From Thalia democratica (taxonomy: Eukaryota), in assembly GCA_965202585.1 (NCBI GenBank), contig OZ241828.1, positions 24,056,001-24,120,000 on the forward strand: a stretch of DNA of 64,000 nt. The letters run 5' to 3'. Numbering within the stretch: the first letter of the stretch is position 1; the number at the start of each line of letters is the position of its first letter. Shown piece after piece: positions 1 through 64,000 of this stretch. Both the position numbers and the translations under genes were made by a program. The notes below the pieces were generated by a model that had not been told where the DNA came from, did not search any database, and was given only the letters and a program-made list of their open reading frames with translations.

Positions 1-1038
1 AATAAAATTTATCGTACGGTTCTTCATTAAACAAACTTAAAGTAATGATAAATTTAGACCTAATATTTGTTCAATATCTTATTGTAAGAGACAAATAGTT
101 TTCCGTAAAAATCGAAAAAAAAATTTAAATTAAAATAAATTTTAAAAAGTATTAGACAGGATGTATCTTTAAAATTTAGTTGTCTTAACTAATAAGATAC
201 AAATGACACTAAAAACCAAATCAAAAGCTTGTTTTTAAATATCTGTTATTGAAAAGTTCAAACTTATTTGTTTTGCACTAATAATTTTCAAATATCTAAA
301 CAGGTCGCTTTATTTATGTTATCAACTATAATGCAATTTAAAAAAATCTACATATTATATCTACAACATTAAATCATTAATGATATGTTCTAACTTATTA
401 AATATTATTTAAAATAATTTTATTCTCGAATTTACTTAAAATTACTAAAAAGCTTTCTTACTCCTTTTGAACTGGTACTCGAACAAAAAAAGACTAATAT
501 TAATGAAATATGATAATAAAGCTTATGCAAATGCAAATTAATTTGTTAAAATACAATATGAAAAAAATTTCAAGTTTAAGATAACTTTAAGTTTTTTTTT
601 AAACAAACATTTAGTTTTGAATTATTTACGTGTTTTTTATGTCTGGTAGTTTTTAGTCTTAAAAAACAATAAGCAAAACTGTACTTAAAATTTTTTTGCC
701 AACAAAATTAAATAATATTTCTTAACTAAGGCGTAGTTTTACCTAACAGGACATTTTAAAGTTATTAAGTTCATTTTTTAAATTATCACATAATATACTT
801 AAATTAAAAATAGTTTTTAGTTTTAAATTAGTTTATAATTTTCATAACTTTCATACAGCACAATAGTATCAAACATTTTAATTAATAGTTATTTGTATAT
901 TGAAATGTAATTGTTTCACTCATTTTTAGTTAAGGGTTTTTTTTATTAGAGAGCACGCTTGACTTTTTTAGTGAAATATTAACAGCTTGTAAAAATTAAA
1001 AATATTCAAAAAGAACATTTGTCGAATCAATAAAACAA

Positions 1039-1159
1039 TGACGTCATAATTCGAATTAACAAAAGCTTGCTCAAAGTTATACAATAAGTTGAAGCAAAGT
1101 TTATTATATAATTCCAGCTACTACATTTTAAAAATTTGTAGCTGTCTCTAGCAGACGCT
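1039..1159 (+). other. CRE-box/dyad motif-pair unit, family 1
   Basis: TGACGTCA at 1039; taacaaaagcttgc box; GTAGCTGTCT-ctagc-AGAC at 1138 (99 nt downstream). Confidence 0.85.
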
Positions 1160-2128
1160 TTATTGTTACCGTAAATTGGCATTTCATTAATAATTAATAT
1201 TTAAAACTAGCTTTATAAATATATGATTAAATTATTTTTCATCTGACAATGCTATTGAAATGAACCTAGCAATATTGACACCTTTAAAACTTAATACTCT
1301 TAACGAGCTAAGCTCATTTGACATAATCATTTAAATGAAACGTTATTCATATAACTCATTGGACTATATACCTTTCTTTATGAGATATAAGTTGATGCTT
1401 TTTCCTATGAATACCAAATGGTTGAATGATAATTAAATGATTGTGCAATAGTTCATAAGTTATGGTAAGATTTGAATTTAGTATAGACTTTTATCTGAAA
1501 TATATAATAAACTTTAACTTCAACGAGACTTTGCAAACTTCAGGAATCAAAATTATGTCTTTAATTATTTTTTATACAATGTTTTAATTTTTACTTGATT
1601 TACAAAAAAAAAACTAAGTTGTTTAACAAATTCGTAATACTGCTAGCGTAAAATAAACTATAAATGTATTGTTAGAAATTTAAAATAAATAACTTTTATT
1701 TTTGATTTCGTTAGTTTGGTAGATTTATAATTCATATAAGCATAATTTTAGAACATCGTTTAATGCCAAAATCAAAAACTAGAATTTTTTTTTTAACCTT
1801 AAAAATATATGATTTTCTATCATAAAGAGATTCTATGCACGTTTTAAATTGTATAATAGTATTTAATGATTGTCTTTAAAGTAAACAAAATACATAAATA
1901 CATTTATTTAAAGCATTAAGACTATAGAAAAAAAAATATTTAAAATCTAAGGTGATAGTTATTTTTTTTTTATCATTATTATGTTTATTTAAAAAATCTT
2001 ATTTGCTCACTCGACAAGACATAATATAACTTAAGTAAACTATTAGTATTAAGTGAATAATTAAAATGATTATTATAAACTATTTAAGTATGTCTTATTT
2101 TGTTGAAACTACCATTGAAAGCAAATTG

Positions 2129-2245
2129 TGACGCCGTAATAAAAGTACACAAAAACAAGCTAAAAATGTATTATAAAAAAAAGTATTATTATACTAGTGT
2201 CTTGAAGTTTCTATTGGAATTTTGTAGCTGTCTCTGGTAGACAGT
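2129..2245 (+). other. CRE-box/dyad motif-pair unit, family 1
   Basis: TGACGCCG at 2129; acaaaaacaagc box; GTAGCTGTCT-ctggt-AGACAGT at 2224 (95 nt). Confidence 0.85.
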
Positions 2246-3330
2246 AAAAAAGTTACTTTTTAAATTTGCATTATATATAAGAGTTTTGAATTGAAATATT
2301 TTAAAATATTTTTTGTGTATATAAACCAAGTCTGTTTGTTAACAGTTTACTAATTTATTTTTAGAATTTAAAAGCAATAAAAGCCTAGAACCTTTAAAAG
2401 TACATTTAAAACTATAAATGAAAGTATTGATACATTAACCTCTGACTTAAAATTTTAAATTAAGAAAAATAGCTTAAATTTGTAATATACATGAATTTTC
2501 TAGTGAGTTTTTATTTGTTTAGATTTGATCTGTTGTAAGTAAACATCAACTTAGGTATTCCTGAAAATTTGTTTTGTTCGATTAATGTTTCAATTTTGAT
2601 AAGTTTTAATTTTAGTTTGTTTAGCACTGTAGTGTTTAAACTTTCTTTTTATTGTAAAAAGTAAAACAAAATAAGTAATCAATAAGTTTAGTAAAGTTGA
2701 TAAAAAGTTTGTTTAAAATAATTTTACATAAAATCATAACTTAAAACAATAAAAACACTATTAGGTAATATTTAACTATCTGTCTGTGAATGTCTTATCT
2801 AAAACTGTTTGCATTTGTTTAGTAATTTCTAATATGAAAATGCAAAATATTAATGAAAAAAAATTAATTAGTTTTAGTTATACTGTTTACATACTTATTT
2901 AATTTTTAGCTTCTATCCAGTTTATTATTAATTATTTGCTTTATTGTTTGTCTTCATCTGTTAAGTAATTTTGTTTTTATGTTGAAGCAATTTGTATCTG
3001 ATTCGAGTATTAGTTACGCTTTTTTAAGTAAAACAAGTGTATTTTCTTTTTTTAATTTTCAACAATAAGTGGTATTTTGCTTTTTTTTTTTAATTATTTT
3101 ATTATTAAAGAATTTATAGCTTTAAAGTTAAATTACAAATTGTTCTAAACTTACTTAAGTGTTTCGATAAATTCAAAAAAAAAAAATCCATCTTACTTTA
3201 CTATTACTTGATTGTTTATTGAAGTATTTAGTTTAATGTTTCTTAACTAATAAATATATTTATTCAAGTGTTGTTTTTAATTAACGTTCTAGAATGTAGC
3301 TACTAATTTCTTTATTGAAACAAACATATG

Positions 3331-3448
3331 TGACGTTACATTTTAAAGTAACAAAAGCTAGCGTAAAAATACAAAATAAATTAAAAAAGGATTAAGCAAG
3401 TTTATATGAATTATGTTTCAAAGTTTATAGCTGTCTTCAGCAAACAGT
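3331..3448 (+). other. CRE-box/dyad motif-pair unit, family 1
   Basis: TGACGTTA at 3331; aacaaaagctagc box; ATAGCTGTCT-tcagc-AAACAGT at 3427 (96 nt). Confidence 0.85.
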
Positions 3449-4602
3449 AAAGTAATTGTTGAACGAGTTAGCTGGTATATAATGATTGTGTTTTTAAATG
3501 ACGATAATACTTTTCGTTTAGTTTTAGATGTGATAAAACGACATATTAGTTGTTTCTAACTTGAAGTATTTATTTGAATTTAAGTAGCTATTTTAACCGC
3601 TTGCAATGTTCTTGAACTAAAATAAGCAAAATAACAGATGGTACATCAGTTATTTAATGAAATTAACAAAAAATCAGCCTAATATTTCCTTCTATATAAG
3701 ATAAGTAGCGCTATGGAGGTTTGTGTCTATGTTAAATTAATTTATATTTAATTTTAGAGTTTTTTTTTTGTTGAGCTATATTATTTGTTCTTCAAATCAG
3801 TTAATAACATTGTGATGTTAGATTAATTATCGAACTTTTTGATAATTAAGTGGTGTAATGATATTAATATTTAATTTTCTTATTTTTAAGCGTGTGAATA
3901 AATACAGAATTTTGTGTAACAAAAATAATAATGAAAAGCTTTCTCAAAACAATTATACCAATTCCCAAAACAACTCAAGGGAGTTAATTTCATTCCGACG
4001 CGTATATATTTGCGCTTGTCTTTCAAATACGCGTTAGTTGCTTATTTAGTTGCTTACTTCTTCCGCGTTACGATCAAGTTACGATTAAGTTCAACGTTTT
4101 CTTAACAAGTTTTTTAGAAAACGTCTACATCGCAGAGTTAATGTTAGTATTTTATATAACTATACGATTGTTAATACTTTTTATACATTTTATTTTTGTC
4201 GTGATTTAATAGTTTCTTTTTTCAGAATTAAGAATTAATTTTTTTTTTATTCTTTAGATTTATCTATTAGGATATATTCGAAAGATTGTGTGCTACTGAT
4301 ACTTTTAGAATTATTATCAAATACTATTGTTTGTTTAGTTTAATGTTTTACTCAAAAATAAGTAGAATATTTTGGTTAAATAAAACAGAAACCGGCAGGC
4401 AGTTGATAATTAGCAAAAAATTGGAAATCGAAATGTTCGTGTAACTATTAATATTTAATTATAACATATTATATCTAGTGCAAGTTTATAATTTTTACCA
4501 GATTCTACCTAAAACTTATTTTTACTCTTCATTTAAAATTTCAGAATAACTAACTAAAAATTTCAAATTTTTTATGTTCAGGAATCTTCCTAATTGACTA
4601 CC

Positions 4603-4617
4603 GTTTGCCAACCCCTG
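4603..4617 (-). mobile_element. hAT-like terminal remnant (CAGGGGTTGGCAAAC)
   Basis: Minus strand reads CAGGGGTTGGCAAAC, resembling hAT/Charlie-type termini. Related ends occur at 21169-21183 and 63098-63113, all followed by a similar flank (caNtaaaa...cagctaa). No partner TIR was found. Confidence 0.4.
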
Positions 4618-5687
4618 CATTAAAAAATACGGAAAAAGTATATTTTATATAGTTTAGAAATTTACAGCTAATTCCTTACATTAAATATAAGCTTTTTCCT
4701 TTCATAAAAAAATCTTTTAATATTAAGTATTGCTAGATTTTCATCAATTTGATAATACAGCAAAAAGTGAACGAAAGCAAAGAGTTTTGTCACAATTAAG
4801 GGTTGTGAGTTTATAATTTTCTTACATAATTCTATTTTGTCATTAAAGGATTGACGAATTATTTTAATTAAGCAACTGGCATCTAGTGACATTTGAATTT
4901 TGTAAAATAGTATTAATTAAGATATAGAAATAAAACTATATATTTATAAATTATCAAAAATAGCTTAAAAATATATTATAAAGTTAAGAAGCATTCTATA
5001 GTTTTCTGCCCGACTGACTCTACAAGTTTGTAGCTGCAGCAGATATTGAATTAGACTTCTGAAAATTCTATCCGTAAACTTTTATTTATTGTTACTTTAA
5101 AATAACTTTCGTAATTATAAGATCAAATTAATCAATAACGATAGAATGGCTAGTTACAACGTCGTTTATGATTACTATATCTAGCAAAACAAAGGAAGTA
5201 ACTTTACATCAATATTTTAGCTTTTCAGTTTATCGTTCTTACGAAACGTTTCTACTCAGTTGTTTGTAATATGTTGGTAATATGAACCCTATGTAGTAAA
5301 TATAACACAATATTTATATAAAATTAAAACTTCTCTACACTAATTTTAACTGCAATTGCTATTATTTTTTAATTAAGTTATAAATAAATTTGTTTAGTTT
5401 TTTTTTTTTATAATAAGGCTTACTTCAAAATTAAAAACATAAGTTATATATCACTTTAAAAGAGTATGATTGACATACTTAAACTTTTATTTTCTTAGCT
5501 AAGCAGGCTGTAAAAACCTAGGAAGAATCATTTTACAACGTCTTTAATACAAGTAATTCTTTCTTTTTTGAAACTTAGTCATTGAGTTTAAGAAATCTTA
5601 AAAGAATTGTGCTTAATTTGTACTTGTTTCGTTTTCATTAAAGATAGATAAATAAAAAAAAAAATATTAAATAATACCTAAGAAAAG

Positions 5688-5725
5688 TGACGTCGTAAAA
5701 TTCAAACTACCAAAAACTATTTTAA
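5688..5725 (+). other. Family-1 unit head only (CRE-like box plus A-rich box, no dyad)
   Basis: TGACGTCG at 5688 followed by accaaaaactat. The 27-bp minisatellite starts where the dyad is expected. Confidence 0.55.
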
Positions 5726-5776
5726 AACTATTTATTAAAAAGAATAACCATTTTTCATTGGTATTATCAATTAATG

Positions 5777-8562
5777 GTATGCATGAAACTCAACCAACAA
5801 GTAGTATGCAAGAAATTCAACCAATAAGTGGTATTCATGGAGCTCAACCAACAACTGGTATGCAAGAGATTCAACCAAAAAGTGGTATGCAAGAAATTCA
5901 ACCAACAAGTAGTATGCAAGGAACTCAACCAACAATTGGTATGCAAGAAGTTCAACCAACTAGTGTTATGCAAGAAGTTCAACCAGCAAGTGGTATGCAA
6001 AGAACCTAACTAATAAGTGATATGCAAGGAATAAAACCAATAAGATGTATGCTAGGATTTAAACAACAAGTGGTATGCAAAGATTCAACCAACAAGTAGT
6101 AGGCAAAAATTAAGCCAAAAATAAGTATGCAGAGATTAAATCCTTAAGTGTTATGCATTCAAATAAACCCAAAAGTGGTTTGCAAGGAAATCAACCAACA
6201 TGTGGTATGCAATGAACTCAAATAACAAGTGGTATGTAAGGAATTCAACCCACAAGTGGTGTGGAAGGAATTCAATGAAAAAGTGGTATGCATAGAATTC
6301 AATCAACAGGTGCCATGCAAGGGATTCAATTCACAAATAGTATGCAAAAATTAAATCAACAAGTGGTAGGCAAGAAATTCAACCAACAAGTGGTATGCAA
6401 GGAATGAAATTAACAAGTGATATGTAAGGTTTTTAATCAACAAATGGTATGCAAAGAATTCAATTAACAAGAAGTATGCAAGTAAATCAATACATAATTG
6501 ATATGCAATCGACAAGTGGTATGCAATAAATAAATTTAAAACAAGTGGTATGCGAAAAATTCAATTAAAAAGTGGGATACAAGAAATTAAACCTACAAAT
6601 AGTTTGAAACGAATGCAACCAACAAGTGTTATGCAAATAATTTTACCAACAAGTGGTATGCAAGTAATTCATTAAAAGTGTGGTATGCATTGTAAAACCA
6701 ACGAGTAGTATGCAAGTAACTAAAAAACGAGTGGTATGCAAGAATTAAACAAACAAGTGACGCGACAAAGAATTAAACCAACAAGTAGTATGCAACAAAT
6801 TCAACTAACAAGTGGTATGCAAGGAAATCAATTTACAAATGGTATGCAAGGAAATCAATTTACAAATGGTATGCAAGGACTTCAATCAACAAATCGTATG
6901 ATAGAAATTTAACCAAGAATGGTATACAAGTAATTTAAACAACAAGTGTTATGCAAGGAATTCAATCAACTAGTAGTATGCAAAGAATTCATCAAAATAG
7001 TTGTATGCAAGTGATTAAACCAACTAGTGGTATGTAAAAAATTCAATCAACAAGTGGTACGCATGAAACTCTAACTACAAATGGTTTGCAAAGAACCAAA
7101 CGAACAAGTGGTATGTAAGAAAATCAACAAACAAGTGGTATGCAAGAATTCAAACGAACAAGTGGTATGCAAGTAACTTAAACAACAATTTGTAAGCAAA
7201 AAAATAAATCCGCAATAAGTATGCAAGAAATTCAACCAATAAGTAGTATATAAGCATTAAATTAACAACTGGCATGCAAAGAATTTAATCAACAAATGGT
7301 ATGTAAGAAATTGAATCAAAAATTTGCATGCAAGTAACTCAAACAATAACAGGTATGCAAGCTCTTTAATCAACATATATTATAATTAAGAATTTAAACC
7401 ACAAGAAGTATGCAATGAAATTAATCAATAAGTGGTATGCAAGTAACTAAACAAACAAATGGTATGCTAGAAATTCAACCAACAAGTGGTATACAAGTTA
7501 CTGAAACAACAAGTTGTTTGCAAGGAATTCAACCAACAAGTGGTGTGCAAGAAAATCAATGCACAAGTAGTATGCAAAGAACTTAATTTATGAGTGATAT
7601 GTAGGAAATTAAAGAAATTCAATCAACAAGTGGTATGCAAAAAAAAAATAAAGATGTGGTATGCAAGAAATTCAACCAACAAGTTGTATGCAAGTATTTA
7701 AATTAATAAGAGATATGTAAGAAATTCAAGAAATTCGATCAATAAGGGGTATGCAAAAAAAAAATTTAAAAGTGGTAGGCAAGATATAACAACAACAAGT
7801 GGTATGCAAGAAATTCAATTAAAAAGTTGTATGCAAGAAATTCAACCTACAAATAGTTTGAAAAAAATGCAACCAACAAGTGATATGCAATGAATTTAAC
7901 CAACAAGTGTCATGCAAGGAATTTATTCAAAGTGTGGTATGCATTGTAAAACAAACGAGTAGTATGTAAGGAATTCAATACACAAGTGGTATAAAAGGTA
8001 ATCAACAAACAAGTTGTATGCAAGGAATTCAAATGAACAAGTTGTATGCATGAAACTCAAACAACAATTTGTAAGCAAAAAATGAAATCCGCAATAGGAA
8101 TGCTAAAAATTTAACCGACAAGTAGTATAAAAGAATTAAACCAACAAATGACATGCAAAGAATTAAACCAACAAGTGGTATGCAAGGAATTCAAATAACA
8201 AGTGGTATGCAAGGAATTCAAATAACAAGTGGTATGCAAGTATTTCAATGAATAAATGGTATGCAGGAAATTCAACCTACAAATAGTTTGAAAGAAATGC
8301 AACCAACAAGTGATATGCAAAAAATTAAACCAACAAGTGCCATGCCTTTACTTCAACTAAAAATAGGTTTACATGGAGGTCAACCTACAAGTGGTACACA
8401 AGGAATGAAATCAACAAGTGGTATGCAAGAAAATTAATCCACAAGTGGTATAAAAGAATTCAACCAACAAGAGGTACACAAGGAATAAAATCAACAAGTG
8501 GTATGGCTAAAGCTCAATCAACAAGTTTCATTCAAGGAATTCAGTCAACAAGTGGTATGCAT
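5777..8562 (+). repeat. 27-bp minisatellite, about 100 copies, consensus CAACCAACAAGTGGTATGCAAGAAATT
   Basis: Period read directly. The first ~8 units stay in frame as a 9-aa repeat (QPTSGMQEI; ORF 5758-6009), and later units carry many stops and indels. Confidence 0.95.
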
Positions 8563-8797
8563 GGATATTATTTTAATAAACAGCTATTTTTTTAACTTTA
8601 AATTATAACCTTTTAATTATATCTATGTCACCTTTTTTATTTATATTGACTTAAAGCTACCTACGAGGCTACAGTTAAACTTAAAAAAGTTCAATACCAG
8701 CCTGTTGCTATTTATTTTCATATACAATTTTTATTTTTTTTAAACTACCATGAATACTATAAACTAACGTAAACTTAAATTTATATTCATATCTATT

Positions 8798-8892
8798 AGT
8801 ATTCAAGTAGCTTAAAGAGCATTAAACTTATTCAAAATAACTAAAAAAAGTACACAGTGTATAGCCAATGTTGGTAGCTCATTGTGTAGCTT
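8798..8892 (+). repeat. Dispersed ~90-bp repeat, copy 1
   Basis: gtagcttaaagagc...caaaataactaaaaaaagtacacag...tagctcattgtgtagcttgag matches 11443-11531. Confidence 0.7.
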
Positions 8893-9457
8893 GAGACACT
8901 GCTAGTGTATAAAAAAATGCGTTTAAAAAGTATTTCTAATTAAAGTACTAAAGGTAGCATAATTTTGCACTTTCATTGATATACAGTAACATTTAATAAG
9001 TAAATATTGCTATTGGTAGATTAAAAGAAAATTTATAAAATAAACTTAAATACAATTAGTTATTGTAAGTACTCATAAAAAAAAAACAAGGTTCAATTAT
9101 TTGTTTTAAATAAGTGCATGTAAATTTAAAATTTTACTTCTAAACTTCCGACAACTTAAACTAATATAATTATGATTCAGTAATTATTATACCGTAAAAA
9201 AAAGCTTGAAAAATAAAGATCTTGCCATCATAATTAAATAAATCAACATAAAAAAATTTGTAATTATTTTAATTGAATTTTTATATATGGCTATGAGAAA
9301 GTTTAAAATTTTTGGAAATTATACTACTTTCAATTAATTTTAGTTGTATTTTTTTTTTAATCTCGGTATCTCGATATTTTTAATCTTGGATATAAATATT
9401 TTCTTATCCAGAATTCTACTACTAAGTTTAGTAAAATACTTGAGGTATATATAAATT

Positions 9458-9584
9458 AGGCATTTTGCCATGCCTTTAAAAATTAATTAGATTTTGAGAG
9501 AAGCAAACTAGGGGTTTTAGAAATTTTTAAAATTTAAACAAGAATCTTTTTCTATTTATTGTGTGCGAAAAGCGAATGACGTCA
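9458..9584 (-). other. CRE-box/dyad motif-pair unit, family 3
   Basis: TGACGTCA at 9577-9584; minus-strand cacaataaatag box; perfect stem AGGCAT-N6-ATGCCT at 9458-9475 (109 nt). Confidence 0.8.
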
Positions 9585-10647
9585 CTAAGTGTCACATTCT
9601 AATTATAAATGCAATAATTTTAAATTTTACCTCTAGAAATGCACGTTTTTTAGTAGAAGCTGTAAAATCTACGCGCTTCTTATTTAATTAAACTAAACTT
9701 TGTTATAAAGTTTTGACTAATATATTTTTTTTTGTATAATGTGAATATAGGTAGAATAGAAGTTAAGATTGTTTAAATGTACTACTGTATTGCAATGAAA
9801 CATTTTATTTGCAGTTTCAATAAAACGACGTTTTATAGCATTTCTGATCACAAATAATGTTGTTTTAGTTTGTATCGTAAAGAACTATGTTTAATTAAAA
9901 GTGTATCTAATAATAAATCCGTGTTTTTTTAAATTCTACTTTATTAAACCTTGACTTTTTTCAACGTAAATAACATAAAATTAGATATTTGGATTTAATT
10001 ACTTTAATAATTATTCGAAACTACATATTTCTTTTTTTTTTTACTACATTCCAACGTTGTAAAAAAAATTAAAATTTTAAAAAACCCAGTTTAAAGAAGT
10101 TTGTTAATAAAAAATATTTAAAACTTTTTTTAAAATAAGTTAATTCAATATAAAATAAGATAAAATATATCATAAACAAATTAATGTTGTAGATATAGCG
10201 AGTGGAATTTTTTAATACTGCGTTATAGAATTTTTTAATACTGCGTTATAGTTAATTACAATTATAAAGCGAGGTGTAGAGATAATTAAAAACAATTGGT
10301 GCAAAATATATTAGTTTAATCTATTTAATGACAGATATTTAAACGTTTAAGTTTTGAGTTCGTTGTTAGTGTCAATAATATCTTTAAGACAGCTCCACAC
10401 TGAAGATACATCTAGTCAAATAAATTTTGGAAATTTATTTTATTTTAGAAAAAAAAAAACCTTTAAATTTTTACGGAAGCAATTAAACACTAATAATAAG
10501 ATGTTTAACAAATATTAAATTAAAGTTATATAACACTTTAAATTTGTTTAATGAACGACCGTACGACTACTTTTTCTTTATTTTAAAACAAATACCTATA
10601 GTTTGAACACCATTACATAGATAAAACATTACATCAGTAACTAAATT

Positions 10648-10783
10648 GCTATCTACTAGAGACAATTAAAAACTTAAAATATTTTTTGTTCTAAATAAGC
10701 TAAACTAATAATTCTTGTTTAAGCAAAACATTTAACTAAACAAACAAAAGTATTTGATAGTTATTCTAAAACTAACAACATCA
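10648..10783 (-). other. Degenerate family-1 unit
   Basis: Minus strand reads TGATGTTG, then TTAATTGTCT-ctagt-AGAGATAG about 112 nt later. Confidence 0.5.
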
Positions 10784-11442
10784 CACTATATTTTAAAATA
10801 TCCTAATAGATAAGTCTAAGCTTCGAACATGAACATTTAATGTATGATATTGGTGTTTAACGTTTTTTATTACAATTTGGCTGTTTTTATAGGTATGATA
10901 AACTTACATCATAATAAATTACAAATAGTTTTGATTGAGTCTTGTTGTAATCCACAGGGATATTCCATAATTATTACTGAGTCATCAATAAAAAAAAATC
11001 ATATTTTTTTTTAGTTATGAAAAATTGATTTTTGATAAATTTTTAACATGTTTGGGTGAGGTGAGTTAGTGATAAGGGTATATTAAAAATGAAGAAATTT
11101 AAATGATTTTGTTGACTTAGCTAATATTAGAGAAAACACATTTAAATCATAATCGGACCCATTTCGAATAGTCGTAATATTACTTATATAAAAGTAATTT
11201 TACAGAATATTAAATACTAGTATTCAAGTTTAATTTGCTACTGTTAATTTTCTTTAGTATAATATTTCTTTTTTGATCATCATTGCATTATTAGTTAAAA
11301 ATTTATAAGCCACATAGCTACAATTGAATTTGATCATGAAAGAAAATTTTATACCGGCCTTTTCGAATTCGGACATAATTTTCATAAAATTTTCTATACA
11401 TGCTTTTATAAACGTACATTTATTTTGATATTTATAATTTAA

Positions 11443-11531
11443 AGTATTTTTGTAGCTTTAAAAGCGTCCAAAATAACTAAAAAAGTACACAGCATACAGT
11501 CGATGTTAATAGCTTATTCTGTAGCTTGAGC
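11443..11531 (+). repeat. Dispersed ~90-bp repeat, copy 2
   Basis: Matches 8798-8892. Confidence 0.7.
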
Positions 11532-12004
11532 AGAATTTAAGCTATTTATTTGTTTATTCCCAGTTATCTGAAATCCTTTTTTGTGTTATTATTTTTTTTT
11601 CTTTGTTTTTAAAATGCTAGGGTAAAATTCAATTTCCATCCGACGGAAAGAAGAAGTTGGGTGAGGGTTCTCTTACAAAATAGCGGGAAGAGAAAGTGTT
11701 ACGCTACTCCAAGTTTCACTTGCAAACCGTTTTGTTTTTATGAAAAAATTAAGAGTTATTGCTTTTAAAATTCTTGCCCCGGCAAAGTAACATGAAACAA
11801 AAAAGTGAGAAAGAGAGTAAAGAGAATGAGAGCGCATTTCTCATTTATAGCGTACAATCAAAACTGCATGATGCAACAATTCATTTAATGTTTTTTGTCA
11901 AAAACTGGTACAAAATCTTTTCGTTATGCTCCAGAACAGTTTACCGTCATGCCCAGAAACAATCTAAAGAAGTTTCAAACTGATAAAAAAATTGTTAAAA
12001 TATT

Positions 12005-12300
12005 TTACCGAGATAAGTTAATATGCGTTATAAAATATTTATCGTAACAAACTGAACTACACTACTTGCAATATCAACTAAAATGCACTTAAAAACGATT
12101 CGCATTGTAAATGTTTTACTGACGTCACAATTTTTACCAAAATTTTATTTACAAAAGTAAATAAATGCAATTACAGAAATATATACAAACTATTGAAATT
12201 TTTATAATTTTTTAAAACTAATTCTCAAAATAATTAACTCCTCTTATTTGAAAAATAATATATTCTACCGTGTTTTAACAATTGAAAAAAGTCTACGTTA
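12005..12300 (+). repeat. Isolated, diverged family-2 monomer head
   Basis: accgagataagttaa...atgcgtt...cgcattgtaaatgttttacTGACGTCA (12120) matches 25327-25461 and 27368-27502; the hairpin is degenerate. Confidence 0.8.
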
Positions 12301-12538
12301 ATACTATTATAACTGCTAAAGGTATGTTATTTATACAGAAATTTGCTAGGTATTTTAAATAAAAACTGTAAATTTTTAATTTATTTCACGAGTAACAATC
12401 AAAATTCCTAAAATCTCATTCATTGTATAAAACATAAAAATTATAAAAACGATGAACCGTCGCGATGTAGACAGTAATATGAAGAGGCTATATGGAAGAG
12501 TTTCTGAGAAAACACAAAGTATATAAATATATGAGTAG

Positions 12539-12660
12539 CAATCAGCTTCCACGAATAAAAGTCTCTAACCGATTGTACAACTATCGGGATTTGAACTCGC
12601 AACACTCTCGTTCATCGCGGTCAGCAGCCAGCGTCTAAACACCTCAGCCAATCAGCTTCG
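12539..12660 (-). mobile_element. tRNA-derived SINE head or pseudo-tRNA (class II, Ser/Leu-like)
   Basis: Minus strand has A-box-like TGGCTGAGGTG, loop CTGCTGA (GCT anticodon position), a long variable region and B-box GAGTTCAAATCCC. No acceptor stem. An 11-bp direct repeat caatcagcttc occurs at 12539 and 12649. Confidence 0.7.
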
Positions 12661-13003
12661 CAATAACTTAAGTTTTTACCGTTTTAAAATGTATATTTTA
12701 TCTTTTTCTCTCGTTAAAAAGACTCTCAGCTCGATTTTGAAATAAAATCTCGTCTAAACATTATATGTATATAATTTGAGTTTGGAATCGTTTTTGTTTC
12801 GTTAGCTTAGTAAAAGTTGTTTTGATTTAAAAACTACATATGTTTTTTTTACTACTGATTATTTACAGAAAGACTTTAAAAAAAAATCAAATAAATAAAG
12901 TTAAATTTATAAAAGGTAAATTATAAAAAAATAGATTGTTTCGCTATTACTTTCTACAACAATCAATTTTTAAAATTGTATATACTTACTTTATTAGGAG
13001 CCT

Positions 13004-13267
13004 ATCATTTCTAACCCGCTTTCACTTCTAACCCGATCACTTCTAACTAAATCACTTCTAACCCGATCAACTCTAATCCGATCACTTCTACCCCGATCAC
13101 TTTTAACCTGACCACTTCTAACACAATTATTTCTAATTTGATCACTTTTGACCCGAACACTTCTAACCATATCATTTTTATCCCGATCATTTCTAACAAG
13201 ATCACTTCTAACCCAATCATTTCTAACCGATTTAACCCAATAATTTTTAACCCGATCACTTCTAACT
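13004..13267 (+). repeat. 15-bp tandem repeat (ttctaacccgatcac), about 17 copies
   Basis: Period read directly; it explains the listed ORFs 13047-13259 and 13138-13368. Confidence 0.95.
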
Positions 13268-13800
13268 CATTTTACTTGTTTATTTTATTTTTATTTTTTA
13301 ACTTAGATTTCATACAAAAACAAACTAGTATTAATGAAGCTATTAAAGTAAAATTAATATTATTTTAAAAAGTTTTAAGTTACTTTAAAACATATTTCTT
13401 TTAATTTGTCACGTAAAAAATTATTGTAGTAAAAATTTCATTTTAGTATTAACTTAGCATAATTTTAATTTATTTTTATTAACTAATTTTTTTATTATTC
13501 ATCCTACAATTAACTTTTTTTTTTCATTATTACATGTATTTTAATTTTTCAATTTATTTTAACAGACGTTTTTCTTTAATCTTACACAATTTACTAAATC
13601 GTTTACTTAACAATATTTTGAACTCTTCTTTGTAGGATTTTAAAGTAAACAGTTATAACTATATATAACTAAGATCTTATTCTAGTTCACTTGAATATAA
13701 TAAATTTAATATAATCAAATTAATAAAAGTAAACTTTTACAACTTTATTATTCAGATACAAAATTCTTTGTTTTAAAGTTTAAAAACTACATTTTAAGTC

Positions 13801-13912
13801 TGACGTAAATGTTGTACTATTGATGACTAATGTTTTATTTTTCATAGTAGTCTAGTTTCAAGTTTCATCTTAATAACTTATACAAATTGATCTACAAATT
13901 GTATATGCCTAT
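13801..13912 (+). other. Highly degenerate family-1 unit
   Basis: TGACGTAA at 13801 and ttGTATATGCCT at 13901 (100 nt); the right arm of the dyad is lost. Confidence 0.35.
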
Positions 13913-14604
13913 TAAAATAATGTAGAGATTTTGATATAACCTAGCTTTTAAAACAGTTATGTGTATAAAAACCGCAAAAGTATGTTATGTCGATTGACCG
14001 TCTTGTATTTACATTTATAATAAATTCTTACTTAGTTTTTGGGTAAAAAATGTCACTAATAATTACACAGACAAGTTTATTTGTATAACAAGTCCGAGAA
14101 CTTAATAAGTATGACCCCTGTACTGTACGAGAACTAAAATACTTTTTTGCTTATTTACATTTTTTTCTATTAACAAAGCGCAATATTCTTATTAAATAAC
14201 GTAAGGCAACCGTATGCTCGTGTTGATCAGTGACGTCAGTAATAATTTAAAAGAACAACAGAAAAGCTGTAACTCATTTGTAAGCATACCGTTTAGTGTT
14301 TAATATACATTCTTAAATAGTTTTTTGTTTGTTATCCAAATTGTTTGAGTAAAAAGTTACTACTTGATGAGAACTTTATTCTAAAATATCTGTAAAAAAA
14401 ACTTAAGTTAACTAAACATTTGTTACATCATCATTTAAACCCACAAACATTAACTGAAAAGAATAGTAGTAGTAATTAAATTATGTTTTTAAAAATACTT
14501 GTTTTATTGATTGCTTATCATAAATAATTTATGTAATCGTCTCTTAGTTACATAAAACCCAATGTACAGTTTCTTATTTTTCTAAGCAAGTATTTAAATA
14601 AAAC

Positions 14605-14890
14605 TAGCTATACTGAAAATTTGTAAAGCTCTATTTTTTAATTGTAAGTTTCTATGAAACAATAAATAATCTATTCAAAAAGAGACTTAAATGTTTGTTA
14701 TAAAAAATTTTAAAAAAAAGTCTCTTGGCTGATAGTGATTTCTTTATCTCTAAATGTATTAATTTTATCGATATTTAATATAACATTGCTTTGCAAACAC
14801 TGTAATATTTTGACTTCATGTTTATTGTCAAAAATAAACTATAGTGAATATTAAATCAAGGATACTGTTGTAAAGTCATTTAGTAATGTC
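14605..14890 (+). repeat. Dispersed ~280-bp repeat, copy 1
   Basis: tagctatact...gtaaagctct...ttggctgatag...aaacactgt...ttgtaaagtc matches 44765-45040. Confidence 0.85.
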
Positions 14891-15334
14891 TTATTCACTT
14901 TTTTTACAACTTAACAATTAAATTATAAACTTAAATGTTATTTAAATATCCAATATGTTCAGAATGTATAAAAAAACATATAAAACTAATCAGTTATTTA
15001 AAAGAGGTATATTTCAAAGCAGTTTACTTCATGTAAAAAATGTAACAAACTTTAGTCGTAGCCTTTTAATTTCAAACTAACTATTTAGTAAAATTTTAGA
15101 AAATAATGTTTACTTTTTTCAGCAAATTAGGTTAGCAAAAAGTATAATGCTAGTCTTAATTGTCTAACCGAATGAGTTTATCAAATTCATCATTAAAAAC
15201 ACGTTAAAATTTATGCTACAGTTTATAAAAATAGCGTACAGACTAATTAGCAAAAAATGATACTCTAAGAGCATATTTTTCACTTATTCAGCTAAGGAAG
15301 TTTAAAGTTAAATTTTAATTATTTTTTTTTTCAG

Positions 15335-15370
15335 GAAATATTTTTACACAAGCTCCTTGTTTTTTGAAAT
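15335..15370 (+). other. Candidate 36-nt exon of an unidentified host gene
   Basis: Strong acceptor ttttttttttcag and donor gtaagta bracket 36 nt; two of three frames are open (NIFTQAPCFLK or KYFYTSSLFFE). Confidence 0.35.
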
Positions 15371-15799
15371 GTAAGTATATTTATATTTCATTTGAATAAC
15401 TTATTTTTTTTGTTTCTTACAAAAAATACTAAATCATTTTTGAATAGGGATTTGTTGCATACTTTTTATAGGTTGTATGTGAATAAAGTATCTTTTTTTA
15501 AAGAAGTTTCAAATATACATAATTATACAATAACTTAAATAGTATTAAAACAGTCTAGTTTTTTCTAATTTGTATCATAAACAAAACTAAGATCTTTTAT
15601 AAAACAGTATCAATGCGTTCCTTATCTTTTATATATTAAAAATTATGTTTGAGTTTACTTGTTAATTCATCATACTTCAAAGCCTAATTTAACAACAAAA
15701 AGAAACTTTTAATAACTTGAAATGCAAAGTATTAGAAAAACAAAGATAAAACTGTAGCATCTGCAACAAATAAACTACTTTGTTAACGAACTATCGTGA

Positions 15800-16021
15800 G
15801 GCAGGATAGTCGAGGCGTTACTACGCCGACCTGCCAATCTGGTGCACGTGAAGTGTTGTGAGCTCGAATCCCACCTGTAGACTTGTTTACTAGTGGGCGC
15901 CCTGGAGGTATGGCTCGAACTCTGCTTCTACTGGTTCACCTCTACTGGTAATTAGTAGTTAGCACGAGTGCAACGCAGGAGTTGTAAAGTTCGAGCATCA
16001 CGACGGTGCATCGTCATTTTT
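15800..16021 (+). mobile_element. tRNA(Leu/Ser)-derived SINE or Pol III ncRNA, about 220 nt
   Basis: Head 15800-15880 has GGATAGTCGAG, loop CTGCCAA, variable arm GCAC-gtgaa-GTGT and T-arm GTGAG-CTCGAAT-CCCAC, but only a partial acceptor stem. The GC-rich structured tail ends in hairpin GACG-gtgcat-CGTC plus T5. Confidence 0.7.
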
Positions 16022-16577
16022 AATGTATAACTTTTTTATTTTGTGCAAGCTAGTTTTTACTACTAAATTAAGTTTGGTCAATTAAATATGTTAAGAGGTT
16101 ATATAATATTTTTTTATTAAAATAAATTTAAAATAAGACGTATTATAAACGAATTGTATTAGTACTTTGTTAAACCACTTAAATTTTTTAGCTTTAAGTT
16201 AAGCAGACTCACAATTAAAAGTTAAATCTTTTCAAAAGTCTTTTTCACACCAACATTACAAACTAAATTTCCATAATGACATTTTTGAAAATTAGTTATA
16301 TAAAAAAAAACATTTTAAAGTGATTCTCTGAATCCTGAAAGTAAGTGTTTATAATTTAATACAAATTTAAAGTTATATAATTCGTTAAATTCAAAATTTA
16401 AATTTAAATTTGATAAATTAATACAAAAAAAAGTTAGTATTTAATGTTTTTTTTTTTATTATAAAACATATATTTTATTTAAATGTTTATATTTTAATAT
16501 AATTTTTTTTCCTTTATTAAACTAGTAGCACGCAGTTAATAAACACGGAAAAAACTAAGTAAAGACGTAGTTTAAAC

Positions 16578-16625
16578 CAGTGGTCGTCAAGCTAATCAAT
16601 TTCTGTGTACACCAAGCTGTAAAAA
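16578..16625 (+). mobile_element. Solo left end of the CAGTGGTCGTCAAG MITE family
   Basis: Near-identical to 19974-20020; no right TIR seen. Confidence 0.75.
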
Positions 16626-17343
16626 GAATTGAACTAAAAAAAAAAATTGTGCGACATAAATTTTACAGTAATACAGTTAGGTTGTTTAAATTTAAAAAAC
16701 TTAAAAAATAAGAAAAATGATTTATTGATTAAAATTAATAAGAAAAAACACCTTAATTTTTTTTTAATCGTCATAGTTTTGTTAAAAATCTCTATTACTC
16801 TTTTCGATTAATTTCTAGTTCTCTTAAAAAGACAGTATAAATTTAAATTAAAACATTTACAATATTAAGTTGAAAAAAAGTAAAGCAAACAGTTTAAAAA
16901 ATTTAAGCTCATTAGCTAATATAGTTTTAAACCTATTTTTTAACACTTAGTTCAAGATAATACATTGGATTAAATTACAAAATAACTACTATTTAAATTT
17001 GAAAGTTTTTGTCAAACTTTAGATAACTATTCAAACGTGGTTATTTTGCACAAAGTTGTTTCACAATTTGTTCATCAAAAATTAAAAAAACATTACATAA
17101 TAAAAATTGTGTTTTTGTATTACCTATTATTTTATTTTTCATTATAAGCGTTAAATTTTTATATAAAGAAAAAATATTTTTTATAAAAAATAAAAAATTA
17201 AATATATTCATAATTTTTGAACGGTTTTACACTGACTGATTGGTACAATCATATAAGCTTCATTATAAGTTTTAATCAGTTTATTTTGTTTCTGACCGAA
17301 ATCAATATATTAGATAATAGTTATTTTTTGCTAAAGTATAACG

Positions 17344-17463
17344 TGACGCAATAATTTATAATAACAAAAACTAGCTAAGAAGTAAAATTATTAATAAAAA
17401 AAGCTATATTGTTTTTAAAGAGGATAGTTTTTCTGAAGTTTTCTGACGTCTCTACCAGTCAGT
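17344..17463 (+). other. CRE-box/dyad motif-pair unit, family 1
   Basis: TGACGCAA at 17344; aataacaaaaactagc box; variant dyad CTGAC-gtctctacca-GTCAGT at 17443 (about 98 nt). Confidence 0.75.
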
Positions 17464-18361
17464 ATTTTAAATTTTCAATAAATACCTGTAATAAAAAAAT
17501 TGTTTTATTTAGGAATGTTTTACTCACATTAAATTTATATACATCTACGTATACGCCATTGTAAAAAAAATATTTTAATATATTTAAATTTTTAATATTC
17601 AATGGTAATCTGTTATTCGAAATAACTAACCCTGATCGCTTTTTAAGTGTTTTTTTATTACGAAGTATTTCATTGAACCTTTTTAAAACGTGGTGATTTT
17701 TTTTTGTAAAAAATTAGTTCTCTAAAAAAAATTAGCTACTGAAAAGTAATACCCTGCTGATAAAAATAAATTTTGAACAAATTGATAACTACGATGGTTA
17801 AGCAAACTACAAAAAAAAAAAAAGCTTAAATTATTCTTGTAAATAAAAGTAGCTTTTCTACTATTCCTGAAGTAATTTTTTTGTCGCTGTTTTAAGCAAA
17901 CAGTATTTAATTCTTCTTGATGTTACGAATGTTTTGTTCAAACTTGTTTCAACAGTTCTTGTTTCATTCAGTGTTTGTATGTTTATTAACTTAATTTATA
18001 TAGTTTGTGCTTTAGGGTATTTTTTTTTAAATACTTCCTTGGCTATTATTAAAGGTTCCCGTAATTCAAAGGTTATGTGTAAATTTATATTTGATTTAAG
18101 TAATTTTGGTATTCAAGCTTCTTTATAGAATTAAAGTGATTAAAAAGTAAGTGAAATATAACTTAGGGTCCTAAAAAGTTCTCTAGATTTTTTTTTCAAG
18201 TCACAGTTAATATGAAAAATAAACACTTAAAATCCCTTGAATTTTTTTGTTTTGATTATTTATATCTCGAACTGTTAAATATTTGCATTTAAAGTTAAAA
18301 GTTTTAGAAATAATAAAAACGTATTAATTTCTAATGAATTATTTACAAAAAAAAAACTATG

Positions 18362-18480
18362 TGACGTCAGAATTTATTGTACTAAACTGTAGCGCAAAAT
18401 TTAAATGTAAATTAAAATTTCATTCTTTTCAATTCCTAAATCACACAAATGAAAGTTTTTAGCTGTTTTCAACGAAGAGT
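18362..18480 (+). other. CRE-box/dyad motif-pair unit, family 1
   Basis: TGACGTCA at 18362; actaaactgtagcg box; TTAGCTGTTT-tcaac-GAAGAGT at 18459 (97 nt). Confidence 0.8.
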
Positions 18481-19363
18481 AAATTTTATTCGTTTTTAGT
18501 TGGCAATATCGCAACCTTACGGGCGATTAATGTTATCAGGAGGCGTTAAATAATAAGGCGACGAAAAGATTAATGGGTAATTAACTACTAAGAAGCGACA
18601 TCAGATAAATAGGGTAACTATTTTTAAAGATTTCCAAGTGTGTACCTAGTTACAACAAAATATAAGTTTATGAAACCAAGAAATAAACAAGTCACTAAAG
18701 GTATTTAATTATCGGCTCTGTTAATTCTTTTGCAACAATAAGGTTACTGTTTGGTTTCTGCCTTTAGTCAAAAAATTTTTGAAACTTAAAAAAAAAATTT
18801 GTAGTTGAAAAAGCTTTTAGCTCAGAAATAGATATCTTAAATAAAATATCAAACTTTTACTTACACAGTAAGAAACTCAAGCTTTACTTACCTTATTAAA
18901 ACCAAACATATGACTTTTAGCTAGTAGTCGTCATGGTCATCCTTTACATTAAAACTCAGATCAGACAAAATGTTTCGTTAGTTATGAATTAAACTTCTAT
19001 AAATAATTTTTACTAGTAATTTAATAAGTTCGGCTAACAATTATTATCATTTTAGTTTGTTGGCTTGTATGTTTAGCTGGCTTATAACTAGATAAAAACA
19101 TTTTACCAAAAAAATAGTTTTTATAACGACGTAATAAGTTCTACATTACTTAAAAGCTAATTATTACTGTTAATAAATATTAAATTGTCTTTTGTTAAGA
19201 TTCATAGAATTAATAGAATAATATGTATCAATTTTGTGAAGTGACTTTTAGTATTTTATACAATGTAAATACTAAATTACTGCATTAATGTATATTAATA
19301 TAACTAATAGTTTCTTAGAAAGATCTAAAACATTGAATATAAAACTAAATAAAATTCATGTTG

Positions 19364-19477
19364 TGACGTCAAGATTTAAACTAAGAAAAACATTTTGAAA
19401 AGTTCATATAAATTTTACTAAAGCTATACAGTATCCCACGATTCATACATACGAAGTTTCTGCTACAAGCAGACAGT
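19364..19477 (+). other. CRE-box/dyad motif-pair unit, family 1
   Basis: TGACGTCA at 19364; gtttCTGCTacaagcAGACAGTAA ending at 19477 (about 92 nt). Confidence 0.7.
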
Positions 19478-19973
19478 AATTTATTTACTTAGAGGATTTA
19501 ACGTTTTTCAATGGTAAATTTTTAATTATTGTATATAACTCAGTTTTCATAATACATAAACCCAATTTATCGGTTGTAATATGAAAATAATGAAAATGGT
19601 AATAGTCATATGATACTTAAATACAAAGTTTAAACAAAGTTTGTTTAAAACTTTCGTTCATAAATTTTTATTTATTATCTATGTAGTTACTTAAATTCAA
19701 CTGAATGTAAGTTTTAAACTTTGCTATGTTCAATTTTTATTTGCTTACGCAAAAAATGTTTTTTTTTTTTTTAATTTTTCTTGTTTCGTTAAGGTTTCTT
19801 ATTATTAATGTTTAGCAAATTCAATTGTCGATTCGAAATCATTTTATATGAGATTTTATTATTTAAAATAAATATTTAAGTAACTAGTTATCTTAAGTAT
19901 ATTTTTGGTTTTACACATAGTTTTTTTTTATAAATTTCTTAATACATATCAAAAAAACACTTGATCACTAAAT

Positions 19974-20442
19974 CAGTGGTCGTCAAGCTAATCAAATTCT
20001 GTGTACACCAAGCTGCAAAAAAAAATCATTAAACCACAATATCTAATTTTAAAAAGTACTGATAGTAGTGAGACTACGTAAATAATTTTATTAGTGCAGT
20101 TTTTCTTTAAAGTCATAACTCAGTTTGTATTTACATGCAAACCATTTAACAACTGAAGATAAAACTTTTTATTTGATCCTCTTTTTATTGACCTCTTTTT
20201 TTTTACCTTATTTTCACAATGATATTTTAGTTGTATGGCTTTTTCTTACATACTTATTAATCGAACACTTCTCGGCAATTACTACAAAATCCCGGGTTCA
20301 GTATTTTTTAAATACTTTTTTAATTATTAACTACATACTTAATCTAACTCTATGTATTTTTTAAATCTCAAATATACCCCTAAAAGAGTTTCGTGTAATC
20401 TAAAAATTTCGTGTGCACCAGTGTACACCTTGACGACCACTG
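19974..20442. mobile_element. Non-autonomous DNA transposon (MITE), hAT-like
   Basis: Perfect 14-bp TIR CAGTGGTCGTCAAG / CTTGACGACCACTG; 469 bp, non-coding. The flanking 8-mers cactaaat / ctatagat match at only 5 of 8 positions, so the TSD is not secure. Confidence 0.8.
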
Positions 20443-20490
20443 CTATAGATTGTAACTTTGTAACACTAAAATTAATAGTAAAACGCATAC

Positions 20491-20713
20491 TGACGTCAAA
20501 AGCGTTTTACATAAAAAATAAATTATATTTGAGTATATAAGTAAATTTTTAATCATTAACAAAATCTTAAGGACTTGCAAAGGTCCTAGTTGAATCTTAA
20601 ATTGCTTGTAAACATGTATTTAAATTTTTTTTTACTAATGCACTCTACAAATGATTAATTCCAATGAAAATTCAAAGTAAAAATTAAATTTTAAAGGGCA
20701 CTTCAAAGCGCCT
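20491..20713 (+). other. CRE-box/dyad motif-pair unit, family 3 (long spacer)
   Basis: TGACGTCA at 20491 flanked by the inverted repeat gtaaaacgc / gcgttttac; GGGCAC-ttcaaa-GCGCCT at 20696. Confidence 0.65.
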
Positions 20714-21374
20714 TAAAGTATACTCAACTGATTAAAAATATTATTCTAAGCTTATGGTTTTTCAATATATAAGAGCTTCGTTTACTTTTTTGTTCTTTTA
20801 ATTAGATTTTTATTCAAAATGAAAAATAAACAAAATAAAAGAAATAAGAAAACTCAATGTTTTCAAGTTTTAGCCGAATTGACACAAATAATTTTGAAAT
20901 ACAACATTTAAATTCATAGTTTAAAGCTTAAGTAGCCGAATTATTAGCATCTTCTTTCGAACCAAATGTCTAAAAAAAATTTTCAAAGGTTTCACTTGTA
21001 ATTTTACTTTTTATAATAACGCTGAAGTGTATAGTGAGTTTTTTTTTCAAATTTCCTGTAAATTGTTCTTCGAATCTTTTCTTACTCTTCATTTCAAACC
21101 CAGCAGTATCTAATGTAAATTAGAAAGTTTTCTTTTTCGACCCAAATTTGTATGTTCACAGTCTGTAAGTTTGCCGATCCCTCAATAAAACTATAGAAAA
21201 ATAGAGCTATGTGTTATATTGCAGCTAAACGTTCAATTAAATTCAAAATAGTTTCATTTTTTAGTCACTTTTATTAGTCAGTATTAACATTTTTTAATAA
21301 GGAAGCACGATCAAAATTTAACAACTTGTATAAATTCAAGAAGTTTAATATAATTATAAATTTAAAGAAAACTA

Positions 21375-21477
21375 TGGACTCACAAACGCTAGCTGAAAAG
21401 TTTACGATTAATTAAAATAATACCTTACATATTTCTCCTTTAAGTTTGCTTAATTTTGTAACCGTCTCTGTGACAGT
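21375..21477 (+). other. CRE-box/dyad motif-pair unit, family 1
   Basis: TGGACTCA at 21375; acaaacgctagc box; GTAACCGTCT-ctgt-GACAGTAA at 21458 (83 nt). Confidence 0.65.
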
Positions 21478-23268
21478 AATTTAATTTGACATTACTTTTT
21501 GTAATGTAAAAGTGGTACCAAACGTTTTATATAAATAGTTTTATACAAATAAATTTTTAATTAAAGCTCATTTATTAGTAAACTATTTGATTTGATTTAT
21601 ATTTTTTAGGTAGTAGAGTGTACCTTTACAACAGTCTCAAAAATCATGAAATAAATCAGATGAATTATTAGTTTTAGTTCAGGTAACAAAAAAACTGAAA
21701 GTACTAGAGTAGGTTTAAATTAGAATTTCAAGAAAAATAAATAAATTTTACATCAGATATGCAAAGCAAACATTAGTAAACGACTAAATTACTATATGTT
21801 AAAGACAACTGCAAACTAAACGGACATAAATTCAAAAACCCAATACAAGTACTTTTAACTTAGTTTTAGTTCAACTTAAATTTTTTTAGCTAAGCCGCTT
21901 CTAATTATTTCTCCTTTTAAGGTGACTTGTTACACCGTTATTTTATGGGGAAAATACTTTTGTTATCAAATCTATATTTAAAAGAAGTAAAGTTAAACTA
22001 ACAAAGCTACACTACTTTTTTTGAAAAAACATAAAAGGTTTAATCTGTTTGTCAGCTTTAATTTTTTGACAAAACTGTTTTGTCTAAAATTGTTAAGAAT
22101 TTTTTAAAACATAATGATTTGAAGTCGTTAAGTTTCAAAAATGATAAGCTAAAAATAAATACTAAAATATTCATTTTTATTTGATCAACGATTAAAATCA
22201 CAGACACACAAAAATTCAATAAGTTTGAACTCCATATTTTCTAAGGTTAATACAAAATAAATTAATAAAAAATATAATGTAGTGCTTTTAAAAGAAAAGA
22301 AATATTTTAAAAGATAAAGTTGAAAAGTAAAATGAGGAAAGTAATGTATTTAATACAAAAAAATTATATATTTTTGTTCAAAGTTTTTGTTTAGTTTTAT
22401 ATTCTATAGTCAATCTTGTATGTTTTGAGTTTTTATAAAATAACTATTGAATAGTTTTTATTATTATACTATTTTTATTGAAAAATTTGTTAAATTACTT
22501 ATTCTTGTATTTCTGTAAAGTTTAAAGTTTTTAAAATATAAAAATCTTCATTTAGATAAATTTCAAGGTATAAATATTATATTTTATTATTATTTTATTT
22601 TTAAAGAAAAGGTAAAAATATTTTATTATTATTTTTTTTTAAGAAAAGCTCTGGATTCAGTTTTTTCGTTTGACTCATTATATTAATATTAATTCAATCC
22701 TTTTTTTTTTTAACTAGTACCAATTTTACCTAAATATACTCTGATATGCTTGAACTTTTGAATATGCAACATTTTTGTTTAACATTAACAGTATAATTAA
22801 CTAACATTGTTATATGGAGTTTCAGATTTTATTTTTGCTTGAAAAGGTCGCGATCTCTTGCCACCGAAAGCGGTCGCGAATGAAATATAAATTTTGCATA
22901 AATCTATTTAGATATAAAAATCTCTAAAAAAATGCATGTTATAATATTATAACATTATAATAATATTTAATACTAACATTAAAATCCATTACTCTCGTTT
23001 AAAATAAAGTTATTTAAAACGGTTTTATTTTTGGTGTTTATTACTGTGCAAAAATAATAAACAATATTTAGTATTTGGTTAAATTTAGATCGATTTTTAA
23101 CAAAAAAAAATTAACTCACAGAATATCACTTACTTGAACATAAGTTCTTATTATTTATAAAATTGAAGATATCATGCTAAAGGTGGCACGCTTTATTTTA
23201 TTTAAACTATAAGTACCTGTTAAAGATCTAAAAACTTAATTTTAAAATATAATTAAATCAAAAATACA

Positions 23269-23383
23269 TGATGTCAGAATTCAAAATAACAGAAATAAGA
23301 TTAAAATTATTTTATAAATATCTAAAAAAAAAATTAGTTGCACCAATATGTGTTATAGTTTGTAGCAGTCTTAAGCTGACAGT
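23269..23383 (+). other. CRE-box/dyad motif-pair unit, family 1
   Basis: TGATGTCA at 23269; aataacagaaataag box; GTAGCAGTCT-taagc-TGACAGTA at 23362 (93 nt). Confidence 0.8.
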
Positions 23384-23879
23384 AGGATAGATACTTTTAA
23401 ATAATTTTTTCTTTACTTATCTCAAAAATAAATAATTTATATTCATACTTTCTAATTTTTTATTATAGCTAGTTGAGTTTTTATAAAAAAGTTATTTAAA
23501 GAGTAATTTATAATAAGGTTTTGATTTTGTTATTCTACTTAAACTTAATTTAACACAAATTTGGTTATAGTATTAAAAGTTTAAAATTTAATTACACGAG
23601 TTTAAAGTATAGGTTAAATATCTCATAAAAGAAATATATTTAAAAGTAGAATTAGCTAAAAATTCAGGAATTAAATTTCAGGAATGAAAATACAAATATA
23701 GTTACAAAATAGTTTTGATAAAAGCTAATCTATATTTTTAACGTTTTATGTTTGAAACAAATATAAAGTAGTTTGTGCTACATAACAATACTTATAGTTA
23801 AAATAAAATTTTATTTAAACCGATTTTGTATTCTAAATAAAAATGCATTATAGAATAAGTTTTACTAATATAAATTAAG

Positions 23880-26800
23880 CAATAATAGTTAGAATGCGTT
23901 ATTTAATGTTTTGCATTATAAACTAAGTTACATTACAAAACTCTTTGCAATGTAAATCAAAATGAAAATCGCATTATAAATGTTTTACTGACGTAATAGT
24001 ATTTACCACAATCGATTAAGTATTTGAAATGAATTTTAAATGACTTTTAAATTACTGTTTAGTATTACTGTTCATGCTGTAATTTTCATACTGTAATAAT
24101 GAATTAAATTTTAAAAGTCGTTAATAATACGGCTGATAAGACTCACAATCCTATATCCTAAATAATAAATGTATATAAAAAATCCTAAATAATTACCGTC
24201 GGTTTTATCGCTGTACTAAAAATATTTAATAAGCAGTTGAACTTATTTGGTTGCTAAAATACCTTTATATTAATTAAACATGTTAGCCTTATATTTGTTG
24301 CTCTAATTACTTACACAAAATAGTGGCATGAAATTCAATTGTTTCTTAAATATATTTAACAATTTCCCAAATTTTTTAGTATTTATGTAACAAAATGCAG
24401 TTTATTTTAGTCAACTTCGCTGCGCATTTCAGCATTTAAGAAAATACGACGGACTTTAATGAAGGCAGAAAATTAAATTATTTAAAATATTCCTGTATTT
24501 GTTTATAGTACAAAATGAAACTGAGAAGTATTTAAGTTATAATTAATAATAATGTTAATAATCTCTCTTAGTAATTTTGAGACACTAAACTTGAAAAAAA
24601 CCTAAATAAAGAAATTTATTTACAAGCATTTCACGTAACTTATGAATTTAAAATGCAGTTCGTAACAAAAAATAAATACGATGTAAAATAATTGTAATCA
24701 TTGTAAATCAAATTATATCTAAAAATAATTTACAATACAAACTTAAACTTGCTAATAATATTTGTCATTATAAATAGTCTTATGATTTCATAACTATTGT
24801 TTGATTTTTTGCAATTAAACAATACTCATAAGTATTTTAGCTACAGAAACTAACAACATATCTTAGCTTTAAGTCGTTATTAACGCGGCTAACGAGATTT
24901 ATTATTTTTTTATAGCTTTAACAAATAAACACTAACTTTAATTGTTCTATAACAGCAGTTTGTAAACAATTACCTAAACTGGAATTAATTAAAAAGTTTT
25001 GATTTAAATAAAACTAAACCAGTTAAATACAAGAAATCAAAATGATGCTAAATTTATTATAAATCATATTGCATTAAAATGAAGTTTAAGCAATAACTTC
25101 AAAATTTTAATTAAGTTTTAATTTATTTTCACAGTAATTTGTTGAAAACTATTTGCTGTTACAAAATAATTTTAAATTAAAGCTGAGTTAGATTTTGAAT
25201 ATTTTATGTTAAAAGACAATGTGCATTACGAAATAGTTTATACTATATAGCGATATAAGTTAAAAATTTGATTTGTTTAAACAATTTGCAAACTAAAAGA
25301 TAAAACTTATTCTCGAAAAAGTTTCACCGAGATAAGTTAAGCAATATAAGTTAAAATGCGTTGTAATGTATTTAGCATTAGAAACTAAACTATACTTTTT
25401 TCAATAAAGGATAAAATGCGTTAAAAAAATAATTCGCGTTATAAATGTTTTACTGACGTCATAACTTTCACCACTCACGCTCAATTATTTGTAATGCATA
25501 TAAATAACTAAATTTTTAAAACGAAAACATTTTCCAATAGTATGTCAAAAAACTAAATTTTAAAAGTCGTTGAAAATAACGGCTAATACAGTGTGAAAAT
25601 GTAAAAAATCCTACATGGTAACCATTGTGTTTTTATGCCGTACTAAAATATTTAATATTTAACAGTTTAACTAAATTGGTTAGTGGAATAATATTATATC
25701 AATAAAAATTTAACTAAATATTTGGTTGCTCTAACTATAAATAAAATACTAAAAGAAATTAATCTCATATATGTTTTATATTAGCTTAGTTTCTTTATAA
25801 TAATAAAACAATAATGTTTGTCAACCAAGCAGCGAAGTTGTACAAATAAAAAAAAAAGGAGCGACATTAGAGATGTCATAAAAAATACGTTGGCAGTGGA
25901 CGGTAAACTGATTACTTAACCAAGTTTAGATGCGATATTGATATATTGTTTCAGATTATTTTGCATACTTCATTTTTTTTTTGTTTTAGTGATGTAGTTA
26001 TTCTTTATTAACTGAACTCTTCGCAATGTTAATCAAAATGCGTTAAAAAAAAAGTCGCATTATAAATGTTTTACTTACGTAATAGTATTTACCACAAACG
26101 ATTAAATATTTGAAATGAATTTTGAGATGACTTTTGAATCGCTGTTTCGTATTACTGTTCATAATTTTATTTTCTGTTAAATTTTAAAAGTCGTTAATAA
26201 TACGGCTGGTAAGACTCACAATTTTAAAAAATTCAAATGATTACCGTCGGTTTTATCGCTGCACTAAAAATATTTAATAAGCAGTTGAATTTTTCTGGTT
26301 GCTAAAATACCATTATATTAATTAAAAATATTAGCCTTATATTTGTTGCTCTTATTACTTACACAAAATAATGGCATGAAATTCAATTGTTTCTTAAATA
26401 TATTTAACAATTTCCCAAATTTTTTAGTATTTATGTCACAAAATGCAGTTTATTTTAGTCAACTTAGCAGCGCATTTCAGCATTTAAGAAAATACGACGG
26501 ACTTTAATGAAGGCAGAAAATTAAATTATTTAAAATATTCCTGTATTTGTTTATAGTACAAAATGAAACTGAGAAGTATTTAAGTTATAATTAGTAATAA
26601 TGTTAATAATCTCTCTTAGTAATTTTGCGACACTAAACTTGAAAAAAACCTAAATATAGAAATTTATTTACAAGCATTTCACGTAACTTATGAATTTAAA
26701 ATGCAGTTTGTAACATAAATAAATACGATGTAAAAAAATTTAACCATTTTAAATCAAATTATATCTAAAAATAATTTACAATACAAACTTAAACTTGGTA

Positions 26801-28053
26801 ATAATATTTATCATTATAAATAGTCTGATGATGTCATAACTATTGTTTGATTTTTTACAATTAAACAATACTCATAAGTATTTTAGCTACAGAAACTAAC
26901 AAAATATCTTAGCTTTAAGTCGTTATTAACGCGGCTAACGAGATTTATTATTTTTTTACAGCTAAAACAAATAAAGACTAACTCTAGTTGTTCTATAACA
27001 ACATTTTGTAAACAATTACGTAAATTGGAATTACTTTGTTTGATTAAAATAAAACTAAACCAGTTAAATACAAAAAATCAAAATGATGCTAAATTTATTA
27101 TAAACCATATTGCATTAAAATGAAGTTTAAGCCATAACTTCAAAATTTTAATTAAATTTTAACATTATTTTCACAGTAATTTGTTGAAAACTATTTGCTG
27201 TTACAAAATAATTTTTAATAAATGCTGAGTTAGATTTTGAATGTTTTATGTTGAAAGACAATGTGCATTACGAAATAGTTTATACTATATAGCGATATAA
27301 GTTAAAAATTTGATTTGTTTAAACAATTTGCAAACTAAAAGATAAAACTTATTCTCGGAAAGTTTCACCGAGATAAGTTATGCAATATTAGTTAAAATGC
27401 GTTGTAATGTATTTAGCATTAGAAACTAAACTATACTTTTTTCAATAAAGGATAAAATGCGTTAAAAAAATATTTCGCGTTATAAATGTTTTACTGACGT
27501 CATAACTTTCACCACTCACGCTCAATTATTTGAAATGCATATAAATAGACTAAATTTTTAAAACATAAACATTTTCCAATAGTATGTCAAAAAACTAAAT
27601 TTTAAAGGTCGTTGATAATACGGCTAATATAGTGTGAAAATGTAAAAAAACCTACATGGTAACCATTGTGTTTTTATGCCGTACTAAAATATTTAATATT
27701 TAACAGTTTAACTAAATTGGTTAGTGGAATAATATTATATCAATAAAAATTTAACTAAATATTTGGTTGCTCTAACTATAAATAAAATACTAAAAGAAAT
27801 TAATCTCATATATGTTTTATATTAGCTTAGTTTCTTTATAATAATAAAACAATAATCTTTATCAACCAAGCAGCAAAGTTGTACAAATAAAAAAAAAAAA
27901 GCGACATTAAAGATGTCATAAAAAAACGTCTGCAGTGGACGGTAAACTGATTACTTAACCAAGTTTAGATGCGACATTGATATATTGTTTCAGATTATTT
28001 TATATACTTCTTTTTTTTTTTTTTAGTGATGTAGTTATTTTTTATTAACTGAA
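23880..28053 (+). repeat. Higher-order tandem array: two ~2.05-kb copies (23941-26016, 26017-28053), each a trimer of 0.62-0.79 kb family-2 monomers
   Basis: The two copies are near-identical over long stretches. CRE-like boxes are at 23989, 24783, 25454, 26075, 26829 and 27495, and AGTCG...CGGCT-type hairpins at 24116, 24872, 25565, 26189, 26918 and 27607. Confidence 0.92.
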
Positions 28054-28558
28054 TGTGTTTATAAAGTAGATTTATATTTAGCAACGGCTTTAAAAATTTG
28101 AAGTTTAAAATATGATCACATTTTGCTTCATAATGTTAATAATAACCACTATTATAATTTTTGTCATATATTTTGTGTTTATTTTATTCAAGTAAATTTT
28201 ATCATATTAGGTTACTAAGTAAAAGAACAGTACTTACTAAGGAGTTGAGGGAAAATAATTTTTCAGTACCATCATGAATTTAAACTTAAACTTTTTTTAT
28301 CGTTTAGTACTATTATAATTTGCTTGAATCAAATTTTAGTTTCAGCTTTATAGACTTTTTAAACTAAACAGTTTATATTAGTATTATAGTTAAAATTTTC
28401 CTGTTTGATACCAGAAGTGTTAAATAAGATATTTGAAAACCTGTGTAACCTGTAAAAAATACTTTAACATTATTTTTCAAACACTTTTTATACTTTTATT
28501 TAATATTAAACTATATAAATACTTTGCTCTTTTTGTATATTAAAACAAAAAAAAAGAT

Positions 28559-28670
28559 TTACGTATATTTTAATTTAGCGTAGTGTTTAGGATTATCATT
28601 AAAGTTAAAGTAGTACTTAACCATTTCCATTATGTTCATAACAATCTGGCAACTGTCTCTAGCAGACAGT
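28559..28670 (+). other. CRE-box/dyad motif-pair unit, family 1
   Basis: TTACGTAT at 28559; ttagcgta box; perfect dyad ACTGTCT-ctagc-AGACAGT at 28652-28670 (90 nt). Confidence 0.75.
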
Positions 28671-28893
28671 GAAATAGTTAGCTCTAAACATTTGTTTAAT
28701 AAGTAATTATTTTGAGTAAAATGTTATTTGCACAAGCTATACTCTATTATCTTTTTTTTTTATTGGAAATTGCTAGCAACAACGAAAAGAAATTAAGTAA
28801 GAAAAACTTAAATATTTAATGATAAAAAAAACATATCTGTTTTTTGATTAAATTTAACTTTGTTTTTTGATATACAGTTATGAATATATTTTT

Positions 28894-29001
28894 AAGCAGT
28901 TTGCAGTGCCTTTAAAAATTTGTTTAGAAAAGGAAAAATAGTACATTCGTATCTATACTCACTGTTGACTAACTTTTGTGTGTAAAACGCTTGTGACGTC
29001 A
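28894..29001 (-). other. CRE-box/dyad motif-pair unit, family 3
   Basis: TGACGTCA at 28994-29001; minus-strand cacaaaagttagt box; AGGCAC-tgcaaa-CTGCTT (90 nt). Confidence 0.8.
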
Positions 29002-29451
29002 GTAAGCATGTTAAAATACATTTACTATTAGTTAAGAACTGTGATTTGTATTACTAGGAAAAAATATAAACTGTGCTATTAACAAACTTGACTAGTTTTA
29101 AACAATAGTAATCTAACTTTAATTTATTTGATGATGTAAACAAAACAAATGTTATTAACAAACTTTAGATGTCGAATGATAAATTTGTTTAAATAGTTTT
29201 GAAGCAAAATTTTATAAATGCTTATGAAACACTTTTAAATGACATAAAACTCATGTCACTTTTATCAATAAATTTTTATCAAAAGTATTAAAAATATTTT
29301 CAAACTATATCGGAATTTCACTTTGCCAGTACTTATCATTCTAACAATCTTATTAAGAGAAAAGTTTAGAATTCTTATAACTTTTAAATTAGGTTTATAT
29401 GGTTAAAAACAGAATTAAAAAGTTTTAAATTTTTAAAAATAAAACTATTTT

Positions 29452-29563
29452 ACAGTCTAATGGAGAAAGTTACAAACTTCGCAATAGAAATTCCCTCAAA
29501 CATGCGTAAAGGTAGTTTATTGATGTTTTATGCTAGTTTCTACAAATTTATACTATGACGTAA
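29452..29563 (-). other. CRE-box/dyad motif-pair unit, family 1
   Basis: Minus strand: TTACGTCA; gtagaaactagc box; GTAACTTTCT-ccatt-AGACTGTAA (90 nt). Confidence 0.8.
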
Positions 29564-31893
29564 AATTTTACATCTTATAAAAAGTTTAATTAAAATTTAT
29601 AAATATCTAAATATATAACTGAAGTTCTAGGTCATCACTAAATAGTAATAGTTCACTTAATTTAATCTTATCAGGCTTTGATTGTTAGCAAGTACGTTTT
29701 TTAATATCAAAAAGTGCCTCCATATAACTAAAGCAAAACCGATGTTAAAAATCACCATAAACAAAATAAAAGCAATTACTAGTGGATATTTTTAAGAGTC
29801 TCTTACTATAATGCTAGTAGATTATGGCTAAAGCTTTGTTATTTTGTTTAATAATATCTTTTTTAAGTTTGAATAAAATATTATATTTTCCATCTAAAAA
29901 CATAAATAAGTTAAACTTAACTTAAATATTGAGGTTAACTGAATTATGAAGTAGTCAAAAGCTCAAGGTTTAAAAATGTGTTAGTGTAATTTAATATACG
30001 ATTTATCCATTCGTATGTTTTGTTATCGTTGACTATAAATAAAACCTTTTATTACCTTCAATGGAATTCTTAAGTATACTTGTTTTAAACTCGTATTTAA
30101 AATTATTTTAAGTTTATAAAAATGTAATGCTGTTACTACTAGTCAAAATTCACTATCTTTTAGTCAAGCGCGGTAATCTATAGAAGTAGCGGAAAAAACA
30201 TGCTGAACTGGCTACAAACAAATATAATTCAACCTTACTTTTTGTATAAATAGAGAGTTGTGAATAAATAAAGTGTGATTGACTTAATTTAGTAAATGGA
30301 AACGAAAAATTAGTAAAACTATCTTTTAACGTTTAAAATAATGTTCCTTATAATGTCAATGTTTCTAATAAAAAAGATATAATCATACTTCACTAGTTAT
30401 CAAAGTATGATTATATGTAACATTAAAGCAATTGCTGGTAAAAACTATACATATTCAAGTATACTTAAATCTGAAAAAAATACTTAAATCTAAAAATATA
30501 AAAAAACATATTGTAAACTGTAATTCTATTCTTTTAAATTAAATCAAAAAAAACTTTTGAATTTAAATACTTTTTTCTGAATACATATTTTACCCAGTGT
30601 AAAAGAAACTATTAATTTTTCTAATAATTGACATTATGTAAAAGAGCTAGGAAATTATAAAGAGTCAAAAATATGTTTTATTCAAAATAAGTTTTAAAAT
30701 GTTTATGACAGTCAAACTCATAAACTATTTCTAGATTTTCGTGTTACTTAACATATGATAAAATTAAAGTTATTTTTCATAAAACAAATGCTAAAAGTAT
30801 GTTTTTAAAGTAAGATAATACAGTTTACATAAATAATCAATATATAAGCTTGAAATTTTTTTAGATGCTTCTCTATTTTATGAAAAACATGCGCTCTAAC
30901 TTGTATAGTAGATGCCCCAAGATAACGCTTAAATTATAGTTGACTTAAATAAACTAATATGACTTACTTACTATTTACTAAAGGTTTAATAAATCAGTTA
31001 CTTATACTAATTTAAACTTTGTTCGAATCTGTGATAATGATTATATTTACAATGAATTTGCGAAACGAAAAGATGATAAAATACTGCACAACATTACACT
31101 AATAAATCAAATTATCAATTCTTTTAAAGACGACAATACTGCATTCAAAGAAACTAAAAACCAAATGTTTAAACCAAACTCAAAAAGTGTTCTAAAATCG
31201 AAATCAACTCGACAACAAGATTGAAATCATTAAAACTTAAGTGCAGCGAAAAGCTGCACTGACTTCAGTCTGCTGCAACGCAGTAGAAACTAAAAGTCCA
31301 AATTACGCGCGATATTCTTAATTTATACTCGCTTAAGAGAAAAGAAGAAAATAAAAAAGAGACAATTACCGCGTAAGCGGCACAAGCCAGAGGAATATTA
31401 TAATTTTAAAAAATTTTAAAAAAGATTAATTTACTTCTTTTTCATTAATTTTCTGTTATATAAATAAGTTTAAAGTATTTGTTAAACATTATAGTGGTAA
31501 ATTTACATATTTATTAAAAAATTAGTTTTAGTTTATATTTTGTTTTAACAAATCCTTTTTAAACTCAATTACTATTCTGCGATATAATATCATAACAATA
31601 AAAAACTAGTTATGTAACTTTGTTACTTAAACTTTACAGAAAATAGTTAAAAGTAAAATGATTGCTTAGTTAAAATATTTTCTCGTAAATTCTTATTAAA
31701 AACTGAACACAAAATTTCTTTCTTGTTGAAGTTTTTTTATCAACTAGTTACCATTACATAGTTAAAAAAGGTGTATAGAATTGATTTATTTTAAATGCCT
31801 AAACTTATATTAATCAGTAAAGTACAATTTGGTTAACACTTTTCAAATTTGGTACTTATAAAAAAAAATCTAATATTTCGAAGTAATTGATTT

Positions 31894-32028
31894 ACTTTCT
31901 GCTTTAGACAGCTACAAACTTTGGTAGCGTCAAACATCCCAAATAAAGAATATCTTATTTATTTATCACTTATATTTATTTTATCAGTATTTTTTAGGTA
32001 GTTTTTGTTAGTTTACATTATTACGTTA
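31894..32028 (-). other. CRE-box/dyad motif-pair unit, family 1
   Basis: Minus strand: TAACGTAA; taacaaaaactacc box; GTAGCTGTCT-aaagc-AGAAAGTAA (113 nt). Confidence 0.8.
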
Positions 32029-32760
32029 CATATTTTAATTTGATTAAAATTGTATTATAAACTTTTCTGATTGATTAGAAGTTTTAACTGTTTGGTACAA
32101 CTTTAAAATTTTTAATTTTAACGGGTTTAATGGGAACGTCAAGTGTCTTTGTTTAATCATTTTTCTATAATATTTAAAAGGTACTAACAACTTCCTTTAA
32201 ACACATTGTGCTTTTTTTACTTTACAAAAAAAGTTGTTAAAATAAACAAACAGTTAATTCTTTAGTAAACACTAATTTATGAATTAACAAAAATATAAAA
32301 ACTTTTTAGCTGTTTTATTAATAAAAAAAGTTTAATCCAAAACACTTAATTGAAATTAAAGTACTATTTTAGACTACAAAAACATAGTAAAATAAGTATC
32401 TAGTTAGATAAATTTTCCTTGCAAACAAATAAGAATTTTTGTTATGTTGATATCATTTATTTGTAATAAAGTATGCCTTATTTCTTTGTCAATCTCATTA
32501 TCTTAAAAATATATTAAATACAAATAATTAAAAATAGTTTTCGGTGAGTATACAATATTTTATATAAAACTATGGTACAAACAATCTTGAGTGTAAACTA
32601 ATTATGTAACCAAATTTGAAATTTAACCGATTCTAAAAAAATATATTAGTTCTCGCTAAAAATTATAAAGTTTGTGTTATATATCTAAGAACTTCAATAT
32701 AAAGAACACTTAAAATCTGAACACAAATTTAAATAGATTAATTCCAAAACTTAGTAATTT

Positions 32761-32880
32761 ACTGTCTACATAAGACAGCTACAAACTTCAAATTTTAGCT
32801 CAATGAAACATTAAAAAGGTCTAATTTAATTTATTATGTAATTTTCAAACTAGCTTTTGTCAGTTTAGATTATGACGTGT
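32761..32880 (-). other. CRE-box/dyad motif-pair unit, family 1
   Basis: Minus strand: ACACGTCA; gacaaaagctagt box; GTAGCTGTCT-tatgt-AGACAGT (98 nt). Confidence 0.85.
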
Positions 32881-34526
32881 AGTAACTTTACTTTTATAAA
32901 CGATTTAGGGTAGCTTTATAAACCTAAAATTAGTTTACGTATACTAAACTGAACTTTTCTTCTTACTTAAAATAATAAAACACCTTATTATTAATACTAT
33001 TTGTTTGTTTAAGGTGGATGGGTATGGGTTGAAGTTAAAGTAAAATGTATAACAAGTTATATGAAACTTAAATGATGTTTTAATATACGCAAACCAACTG
33101 CTGGTTTTACAAGCTGCCCTATTTAAATAAAACTATTAAGATTGACACCAAATGCTACTAATTAGTTTAAAATTAATTTCGCTTCATCTAGTTAACAAGC
33201 AGTAGTTTTAATAAGAAATAAAAAATAAGAAACTTAAACAGTTTGTAGACATTTAGTTTTATATGAGTTTAATAAAAAGCTTGTCAAAATATTTTATTTT
33301 CTCAAAACAAAAAGATTTTTTAAAGTAAAACGCACACACAAACTAAACGTACTGAATGATGAATTTATAAAACTACAAGATACATAAATCATTTCTAGAA
33401 GTCTTATCAGTTTGATTTAATTTTAAGCGAGGAATTGTAACTATTTAATGTTAGTTAAAAATGTTGGATGTGTTTATGTCATACATTTTTCTTACTTTAC
33501 TAAAACCATAAACTTAAAGTACTACAAAGTTTTTGATAAACTTTCTTAAAAACAGTTTGATTAAAAAGAATAAAGCAATTTTGAGGAATAACTTAATAGA
33601 AGTGAATTTCTTATATTCAAGGAATAGCTGTCTGTTCAAGAAAGTTATAAACTCAATAGAATATGTGCTACTATTATTAATAGCAAATATTATATTGCTT
33701 TTTTTATAAATTTAAGTGACATGTCTAAGCGATAACTTTATAAAATATATGAACTTTACTAGCTGTTATTGTTGCTACTTTCATGTAAAAAAAATTCTTT
33801 AAAAAAGAAACAACTGATGCGTCAGTTTAATTTATACTAAAAAATTAGTATTTAAATAGTTAAACTTAAATTATCTAAAGTATAAGCAAGTTTTTGGAAC
33901 TGTTTTAATTGCAAGTAGTTTATTTACTGTTTGCTGTATACAGCTGCATACTTTTATAGAATAATACAGTTTAATAAGCAGTTAAAAATGAGTTAAAGTT
34001 CCTTCTCAGCAAATCAATGTTACGTTAACAAAGTAAAACAGAAGAAAAGTTATTTAAACTAGAACAGCTTAGATACAGCCTGAAATTAACGAATGAAATA
34101 CAATTTTTAATTTAAATATAACTTTCCTAGTTGCATAAAGCTTTTACAACGGTGATATTTATACTAGGCTGTATTTGTAAACCTGAATCATAACAATTTA
34201 TTTAAATTTAGAAGTTTATAAGCTTTTATTATTGCTAGTTCATATTTAAAACTACGTAAGGTAATAAAAGTATGGTAACAAGGTAACATGTCCTTGAAAA
34301 TACATTAAAAGGCATCTGTGGTATGCAACTCGATAAATAAAACGTTTTTTCGTGTAAAAGGTTCTAGGATCAAGCAATAGAGTCTTTTCGTTTGTCGTTC
34401 AATAAAGTATAGTAACAAACAATTAACACATAAAATTTATACTCCTAAATAAACTAGCATATAAAAAACATATAAACCGTAATGTCTATAAAATGAGAAA
34501 AAGTTTAGATAAAGGTTAAGAGAGCT

Positions 34527-34644
34527 ACTGTCTGCTGGAGACCGTTAAAAACTTTAACTTTTAAAACACTTAAATTTAGTAAAAAGCTTTTTCAATTTAA
34601 AAATTATTTTAAGCTAGTTTTTGTTTATTAACATTTTAACGTCA
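34527..34644 (-). other. CRE-box/dyad motif-pair unit, family 1
   Basis: Minus strand: TGACGTTA; aaacaaaaactagc box; TTAACGGTCT-ccagc-AGACAGTA (96 nt). Confidence 0.85.
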
Positions 34645-37589
34645 TAAATATTTGTTCAAATTATTATCTGCCATAACTATTTTAGATTTCTACCGGATGT
34701 AATAAATATACTTTGAATATATTATGCTTTCTTATATCATATAAGAGATGTTTATAAACTAATAAACTTTTATTACAAATCAACAATAAACTATAATTTT
34801 GCAGTTAATACAATTTTTATCATTTATTATATAGATTGTAACAGAAAGTTACAATTAAAGTGAAGCAATCTACTTACTTAATTATAGTTCCTAATGACTT
34901 CTTTAAAAAAGTGAATTCTACAGAATCTCTAAACCAAAATTGTAGACAAACCAAAATTGCAATCATAATACTTTATTAAACTGAAAACCAAGAAATTTAA
35001 AAAGAAATTATTTAAACACCACAAAATATTTTCATTGATTTTTAGATTTAAAAGTTTTAAAGGAAGACGCAAAATTAAATTAATTTAGAAAAAAAAACCT
35101 AACTAAGTTGGTATTAATAACAAAATAAAAAAAAATAAATCACTAAAACAAAGAAAACTCTAAAATATGGTTGTTTCGTTTTTTAAGGTCTAAGAAACTA
35201 TTGCACAGTTTATGGTAATTTATCAAATCGTAAATGATTGATTTTTTCAAGGATGCAACCAACAATATACCTTTTTATAAACCATAGACAGACCTCTTTT
35301 AATTCGTGTATATACTAGTTGGTTTTAAAGATACCACGCCAGGTAAACGTTTTAGGCAAACTCTTTTATTTGTAATCTATGTATACTCTACTGGAGACAG
35401 CTACTGGAGCTGTTTTTGTAAAATTCCTAACCATGTTTATAACTGTAATAGTTTTTTAAGAGTAGAGATTAAAATTTTAGATTCAAACAATTATAATTTT
35501 TTTTTAAAGCAAAAACATAACTTTTTTTGATATGCATTTAGTTTAAAAAAACTTTATACAGATACCACTTAAATTTGATTTTTTTTAATTACTTTCTGAA
35601 AATTTAAATATTTTTTTAATTAGTGCAGTAGCACAAATATTTTATTTAATAACAGCTAGATTTAATAAAACTTTTAGATTTAAACAACATGAAGTATGTA
35701 AAAAAGTTGCTGTATAAAAAAAAGTTAATATATAATTGAAGTTATAAAATAAAAATGGGTCTCTAATATAGATTAAATAAGAATTTTATTTATATAGCTT
35801 TTGTTTTTGTTTTGTTTTCAAAAATAAATTTTTGATTAAACAGTTAAATCTATTTTACAGTATTAATAAATTTAACATTAAAACTTTCTTCAGAAAAGTA
35901 TCCTTTTATTTTAAACTTTTAACAAACATAGTTTATATTTCTAATAGATGTTAATTTTTTGAAGTTAAACGAAGAAAGTTAAATAACACAATAAATTAAT
36001 TTAATGTCTGCTCGAGGCGATTTAAGTGTCTAGTGAAGCTGAGGCAATTTCAAAACATTACTTTGTATTGTAAAGTATATCTCAGCTAATGTTTCAGAAT
36101 TTAAATCACGACGTCCAAATTCTTCATGATGATTGATTTTTTATCGTAGCACTTTTCCATATGATATTCTATATATTAGTATATAATAATGTAGTGTAAT
36201 AATACATTTTAGTAATTGATAAACCGTCACTTTTAAAATTAGATACAAACATTTCTTTTAACAAAAAACAAAATTCAATTGACTATTAATTTAAAGTAAT
36301 AAACAAAACATAAATAAATTACAACTAAAGTTTAATTACTACTATAACTTTTTTTATTTCTACACAACTCATGTAAAAATGAAATAGAATGTTAGTGCCT
36401 TCGAGTTAATTTTTTTTCTAAAAACAATTGTGAAAAAAAAAATCAGTATTATTTGAGACTGAAACTGCATGGTTAATTATAAGTTACTACTAGAGCTGCG
36501 TTATTAAATTTTTATCTTTATTTGGTTTGATAACATATATTACTAATATAACTGACCTGCGACTTTTAAACGGGCTGCTGACCCGATTTTTGATAGAAAA
36601 TTTAATTTACAAATAAGAGTAAAAATATATTTTTTTACTTTTCTGTACTTATAACTAACTTAGCACACTTGATAGTAAATTTTAAACTTAAAGATTTAAT
36701 AAAATGAACTAAATTATTATGATAATGGTATTAAAATAACTTTCTTTTACTTTTAAAAATAATAAAAGAGGTTTAATAATATTATATAAAAAACTTAATA
36801 ACTTTAATCAATCATAAATAAAAGTAATGATTTAATAATTAAATTTTAAGTTTCAAAAAACTATTTGAATAAAAAAATACATTCTTCAATTAATTTTAAG
36901 TAGTGATACCTTATTACTAACAAACAAACACTAAACTTATTTTAGAACTACTTTTTTTAAAACTGATAGTTTAATATAAAATTCATAACTAAACTCAGAT
37001 TAAAATATTCTATTAAGTTATGATCAGCCCTGTAATAACTTATAATCTAACGTATAACTAAAACAATTATAAATATTCTATAACTCTGTATCAATATAAA
37101 AATAACAAAATAAATTAAATATAACTTATTAGAAAAACTAGATTATAATAATCCTTTGATCTTGAAATTAATTAGCATTTTAATTAATAAATTAATTGAG
37201 TAGTTTTATTAAGTTTATTAATTTAAAAAAGCTATTGTTTTATTCCAAATGTATGTAGTATATTTTGAAGAGTTGTAGTGAAAATATATTAAAACAGTTA
37301 AGGACATCATTGAATGTTTATTTCTATAGGTAAAAAAAACTATAGCAGGCTTATGTTTGTGATAATAAAAAAAGACTGGAAAAAAATAAATACTTATAAT
37401 TAAAAAAAAATTACTACCCGAGGGTTAGGGGTAACAGTAATATTGAAAATTTAAAAAAAAGTATTAAAAATATTTTTATTCGTGCAAAAGTGTCTTTTAA
37501 ATATAAAATAATTTATTTCAACCTGTTTCGAACTATAATAAAATGTATTATAGATTAAGTTTTACCAACATTAGTTATGCAAGACAATT

Positions 37590-38590
37590 TAAAATGAGTT
37601 ATAGAAAATTTTGCATTACAACTTAAGTTACATTACAAAACTATTTGCAACACAAAATAAAATGCCTTTTAAAATAATTCGCACTATAAAATTTTTACTG
37701 ACGACATAATCCTCACCACAAACGCTCAGTTATTTGCAATGAATTTATTAGAATGACTTTTGTAAGCGCATAGTATTGTTTAAGCTTTAATTTCTATTAA
37801 ATTTTTAAGTCGTGCATAATGTGGCTAATAAAGACTCATAATTTAAAATAATCCTAAATGATATCCGTCTTATTTTATCCGTAAAATTAAATTATTCAAT
37901 AATCAATTGAACTGAATTGGTTGGTAAAATACCTTGATATTAATTAAAAATGTTACTCTTTTTTTTGTTGTTTTTGTTGATCTAATTACTAACACAAAAT
38001 AATGACTGAGAAGCCAATTATTTCTTATAAATATTTAATGCTTTCCCAATTATTTTGTTATTTCTACCACAAAACGCAGCTTCTTTCAGATCAATTAAAC
38101 AGCGCATTTTCGCATTATAGATAGAAACGAGCGATGTTAATAAAGGAAAAATCAAAGTTATCTAAATTATTTCTGTATTTGTTAAACAGTATAAAATGAA
38201 CTTAAAAAGCAACTAAGTAATAGTAAATAATATTATTTTCAATTTATCTTAGTAGTTTTACGACACTAAACTTTAAAAAAATCTAAATAACTAAGTTTAT
38301 ATACAGGCATTTCACTTAATTTATGAATTTAAAATGCAGTTTGTAATGAAAAATAAATTGCAATGTAAAACAACTTGCATTGTAAATGAAATTACAATTT
38401 AAACTATATTACAATATAAACTAAAATATGCTAAAAGTATTTAGCATTACGAACCGAATAATAATTGCATAACTATCATTTGATTGTTTGCAATTTAACA
38501 ATACTCATAAGTATATTATCTAAAATAATGCATACTTGTAACCTAGCAAAATATCTTAATTAAAGTCGTAAATAAGACTGCTAACCATTT
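37590..38590 (+). repeat. Diverged family-2 copy (monomer A plus head of monomer B)
   Basis: Colinear with 23900-24890. TGACGACA at 37699, hairpin AGTCGT-gcataat-GTGGCT at 37808, second hairpin AGTC-gtaaataa-GACT at 38564. Confidence 0.85.
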
Positions 38591-38599
38591 TTTTACAGC

Positions 38600-39322
38600 T
38601 AATCTGCATTTATTTAACAAGGTACAAGAAGAAATATCCTGAACAATGCATGCGACAGGATATCTACGAGGTGTCTGAATGGGCCTGAAATTATAAATTA
38701 AAGTTTAATTTAAATCTTTATCTAAAAACAAAAGTAATTTTCAAGATCTTAACGCTACCTGCAACATTATTGTTCTGCTGTGGATTAATAATTGTTCTGC
38801 TTATATGTTTTTCATTTGAAAGATCTTCTTCTTCATCTGAATGCTCATCCACCAAGTTTAACCTCGTGCGAGGTCTAAGTTGTCTTCGTAGATGACCTGA
38901 TAACATACTTATTTTTTTTTTAAAAATTAATTAAAAACTAAACTTTATTTTATAAAGCTTTCATTGAAGTTAATTTTTGTAAATAAACTTATTGTGCAAG
39001 TTTTTATCTTTTAATTTAGAAACTATTAATCTTATTCATTTAATCAATGTTAATTTAAAAGAATCGGAATTAAATTGCTAAAATTACATTAAAATTAATT
39101 CGCAAAGCTCCCTTGACCTAAAAGACCTACGAAGCTCCTGCACATTTTCATTGATCTCACTCAACCATTCATTTGCATAATTCCTTTATCTATAGATTCA
39201 GCTCTTCTTTCAAGGCGCATTTGCTCGAACTCATGATTGACGAACTCTTCATTCTAGTTGGGATTATCTTCAAAGTTCTCAACAGGATCGTCCCACTCTA
39301 TAATGTGAGTGTTTTGGCTCAT
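38600..39322 (-). pseudogene. Pseudogene paralog of the 42793-43742 gene
   Basis: ATG at 39322; TGG to TAG stop at codon 23; later indels in exon 1. Exon 2 (38759-38896, 138 nt) is still open with intact AG/GT. Exon 3 (from 38684) has a 1-nt deletion and an internal deletion. Confidence 0.88.
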
Positions 39323-40355
39323 GATCAACAGGATTTAATTTATTTTGTTTTGTAAAAGTTAAGTTTTAAAACCTAAAAATATTGGTAAATTATTAAAACT
39401 TAAAGTTAACATAAATCTAATGTTATGTTTAACAAAATATTTTAAAAAGTTGAATGACTCAGAGTTACTAGAAAGCTTTTCGTTTAGATATTTTCTTTTT
39501 AGAATTTTTAGGTCAAAGTATTTAGCCCCCCTTGCTATAATGATCCATTAACTAACTAACTTAGAATGAATTTACTTAAAGTTTGTTGAAGTTATTTTAG
39601 TTGGTAAAGTTTCGTAGATCCTAATTTAGGAAACCATTATTACCTCTATCTTTTTTTATAATTTAACAGATCAATTTTGAGCCATTACGTTCAGTTCAAC
39701 ATTCAACTAATAAAAATTACTTACACTGCGCACACACAAGGAGGTTGCAACTATTTACTTCACAAAAATTAGATTTTTATTTCTTGGTGCAGAACATAAA
39801 TTTTAAATAAAGTAATCTTATTCATTGCTGTTATAGCTAGCTTCTAATTTCAGAAACCAATAAAGTTAGAAATTTTAATGGTTCATATTTCGAAAATAAG
39901 CTTATTATATATACCTATAATAAAAAACTTATAGCACGGTTAAAATTCTATAAAATAAAGCTTTTTTTTTTAAATTGTGTGTTGTCTGTTTATGTGATTT
40001 ATCACCTATAAAAAAAAGTAAGCGAATTTCTAAAATCGGGAGAACAGATGCAGCCTATATTTTTGTTTTCACAGCACAATTACTCTATTAATTAAACATA
40101 TAAAATAATATTTACAAATCTTGACAAAACTACATACTTTAAAACAGAACAACTTACTTAATCAAATTGTCTCTAAAACAACTGCAGTTTTTTATGTATA
40201 TATTTCTATATCTTAAAGAAGAAGTTTGAACTTTAATCGTAAACTTAATTTACTAATTAAGATTCAAATTTGTATTTTTTAAAAGATAATTAATTTATCT
40301 TAAACTCCTAGCCATAAATAAGATTTAACATCTTTCATCACTTAAACTTCAAGCA

Positions 40356-40482
40356 ACTTGATACTTTTAACAGCTGCAGAGAAATTTTACTTAATCGTGT
40401 TAGTCTTAAACTAATTAAGTAAGTAATAATGAAAAAAAAAATATATCTAATACCAGGAGAGTCTTATTGTAATGTGACGTAG
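40356..40482 (-). other. Family-1 unit at the inner end of the left inverted-repeat arm
   Basis: Minus strand: CTACGTCA; acaataagact box; GCAGCTGTTA-aaagt-ATCAAGT (105 nt). Confidence 0.6.
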
Positions 40483-41568
40483 ATTGATAAGTAATACTGT
40501 AAATAAGGTACAAATTATCCTAGTACTTGATAACTCTGAACCTCAAAAACTTATATTTCAAAATTTAAAGAAATCTACATAATCGTAGTAAAAAAAAAAG
40601 AATATTTTCGGCTTATTATGTTTACCGATTGTGTAGGAAAGCGTTAACTAATACGTTGCAAATAAACAGAACTTTTTGTTGATGAACTACCAAGTTTTAA
40701 ACAGTATTGTTTTAATAGTTATCAATTATATTGTACAGCAGCTTTATTTACTGGCAATAATCACTTTTTATACTTTTGTGAAATTACTTGCTAATTTCAG
40801 TAAAATTGTTATTTTAAATTTGCAATGTCAGCTTTATTACTTAATTATTATTTACTTTTTATGTTTATATATAATTTTATAGTTATATATTTAATACCCT
40901 AATGGGTTATTTAAATTGCTATATCAGAAACTATATATGACTTCAAGTTAATTTTTATTACTAATCAAACTGTTACTATAGTTTTTCACAGTTTGCCAAT
41001 CTCTGATACATACTTTTAAAGTCTGTACAGAAAAGTGTACGTAACATTCGGTTACTTTGTAAATAAACTTGTAAAATATTTTATAAACTTAATATTCTAG
41101 ATTTTTGTGTGATAACATAACTAATTTTACTTGTTTAAGCTCAGGCAAAAACTACTTATTCTAAAACAATGTTAGATTTTTATGTAACATTTATGTTATA
41201 AGAAGCCTTTTAGATATATTCTCTAAACTTGTTACTTGTATTAAATCAGGATTTCCCCAACTTATCTTCATAAGAATTTAAAAAAAATCCTAGTTTATTA
41301 TATAATTATAGTTCTTTACCATATAATTTTACAACGCCTTACTAATTAATATCCCCTGACAGTTAAAATATCCACTAAAGAGGCGATATAACCCACTTTG
41401 GTAAACTCTGGTCTTGGTCCACTAGAATTGTGACAGTGTTTTCATAATATTACAAAGTCAGCAACTTTATTTTATTCAATTATTTTTAAATTATAATTTT
41501 AGCCTAATATTTAATAAACAAGGAATAAAAAAAAAATTTTTTGCTGACTCATCTAATATTTAGGAAAA

Positions 41569-41697
41569 CAATATCATATTACAACAAGACTCCCCTGGTA
41601 TTAGATATAAAATATTTTTTTCATTTTTGCTAACCTAATTAGTTTAACACTAACACGATTAAGTAAAAGTTTTTTGCAGCTGTTAAAAGTATCAAGT
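41569..41697 (+). other. Family-1 unit at the inner end of the right inverted-repeat arm
   Basis: Mirror copy of 40356-40482; CRE degenerate (caatatca); GCAGCTGTTA-aaagt-ATCAAGT at 41676. Confidence 0.55.
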
Positions 41698-42792
41698 TGC
41701 TTGAAGTTTAAGTAATGAAAGATATTAAATCTTAATTATTGCTAAATGTTTTAGATAATTTGATTATATTTTAAAAAGTAAATATTTAAATCTTAATTAG
41801 TAAATTAAGTTTACAATTAAAGTTCAAACTACTTCTTTAAGATATAGAAATATATATATATATATATAAATTCAGTTACTTTAGAGACAGTTTGATAAAG
41901 TTAGTTGTACTGTTTTAAAGTATGTAGCTTTGTCAAGATTTGTAACATTATTTTATATGTTTAATTAATAGAGTAAACATGCTGTAAAAACAAAAATATG
42001 GTCTTTCTGCATCTGTTGTCGAGACTTTAGAATTTCGCTAGTTATTTATTATGTAGGTGATAAATCACATAAACAGACAGCACAAAAAAAAATTAGCTTT
42101 AAGTGTTATGCTTTATAAAGTTATTTTTGTAAAAAAAATTTCTAATAAAGCTTTATTCTACAGAATTCTATCTGAGCGATAAGTTTTTTTTAAAAAAGTT
42201 ATATAACAAAAACCTTCTTTTTTTTTAATATGTTACATTGTAATTTTTAACTTTATTGGTTTCTGAAAGTAGAAGCAAACTATAACAGCAATAGATAAAG
42301 TAACTTTATTTAAAATTTATGTTCTGCTCCAAGATATATGAAATTTAGTTTTTGTGAAGTAAATAGTTGCAACCTTCTTGTGTGCTCTCAGTGTGAGTGA
42401 TTTTTTTTGGTTGAATTTTAAACTGAACAAAATGACTCAAAATTGATCGGTTATTATATAAAAGAATATTGGTAATAATAGATTTTTAAAATAGGACCTA
42501 CGAAAATATACCAACTAAAATTACTTCAACTAATATCAAGTTAATTTATTTTAAGCTAATTAGTTAATGTAACATTACAGGACAGGGTATCTACATACTT
42601 TGACCTAAACATTATAGGCAAAAAAGTTAAACAAAAAGTTTTCTGGTAACTCTAAGTCATTACACTTTTTTAAATTAAATTGTTAAAGATATTTTTAATT
42701 TTATGTTAACTTTTATTATAATAACATACTAATTTATTTTAGGTTTTAAAACGTAACTTTCACAAAACAAAATTAATAAAATCCAGTTTATC

Positions 42793-43742
42793 ATGAGCCA
42801 AAACACTAACATTATTGAGTGGGACGATCCTGTTGAGAACTTTGAAGATAATCCCAACTGGAATGAAGAATTCGTCAACCATGAGTTCGAGCAAATGCGC
42901 CTTGAAAGAAGAGCTGAATCTATGAGAGAAAGGGATGATGCAGATGTAAATGAAAGGTTAAGGGAGATCAATGAAAGAGTGCAGGAACTTCGTAGGTCTT
43001 TTAGGTCAAGGGATCTTCGCGATGGGATGATCCTGTTTGAGCAAACCAGGAACCAGCCAGTCATTAGAGGTAATTCGGAAGTTTTTAACAAAGAATTAAA
43101 GTACATAATTAAGTAAAAATAATGAAAATTACAAAACTCTATTTAAAACCTTTTAATGGTATTTAAAAACATTTATTTAAACATAAGTTATTTAGAGACA
43201 ACTAAGAATCAACCTGCTATCAGATGTAATTTTACCAACTTAATTTTGACTATTTTTAAATTAACGTTTATTATATCAATATAAAATAATAATTTCTAAA
43301 TTAAATGATAACAACTTGAAGAAAAAGTTTATTTTATAAAATTAACTTAAATGAAAGTTTTAAAAAGTAAAGATATTTTTTATCAATTTTGAGAAAAAAC
43401 AGAAACGAAATATTTTCTCAGGTCAACTACGAAGACAAGTTAGACCACGCACGAGGTTAAACTCGGTTGATGAGCATTCAGACGAAGAAGAAGATATTCC
43501 AACTGAAAAACCTATAAGCAAAACAACTTTTGATCCTCAGCAGAACAATAATGTTGCAGGTAAGTTGAAGTTTTTGTAGATTACTTTTGTTTTTGGATAA
43601 AGACTAAATAAAAACTTTAATTTCAGGCCCTTCGCAGACACCTCTTAGATATCCTGTTGCAAGCAGGGTTCAGGATAGTTCTTCTCGATATCTTCAATGT
43701 AGACGGTACCCATTTGATTACTCACGATCCGGATCAAGATGA
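42793..43742 (+). CDS. Three-exon orphan gene, 176 aa, charged/disordered protein with a predicted coiled coil (exons 42793-43069, 43422-43559, 43627-43742)
   Basis: GT-AG introns of 352 and 67 nt, both phase 1, join into one open frame: MSQNTNIIEWDD...PVIR-GQLRRQVRPRTRLNSVDEHSDEEED...NNVA-GPSQTPLRYP...YSRSGSR*. The exon structure is conserved in the inverted paralog. No family recognised. Confidence 0.8.
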
Positions 43743-44764
43743 AATGGTTCAAGAAAGTTTCAAAATCTCTTTTCTCGTGTTTAATAAATCGGATGCGCAT
43801 TAAACTTGGTGCTTAATATTTAAAGTGTGTTTTTTTACAGGCTTAATTTAGATTTTGCTTATAAATTTCTATGTGAAATAAACCTTAAGTATTGCTCGAC
43901 TTTAGGTAAAGGACTTGTTAAACAATTTGAGATGAACTGTGTTTATAAACTTTTAATATCGATTTTAGTTATGGCGTCATTAATAAGTTTAAAGTTTTGT
44001 AAAACTTTATTTGGCCGAGATTATACTTTGAATACGAAAAGTAACTATCATATTAGGAAATTAAAAAATTAAAACAAAAGAAATAGCTTTATTTAAGTAA
44101 TAAGCAATTATATAAGAATAAATAAAATTTAAATAATATTGTTTTGCCTTTGCTTTTAGTATCCAAAAAAATTGTCTTTTTTTTAAATGTTTATTTACTT
44201 ATGCTTATATTTAAGGCATTGCTACTTAAAATTTAGAAAACAATGGCTGATAATGTTATTTTAAGTTCCTAAAATATGTTTAAGAACAAATATAACACAT
44301 ATTTATATAAATAAGAAGTCTGATTTCAAATTAAAAGATTGTTTTTTTTTAATATTGTACTAAAAAAATACTTAGTTCATACTTTTTTCACCTATATTTT
44401 GACACTTAATTGCTAAAGCTTTTTTATTGTATTTTAATATTAGAATTTCTTTAAAATTATTTACTAGAAGTAAACGTTTTTTTAATGACCAACCACTGTT
44501 TTAATACTAAATTAAATTACTTAAATACATCTAATAGTTGAGACAAACTATAAAAAACTATCAAATAAACTTAAATGCTTTTGTAAAAGTAAGCTAAGGA
44601 ATAAAATATTCACTAGTACACTTTATATTAAGGTTTCAAAAACTTATATTCAAAATGACCATCTTGAAAAAAGTATTAGATAACCGCGCTTTTTAATAAG
44701 AATTTGCCCAATATTATTGATATTGTATTAGTACTGAATTACTCTCTTACAATTTAAGTAAAAG

Positions 44765-45040
44765 TAGCTATACTAAAAGTTGGTAAAGCTCTAATTTTTA
44801 TCAGTAATATTCTATGAATTAATAAAATTTATTTTTGAATACTCACTTGAATGTTTTTTATAAAAAATTCTTTGGCTGATAGTAATTTTTGAATCTCTAA
44901 ACGTATTTATTTTATCAATATTTAGTTCAACAGTGTTTTGAAAACACTGTGATATTTTATCTTCACGTTTACTGTCAAGAAAAAACTATAGTAAATACTA
45001 AATAAAGCATGTTATTGTAAAGTCCTTTAGCAATTTTTTA
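44765..45040 (+). repeat. Dispersed ~280-bp repeat, copy 2
   Basis: Matches 14605-14890. Confidence 0.85.
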
Positions 45041-46279
45041 TAATTTTTTAGTAGTTTTATAACTTTTTTTTATGTGGTGTAAATTAATTTTTGCTATTAA
45101 GTTAAGTTTTGACCGAAAATTTACCTTCTGTAAGAATAAATCATAATTGAGTTTTTACATTTAATTATTTAAAGATATCTAATTAAGATTATCTAATCTA
45201 AAACAATGTCTTTATACTCATAATTGTTTTCAAAGCTTTGTTTACTAGTGTAAGTTTGTTAAAAAAAAACACGAACTTATTTTTTTTAAAGATATGTTGT
45301 TGTGAATTACGGAGGTAGCTGGACACTTTAGTGGCCATGCTAAATCACGGAGAATATTTTCGAAAGGGTAGCTTTGCTACATCTAGACTAGAATTGGTTT
45401 ATAGTTAGGGTCCATGTTAGTTATAATTGAATCTAAGATAATTTAATCTTAAGTCAATATAGATACTTATTATTGATTTAATAATATCATGTTATATTAA
45501 TTTATATAGAGTCAATGTTATATAATGAATTTATTACACTTTAAATTCAGTAAACAAATACAAATCTACAAAATTGGAAAACTAATCAGTTATAAAAAAT
45601 AGTTAGAATAAGTATCAGTTTTATCAAGATTGTATAAATTAGCAAAAAAAAAAACAAATATAAAAAATTTTAGCAATGTAATAGTATAAACCCGTAATAA
45701 AATTGTACAAAAAAGGCAGTAAAAAATGTTATTTATTTTGAACTGGAAGCTAAGTGCTGAGTTGAATTTCAACTGTTCAAAATCAAATATAGATTTTGTG
45801 TCCAAACAAGTAACAAATCCAAATCAAATATGCTGTAGGTGGACTGATACCAACACTCAAATCCAAATAGAGAATTGTGACCAAACAGCACATGAGTGGC
45901 TGAAAGCCAGTAAAAAAAATATTTTATAAAATCCAGTTTTTATGATTAATGTGCTGATTATGATTGGATGTACAGTTTCAGTTTGATATTCAAAACTTAA
46001 AACTAGGGATGCATTTCCGATGTATTACATTTTTTTTGCATACTATTTTTTTTCTATTTGAAATTTTCTAATGTAACAACACTTTCAATACTCATTATTA
46101 AAGTACTCAGAATATTAGACTTTAAGTTCACTACTTCGAAAAAAAAAAGATTTTTGTTAGTAGACTCATTATTGCAATCATTTGCTTCTGAAAAATTATA
46201 ACTAAGAAGACTCTTGTTCATAACCTTGAAATTTTCTACTTTACATTTTAAGGTTTTTTGTATGTTTGAATATTTTTTG

Positions 46280-48060
46280 TTACTTCACTACTTTTTAAAC
46301 TGATATTAATAGGTAGGCCACCCCTATCTTCTTTATGCTAAATTTTAAATTAAAATGCTTGCTAAGTATTTGGTCTTGATCAATATTTGGCCTTGAGACT
46401 TTGCTCGTTGTCGAACTAAAAGGCTTGCCAAGTATATGTGCTTGATCAATTATTTTTCTTAAGACTTTCCTCGATGTTAAAGTAGTAGGCTTGCCAATTG
46501 CTTGTGGATGATGAATATATTTTTCTCATAAGAATTTGCTCGATGTCGAACTATAAGGCTTGTCAAATACTTGTGCATGATGACAAAAACTACTTTTCTA
46601 CAAGTCTGTGTTTAATTTTTATACTTTTACCCTCGAAGACATTTGTGTTTGAAAGCTCTAACGTTTGCAGCTTCTGGCGATTTTTTCTACATAGCACTAT
46701 ATCAAAATTAACTACAGTACCATATGTCATTGACTTCAGGAACTTGGTTTTGTACTTTTTCATAATGGCAGACTGGTGAAAACAAATATCATTCTGTCAG
46801 TTGTCACAATTAATAAAAACATAACCTTTGTGGTTATTCAACCAAATTACTTGACCAGTCACTCCTAAAGCTATTGTTTTTTTTTGTAACTGGAAACTAG
46901 TGCTTGGTTTTTTGTGACACTTTTATACACCCTTTAGTTTCACATAATGGAATTAGGTATCTAGAAAAAAACACCACTTTCTTTTCTAATGATCAAATTG
47001 ACTATTTTTTGATGTTTTTTTTTGGGACTTTTTAACCAAAGGCTTAGTAAGAGATATGAGACACTCATCTTCTACCCCTCTCAATTTTTTGAACATAAGG
47101 ATAAGTTTTTTTTGGCTCATAAGGCTCAAATATATCAGTAAAGTTACAATCCTTAGGCTAATTACCATTACACGTTTTTTCTTTCCAGCGTTGATGTGCT
47201 TGGAAGATTTTTCTATTTATTGAATTTTCCAAAGTATTATTGACTTCTTCATCATTGTGGAATTTATAGTAGTTACCATAGCTATTACTATGGTTAACAT
47301 TAGTATGATGCATTCTATACTGATAATCATGATTTTTGGTGTTTGTTTGAAAATATCTATACTGATTATTTTTTTTTTGCTATGAAAATCTTCGAAATTT
47401 TTGTTAGGGGTTCATCAATAAATCAAAATATTACCCTCGACCCTTTTTTGCTGTTGACTAACATCACATATATTTTTACAGCAAATTTTAAAATTTTCTT
47501 CACAAAGGCATATTTTTTTTTCTCATTTAAGTTTTTAACTCTTTTGGTGCTAAATGTATATAGAGGAACTTAGTTAGATTACTATTTTTTTGAGCCCGTT
47601 TTCTTGTTTTTTATCTCAATGTCTAGTTCTAGACCACTCAGTGATGCCCAATCTTGCTAAGACCTAAAAACTCTCCCAAAATGACCATCTTTTGTGAGTA
47701 AAAACGTTTTTAAAAATAAATATGATTTATTGTCTGCCTTAGTTATAGCACAATAGTTTTTGATGTCTTTTCACAAGCTATACTGCCATTAATATTTTAT
47801 ACTTGTCGATTGGGTTGTGAATGTCGTTAATATTACATGACTCTTCGAAAAAATTGAGCTCGCCTCTTGGTTCATCTGAATCATCTATTTTTAAGTTGTT
47901 CTTAAGCAATTTTCTGCTTCATGTTTCACTCGTGTAAGTTAATTTGCCTATAAATTGGTGGACATTCCAAATTTCTACTTTTAAAGAGTTACTGGTCAAA
48001 TTAATATTATACTTATTCTTAATACCCATTTCCATGTTACTGATGTCATTATTCAGTGTA
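46280..48060 (-). pseudogene. Decayed intronless ORF containing a Y-box-type cold-shock domain (46660-46865), probably a retroelement relic or retrocopy
   Basis: Minus-strand translation GVTGQVIWLNNHKGYVFINCDN*QNDICFHQSAIMKKYKTKFLKSMTYGTVVNFDIV-(frameshift)-KSPEAANV aligns with the Y-box CSD, including RNP1- and RNP2-like motifs. Surrounding frames are coding-like but full of stops; the outer limits are approximate. Confidence 0.75.
46370..46575 (-). repeat. Three ~63-66-bp tandem repeats downstream of the cold-shock domain
   Basis: gatcaa...gacttt(g/c)ctcg(t/a)tgt...aggcttg(c/t)caa recurs three times; the minus frame reads KPYSSTSSK / KPTTLTSRK / KPFSSTTSK. Confidence 0.75.
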
Positions 48061-49578
48061 TCCAAAACAACAAAAAAAAAATAATAAATGTAAAGAAAAA
48101 AATTGAAACACTATAAAGATAAAAAAAAATCACTGGTCACTAGCTAGTTATTACTATAAACCAACTTAAAATATTATACTTTTAATAAGTATATCTATTA
48201 AATTTAAAATAATATTATACTTCATACTTAACTTTATTAACGTTGAACTGATAAAGTGATGGTAAAATTTTAATAAAAGTATAAACTTTATTACCTTAAA
48301 AATTTTTTTTTTTGCTTTTGATATCTGATGATGAAAAAAATTGTTGAAATTTTAAAGTTGATTTCGCTCAATCAAAATTTTTGTAGTTTATAAACTATGC
48401 TATAATGTGTCGTTTAATTATTCAGAAAAAAATGTATGAAACGTTAAACGAGCTTGTATTTAAAACGATTGTATTTCCAGAAATAACAAAATCTCAAACT
48501 TCGTAACAATAGTGTTAAAATACCGTGTTATGAAAAATTTCGTTAAAGCTCAACTTTCTAAATAAAATTTTATGTTTTGTAAATAAGTTTAAACTATTAG
48601 GTATTTCAGTCTACAATTAGTTTCATCATAAACTTTAATAAAGTACTAAAAACCCAAAATGCTGCTTTGATATAATAAAAGCATTTAAAATGATTTAAGT
48701 TACTTAAACTTCGAACTTAACGAGTTGCTTTTATTGCTAATTTCATTTTAATGAAAATAAATTAGATGTATAACACACTGTTTTTCTTAATCTTAATTTA
48801 TAAAAGTTAAAAAAAAATATGCAGTAAAAAATTTTATACAACTTGTAGCTTTGTGATCGTTGCTACTAAAAACAAAGTTTATGTATAGTTAAATTGAAGT
48901 TTTAACACTAATACAGTAAGTCTTTTACACAATTAGACTCACCAAACTTAAACTTGACCTTAAGCTGTTATTAAGTTTAGTATTTTATATCATTTTTTTT
49001 TCTTCTATTAGAAGACAAAGTTCTAAGTTTGAAAATGCTATTTTCTTTTATCTAATAACTTTTAGTAAGTTTTTGTTTGTTTTAATTATAACGTCCCATT
49101 TACTATTCCATTTTATACTTCGTTAAGAATTTTTTGTTTAATATAATAACAGCATATAAAGTATAACTTTAATAAACTTTTCTATCTATTAAAAACCTTT
49201 GTTTTAAATATATAAATTACTTTAAATTTACTGTTTCCTACCTGGAGTTTAAATTAAAATGAAAAGGTATTTACAAAAAATAAGCTAGAATTTTAGGTGT
49301 TTATAAAATTAATAAAGTTTACGGTAAAATTTAAAATTCAGTAAGTAAAATATCATTCAACAGTACATAAGAACTATAAAGTGATAAAAATGTTTTTGAA
49401 TTTTTGTAGTAAGTATTTAGCACTGATGTTTATTTTAAGTTAGTTTTGAATATTAAAATAAAATAAGTGCGCCAAATAGACTTTTCTGTAAGCGATTCGT
49501 ATAAAAGCGGAATAGTAGAAAGCTCGCAACTGCTGGAGTTACCTATATGCTGAAACAACCTTTATCAGTAGTTTATCA

Positions 49579-49698
49579 ACAGTCTGCTTCAGACATCTAT
49601 AAACTTCAAACACAACATTTGAAAGGTTTCCATGTAATTAAATTTTATTAATTATAACTTTTTGTAGTAGTTGATGTTAAATTTAATGCATGACGCCA
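49579..49698 (-). other. CRE-box/dyad motif-pair unit, family 1
   Basis: Minus strand: TGGCGTCA; taacatcaactac box; ATAGATGTCT-gaagc-AGACTGT (98 nt). Confidence 0.8.
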
Positions 49699-50335
49699 CG
49701 TGTGATTAAGTTATTTAATACTTTATTACAAATACTTCATATGCAAAAGGTTACATATGATAAACAACTATGATGCTTCCTTTAATAGGTAACCTGTATA
49801 ATTGTTATAGGTTGTGAAGTGTCGCTAATTGGGAGATTGTGCTTATATATAAATACTGGCCTAGTCAATAATACAACGTAAACTTTAACTTATGTAAGAG
49901 ACAATCTTAAGTTAGCTAATTACTATATTTATTTAATAATTGAAAATGAATTACTTAGTTTTAACTAAGTGTTTTAATAGATTACTTGTTATACGGCTAA
50001 CTTAATTGGACAAAATATGTTTTTAAAATAAAATATGTAAAAATATATTATAATAGAATTCTATACAACATAAAATATCATTTAAACAAGACATTACTTT
50101 TTTTAAAAGACTAATTTACTTAAATCAAAGAAGCTGAACACAAAAAGTTTTCGTTTAAAGTAAACTCATCGAACAAACCAAAAGAAAACTGACCGTTTGC
50201 TTTTTACAAGATGTGATTTAAACAAATTCATAAATTTGGCTAGAAGTTAGCTGCTAAGGATGCAACAAAAAAAATACAAACTCGACTACAAATTATAAAA
50301 CTAATAATTTTAAAATTAATCAAAGTGAATCTATC

Positions 50336-50449
50336 TGACATAATAATTCAAACCAATATTAAATAGATTTATAGTTTTATATAAATTAACGACGCTTAAA
50401 TGAAATTAACTACGCCACTTTGTAAATGTAGATTTCATAGGGAGACAGT
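50336..50449 (+). other. CRE-box/dyad motif-pair unit, family 1
   Basis: TGACATAA at 50336; GTAGATTTCA-taggg-AGACAGTAA at 50428 (92 nt). Confidence 0.65.
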
Positions 50450-50768
50450 AATTTAAATGTTCGAAATTGTTTAATTTTTCATGCGTGGCTCTAATTAACA
50501 TGAATATTCATTTACACTTTTTAGTTTCAGTAAGTTTTTCAAGTATAAAAAACATTTTTGTGACAAAATATTAAAATATAATTAAGCAATATAACTAGCT
50601 GGCATAAATAGTTTTAAGAATTGAAATAAAAATTTAAGTTTTTGTTGAACATATAGTTTGTACTTTATATGCAAGTTTTCAAAAAGCTTCAACTTATTGT
50701 ATAGCAATATAGTCAGCTTGTTAGAATTTTTTCAAGGTAAATTTGATTTTTAGGTAAACCGAGAACTA

Positions 50769-50878
50769 TGATGATAAAAAAAAAGAAATCAAGCCTAATT
50801 TTTTATAAATTAAAGTGGCTTTGCCAGGAGTTTTCACTATTCTGTCAATTTAATTTTTAGCTGTTTTAAGTAGACAGT
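50769..50878 (+). other. CRE-box/dyad motif-pair unit, family 1
   Basis: TGATGATA at 50769; aagaaatcaagc box; TTAGCTGTTT-taagt-AGACAGTA at 50857 (88 nt). Confidence 0.7.
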
Positions 50879-51143
50879 ATTAAAATTCAATGTAAAAGTT
50901 TGTAAAATCAAGTTGATACTCCACTTTTAAATTCTTTAAAGTTTATCAAAAAAAAAATTTAAGTTATTTATATTAAATACTTGTTTCTTATAAAAGTGCT
51001 TTATTTTAGAGAATTTTATTTTTACTTTTTAAAGTATATAAAAGCAATTAATACTTGCTTTTATCTTATGTAATTATTAAAATAGAATTAAGAATGTTAA
51101 AAATGTAAAGTTTAAATATTTAAATTTAATTAAATATATAAAA

Positions 51144-51252
51144 TGATAATTTCAAGCGCAAAAACTAGCTGTACTGTTTTTTATAAATAAAACAATTTTA
51201 TACGTTCGTTACATCGGTTTTTATTAATTTATAGTTATCTTAAACAGATAGT
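51144..51252 (+). other. CRE-box/dyad motif-pair unit, family 1
   Basis: Degenerate CRE (TGATAATT); gcaaaaactagc box; ATAGTTATCT-taaac-AGATAGTAA at 51231 (87 nt), with a compensatory G-C to A-T pair. Confidence 0.65.
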
Positions 51253-52914
51253 AACTTAGATTCTCTAAATGTTTGATTTATTTTTAATTTTTTATATTTT
51301 ACATGATAGTTTAAACTATTGTTTAACTTACTGTAAATTTTTTTTTTTAAATTTTCTTGTTAAAATGAAGAAAAAGTAATCAATCTGTAATTAATAATGA
51401 TGTAAAGTATTATAGTCTTATTTAATTTATAGATTAAATTATTTTTTGTTCCAATGTCAAATTTACCATACAAGTTAAGTTTTACTTTTTAACTTGTTTT
51501 TATGTATAGTTTATTAGATATTTGTTAAGTTGTTTTTTTGTAGAGTAAATTAGATATTTGTTAAGTTTTCTTCAAAATACATTTGTACATTGAAAAGTAT
51601 AATTTCTTTTTAGATAGATATTTATATTTCCTTAAGTTTTTACAACAGTTATAGTTATGAGAATAAGCAATCATATTTGGTTAATAACAAATAATAGATA
51701 TGTTTTTTTTTAATTAATTTAATCACAAACTAAAAAAGTTTACAGATGTTATAAACGTATAGTATGACTTACAGTTTTTTTTTTATACTCGTGTTCATTC
51801 TTATTTATATATTTAAAGATGAGACATATGTTTTTCTTTTTCACTGCATTTATACGACTTTTCCCTTTTTATGTTATTATGAAACTTGGTTTAGTTTTTT
51901 CGTTTTTTTGTAAAAGATCAACAAGAAAAATGTTAACGTACATGATTGTAAAAGTCAAAATCTAGGGAAGGAGAGGGTGTAGTGCTTATGGCACACTATG
52001 GTTTCCATAGTCAATATTGGTAGAAATAGGTATAAAAAAAAAAGGCACACCATTTTTTTTCGTTTAAAGATAATCTAGTTTTGAATTTATTTAAATAGTA
52101 ATACTTTGAAAAAAAAAATTAAGTAATAATGTTGATTTTTTGTTTATCTTGAGTTTATTAATTAGTTTAATTAAAACTGCTCAAAATAAAAAAATTATGG
52201 TGTGAGGCTCGATGACCGAAAGGTCTTTTTCTAAAACCAATCCTATGACCATAGTTGTGACTGTGAGCGTTCACATTTTTCTTTCTTTTCCTTTTTTATT
52301 TCTTACTTTAGTATTATTTCAATAAAAAATTAATGTTAATTTTTAGATAAAGGTCTACATTCAAAATTGAGCTTAATACCTCAGTTTTGTAACTGTAGTG
52401 TTTTTTTAAATCGTGGTTTGAACTATTTAATTCTCATTACAATAGTAAAAAGAGTAAAGTTTAAAAAACTAATTCACAAAAGTTGTGATCTTTATAAAGT
52501 TTACTGATATAAGTATTAAATATATATATAATATACACTGTAACTCAGGATTTCCTATTCCTTTACGTTAACAAAAGCAGCACGATACATGAATTAATTC
52601 TTTCGAAAATTTATTTAACAAACTAAGTTTCGGTCAAAGACCTCGTTAGTAAAAATAAATCTAAAAAGGATATGTGACAGTCATGGAAAATAGCATATAA
52701 TCATTAAAATTACTATAAAACCAAATTGAATTGATTTTAATGTAGCTTATTTAAATTGTGACGTAATTATTCAAAATTTAAACAATCTTGTGCTTTTAAT
52801 CGCTATGAAAATTTGAAATCTCGCTCAAATACAGCACGATATATTTTAAGCAGTTAGCAGTTAATGAACATTAAAAAAAAAACATAGTAAAGTATAAATT
52901 AAATTAAACGTATG

Positions 52915-53034
52915 TGACATCAGAATTTATAAACTAACAAAAACTAGCTAAACATTAAAAAATAAATTTGAGTAAAACATTTTGGATTCTTTAACTTTGT
53001 TCATGAAAAGTTTTTAACTGTCTAATAGTTACGT
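52915..53034 (+). other. CRE-box/dyad motif-pair unit, family 1
   Basis: TGACATCA at 52915; taacaaaaactagc box; TTAACTGTCT-aatag-TTACGTAA at 53014 (99 nt). Confidence 0.8.
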
Positions 53035-53748
53035 AAAATAGCTAGTGATATCAGTTTGCCATTTTAATAGATATTTTGACTTTAAATGTTTTATACACAA
53101 AGTAATATATTATTACTACTATTAGTTTAATTATCAGCAAAAACACAAATAAATACAGAAAGAGAATTGGTGTAATATATGTGAAACAAAAAAACTAAAA
53201 CTTGAAAAGAAAAGTAGATATTTAAATAAAGTACGAGTCATAAAATTGTTGTTTGAGTTATTGACAAACACTACTACGAAGAATATTTATGAATTCTGTC
53301 TTAGATTGTTGTTGTATGTTATTATAAGTTTTATTTATTTGTTAATTTAATTTAAAGAAATCAAAAACGTTTATTCAGAACAACTTCGTGTATAAAAAAT
53401 ATTTATAGGACTTTTTTTAAAACTTTATTTTTTCTTAAGTTTAGCAAAATAATAAATAAATCAAAATTTTAAAAACGTGTTGACTTAGGGGAGTTATGTA
53501 ATTTAGATTTTAGTATAAGTCATCAAATGCTATAATTTTTTTTTTTTATACATTGAACTAATTTCATAAGATTTACTCAATAAAAACTCATAGGGTGTGA
53601 AACGTTAAAAATATATTTAAGTTTAGGGATTTTTCGTGTAATGATTGACGCATAGTTAAATAAAACACAATGTATTTTAAGCAATATGTTAGAAACTGAT
53701 GTTATTCTCTAAAATTTTCTACTAAAACAAGTATTAACTAAAAATATA

Positions 53749-53867
53749 TAACGTCATAACTAAAACCAACAAAATTTATTTCGATATTTAGAAAATAAAA
53801 TAAATTAGAATTAAAAACATTCTTCAGTAATAATTTCTAAAGTTTCTAGCAGTCTTCAAAAGCGAGT
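53749..53867 (+). other. CRE-box/dyad motif-pair unit, family 1
   Basis: TAACGTCA at 53749; accaacaaaa box; CTAGCAGTCT-tcaaa-AGCGAGTAA at 53846 (97 nt). Confidence 0.75.
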
Positions 53868-54313
53868 AAATTATTTATTTAAATTATTAACTAGCTTAAT
53901 AAATATTTAGGTTTTGAAATATTTTCTATATTTTAAAACCAAAGTAAACGTTTTTAGTTACACCAGTTTATTAATTTAATGAAAATATCAATAACAACTT
54001 TACTTGTAAAGTTAAGGTTAAAAGTAAATTCAATACTAATGACACATAACAATTAAAAAACTAACTTAAACCCTTCTTATAATTTAGAATTAGTGGCTTT
54101 CATCGGCGTAGCGTAGGAAGGGAAACTAACGCTAATGTGCACCGAAGAATGATGAAAACAAGAAAGTTTAGAATGTACTCCTTTCCAATTTAAGCATTTA
54201 ATTTCTCTACTTATTTTTTTTTTTAACTGTGTATATGTACTATTAAAAAATTAAACGAACTTTTTGGATACCAAATATTCATAACCGTTGCGCAGAAAAA
54301 ATTGTGTATCGGC

Positions 54314-54352
54314 TTTAATGCAAAAGTCCATTCTTTGGACTTTTGCATTAAA
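54314..54352. repeat. Perfect 17-bp inverted repeat with a 5-nt loop
   Basis: tttaatgcaaaagtcca-ttctt-tggacttttgcattaaa. Confidence 0.95.
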
Positions 54353-55907
54353 AATGGATTAAAAATGGAAATTTTTGCAAATGGATTTTTTCTTTATTCG
54401 TAAACTCTATGAAACTTAAAATTCAAAAAATACGCACTAATGTTTGTGCACCGTGGTAGTATCACGAATTTTGATTATTTTTTAATAATGAAATGAAAAA
54501 CATTTGTAAATAAAATATCGAGAATAAAAAAAATTAATAACTTATAAAAAATAAAAGCAAACTATTAGTTTAAAAAAAAAGTAAAACTAAAACAATAAAT
54601 AAAAAAAAGCATAATTTCTTTACAAAAATTATATTTTTTCTTAATAAATAAACACTGCATACTGTGAGTACCGTGTTAGCCTCACTTTACATAACTTTAA
54701 AATTATACAAATTAATTTAAGTCTCAGTAAACATACAGTTTTTAGTTAAAGTAGTATTTTGTTCACTTTAAAGTGAACAAATTACAAATTGAGATAACGC
54801 TAATCAGTAAAGTTGAAAAGTTTATGAATTTTCGTCGCAAATTTATCTATAAGCTTTTACACTGGTTTTATTCAACTACTCCCTAAAACTCTTAGTTTAT
54901 ATCAGTATTTTTTTTTACTGTAATAATATATTTTAAAAATGCTGAGTCTTTATTGGTTAATAAAGGATAAAAATTTTAATAAGTCTAAATTAAAATTTAA
55001 AAAGTAATTTTTTATTATTGAACATGCATTTGGTAATTAATATCCACTGTTACTACAAAAAGGATCTATAAATACTGTGTAAAAAAACCATATTTAAAAT
55101 AGAAAATAGTAATATCAAGTTATAAATAAATTTATTAAAAAAAGATGAATTATTTTTCTTATTTTACTATCAATTAGTGCTATTTTTAAACAAAAGATAG
55201 TTTTTTTTAATTTTCATTATAGTTATAAAATTTCCAAATATTATTATTTTAAAGTTTCTTTTCTAAAGTCTGTTTGAGATAAAAACAAAAAATATTATTT
55301 TAGATTTTTAAACGAATTTCTTTCAAAAAAAATAATTTTTTTAGATATTTTCATGTTTTAAAAAATTCTAAAAAGAAATTGAACTATTTAATATTGTTTT
55401 ATATACATTTGGTTTGTATAAGAATTTATTATGAAAGTGTTTTTAACTAAGGGTTTGCACAAGGTTTATCGGGATTCTCAAGACATTTAGGGTAACTTAG
55501 GATGTATTGAAGTTTTTGAAAAGTTTATTATGAATCAGTACAGCTTAGAATAATTCAAGATTATTTTAGGTTATTTTTCAAACTCAGGATAACTCAAGAT
55601 AGTTTTGTTTTATATAAAAGACTATGGATAATTAAAATACTTTAAAAAATGTACAGTTTTTTATAGTTTTGAATGATATTTAGTTGATTTAGTTTCAATT
55701 ATTGTTAGCTTATAACCAATAAAGAACTTAATTATATTTTAACTTAGAAAAAAAAATTTAAAGGTTATCAAACTTCATAATGACTCAGAGTAATTATTTC
55801 TAGAGTGTACTTTTGTTTGAAAACTAGTCAAGTTTGGTAAAAACACAGTTTTTTTCTACTTCTACATTAAGCGCTTGACTAAAAATAATACTTTCTGACA
55901 CGCATAA

Positions 55908-56041
55908 TGACGTCACAGGAGTTTTACACACAGAAACTTAATCAAGTTTGAGTATAAAAAGAGATGTATTGTTTAAATGATAAGTTTTAAAATAAAAGTT
56001 ATCAATCGATATAAAATTTTAAAAGGCACTGCAAAGTGCCT
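55908..56041 (+). other. CRE-box/dyad motif-pair unit, family 3
   Basis: TGACGTCA at 55908; cacagaaacttaa box; perfect stem AGGCAC-tgcaaa-GTGCCT at 56024 (116 nt). Confidence 0.8.
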
Positions 56042-56417
56042 AAAAGTGTACTTAACTACTAGAAAATATTATTTTCTCATTTTCGTTTTCTTTTTCAATA
56101 TATAAACTTTGTTATTCTTTAAATTATTGTTTTAAGAACACAAAAGAAGACTTTACAAAACTGTGTTAAAATAACAGAAAATGCGAAAATTCGAAGTTTA
56201 AAAGTTTTAGCAGAATCAACACAAACAAGATTAATGGTCATGCAGCACTCAAACTTATAGTTTAATAAATTAATTAGTTGAGTTATTAACATCTTCCTTC
56301 GGGCAAAAATTCATTGATCTCCAGTCATGTCAAGATAAAATATTCGAAGGCTTTAGTTGTAGTTTTTAATTTTTATAACAAAGCTAAAGCAACTAGTAAA
56401 AATTTATAAGTTTTACC

Positions 56418-56536
56418 TGACATCATTTTTTACTCTTATTTATAAACCGAGCAATATCTTTTGTAAATTAAAAAAAAATTTTGCAAAGTTTGTATATTCA
56501 GCGACTTTAAGCTTGCCGACCTCTGCATCAAACAGT
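56418..56536 (+). other. Degenerate family-1 unit
   Basis: TGACATCA at 56418; ataaaccgagc box; ...ctctgcatcAAACAGTAA ending at 56536 (about 97 nt). Confidence 0.55.
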
Positions 56537-57586
56537 AATAAAAACAATTAGAGTACAATTTAAAGCTAAATATTAAATAAATTTCGAAATTGTTCTTTCA
56601 TACACATACTATATGTTGCTTAAAGAAAGTAACTCAAATTTAAAGTAACTTACAGTAAATAAGGGTCTATAAAGTTTTAAATAAAATATAATTCAAACAA
56701 AAGTACATCTTTTAAATTGTGTCAATATTTTTCTCTAGCAATACTAAAAATATGGATATTAATAGAGGTTTTCTCAGTGTAGAAGTGTTTACAAATCTTT
56801 GATATACCATGTTCTAAATTCGTATCAGTTTATTTTAGAAATATTTTGTTAGTATATTTATATTTTATAATGTTTACGTTCTTGAAATAAGTTTAAAATT
56901 AAGATGAACTATTAGTTTAGTTTGTTTAAGGCAATAAAAAATAGAACAAAGTATTAAAGTAGTATTTAAACAAAACCTAAAGAAAACTGAAATTAATAAA
57001 ACATTAAAAGATCGCTAGTCATAAAAACAAGGCAAACTTTCATGAATAAGTAAAATATTATCTGCTTTAGACAACTGCATTTAATTGTAGAAAACGTCTA
57101 TTTAATGTTTTTTTAGTTTATTCGATTGTCACTTATAATGAAACTACAGTGACTTGTAACAACAAAAACTCAAAGAAAACAAGATTTTTTGATACTAGAA
57201 GGCTTTGGTAATAAAACTAGACTACCACCTTTGAAAACTAAACTTTGATTGACCAATAGTTTCTTTTTATTTCATTTAAAAAACTTTCCTGCTAGCTCGT
57301 TTAATTCAGCACCAGTAAAAAAACCTTGAACTTTATTATAAAATGAGATGTGTTATATACACTTTTTTTGTGCATAAAGTACTGACTTACAGGCTTTTTT
57401 TGTTATATTTATATCTTAAGCAACAACTTTTAGCGAAGTTTAGTTATTTTATTACAAATACTTTGCTGATCAAGTATTCAAAATTAAATTTGTCTAACTT
57501 TAAATAATATAATTACCTATTTTTTCAATCCAATGAAATATATTAAGCTTTAAACTATGTAAGCTTATTGAGTTAGTTTAGATTTT

Positions 57587-57701
57587 ATCGTCTACTTATA
57601 AAGACTACAAACTGAAAAAGCGACAAAACAAACTTCAAAATAGCTTTTTTAACTTTTAACAAATTAATTTAAAAGTATTACTGGTTTGAACTATTAGGTC
57701 A
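57587..57701 (-). other. CRE-box/dyad motif-pair unit, family 1
   Basis: Minus strand: TGACCTAA; then tttGTAGTCTTTA-taagt-AGACG (93 nt). Confidence 0.65.
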
Positions 57702-58498
57702 TATGTAAAGAATTTTAAATGGTTTGAGTTTTATTATGTGTTGCTATTGCTACTTTAACTTTTATTAGATGTTTGACTATGAAAAATATAATATTAGTTT
57801 TACGATTCTAAAAGTCTAAGTCATTAAGAATCTGGAAATAATAGTTCCATATAACGACGAAGTTTTTGAAAACTATCGATTAACTGTCTGTCAACTATCC
57901 TTCGAGAAAGAATAATTAAATTTTACTTAATGTTTCTTTAAATTATAATTGTTTTAGAGCTATGTTTTATGAGTTCTAAAAATCAAATCACATAGCTTTT
58001 TTCATTTAGTGTTGAAAAAAAAATCATTTTTGATCATAAGATATATAAAAATTTTATTTTAACCCATGTCGCCTGATTTAAGAAACGAACAAAAATTATT
58101 TAAAAAAGTAGAAATTTTGTATAAATACTATGATAAAGTAGAAACTAAAAGTTTACAAACTATATAAAGCGTTTTCAATTATTGAGTGTATTATAAAAAG
58201 CAATTTAATTTTAAATGACAACATTAAACTAAATAAGTTCGATACACTTATTTATGACTATTTTCAAAATATTTTTGCAAAATTATCTTAGTTTTTTATG
58301 TAAGTCTTCATCCAAAAAATGAAAAAAAAAATGTAATGTTAATTTATAACATTTGATAGAACCTAGTTATTTATATATAAACCTAGTAAGCTAAATTTTT
58401 AAACTATATTTCTAATAATAGTTTTACAAAGAAAAACTTTACACTTAAAGTATAAACCATAAACGAGGCTTGAGCAGAGAGTTATAACTTAATACCTT

Positions 58499-58621
58499 TG
58501 TCGTTAAAAAATATAACAAAAGCTTGCTTATTCAATTTCTACATTTTTAGCCGTTTAGCAGTTTTGTGGAATTTCTTAACACGATTATGAAGCAACTTTT
58601 TAGCTGTCTAAAACAGACAGT
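58499..58621 (+). other. CRE-box/dyad motif-pair unit, family 1
   Basis: TGTCGTTA at 58499; taacaaaagcttgc box (identical to the unit at 1039); TTAGCTGTCT-aaaac-AGACAGTA at 58600 (101 nt). Confidence 0.85.
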
Positions 58622-59222
58622 AGTTTATTTTAATTTTGATGAGATAACGGATTAAATTTTTTAAAACTTTAAGGTACGCATTTCTTGTAGATATAAACTT
58701 TAGCCTCAGGTCAAGGAGCGTACCTTGATGTCCCTACTGTATTAATTGCTTGTTGTCGAAATTGAAATTAAAATAAAATATTAGTATGCACAGTTTTTAA
58801 ACATTAGTTTTAATAAAGAAAAATATTGTTGTTTTTTTAATATCTAAATTAAACAATTGGTTAATCATTGAATAGTACAGCTAATAAAATTGAAAATTTG
58901 ATTAGTATGTAAATACCATAACAAAAAAATTTAACAAACTAAAAGTTTTAAATATTTCTATTAAATTAAACTTTAGTTTTAGAACGTCCTTGGTTTAAGC
59001 TTTGACAATTTTTGGGTGTTTTCTACAAATAATATTTGATTGTTTTTTCAATAAAAAAAATAAAAGTAAAGCCTTTGTATAATTTTTTAACTCATAGTTC
59101 ATTTGAATTAGTCAATTTTATTTTTGTTGCTTGCTAACTTAAAAAGCACGGTAAAATTTTAGTAAACAAAATAATCATCTGTAAAATCAAAAAAATCAAA
59201 ATTTATTGTTATTTAAGATACG

Positions 59223-59340
59223 TGGTGTCATTATTCATACCAACAAAAACTTGTTCAAAAATATACAATAAATTATAGTAGCATCGTGTAACCTTATGTA
59301 TTTCACCTTTGGAAGCTTGTAGCTGTCTTTAGCAGAAAGT
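59223..59340 (+). other. CRE-box/dyad motif-pair unit, family 1
   Basis: TGGTGTCA at 59223; caacaaaaacttgt box; GTAGCTGTCT-ttagc-AGAAAGTAA at 59319 (96 nt). Confidence 0.85.
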
Positions 59341-59768
59341 AAATAAGTAACTTTATTATAATTGATAAAAAAACAATTTGTACGTTATTTTTTTCTGGTA
59401 AACAACTTAAAAAAAACGCTTTCTTTATTAAAGTATTCTTATAAGTAAATTTTTACATATCTTCATAAAACTGTGTTTAGTTGTTTAACACAGCAAAATA
59501 CATATTAGTTCAATAAACATAAAGTTCAATTTTTTTAGTTATAACTAATTGTATTAATATTAAAATACGAAATATTAAGATAAAAAAAATTGTTTAAGTG
59601 TTTCACTATCTCCTAGAAAGAGCTAAAAACGTTGCAAGATAAAATAGCAAACCATAGGCAAGTACATTAGAAGTTTTTTCAAAATTATTAATCTGAAGAA
59701 GGTGACTGTGATTTAAATATTTATAACTAAATATCTATGCGAGAGCAAATTCATAAGATAATTTATTT

Positions 59769-59887
59769 GCTGTTTACTGAAGACAGCTACAAAATTTGAT
59801 AATGACATTGATGAAACTATAGAGAAAGCTTCTTTAATTTATATTATAAAAATGAGTTAGTTTGTTTTAGTATATGTTAATACGTCA
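59769..59887 (-). other. CRE-box/dyad motif-pair unit, family 1
   Basis: Minus strand: TGACGTAT; actaaaacaaactaac box; GTAGCTGTCT-tcagt-AAACAGC (97 nt). Confidence 0.85.
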
Positions 59888-61009
59888 CACAACTTTGTTA
59901 CGTCTTATGTTTTTTATATAATCATCACTTGATGCTGATAGCATAATTAAAGTATACGTTTTTTTTCTAAACGAACAATAAAAATTTGAGAAATTAACAA
60001 AAATTTATATAAAAACTATTTATATTTTTAACATAAAGTTTTTAACATACTTACTTTTAAAAAATAATACAAACAAGACTATATAAAATGTGTTAAAACA
60101 TCTGTAAATAAAAAGAGATTGATTATTTTTTAATCAATTTAAAAAAATTATTTTTTTTTTGTTGAATGTTAATTCAGTGTATTTATTTTACTTATATAAG
60201 TTTAAAATTTATCATGTACTGTACTACATCAGATAATAATAACATACTTTTTTCGTAAATATGAGCATTTAAACAACTGTTTTAATTTACAAATAGCAAA
60301 TACTATTTTTAAATGTTTTTTTAGTTTTTATTATTATCTGAGCTAGCTTATTTCTTATAATCGTTTTTAATAAATATTTTCAATGCTTAAAATTTAAGTT
60401 TTTTAACTTTAATTATAACTGATAAGTATAAATTTTATCTTTTAAAGAACCAACAATCTAAACGACATAATCGTAAAAAGAGTACTTTTTTGAAGTATTA
60501 ATTTATATATTGACACAAAAATTCGTACTTACAACACGTTATTTCAATTTATTTTTTATTTTGATCGATATTTCAAAAATTAAACCATTTCGTCTGATAA
60601 ATATATCTGAGTTACAATTTTTTAATTTACAAAGATTAAAAACTGTGTATAATATTGAATAAGAAATCGATAGTTTAATTTTATCTTAGTTTTTTTTTAT
60701 TTACACTGTAACTTTCGATGAACAATAAAAAATTTCCTACGTTTTAAATAAGTTTATAGTTCTAACATGTTAATGAGTATTTTATTCCTTATAAACAAAA
60801 CCTTTTTAAAGTTCTTTTTAGAACATTCAAAAATATATGCCTTACATTCTTCATATATATTATTTATATTTTCCAAATTTTTACTGTGTTTTTTAGCAAA
60901 GTGTAAGTATTATCCTTGAGAATTATTGTTTGTTAACTGAATGAAAACTGATAAAGCTTGAATAAACTACTAGAATCTGCTGAAAAATCAAAAAAAGTTA
61001 AGTAAAATA

Positions 61010-61290
61010 TAGTGTTGTACCGGACTCACTATCCGGGTCCGGCCGGATATTGCCTTTTTTGTCTGATATCCGGATCCGGCCGGATTCTAATTTGAAAAAA
61101 AGTCAAGATCCGGTTCCGGCCGGATTCTAATTTAAAAAAAAAAGTCCGGGTCCGGTTCCGGCCGGGTTCTAATTTGAAAAAAAAAAAAGTCCGGGTCCAG
61201 TTCCGGCCGGATTCTAATTTAAAAAAAAAAAGTCCGGATCCGGGTCCGGCCGGATACTAAAAAAGATCCGGCCGGACCCGGATCTAGTTA
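61010..61290. mobile_element. GC-rich MITE copy lacking a clear right TIR
   Basis: Starts tagtgttgtaccggactcactatccggg and carries internal ~38-40-bp repeats ccggatccggttccggccggattctaatttgaaaaaaaagt; same family as 62568-62811. Confidence 0.8.
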
Positions 61291-62184
61291 GTAAAAAATA
61301 GTTTACTGAAAAGTATTTTTTCATAAACAAACCCTGTGTAAATTGATAAGAGTCATTTTCGTCAGTTAAAATTAAACACCTACCGTGATTGGCTCATTTT
61401 GTACACGTGACTAATTTACATTTGTTTACATTTAAACTATGAAATAAACATTTCATGAAGTGCAACTCTTTACATATGTTGTAAAATTGAAAACTTTGGA
61501 ATGAATACTTGCATTATTTATTGTTTAAAGTTGAGCTTAGAGAATATTTAGTGTTAATACGGTTGAATGTACGAGCCAATGAGAATCATATGACGAAATT
61601 TTTCAAACTAAATACTGATGTAACAAAACATCAGAACATGACACGCAGTTTATATGTAAGCAGTTAGTTAGTTTGGTGTGTAGCTTGAAGCAACAAAATA
61701 TCTTGAACGTTTTTGTGAATGCTTATTGTAAGTAGTGTTTTGTTTTAAAAGTGAATATTTCAACAGGTGTTTAATTGTTTAAATATTTGAGCCAGGTTTA
61801 TAGTTTAATAGTTTATTAAAATTTTTACAGTTTCTTGTTTAATAAAAGTTTTATTTGATTTTTAGTTTTTTGTCTTAAGTCTTTTGATATAGATTTAAAT
61901 CGCTTCCAGTTTTTAAAGTGTTACCAAAGTAATTAATAATTTTGTATATGCTAGTATTTCTTGTTGTGTTTTATATAAAAGATTTATCACTCAAAACTGT
62001 CGTGTCTGATTATAGAAAGTAGTCTCAGTTAGAATTTAGTATTTGTTAGATATTAATTAAATAAGGTAGGATTTAACTATGATGGGTAGTACTAATAAGT
62101 TAAGTGTACCACAATCAGTCCTCAACTTTACTACCAAATTGTCAACCTTTGCTAGCTGTTCTACTGACTATTAGATTAAAGTAA

Positions 62185-62568
62185 TTTTTCAGTTTTTAAA
62201 AACCTCATTCTGACTCAGGCTTGTTTATACTCACTCTAGCTAGTTTTATTGACTTAAACAGTGGCAACCCTGCTAGTTTGAAAATTTTTGGGAATTTTAG
62301 AAAATCTTGGACTGCCTCAGGCTAGTTTAGTTTTTTATAAAAACTCAGGCTAGTTTTCTTTTAGATTTTAAATGAGTTTGAGCTGATCCAATTTTCAATA
62401 TTTTGTAATTTTCTAGTGTATTTTGTTCAAGAACTTTATTTCAGATTTTTAATTGTAAATAACACCTAAATTTGTAAACCTTGTGGCTAGCTGTTCTACT
62501 TATTTTTAGATTTAAGTTCTTTTTTTCAGTTTTTAAAAACCTCATTCTGACTCAGGCTAGTTTATACT
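62185..62568 (+). repeat. 47-bp direct repeat pair (62185-62231, 62522-62568) with internal ctcaggctagttt sub-repeats
   Basis: tttttcagtttttaaaaacctcattctgactcaggct(t/a)gtttatact occurs twice with one mismatch. Confidence 0.8.
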
Positions 62569-62811
62569 AGTGATGTACCGGACTCACTATCCGGGTCCGG
62601 CCGGATATTGCCATTTTTGTCTGATATCCGGATCCGGCCGGATTCTAATTTGAAAAAAAAATCCGGATCCGGTTCCGGCCGGACTCTAATTTGAAAAAAA
62701 AGTTTGGATCCGGTTCCGGCCGGATTCTAATTTGAAAAAAAAGTCCAGATCCGGTTCCGGCCGGATTCTAATTTGAAAAAAAAGTCCGGATCCGGGTCCG
62801 GTACATCACTA
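62568..62811. mobile_element. Complete MITE, hAT-like termini
   Basis: Perfect TIR TAGTGATGTACCGGAC / GTCCGGTACATCACTA; 244 bp; internal ~38-bp ccggatccgg repeats; no clear 8-bp TSD. Confidence 0.85.
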
Positions 62812-63632
62812 GTAAAATATTAGTTTTAAAACTTATATGTGACGTAAGAGTTTAAATATTAACTTTCATCTCATAAATATCGCGGACCGAAATCGAAGTT
62901 TTTACTTTATTATATACTCGAAACACTTAGTTTATAAGTATATAGTTTCTTAAAATTTTCTTCAGATCTTTTTTTCTATCAATTTTTCAATTAATATCTT
63001 TAAGTTTTTAGATTAAGTTTGAAAACTTATTTTGCAGGCTTAATTACTATTTTCCGACATTTACCCTTCGCCACACGCATTTTCCTAATGGACTAGAGTT
63101 TGCTGACCCCCTGCATTAAAACCATAGAAACTTTCGTATTTAATTTCAAAAATTACAGCTAATTGATTACGAAAAGTACAAGTATGTTCCTTTACTTAAA
63201 CAGATTACATATGTTAACTAAAGAATATACGATAAAACCTAAGCAATTAACAGTTATTATTATATTGTTTATTGTGCAATGTTGGACTCAGGCATCAAAA
63301 CCTGAGCCACTTAAACAGGACACACAAAAAGAGAAAAAGAAAATAAACTTATATTCAAAACTTTAAGATAAATTATACATATATATATATACAAACACAA
63401 TTTAAATGAAAACACAAAGTTAAACACAATATGATAAACAAATGAACTAAATTGAAAATTCAGTTCAAAAAATTCAAATTTATATATTACTTAGTACACA
63501 CAGTAAAGAAGTTTGTCTAATATCATGGCTTATAAAACAATATTCATAACTACAAAATATATAAGTAAACTAATAGTTTGTAGGGGGGAGGCGTAGGGAA
63601 ACGAATATTTTTCCTTTTGTTACAGTGGAAAA

Positions 63633-63965
63633 TTAGTTAATTTTACTGGTATTTATCGTATTTAAGTCAAATCTTTTTAGCTTTAAACGAAATTGTTCTA
63701 CCCTCTCACAAGATACTATATCCTGAGGTAGTCTGTTCCACATAGCTTTTGCTCTGTGAAAAAATGCGCCATGCCACTGACTGTTTTGAAAATCATGTTT
63801 ACATTTTATTTTCAAATTATTTCCTCTTAGTTGATATTTATTTTGGGAAAAATTAAAAAACTGGTCAAAAAAACTTTTATATTTGCCATTGATAATTTTG
63901 TAAAGAATTAATAAATCAAATTCCCATCTTCTATATTCCAGTGATTTCAATCCAAATTTAATCAT
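63633..63965 (-). mobile_element. 5'-truncated CR1/L2-clade LINE, C-terminal end of ORF2
   Basis: LEYRRWEFDLLILYKIING...LRGNNLKI...FFHRAKAMWNRLPQDIVSC...FRLKL matches the typical post-RT C-terminal pattern of CR1/L2 ORF2 (L..RR...DL...YKI..G; FF..R....WN.LP..VV). Confidence 0.85.
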
Positions 63966-64000
63966 TCTATCATTATATGACGTGTAAGATATGTTGCAAC

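What the first reader, a model, noticed from the sequence alone, without database searches (positions are those of the whole stretch)
1039..59887. Window-wide array of ~28 fixed-spacing motif pairs (CRE-like box + A-rich box ... ~96 nt ... CTGTCT-N5-AGACAG dyad)
Seen: the same layout recurs on both strands: TGACGTCA-like octamer, ~10-14 nt, an aacaaaaactagc-like box, an AT-rich spacer, then aagtttGTAGCTGTCT-N5-AGACAGTAA. The CRE-to-dyad distance is 83-113 nt, and 88-101 nt in 22 of 28 units. Spacers and flanks show no obvious similarity between units. Dyads without a recognisable CRE occur near 5030, 30215, 33624, 35404 and 57078. I count 11 perfect TGACGTCA sites across all families, against about 0.25 expected at ~23% GC. 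Established: TGACGTCA is the CREB/ATF site, and snRNA-type genes use an upstream element at a fixed distance from the start site. Inference: motifs and spacing that persist while the rest diverges suggest selection. The best-fitting model is a cluster of small-RNA transcription units (bipartite promoter plus a short 5' hairpin RNA, analogous to snRNA/SL-RNA variants or motif-driven piRNA loci). Alternatives are a spaced protein-binding or recombination signal, or an old non-autonomous rolling-circle element.
Basis: partly seen in the sequence, partly recalled or inferred. Interest (0 to 1): 0.88.

Follow-up and report, generated by a model that had tools for sequence, protein, structure and literature searches.

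The report
Cluster of promoter-plus-hairpin mini-units
A gene-poor 64-kb stretch of a salp-like tunicate genome holds about 25 copies of a 140-base unit that looks like a tiny RNA gene (promoter-like block, 30-base unique stretch of fixed length, constant hairpin block), but no RNA data could be obtained to show that it is transcribed.

Summary
A profile built from 9 units finds 24 copies (E<1e-3) on both strands, and block-wise shuffles give nothing above 6.7 bits. Each unit has three parts:
- a conserved ~60-nt block (GTGACGTCAT, 11 nt, AACAAAAACTAGC, ATAAAT at +45, AAAGTAGC);
- a ~30-nt hypervariable stretch of fixed length, with a weak TTTCA about 26 nt after ATAAAT;
- a conserved AAGTTTGTAG-CTGTCT-N5-AGACAG-TAAAT..TTACTT block.

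Flanks are unrelated. There are no TSDs, TIRs, ORFs or Rfam hits. Units lie in same-strand runs (4 runs in 24 units, p=0.0003).

Two other families in the window share the CRE-to-TATA offset (43-46 nt) but carry different hairpins. One has a GCAA loop and three compensatory pairs. The family-1 dyad shows no covariation.

Best reading (~0.5): independently promoted small-RNA genes, each giving a unique ~15-nt 5' end joined to a constant U-rich-plus-hairpin tail. The layout resembles U7 or a guide RNA.

The scan met this before on other DNA of the same genome (s1-287052, s1-311106) and read it the same way; that is not independent evidence.

The parts
1034..1176 (+). family-1 unit with a perfect CRE at 1039-1046; the 3' arm of the dyad is degenerate
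   Evidence: nhmmer E=1e-25; sequence
2124..2265 (+). family-1 reference unit: CRE-like 2129-2136, A-box 2145-2160, TATA-like block 2167-2186, Inr-like 2197-2202, variable 2203-2216, U-rich 2217-2226, dyad 2228-2244, tail 2246-2260
   Evidence: E=4.1e-24; block coordinates; perfect dyad
3327..3468 (+). family-1 unit
   Evidence: E=4.5e-25; blocks
4938..5067 (+). family-1 unit with a degenerate CRE and a 4-nt deletion in the dyad
   Evidence: E=2.8e-10
17337..17483 (+). family-1 unit, diverged; its hairpin is shifted (CTGAC..GTCAG)
   Evidence: E=7.9e-08
17795..17922 (+). family-1 unit without a CRE; the dyad CTGTTT/AAACAG carries a compensatory C-G to U-A change
   Evidence: E=1.4e-05
18358..18500 (+). 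family-1 unit with a perfect CRE at 18362 and a degenerate dyad
   Evidence: E=1.7e-05
19359..19494 (+). family-1 unit with a perfect CRE at 19364 and a 4-nt deletion before the dyad
   Evidence: E=2.5e-07
21368..21503 (+). family-1 unit whose CRE is not recognisable
   Evidence: E=1.1e-07
23265..23403 (+). family-1 unit
   Evidence: E=4.7e-18
28582..28690 (+). family-1 unit, scaffold half only, with a perfect dyad at 28653-28669
   Evidence: E=1.4e-06
29429..29567 (-). family-1 unit
   Evidence: E=1.7e-06
31874..32032 (-). family-1 unit with a 12-nt insertion after the TATA-like box
   Evidence: E=5.5e-22
32741..32884 (-). family-1 reference unit: CRE-like 32880-32873, A-box 32864-32849, TATA-like block 32840-32821, GTTTCA 32809-32804, variable 32803-32790, U-rich 32789-32780, dyad 32778-32762, tail 32760-32746
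   Evidence: E=8.9e-28
33904..33982 (-). family-1 scaffold half only
   Evidence: E=4e-4
34509..34650 (-). family-1 unit
   Evidence: E=3e-15
49007..49100 (-). family-1 promoter half only
   Evidence: E=3.6e-06
49559..49702 (-). family-1 unit
   Evidence: E=1.4e-08
50768..50898 (+). family-1 unit whose CRE is not recognisable
   Evidence: E=9.5e-07
52911..53044 (+). family-1 unit whose 3' dyad arm is lost
   Evidence: E=3.1e-09
53745..53888 (+). family-1 unit
   Evidence: E=3.9e-09
58492..58641 (+). family-1 unit with a perfect dyad at 58604-58620
   Evidence: E=8.9e-19
59219..59360 (+). family-1 unit, the best-scoring one
   Evidence: E=2.3e-28
59749..59891 (-). family-1 unit, convergent with the previous unit; the two dyads lie about 470 nt apart
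   Evidence: E=7.7e-25
55908..56045 (+). family-3 unit: perfect CRE, GTTTTACACAC box, TATAAAA at +45, then AAAATTTTAAA followed by the hairpin AGGCACT-GCAA-AGTGCCT
20491..20590 (+). family-3 unit; its hairpin AGGACTT-GCAA-AGGTCCT carries two compensatory pairs
28890..29001 (-). family-3 unit
9444..9584 (-). family-3 unit; its hairpin GGCAT..ATGCC carries a compensatory pair
25454..25585 (+). family-2 unit: perfect CRE, TATAAAT at +45, TTTTCCA at about +76, then AAATTTTAAAA followed by a hairpin AGTCGTTG-AAAA-TAACGGCT. Close copies (CRE positions): 27495, 23989, 26075, 37699.

Best explanation
Each unit is an independently promoted gene for a short non-coding RNA. The cluster grew by local head-to-tail duplication.

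SHOWN
- A ~60-nt conserved upstream block is followed by a ~30-nt stretch that is saturated with substitutions yet keeps its length. A ~45-nt conserved block follows that.
- Three families share the same CRE-to-TATA offset but carry three different hairpins.

INFERRED
- The upstream block is a compact promoter. It would comprise an ATF/CREB-type site at about -75, the A-box AACAAAAACTAGC at about -55 (the position of an snRNA proximal element), ATAAAT at about -30, and a weak TTTCA initiator.
- Transcription would start about 26-30 nt after ATAAAT.
- The RNA would then begin with about 14-17 nt unique to each unit. A constant tail would follow: the U-rich tract AAGUUUGUAG, the 6-7-bp hairpin CUGUCU-N5-AGACAG, and UAAAU..UUACUU.
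- That layout is the one seen in U7 snRNA and other Sm-class RNAs (single-stranded antisense 5' end, U-rich protein site, terminal hairpin) and in guide RNAs generally.
- The constant tail would bind a protein, and the unique 5' end would choose a target by base pairing.

NOT DETERMINED
- The polymerase.
- The RNA ends.
- The protein partner.
- The targets.
For: 1. The units are far beyond chance: 24 hits at E<1e-3 against none in shuffles.
2. Conservation is block-wise. Fifteen units not used to build the profile match the training consensus at 0.65-0.82 over columns 4-63. They match at 0.79-0.83 over AAGTTTGTAG and the dyad arms, but only at 0.41-0.55 over columns 64-93.
3. Spacing is held although the spacer sequence is saturated. 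CRE to A-box is 19 nt in 15 of 17 units. ATAAAT to TTTC is 26+/-1 nt in 18 of 23, and TTTC to AAGTTT is 20 nt in 16 of 22. Duplicates in the same window that are probably neutral show 0.10-0.17 gap openings per mismatch, so several indels per pair would be expected without constraint.
4. A TATA-like word lies 43-46 nt after the CRE in families 1, 2 and 3: 13 hits fall in that 10-nt bin against about 2 per 5 nt elsewhere. In all three families a U/A-rich tract sits directly 5' of a short hairpin.
5. The family-3 hairpin has an invariant GCAA (GNRA-type) loop and 3 pairs changed on both sides. It also has G.U pairs on the strand that reads CRE to hairpin, and 92.9% of cells pair against 80.2% in shuffles (14 of 500 shuffles reach this).
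6. The units are not mobile-element-like. Flanks are not alignable and there is no TSD or TIR signal.
7. The units are not coding, because stop codons occur throughout.
8. Same-strand runs (4 runs in 24 units, p=0.0003) and units as close as 441-600 nt, including a convergent pair whose dyads lie about 470 nt apart, fit an array of short genes better than long transcripts.
Against: - There is no expression evidence at all.
- The family-1 dyad shows no covariation. It pairs in 82.8% of cells against 82.7% in shuffles, so it could equally be a palindromic DNA site.
- There is no Rfam family on any unit, even at E<=10.
- There is no positioned T-run terminator. The first TTTT after the dyad lies at a median of 29 nt, against a background of 33 nt.
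- The 'initiator' is weak (0.55 identity in held-out units), so the start site is a guess.
- The U-rich tract AAGUUUGUAG departs from the canonical Sm site (from my knowledge: RAU3-6GR). Such words are also common in a genome with 24% GC.
- Many units have lost the CRE or a dyad arm, so part of the array may be dead.
- The variable 16-mers have no complementary partner inside the window, and no target is known.
Confidence: 0.5

Rival explanations
1. The units are promoter modules for longer, non-conserved transcripts such as lncRNAs or piRNA-precursor-like RNAs. On this reading the block from AAGTTTGTAG to the dyad is a downstream core-promoter or pausing element, or a palindromic transcription-factor site at about +18 to +45. 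Its job would be at the DNA level or in the nascent 5' leader, not as the body of a short stable RNA.
For: The promoter-like geometry is the same as in the best explanation. The family-1 dyad does not covary, as expected for a sequence-specific binding site. GTCT/AGAC and (T/A)GACAG resemble SMAD and TALE-homeodomain half-sites (from my knowledge, not tested here). Conservation stops about 20 nt after the dyad, and there is no positioned terminator.
Against: Neighbouring units lie only 441-870 nt apart in many cases, and two of them converge with their dyads about 470 nt apart, which leaves little room for long transcripts. Families 2 and 3 place different hairpins at the equivalent position. 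The family-3 hairpin covaries and uses G.U pairs, which points to RNA pairing rather than to one DNA-binding factor. Nothing downstream is conserved or coding.
Confidence: 0.22
2. The units are spliced-leader-type genes. The RNA would start after the TATA-like box, and its mini-exon would end at ...AGCAGACA. The nearly invariant GT that follows (GTAAAT) would be a splice donor held at the base of the hairpin, as in SL RNAs, and the mini-exon would be trans-spliced onto mRNAs.
For: The G and T after AGACA are among the few columns conserved in at least 90% of units. GTAAAT is a good AT-rich donor (from my knowledge). Tunicates are known to trans-splice (from my knowledge; PMC1488885 appeared in the list but I did not open it). 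A promoter followed by a short exon, with the donor inside a stem, is the SL-RNA layout (from my knowledge).
Against: The 5' part of the would-be leader is hypervariable, whereas known leaders are conserved at the 5' end (from my knowledge). No conserved Sm site follows the donor. Families 2 and 3 have no conserved GT after their hairpins.
Confidence: 0.08
3. The units are decayed copies of a repeat (a non-autonomous transposon, a Helitron end, a solo LTR or an old tandem repeat) with no present function. On this reading the blocks only appear conserved because the profile selects for them.
For: Many copies are degenerate: some have lost the CRE, some a dyad arm, and some survive only as half units. 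Hits were chosen with a profile that weights the conserved columns, which inflates the contrast between blocks. The window also holds ordinary repeats and duplications.
Against: There are no TSDs or TIRs above the cross-unit control. Flanks and the inner 30 nt are unalignable while both blocks stay at about 80% identity, and lengths are kept despite a local indel rate of 0.10-0.17 per mismatch. The hairpin is followed by TAAAT, not by the CTRR end of Helitrons (from my knowledge). The strong strand runs fit tandem duplication rather than transposition. A retroposed RNA would not carry its upstream promoter along.
Confidence: 0.08
4. The units are spaced DNA signals for recombination, DNA elimination or replication. 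Two conserved blocks separated by a spacer of fixed length would then work like heptamer-spacer-nonamer signals, or like recombinase core sites with a dyad.
For: A spacer of fixed length and free sequence lies between conserved blocks. The dyad has 6-nt arms and a 5-nt centre.
Against: The ATAAAT and initiator geometry, shared with two other families, is what a promoter needs and is not needed for recombination. The family-3 hairpin covaries with G.U pairs. No recombinase or transposase gene lies in the window. I know of no report of programmed rearrangement in salps.
Confidence: 0.04

Closest known systems
snRNA-type gene promoters (Pol II U1-U5/U7 and Pol III type 3 such as U6 and 7SK: proximal sequence element near -55, with or without a TATA box near -30, plus an upstream enhancer)
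   Same: The promoter is compact and external, with fixed spacing. A conserved box (AACAAAAACTAGC) lies where a PSE would be, about 26 nt upstream of a TATA-like ATAAAT. An enhancer-type site (CRE) lies further upstream. The genes are short, multicopy and clustered.
   Different: The CRE sits only about 20 nt upstream of the A-box, not about 150 nt away as a distal element does. The A-box has not been shown to be this animal's PSE, because no bona fide snRNA gene was available for comparison. There is no positioned T-run and no recognisable 3' box.
U7 snRNA (57-71 nt: antisense 5' end, the special Sm site AAUUUGUCUAG, a terminal hairpin)
   Same: The predicted order of parts is the same: a single-stranded 5' segment of about 15-20 nt, a U-rich tract (AAGUUUGUAG), a hairpin directly after it, and a total length of roughly 55-65 nt.
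   Different: The 5' segment differs in every unit, whereas in U7 it is a conserved histone-downstream-element complement. The stem is only 6-7 bp. The Rfam U7 model and all other Rfam models give no match. There are dozens of copies per cluster rather than a few genes.
Caenorhabditis elegans type-I piRNA (21U-RNA) loci with the upstream Ruby motif
   Same: Many tiny, autonomous transcription units lie on both strands of gene-poor clusters. Each has the same upstream motif at a fixed distance and a unique transcribed sequence.
   Different: The upstream sequence is different and much longer (about 60 nt). A constant hairpin block follows the unique segment, which 21U loci lack. Units are about 1 kb apart (median 1165 nt), not tens to hundreds of nt.
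Spliced-leader RNA genes (nematodes, flatworms, tunicates)
   Same: Both have an snRNA-like promoter, a short first segment, a GT that sits at the base of a stem, and a multicopy arrangement.
   Different: The would-be leader is hypervariable at its 5' end. There is no conserved Sm site after the GT. The genes are not arranged in a regular tandem repeat. The Ciona-type leader is not part of the unit.
Helitron 3' ends and MITEs
   Same: Both have a short hairpin near one edge of a conserved stretch and many copies in AT-rich DNA.
   Different: There are no TSDs or TIRs and no CTRR after the hairpin. A hypervariable core of fixed length sits between the two conserved blocks. The units lie in same-strand local arrays.

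Membership tests
snRNA-type promoter (PSE +/- TATA) | A TATA-like box lies at a fixed distance downstream of a conserved proximal box | tested here: met
   A-box to ATAAAT is 26+/-1 nt in 18 of 22 units. ATAAAT lies 43-46 nt after the CRE in three families.
snRNA-type promoter (PSE +/- TATA) | The proximal box is the same element that precedes this species' own U1, U2, U4, U5 and U6 genes (the SNAPc site) | not testable with these tools
   There is no snRNA gene in the window, and I had no access to the rest of the assembly.
snRNA-type promoter (PSE +/- TATA) | A defined 3' end signal: a T-run for Pol III or a 3' box for Pol II | tested here: inconclusive
   The first TTTT lies a median of 29 nt after the dyad, against a background of 33 nt. 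A moderately conserved tail TAAAT..TTACTT(T) exists (0.63 identity in held-out units), but its role is unknown.
U7 / Sm-class snRNA | Match to the family's covariance model | tested here: not met
   No unit gives an Rfam hit at gathering score or at E<=10.
U7 / Sm-class snRNA | A U-rich Sm-type site lies directly 5' of a terminal hairpin | tested here: inconclusive
   AAGTTTGTAG is conserved (0.79 in held-out units) and abuts the dyad. Families 2 and 3 have AAATTTTAAAA and AATTTTTAAA before their hairpins. These tracts depart from RAU3-6GR, and such words are common at 24% GC.
U7 / Sm-class snRNA | The hairpin is maintained by compensatory change | tested here: not met
   In family 1, 82.8% of cells pair against 82.7% in shuffles, and 1 pair is changed on both sides. 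In family 3 the feature is met: 3 pairs, with 14 of 500 shuffles reaching the observed value.
Spliced-leader RNA gene | A conserved leader sequence at the 5' end of the RNA | tested here: not met
   The segment between the predicted start and AAGTTTG matches the consensus at 0.41, which is about chance level.
Spliced-leader RNA gene | A GT donor after the leader and an Sm site downstream of it | tested here: inconclusive
   The GT after AGACA is conserved in at least 90% of units. No conserved Sm-like word follows it.
Motif-dependent piRNA loci (C. elegans type I) | An upstream motif at a fixed distance from a unique small-RNA 5' end, with 21-nt 5'-U RNAs mapped to each unit | not testable with these tools
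MITE / Helitron / solo LTR | Defined termini with TSDs or TIRs (or a 5'-TC ... hairpin-CTRR-3' structure), and divergence that is uniform along the element | tested here: not met
   The longest shared word between a unit's own left and right flanks averages 5.56 nt, against 5.49 for cross-unit pairs. The TIR-like measure is 5.38 against 5.66. Conservation is block-wise, and the flanks are unrelated.

The most novel reading that the evidence does not exclude
This tunicate may carry hundreds of genes, in several clusters, for U7-like or Sm-class mini-RNAs that share a constant protein-binding tail and each carry a different ~15-nt 5' guide. That would be a programmable RNA-guided system in a chordate, for example guided 3'-end cleavage, splicing control or silencing. 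At least three scaffold families (three different hairpins) would be driven by one promoter design.
Probability: 0.15. Interest if true: 0.92.

Novelty: new variant of a known kind. Interest (0 to 1): 0.7.

Why it matters
If the units are transcribed, they are a large, previously undescribed family of small RNA genes in the sister group of vertebrates. Their design (unique front, constant hairpin tail, own promoter) is the design of guide RNAs. Motif-driven arrays of autonomous mini-genes are so far known chiefly from nematode piRNAs. The shared promoter plan would also define the small-RNA promoter of thaliaceans, which is useful for annotation and for expression tools. It would also give a promoter-type role to the TGACGTCA word, which earlier scan notes report as oddly abundant throughout this genome. 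Even if the units act only as DNA, a ~60-nt block and a ~45-nt block kept at fixed distance across about 25 otherwise unrelated sites is a constraint that needs an explanation.

Tried and rejected
- RNA evidence: two run searches found only runs that hold 80-92% of this non-coding stretch (probably DNA of the same sample) and a second organism label holding 22% of the words. No reads were laid, and I did not resend.
- Other copies elsewhere: a metagenome scan for GTAGCTGTCT-N5-AGACAGTAA gave two unrelated chance hits in GC-richer contigs.
- Rfam: searches at gathering score and at E<=10 gave nothing on any unit.
- Coding reading: in frame the block reads KFVAVxSRQ-stop, but stop codons lie upstream in every unit and even inside the loop. 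Rejected.
- A second helix between the variable stretch and GTAGCTG: folds of four units suggested it, but pairing with a unit's own upstream stretch is no better than with other units' upstream stretches (4.05 against 3.91 nt, p=0.27). Rejected.
- A Pol III terminator at a fixed place: not seen.
- Conserved elements further downstream: none within 900 nt.
- Targets of the variable 16-mers inside the window: none beyond shuffled controls (12 against 11.2).
- Literature: searches on salp genomes, tunicate snRNA promoters, U7, SL RNA and TGACGTCA found nothing that describes these units.
- Pfam: scans of the few ORFs in the window gave no informative match.

Full report
CONTEXT

The window has 24% GC. 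It has almost no open reading frames: one ORF of at least 120 aa and ten of at least 75 aa, none with an informative Pfam match. It has no tRNA genes and no Rfam match. Earlier notes of this scan identify the genome as a pelagic tunicate, probably a salp; I did not test that. The window is therefore gene-poor DNA of an AT-rich animal genome.

OBSERVATION

- TGACGTCA occurs 11 times against 0.24 expected.
- CTGTCT-N5-AGACAG with up to 1 mismatch occurs 11 times against 0.02 expected.
- Aligning the nine best units shows a common layout of about 140 nt with unrelated flanks.
- A profile built from these nine finds 24 hits at E<1e-3 and 30 at E<0.05, on both strands. Ten block-wise dinucleotide shuffles give a best score of 6.7 bits, whereas all 24 real hits score at least 16 bits.
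- A profile-free count agrees: 40 loose dyads against 4.0 in shuffles, 33 near-CREs against 8.3, and 7 dyads with a near-CRE 80-115 nt upstream against 0.0.

Two details need correction. Only 3 of the 11 perfect CREs belong to this family. The upstream half is also conserved almost throughout, not only in two boxes.

ANATOMY OF THE FAMILY-1 UNIT

- Block 1, about 60 nt: (TAy)GTGACGTCAT, then 11 nt, then AACAAAAACTAGCT.AAAA, then TATA.AATAAAT, then TAAAGTAGC.
- Variable stretch, about 30 nt. A weak (G/A)TTTC(A) sits in its middle, 26+/-1 nt after ATAAAT in 18 of 23 units.
- Block 2: AAGTTTGTAG, then CTGTCT-nnAGC-AGACAG, then TAAAT.A.TTACTT.

Fifteen units that were not used to build the profile match the training consensus as follows:
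- 0.65-0.82 across block 1
- 0.79-0.83 across AAGTTTGTAG and the dyad arms
- 0.63 in the tail
- 0.41-0.55 in the variable stretch, which is about what AT-rich random sequence gives

Lengths are nevertheless kept:
- CRE to A-box is 19 nt in 15 of 17 units.
- ATAAAT to AAGTTT is 46-47 nt in 15 of 21.
- TTTC to AAGTTT is 20 nt in 16 of 22.
- A-box to dyad is 81-84 nt in 13 of 21.

Duplicated segments in the same window that are probably neutral show 0.10-0.17 gap openings per mismatch. A saturated 30-nt stretch should therefore have changed length several times between any two units. It has not, and that is the strongest sequence-level sign of constraint.

WHAT THE UNIT IS NOT

- Not coding. The tempting frame KFVAVxSRQ-stop is interrupted by stop codons upstream in every unit.
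- Not a recent repeat. Self-comparison finds no pair of family-1 units at E<1e-5, and nothing within 900 nt downstream is shared.
- No target-site duplications or terminal inverted repeats appear above the cross-unit control.
- No known RNA family matches, even at E<=10.
- A second helix, suggested by single-sequence folds, fails a permutation test (p=0.27).

ARRANGEMENT

The 24 units form only 4 same-strand runs (16 plus, 8 minus; p=0.0003). The median distance between neighbours is 1165 nt and the smallest is 441 nt. One convergent pair has dyads about 470 nt apart. This is the pattern of an array that grew by local head-to-tail duplication and then diverged everywhere except in the two blocks. 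It also leaves little room for long transcripts.

TWO MORE FAMILIES WITH THE SAME PLAN

Family 3 has four copies, with CREs at 9577-, 20491+, 28994- and 55908+.
- It has TGACGTCA, a GCGTTTTACACAC box and TATAAAA/TATATAA/TATAGAT at +43 to +45.
- After a stretch of variable sequence and variable length come AAAATTTTTAAA and the hairpin AGGCACT-GCAA-AGTGCCT.
- The loop is an invariant GNRA-type tetraloop.
- Three of the seven pairs change on both sides, and two G.U pairs occur on the strand that reads from CRE to hairpin.
- Pairing is 92.9% against 80.2% in shuffles; 14 of 500 shuffles reach this.
- With four sequences this is suggestive, not conclusive. It does favour pairing in an RNA of that strand.

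Family 2 has CREs at 25454, 27495, 23989, 26075 and 37699.
- Two of the five copies (25454, 27495) have TATAAAT at +45 and TTTTCCA near +76; the other three lack a clear TATA word there.
- All five have AAATTTTAAAA and a different hairpin, AGTCGTTG-AAAA-TAACGGCT. In one copy the hairpin pairs are kept through G.U.

Across all near-CRE sites, TATA-like words pile up 40-49 nt downstream: 13 hits in that 10-nt bin against about 2 per 5-nt bin elsewhere. One promoter-like design is therefore joined to at least three different 'U/A-rich tract plus hairpin' modules. A single DNA-binding factor does not easily explain that; a class of small-RNA genes does.

WEAK POINTS

- The family-1 dyad does not covary. 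It pairs in 82.8% of cells against 82.7% in shuffles, with one pair changed on both sides. Its loop is partly conserved as well (nnAGC). It may be read as sequence, either in RNA or in DNA.
- There is no positioned T-run.
- The initiator is weak.
- No transcription could be shown. The runs found hold 80-92% of this non-coding stretch and are probably DNA of the assembled sample.

MOST LIKELY MECHANISM (inference)

Block 1 is a compact promoter, with the CRE near -75, the A-box near -55 and ATAAAT near -30. Transcription starts near the TTTCA. The RNA carries about 14-17 unit-specific nucleotides, then the constant tail of U-rich tract, hairpin and short 3' extension.

This is the order of parts in U7 snRNA and in guide RNAs generally. 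The constant tail would hold a protein, and the unique head would select a target. I put about 0.5 on 'independently promoted small-RNA genes' in general, and less on the U7-like guide version in particular.

Rivals:
- promoters of longer non-coding transcripts with a DNA-level or leader-level downstream element (0.22)
- an SL-RNA-like donor; the GT after AGACA is conserved in at least 90% of units, but the would-be leader is hypervariable (0.08)
- decayed repeats (0.08)
- recombination-type signals (0.04)

RELATION TO EARLIER SCAN NOTES (AI notes, not independent evidence)

- s1-287052 describes about 30 'stem-loop plus CRE-like site at ~98 bp' modules on another piece of this genome. Its follow-up reached the same reading, also without RNA data.
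- s1-311106 notes about 17 such elements 6.1 Mb before this window's start.
- s1-311474 notes the family-2 duplication, which I confirm as 23939-26016 against 26015-28053 at 92.5% identity.
- Several notes say that TGACGTCA is strongly enriched in coding exons of this genome. If that is true, the word is used genome-wide, and its presence alone does not define these units.
- s1-301107 reports the usual tunicate spliced leader in this genome, which lowers the SL reading.

NOVELTY

I found no description of these units in the papers searched. On present evidence they are a new variant of a known kind, namely clustered small-RNA genes with an external promoter. If the guide-RNA reading is confirmed, they would be something new for chordates.

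Noticed in passing
window 9444-9584 (-), 20491-20590 (+), 28890-29001 (-), 55908-56045 (+): A separate 'family 3' has a perfect TGACGTCA, a GCGTTTTACACAC box, a TATA box at +43 to +45, and a 7-bp hairpin with an invariant GCAA tetraloop that shows three compensatory pairs. In the copy at 20491 the CRE sits in the middle of a longer palindrome (GTAAAACGC ... GCGTTTTAC).
   Followed up: partly
window 23939-28053, also 37497-38602 and 12011-12143: A tandem duplication of about 2 kb (92.5% identity) carries 'family 2' units (CRE, TATAAAT, AAATTTTAAAA followed by the GTCGTT..AACGGC hairpin). Older copies, about 73% identical, lie at 37.5-38.6 kb, and a fragment lies at 12.0 kb.
   Followed up: partly
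window 5775-8561: An array of a 27-nt unit (about 103 copies, 68% matches) contains short stop-free stretches that read as repeats like MQEIQPTSG. Whether it is a coding repeat or a satellite was not determined.
   Followed up: no
window 38627-40477 versus 43685-41574: An inverted duplication of about 1.9 kb (81% identity) flanks a segment that holds the window's only sizeable ORFs (42729-43116, both strands). Neither ORF has a Pfam match.
   Followed up: no
window 61068-61260 and 62626-62801: Two short arrays of a GC-rich 41-45-nt unit (ATCCGGTTCCGGCCGGATTCTAATTT-A(n)-GTCCGG) contain a CCGG-rich palindrome. They lie in a local duplication (61010-61249 versus 62568-62801, 90% identity).
   Followed up: no
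window 14231-14300 (+): A lone perfect TGACGTCA is followed at +24 by AACAGAAAAGCTGTAAC, which resembles the family-1 A-box, but no dyad follows. It may be a promoter-half remnant.
   Followed up: no
family-1 CRE column, all units: Only 3 of 17 alignable family-1 CREs are perfect. Some of the variants are CpG transitions (TGATGTCA, TGACATCA, TGGTGTCA), which would fit decay of a methylated CpG in part of the array.
   Followed up: no
   Followed up: no

Follow-up and report, generated by a model that had tools for sequence, protein, structure and literature searches.

The window analysed here, an AT-rich stretch of 64,000 nt from Thalia democratica, contains about 45 copies of a unit of about 130 bases. 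Each begins with a fixed promoter-like head, continues with a sequence of its own and ends in a U-run and a short hairpin tail. Whole-window profile scans (nhmmer; model R1) recovered about 25–30 copies of family 1, nine of family 2 and 4–5 of family 3; the three families claimed by the initial annotation are real, and their copy numbers in the window exceed those it had seen. Units lie in both orientations at a density of about one per 1.5–3 kb. The exact octamer box TGACGTCA occurs at 11 sites against 0.24 expected, all 11 inside units of family 1, 2 or 3. A U-run precedes every stem, and the box-to-stem distance is 98–101 nt in family 1, 109–114 nt in family 2 (89 nt in subtype B) and 90–116 nt in family 3. 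The stems cited by the initial annotation at 9458, 37808, 51235 and 56024 are located as it had them. Terminal stems measure 6–7 bp, and the intact hairpins have predicted energies of -7.3 to -11.6 kcal/mol (z -2.1 to -4.1). The units of families 3 and 2 referred to below are the following:

55908..56041, plus strand: family 3, best preserved; box 55908-55915, ACAGAAACT at +22, TATAAAA at +45, U-run
56024-56041, plus strand: 7-bp hairpin of the preceding unit, -11.6 kcal/mol, z -3.7
9458..9584, minus strand: family 3; box 9577-9584, hairpin 9458-9475 with the closing pair changed from C-G to U-A
28894..29001, minus strand: family 3; box 28994-29001, middle shorter, hairpin in which one pair is G·U and another is broken
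20491..20717, plus strand: family 3; box 20491-20498 at the centre of a palindrome of ~34 nt
20570-20587, plus strand: first tail of the preceding unit, two pairs fully compensated
20696-20713, plus strand: second family 3 tail of the same unit
25454..25584, plus strand: family 2, subtype C; exact box, TATAAAT at +45, hairpin 25565-25584
27495..27625, plus strand: family 2, subtype C'; recent duplicate (about 95% identity) of the 25454 unit
26075..26207, plus strand: family 2, subtype A'; degenerate box TTACGTAA
23989..24134, plus strand: family 2, subtype A; box TGACGTAA
26829..26936, plus strand: family 2, subtype B'; box TGATGTCA, stem closing pair U·G
about 24783-24890: family 2, subtype B; twin of B'
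37699..37826, plus strand: family 2, probably decaying; box TGACGACA, two wobble pairs, predicted to lack a stable fold

The unit at 25454 carries an additional TATAAAT 13 nt upstream of its box. The family 1 units, together with one tail-less head of the same type, are these:

1037..1173, plus strand: exact box; stem with two departures from consensus
2128..2259, plus strand: stem CTGTCT/AGACAG intact
3330..3462, plus strand: family 1 unit
17344..17462, plus strand: found via the head profile; stem CTGAC/GTCAG, one pair changed from U-A to A-U
19363..19491, plus strand: exact box, stem shifted
31880..32029, minus strand: family 1 unit
32747..32881, minus strand: intact stem, hairpin -9.1 kcal/mol
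34513..34645, minus strand: family 1 unit
49565..49699, minus strand: family 1 unit
51138..51266, plus strand: copy cited by the initial annotation; stem TTATCT/AGATAG, box decayed
52914..53049, plus strand: box TGACATCA, a CpG decay product
58506..58635, plus strand: stem intact, box lost
59222..59354, plus strand: family 1 unit
59755..59888, minus strand: inverted relative to its neighbour at 59222
5688..5743, plus strand: family-1-type head without a tail; box TGACGTCG, ACCAAAAACT, TATTTATTAAAAAG, 87 nt before a 27-nt minisatellite

The head is common to all three families and its spacing is fixed. With the box at 0, a ACAAAAGCT-like block stands at +19 to +22, beginning 12 nt after TGACGTCA, in 12 of 22 units (about 1.5% expected per unit), and a TATAAAT-like block stands at +42 to +48 in 17 of 22 (about 8% expected). 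The initial annotation had noticed the A-rich box in families 1 and 3, which we confirm; in family 2 a diverged form of it occupies the same place, +19 to +22. It overlooked two points: the box opens a promoter-like module of three parts, and each copy has its own sequence between that module and the tail. Its suggestion of one old, diversified system is supported by the common head, whose spacing is identical in the three families although their profiles do not cross-detect. In SNAPc-dependent genes of the snRNA type, a PSE about 55 nt and a TATA box about 28 nt upstream of the start site are held at fixed spacing. Here, every family has the A-rich and TATA-like blocks at fixed offsets, 24–25 nt apart; only its position makes the A-rich block PSE-like, and the apparent likeness to snRNA promoters is one of geometry.

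We give about even chances to the hypothesis that each unit is a mini-gene with its own promoter, encoding a short non-coding RNA, and that many of these genes have decayed. The head would be an external promoter of snRNA-type layout, with a CRE at about -70, the PSE-like block at about -50 and the TATA at about -28, which would put the transcription start about 70–75 nt after the start of the box. The predicted RNA, ~35–65 nt long, would consist of a copy-specific 5′ part, a U-rich Sm-like or U7-like stretch and a terminal hairpin of 6–7 bp that may stabilise or define its 3′ end. The polymerase is probably Pol II because runs of T4-5 are common within the predicted RNA. The distance from head to hairpin differs between units, as it should if a transcribed part follows a promoter. 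On a strict comparison, the consensus U-runs of families 1, 2 and 3 all depart from the canonical Sm site (purine, A, four to six U, G, purine). The families would descend from one ancestor and have spread by local and tandem duplication, with head and tail retained and the middle free, or driven, to vary; many copies, including most of family 1 in the window, would be decaying.

The initial annotation proposed that pairing in the stem, rather than its sequence, is constrained. In families 2 and 3 taken jointly, 96.7% of stem cells are paired against 78.7±3.7% in shuffles, none of 500 shuffles being as high, and double changes are seen at four of six pairs. The proposal holds between these two families and within family 3. 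It is not supported within family 1, where 83.7% of stem cells are paired against 83.5% in shuffles; these stems depart from consensus (six G·U, five A·C and 14 other mismatches) in the way that neutral decay would produce. Covariation among the window copies, measured against shuffles, is likewise jointly significant for families 2 and 3 and absent within family 1. Among the three examples first put forward, the change from AGGCAC/GTGCCT at 56024 to AGGCAT/ATGCCT at 9458 does keep family 3 pairing, through replacement of C-G by U-A at the closing pair. The other two carry no weight: TTATCT/AGATAG at 51235 equals the shuffled expectation, and the stem at 37808, said to be kept paired through wobbles, folds at only -2.0 kcal/mol (z +0.46) behind a degenerate box. 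A second candidate hairpin in family 1 (AGUAA..UUACU) was 57.8% paired, not above slid controls, and was rejected.

The stems of families 2 and 3 hold 12 G·U cells and one A·C cell, or about 7–8 independent G·U-type changes against one of A·C type. This imbalance indicates that the unit strand is the folding strand and supports a single-stranded hairpin, as RNA or as ssDNA of the unit strand, in families 2 and 3. It also agrees with the earlier preference for an RNA or ssDNA hairpin over a double-stranded palindromic protein site. The same bias, together with the pairing constraint, points to a transcribed or single-stranded hairpin and thus argues against DNA modules of a promoter or insulator kind that yield no stable RNA, in which the CRE and TATA would load transcription factors or polymerase and the hairpin would be a stop or pause signal. 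We regard such modules as very unlikely, the tail being also the best-conserved block of the unit in every family. They would, however, explain middles that show no detectable constraint, as well as the family-1-type head at 5688, which precedes a minisatellite in place of a tail. That head also counts against mini-genes, since it may represent a general promoter type that is not specific to small RNAs.

Conservation is distributed in blocks. Pairwise identity in family 1 is 0.68 in the tail, 0.63 in the PSE-like block and 0.65 in the TATA block, and falls to 0.32 in the middle, which is the random level; the best ungapped match between middles equals the shuffled null. Two family 3 copies share blocks of 77–90% identity, with 10–40% between and after them. 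When the middles were compared with the whole window, only their own copies and recent duplicates matched. Transposon copies decay evenly and share their whole length within subfamilies. Family 1, with mutually unrelated middles between heads and tails at 63–68% identity, does not conform to this, and the head spacing kept alike by three families of differing sequence also speaks against mobile elements. Nevertheless, the units could be non-autonomous mobile elements (Helitron- or Helentron-like, or another interspersed repeat), a reading that we consider unlikely, though not strongly so. The CRE, the AT-rich block and the subterminal hairpin would then be incidental features of the consensus; the copies would be insertions that are now dead, and the hairpin would have served as a signal for transposition when the DNA was single-stranded. 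The high copy density in both orientations is what one would expect of such elements, as are the neutral decay of family 1 stems and boxes and the CpG-type box variants. Salp genomes are reported to be more than 80% repeats, many of them unclassified (PMC10686999), which also suits a mobile origin.

The unit ends can be read both ways. Direct repeats flanking the units reach a mean best length of 5.2 nt, and mismatched controls 5.4 nt, giving no sign of target-site duplications, and no inverted ends or A-tails were found at unit termini; a lack of such duplications and inverted ends, combined with a 3′ hairpin, is a rolling-circle pattern. On the other hand, the inspected unit flanks have no TC start, CTRR end or A-tail, and ARAGORN found no tRNA-like part in the units and no tRNA in the window. 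Helentron-associated elements of the DINE-1 type resemble the units in being short and abundant, in lacking target-site duplications and in having a 3′ hairpin and a centre that varies between conserved end blocks. They differ in that the centre of the units is unique complex sequence instead of simple repeats, that no subterminal inverted repeats or defined termini were seen in the units, and that one end block of the units has a promoter geometry common to all families. A LINE fragment at 63.3–63.6 kb was considered as a partner and rejected, its 3′ end being without the unit tails.

Two duplicated segments, a recent one of 2 kb (about 95% identity) and an older one of 1.1 kb (about 73%), indicate spread by duplication, and family 2 travels within such segments of 1–2 kb and not as a 130-nt unit, contrary to what a mobile element would do. 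Between the recent duplicates, however, units differ at 4.3% and spacers at 4.9% of positions; the units are no better kept than their surroundings, as a mobile element would predict, and this counts against mini-genes. So does the older duplicate, along which identity is uniform.

Within a small-RNA reading, transcription might instead begin at the box, driven by a TATA-like stretch about 20–25 nt upstream and giving an Sm-class RNA of ~120–130 nt. The A-rich and ATAAAT blocks would fall in its conserved 5′ third, to be followed by a centre that varies and, at the 3′ end, by the U-run and hairpin. Such an RNA would resemble U1, U4 or SL-type RNAs in size and layout. Conservation in family 1 begins at the box, and the best-conserved stretch of family 2 runs from -50 to +10 and includes a well-conserved TATAAAT 13 nt before the box, which would fit a start there with an RNA of ~125 nt and counts against a start downstream of the head. 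We nonetheless find transcription from the box quite unlikely. Family 1 has no conserved upstream TATA above the AT-rich background, RNAalifold gives no consensus fold for its whole 130-nt unit, and blocks held at set distances while the sequence between them is free to change are more usual for promoter boxes than for an RNA. Nor do the units hold a spliced-leader sequence or an Rfam match: a search of the window, run with the gathering threshold and again admitting hits up to E = 5, returned nothing relevant and no snRNA gene.

The mini-gene reading, with its start downstream of the TATA, invites comparison with several known RNAs. The predicted layout recalls U7 snRNA in its short 5′ single-stranded part, terminal hairpin, size of about 50–60 nt and external snRNA-type promoter. 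In layout only, the likeness extends to family 1, where a U-rich, non-canonical Sm-like AAGUUUGUAG ending in AG directly adjoins the terminal hairpin, whereas in families 2 and 3 it is AAAUUUUAAAAG that adjoins the stem. Neither the gathering threshold nor a limit of E = 5 gave a match to the U7 model (Rfam RF00066), and dozens of unit copies per 64 kb contrast with a few U7 genes. Since the 5′ parts of the units are mutually unrelated, they cannot all pair with the histone downstream element as U7 does; a conserved 5′ segment complementary to this element was rejected for family 1, where middle identity is that of the shuffled null. SmY and spliced-leader RNAs are also small, multi-copy Sm-class RNAs of a trans-splicing lineage, in several families and with an Sm-like site beside a 3′ hairpin, but the units have no leader sequence, conserved GU donor or Rfam match, and their 5′ part is not conserved. 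No conserved GT was seen in the alignments of families 1, 2 and 3, and an ascidian-type spliced-leader 16-mer gave one chance-level match with two mismatches, outside the predicted transcribed part of any unit.

The public sequencing runs that contain this DNA are all DNA runs. If expressed, the units would give a tunicate a large class of small RNAs not described before, each with its own promoter and its own 5′ sequence, and would assign a concrete function to part of the TGACGTCA octamer excess and to some of the salp repeats now listed as “unclassified”. Should they prove to be silent, they still define a common repeat type in which the conserved blocks look like promoters and RNA hairpins and which will mislead annotation. 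The texts of two salp genome papers (PMC10686999, PMC5174732) do not mention the element, and two supplement files of PMC10686999 contain none of the searched motifs. A metagenome scan for the box 55–85 nt upstream of a U6 5′ sequence returned nothing, from a collection that yielded no salp DNA; a scan with the family 1 tail gave 30 loci, all dismissed as chance (GC 31–58%, no family profile match). An exact-protein look-up for orthologous DNA found no record, and Pfam gave nothing useful on three open reading frames.

We know of no such arrangement outside nematode piRNA genes, and our literature searches found none comparable. The 21U-RNA mini-genes of nematodes have a conserved upstream motif at a fixed distance from a unique short sequence, lie in clusters on both strands and carry a Ruby motif said to derive from snRNA promoters (PMC6436959, PMC7917550). 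In architecture, the units resemble these type I piRNA genes in forming very many tiny autonomous units with a unique sequence behind a fixed-distance motif. They differ in their host, a chordate relative and not a nematode, in a head made of CRE, A-rich block and TATA instead of the Ruby motif, and in the constant U-run and hairpin tail after the variable part, which 21U loci lack. An extension of the mini-gene reading, unlikely in our view, is that this chordate relative maintains a large repertoire of autonomous mini-genes whose short capped RNAs act as a hard-wired guide-RNA library, for which a diversified U7 or the 21U piRNA genes of nematodes would be analogues. Their first 20–35 bases would be unique to each copy, and the constant U-run and hairpin tail would load them into a common protein. 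On this view, active diversification would explain why family 2 middles have diverged further than their neutral-looking flanks: subtypes C and A' are 58–65% identical in the flanks, 88% in the tail and 32% in the middle.

The repeat units of the window, each about 130 bases long with a promoter-like head, a copy-specific middle and a tail made of a U-run and a hairpin, fall into three families with a real, shared architecture. When the units are laid out ungapped from the octamer box TGACGTCA (also termed CRE; position 0), the head follows the same grammar in all three families. Of 22 units, 12 carry an A-rich, ACAAAAGCT-like block at +19 to +22, where chance would give about 1.5% per unit, and 17 carry a TATAAAT-like block at +42 to +48, where about 8% is expected; the P-values for these blocks count paralogues as independent and thus overstate significance. 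Identical offsets recur in families that are not detected by one another's profiles, and the three families are one system. The hairpin lies at a varying distance from the head: 98-101 nt away for family 1 units, 109-114 or 89 nt for those of family 2 and 90-116 nt for those of family 3. Three boxes at fixed spacing, with a stretch of variable length after them, resemble a promoter with its transcribed region.

The box is far more frequent than expected, with 11 exact occurrences in the window against 0.24 and 33 with one mismatch against 8.6, and all 11 exact sites fall inside recurring units. In profile searches of the window, family 1 has approximately 25-30 copies, which occur on both strands, and family 3 has 4-5 tails. 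The nine family 2 copies are confined to the + strand and, apart from one fragment, form two clusters. The stems named in the initial annotation (9458 and 56024 in family 3, 37808 in family 2 and 51235 in family 1) were recovered at those positions. The window has a G+C content of 21-31% and, when read with the standard code, contains hardly any long open reading frames. Rfam searches of the window, run at the gathering threshold and with E-values of up to 5, returned no known RNA family and no snRNA gene; the window also contains no tRNAs. Neither of two metagenome scans brought up salp DNA.

Intact hairpins have folding energies of -7.3 to -11.6 kcal/mol (z -2.1 to -4.1). The proposal that stem pairing, rather than stem sequence, is constrained holds for families 2 and 3 and is not demonstrable in family 1. 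The tails of families 2 and 3 can be aligned without a shift; their U-runs are identical and they have three stem pairs in common. In these tails 96.7% of stem cells are paired versus 78.7±3.7 in shuffles, a level reached by 0 of 500 shuffles, these figures being inflated by relatedness and drawn from two families only. Both sides have changed at four of six stem pairs, and the covariation score is 0.644 versus 0.301. Among the independent events are three pairs compensated between families 2 and 3, two more within the first tail at 20570 and a further one at 9458. The excess of G·U-type cells (12, from about 7-8 events) over A·C (one) is better explained by a putative hairpin that the unit strand forms in single-stranded form than by a palindromic double-stranded site. 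The copy at 37808, which was thought to keep its pairing through wobbles, is predicted to lack a stable fold (-2.0 kcal/mol, z +0.46) and also has a degenerate box. Among 18 family 1 copies, 83.7% of stem cells are paired versus 83.5% in shuffles, double changes number 2 versus 1.1 expected, and the departures (six G·U, five A·C and 14 others) show a pattern of neutral decay; the stem at 51235, put forward as covariation in this family, therefore carries no weight.

The main rival explanation is that the units are a hairpin-ended interspersed repeat. Target-site duplications are absent in family 1 (5.2 nt versus 5.4 in controls), and the family 1 flanks inspected show neither inverted ends nor A-tails. 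Family 1 copies, compared in pairs, have an identity of 0.68 over the tail and of 0.63 and 0.65 over the two head blocks. Over the 30-nt middle it drops to 0.32, which is the random level, and the best ungapped match there equals the shuffled null. Each copy thus has its own middle, and this is unlike the decay of copies of a master element. Two family 3 copies have three matching blocks, with 87% identity at -110 to -72, 70-87% at -22 to +45 and 77-90% over the tail; between and after these blocks identity is 10-40%. In family 2, the flanks of the units at 25454 and 26075 are 58-65% identical over approximately 300 nt on each side and their tails 88%, while the middles are 32% identical (25507-25553 versus 26131-26177). 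Across subtypes the range is 32-40% for the middles and 58-66% for the flanks. The family 2 middle has changed faster than its surroundings, which selection on the blocks alone would not readily explain. On the side of the interspersed repeat, a recent 2-kb duplicate differs by 4.3% in units and 4.9% elsewhere, a 1.1-kb duplicate is approximately 73% identical throughout, and many family 1 boxes carry CpG-decay variants. Such uniform divergence and decayed boxes argue against selection on every copy, and many copies are probably dead. According to the two salp genome papers (PMC5174732, PMC10686999), repeats make up more than 80% of these genomes, and many of the repeats are unclassified; neither paper mentions a unit-like element.

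The most likely reading, to which we give an even chance, is that the units are mini-genes for small RNAs, each with its own promoter, a variable 5′ part and a hairpin tail that stays constant. If transcription started near +70 to +75, with the TATA at +44, the CRE would be at roughly -70 relative to the start and the A-rich block at roughly -50. This would be the geometry that snRNA-type promoters have. T4-5 runs are frequent in the middles, between the TATA-like block and the tail; since they would halt Pol III early, Pol II seems the more likely polymerase. A live alternative is that transcription starts at the box itself, giving an RNA of about 125 nt; a well-kept TATAAAT lies 13 nt before the family 2 box, and the best-conserved family 2 stretch spans -50 to +10. 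Among described systems, nematode piRNA mini-genes, whose upstream motif is snRNA-derived, come closest to the mini-gene reading (PMC6436959, PMC7917550). Our literature search returned nothing relevant that links the octamer to tunicates or to snRNA genes.

Several sequences lie beside the units. No part of family 2 is better conserved than the region upstream of the unit at 25454 and of its duplicate at 27495 (25300-25453 and 27340-27494), which contains two AAAATGCGTT motifs, a hairpin of 9 bp (CTTATTCTCG..CGAGATAAG) and, 13 nt ahead of the box, TATAAAT. In a family 3 unit (20476-20510), the CRE is central in a longer palindrome, GTAAAACGC..TGACGTCA..GCGTTTTAC, whose AAAACGC/ATGCGT motif occurs twice more upstream of family 2 boxes, as AAAATGCGTT. 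The distal family 3 block, 72-110 nt upstream of the box (55798-55836 and 29073-29110), has neighbours at random identity and could be an enhancer-like element.

Other features of the window are as follows:
5775-8561, 27-nt minisatellite, about 103 copies, A-rich on the + strand
13004-13266, 15-nt tandem repeat, about 18 copies
42729-43116, two overlapping open reading frames, one per strand, of 107 and 125 residues, in a G+C-richer patch
46351-46581, 66-nt tandem repeat, about 3.5 copies
61010-61260 and 62568-62830, GC-rich tandem repeat with a 41-45-nt unit, present twice
63633-63965, - strand, open reading frame of 110 residues

A family-1-type head (TGACGTCG, ACCAAAAACT, TATTTATTAAAAAG) is found at 5688, 87 nt before the minisatellite, the first 250 nt of which read as a 9-residue protein repeat and then run into stops. 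The + frame at 42729-43116 is acidic and charged; it matches nothing in Pfam, and no gene product identical to it is on record. The frame at 63633-63965 resembles the C-terminus of a LINE reverse-transcriptase protein, a reading for which Pfam gave no support; the hairpin in its 3′ untranslated region is a separate one and is not related to the unit tails. The 41-45-nt repeat is built of ATCCGG, TTCCGG and CCGG motifs and then an A-run, and each of its arrays is preceded by a common 92-nt sequence (98% identity).
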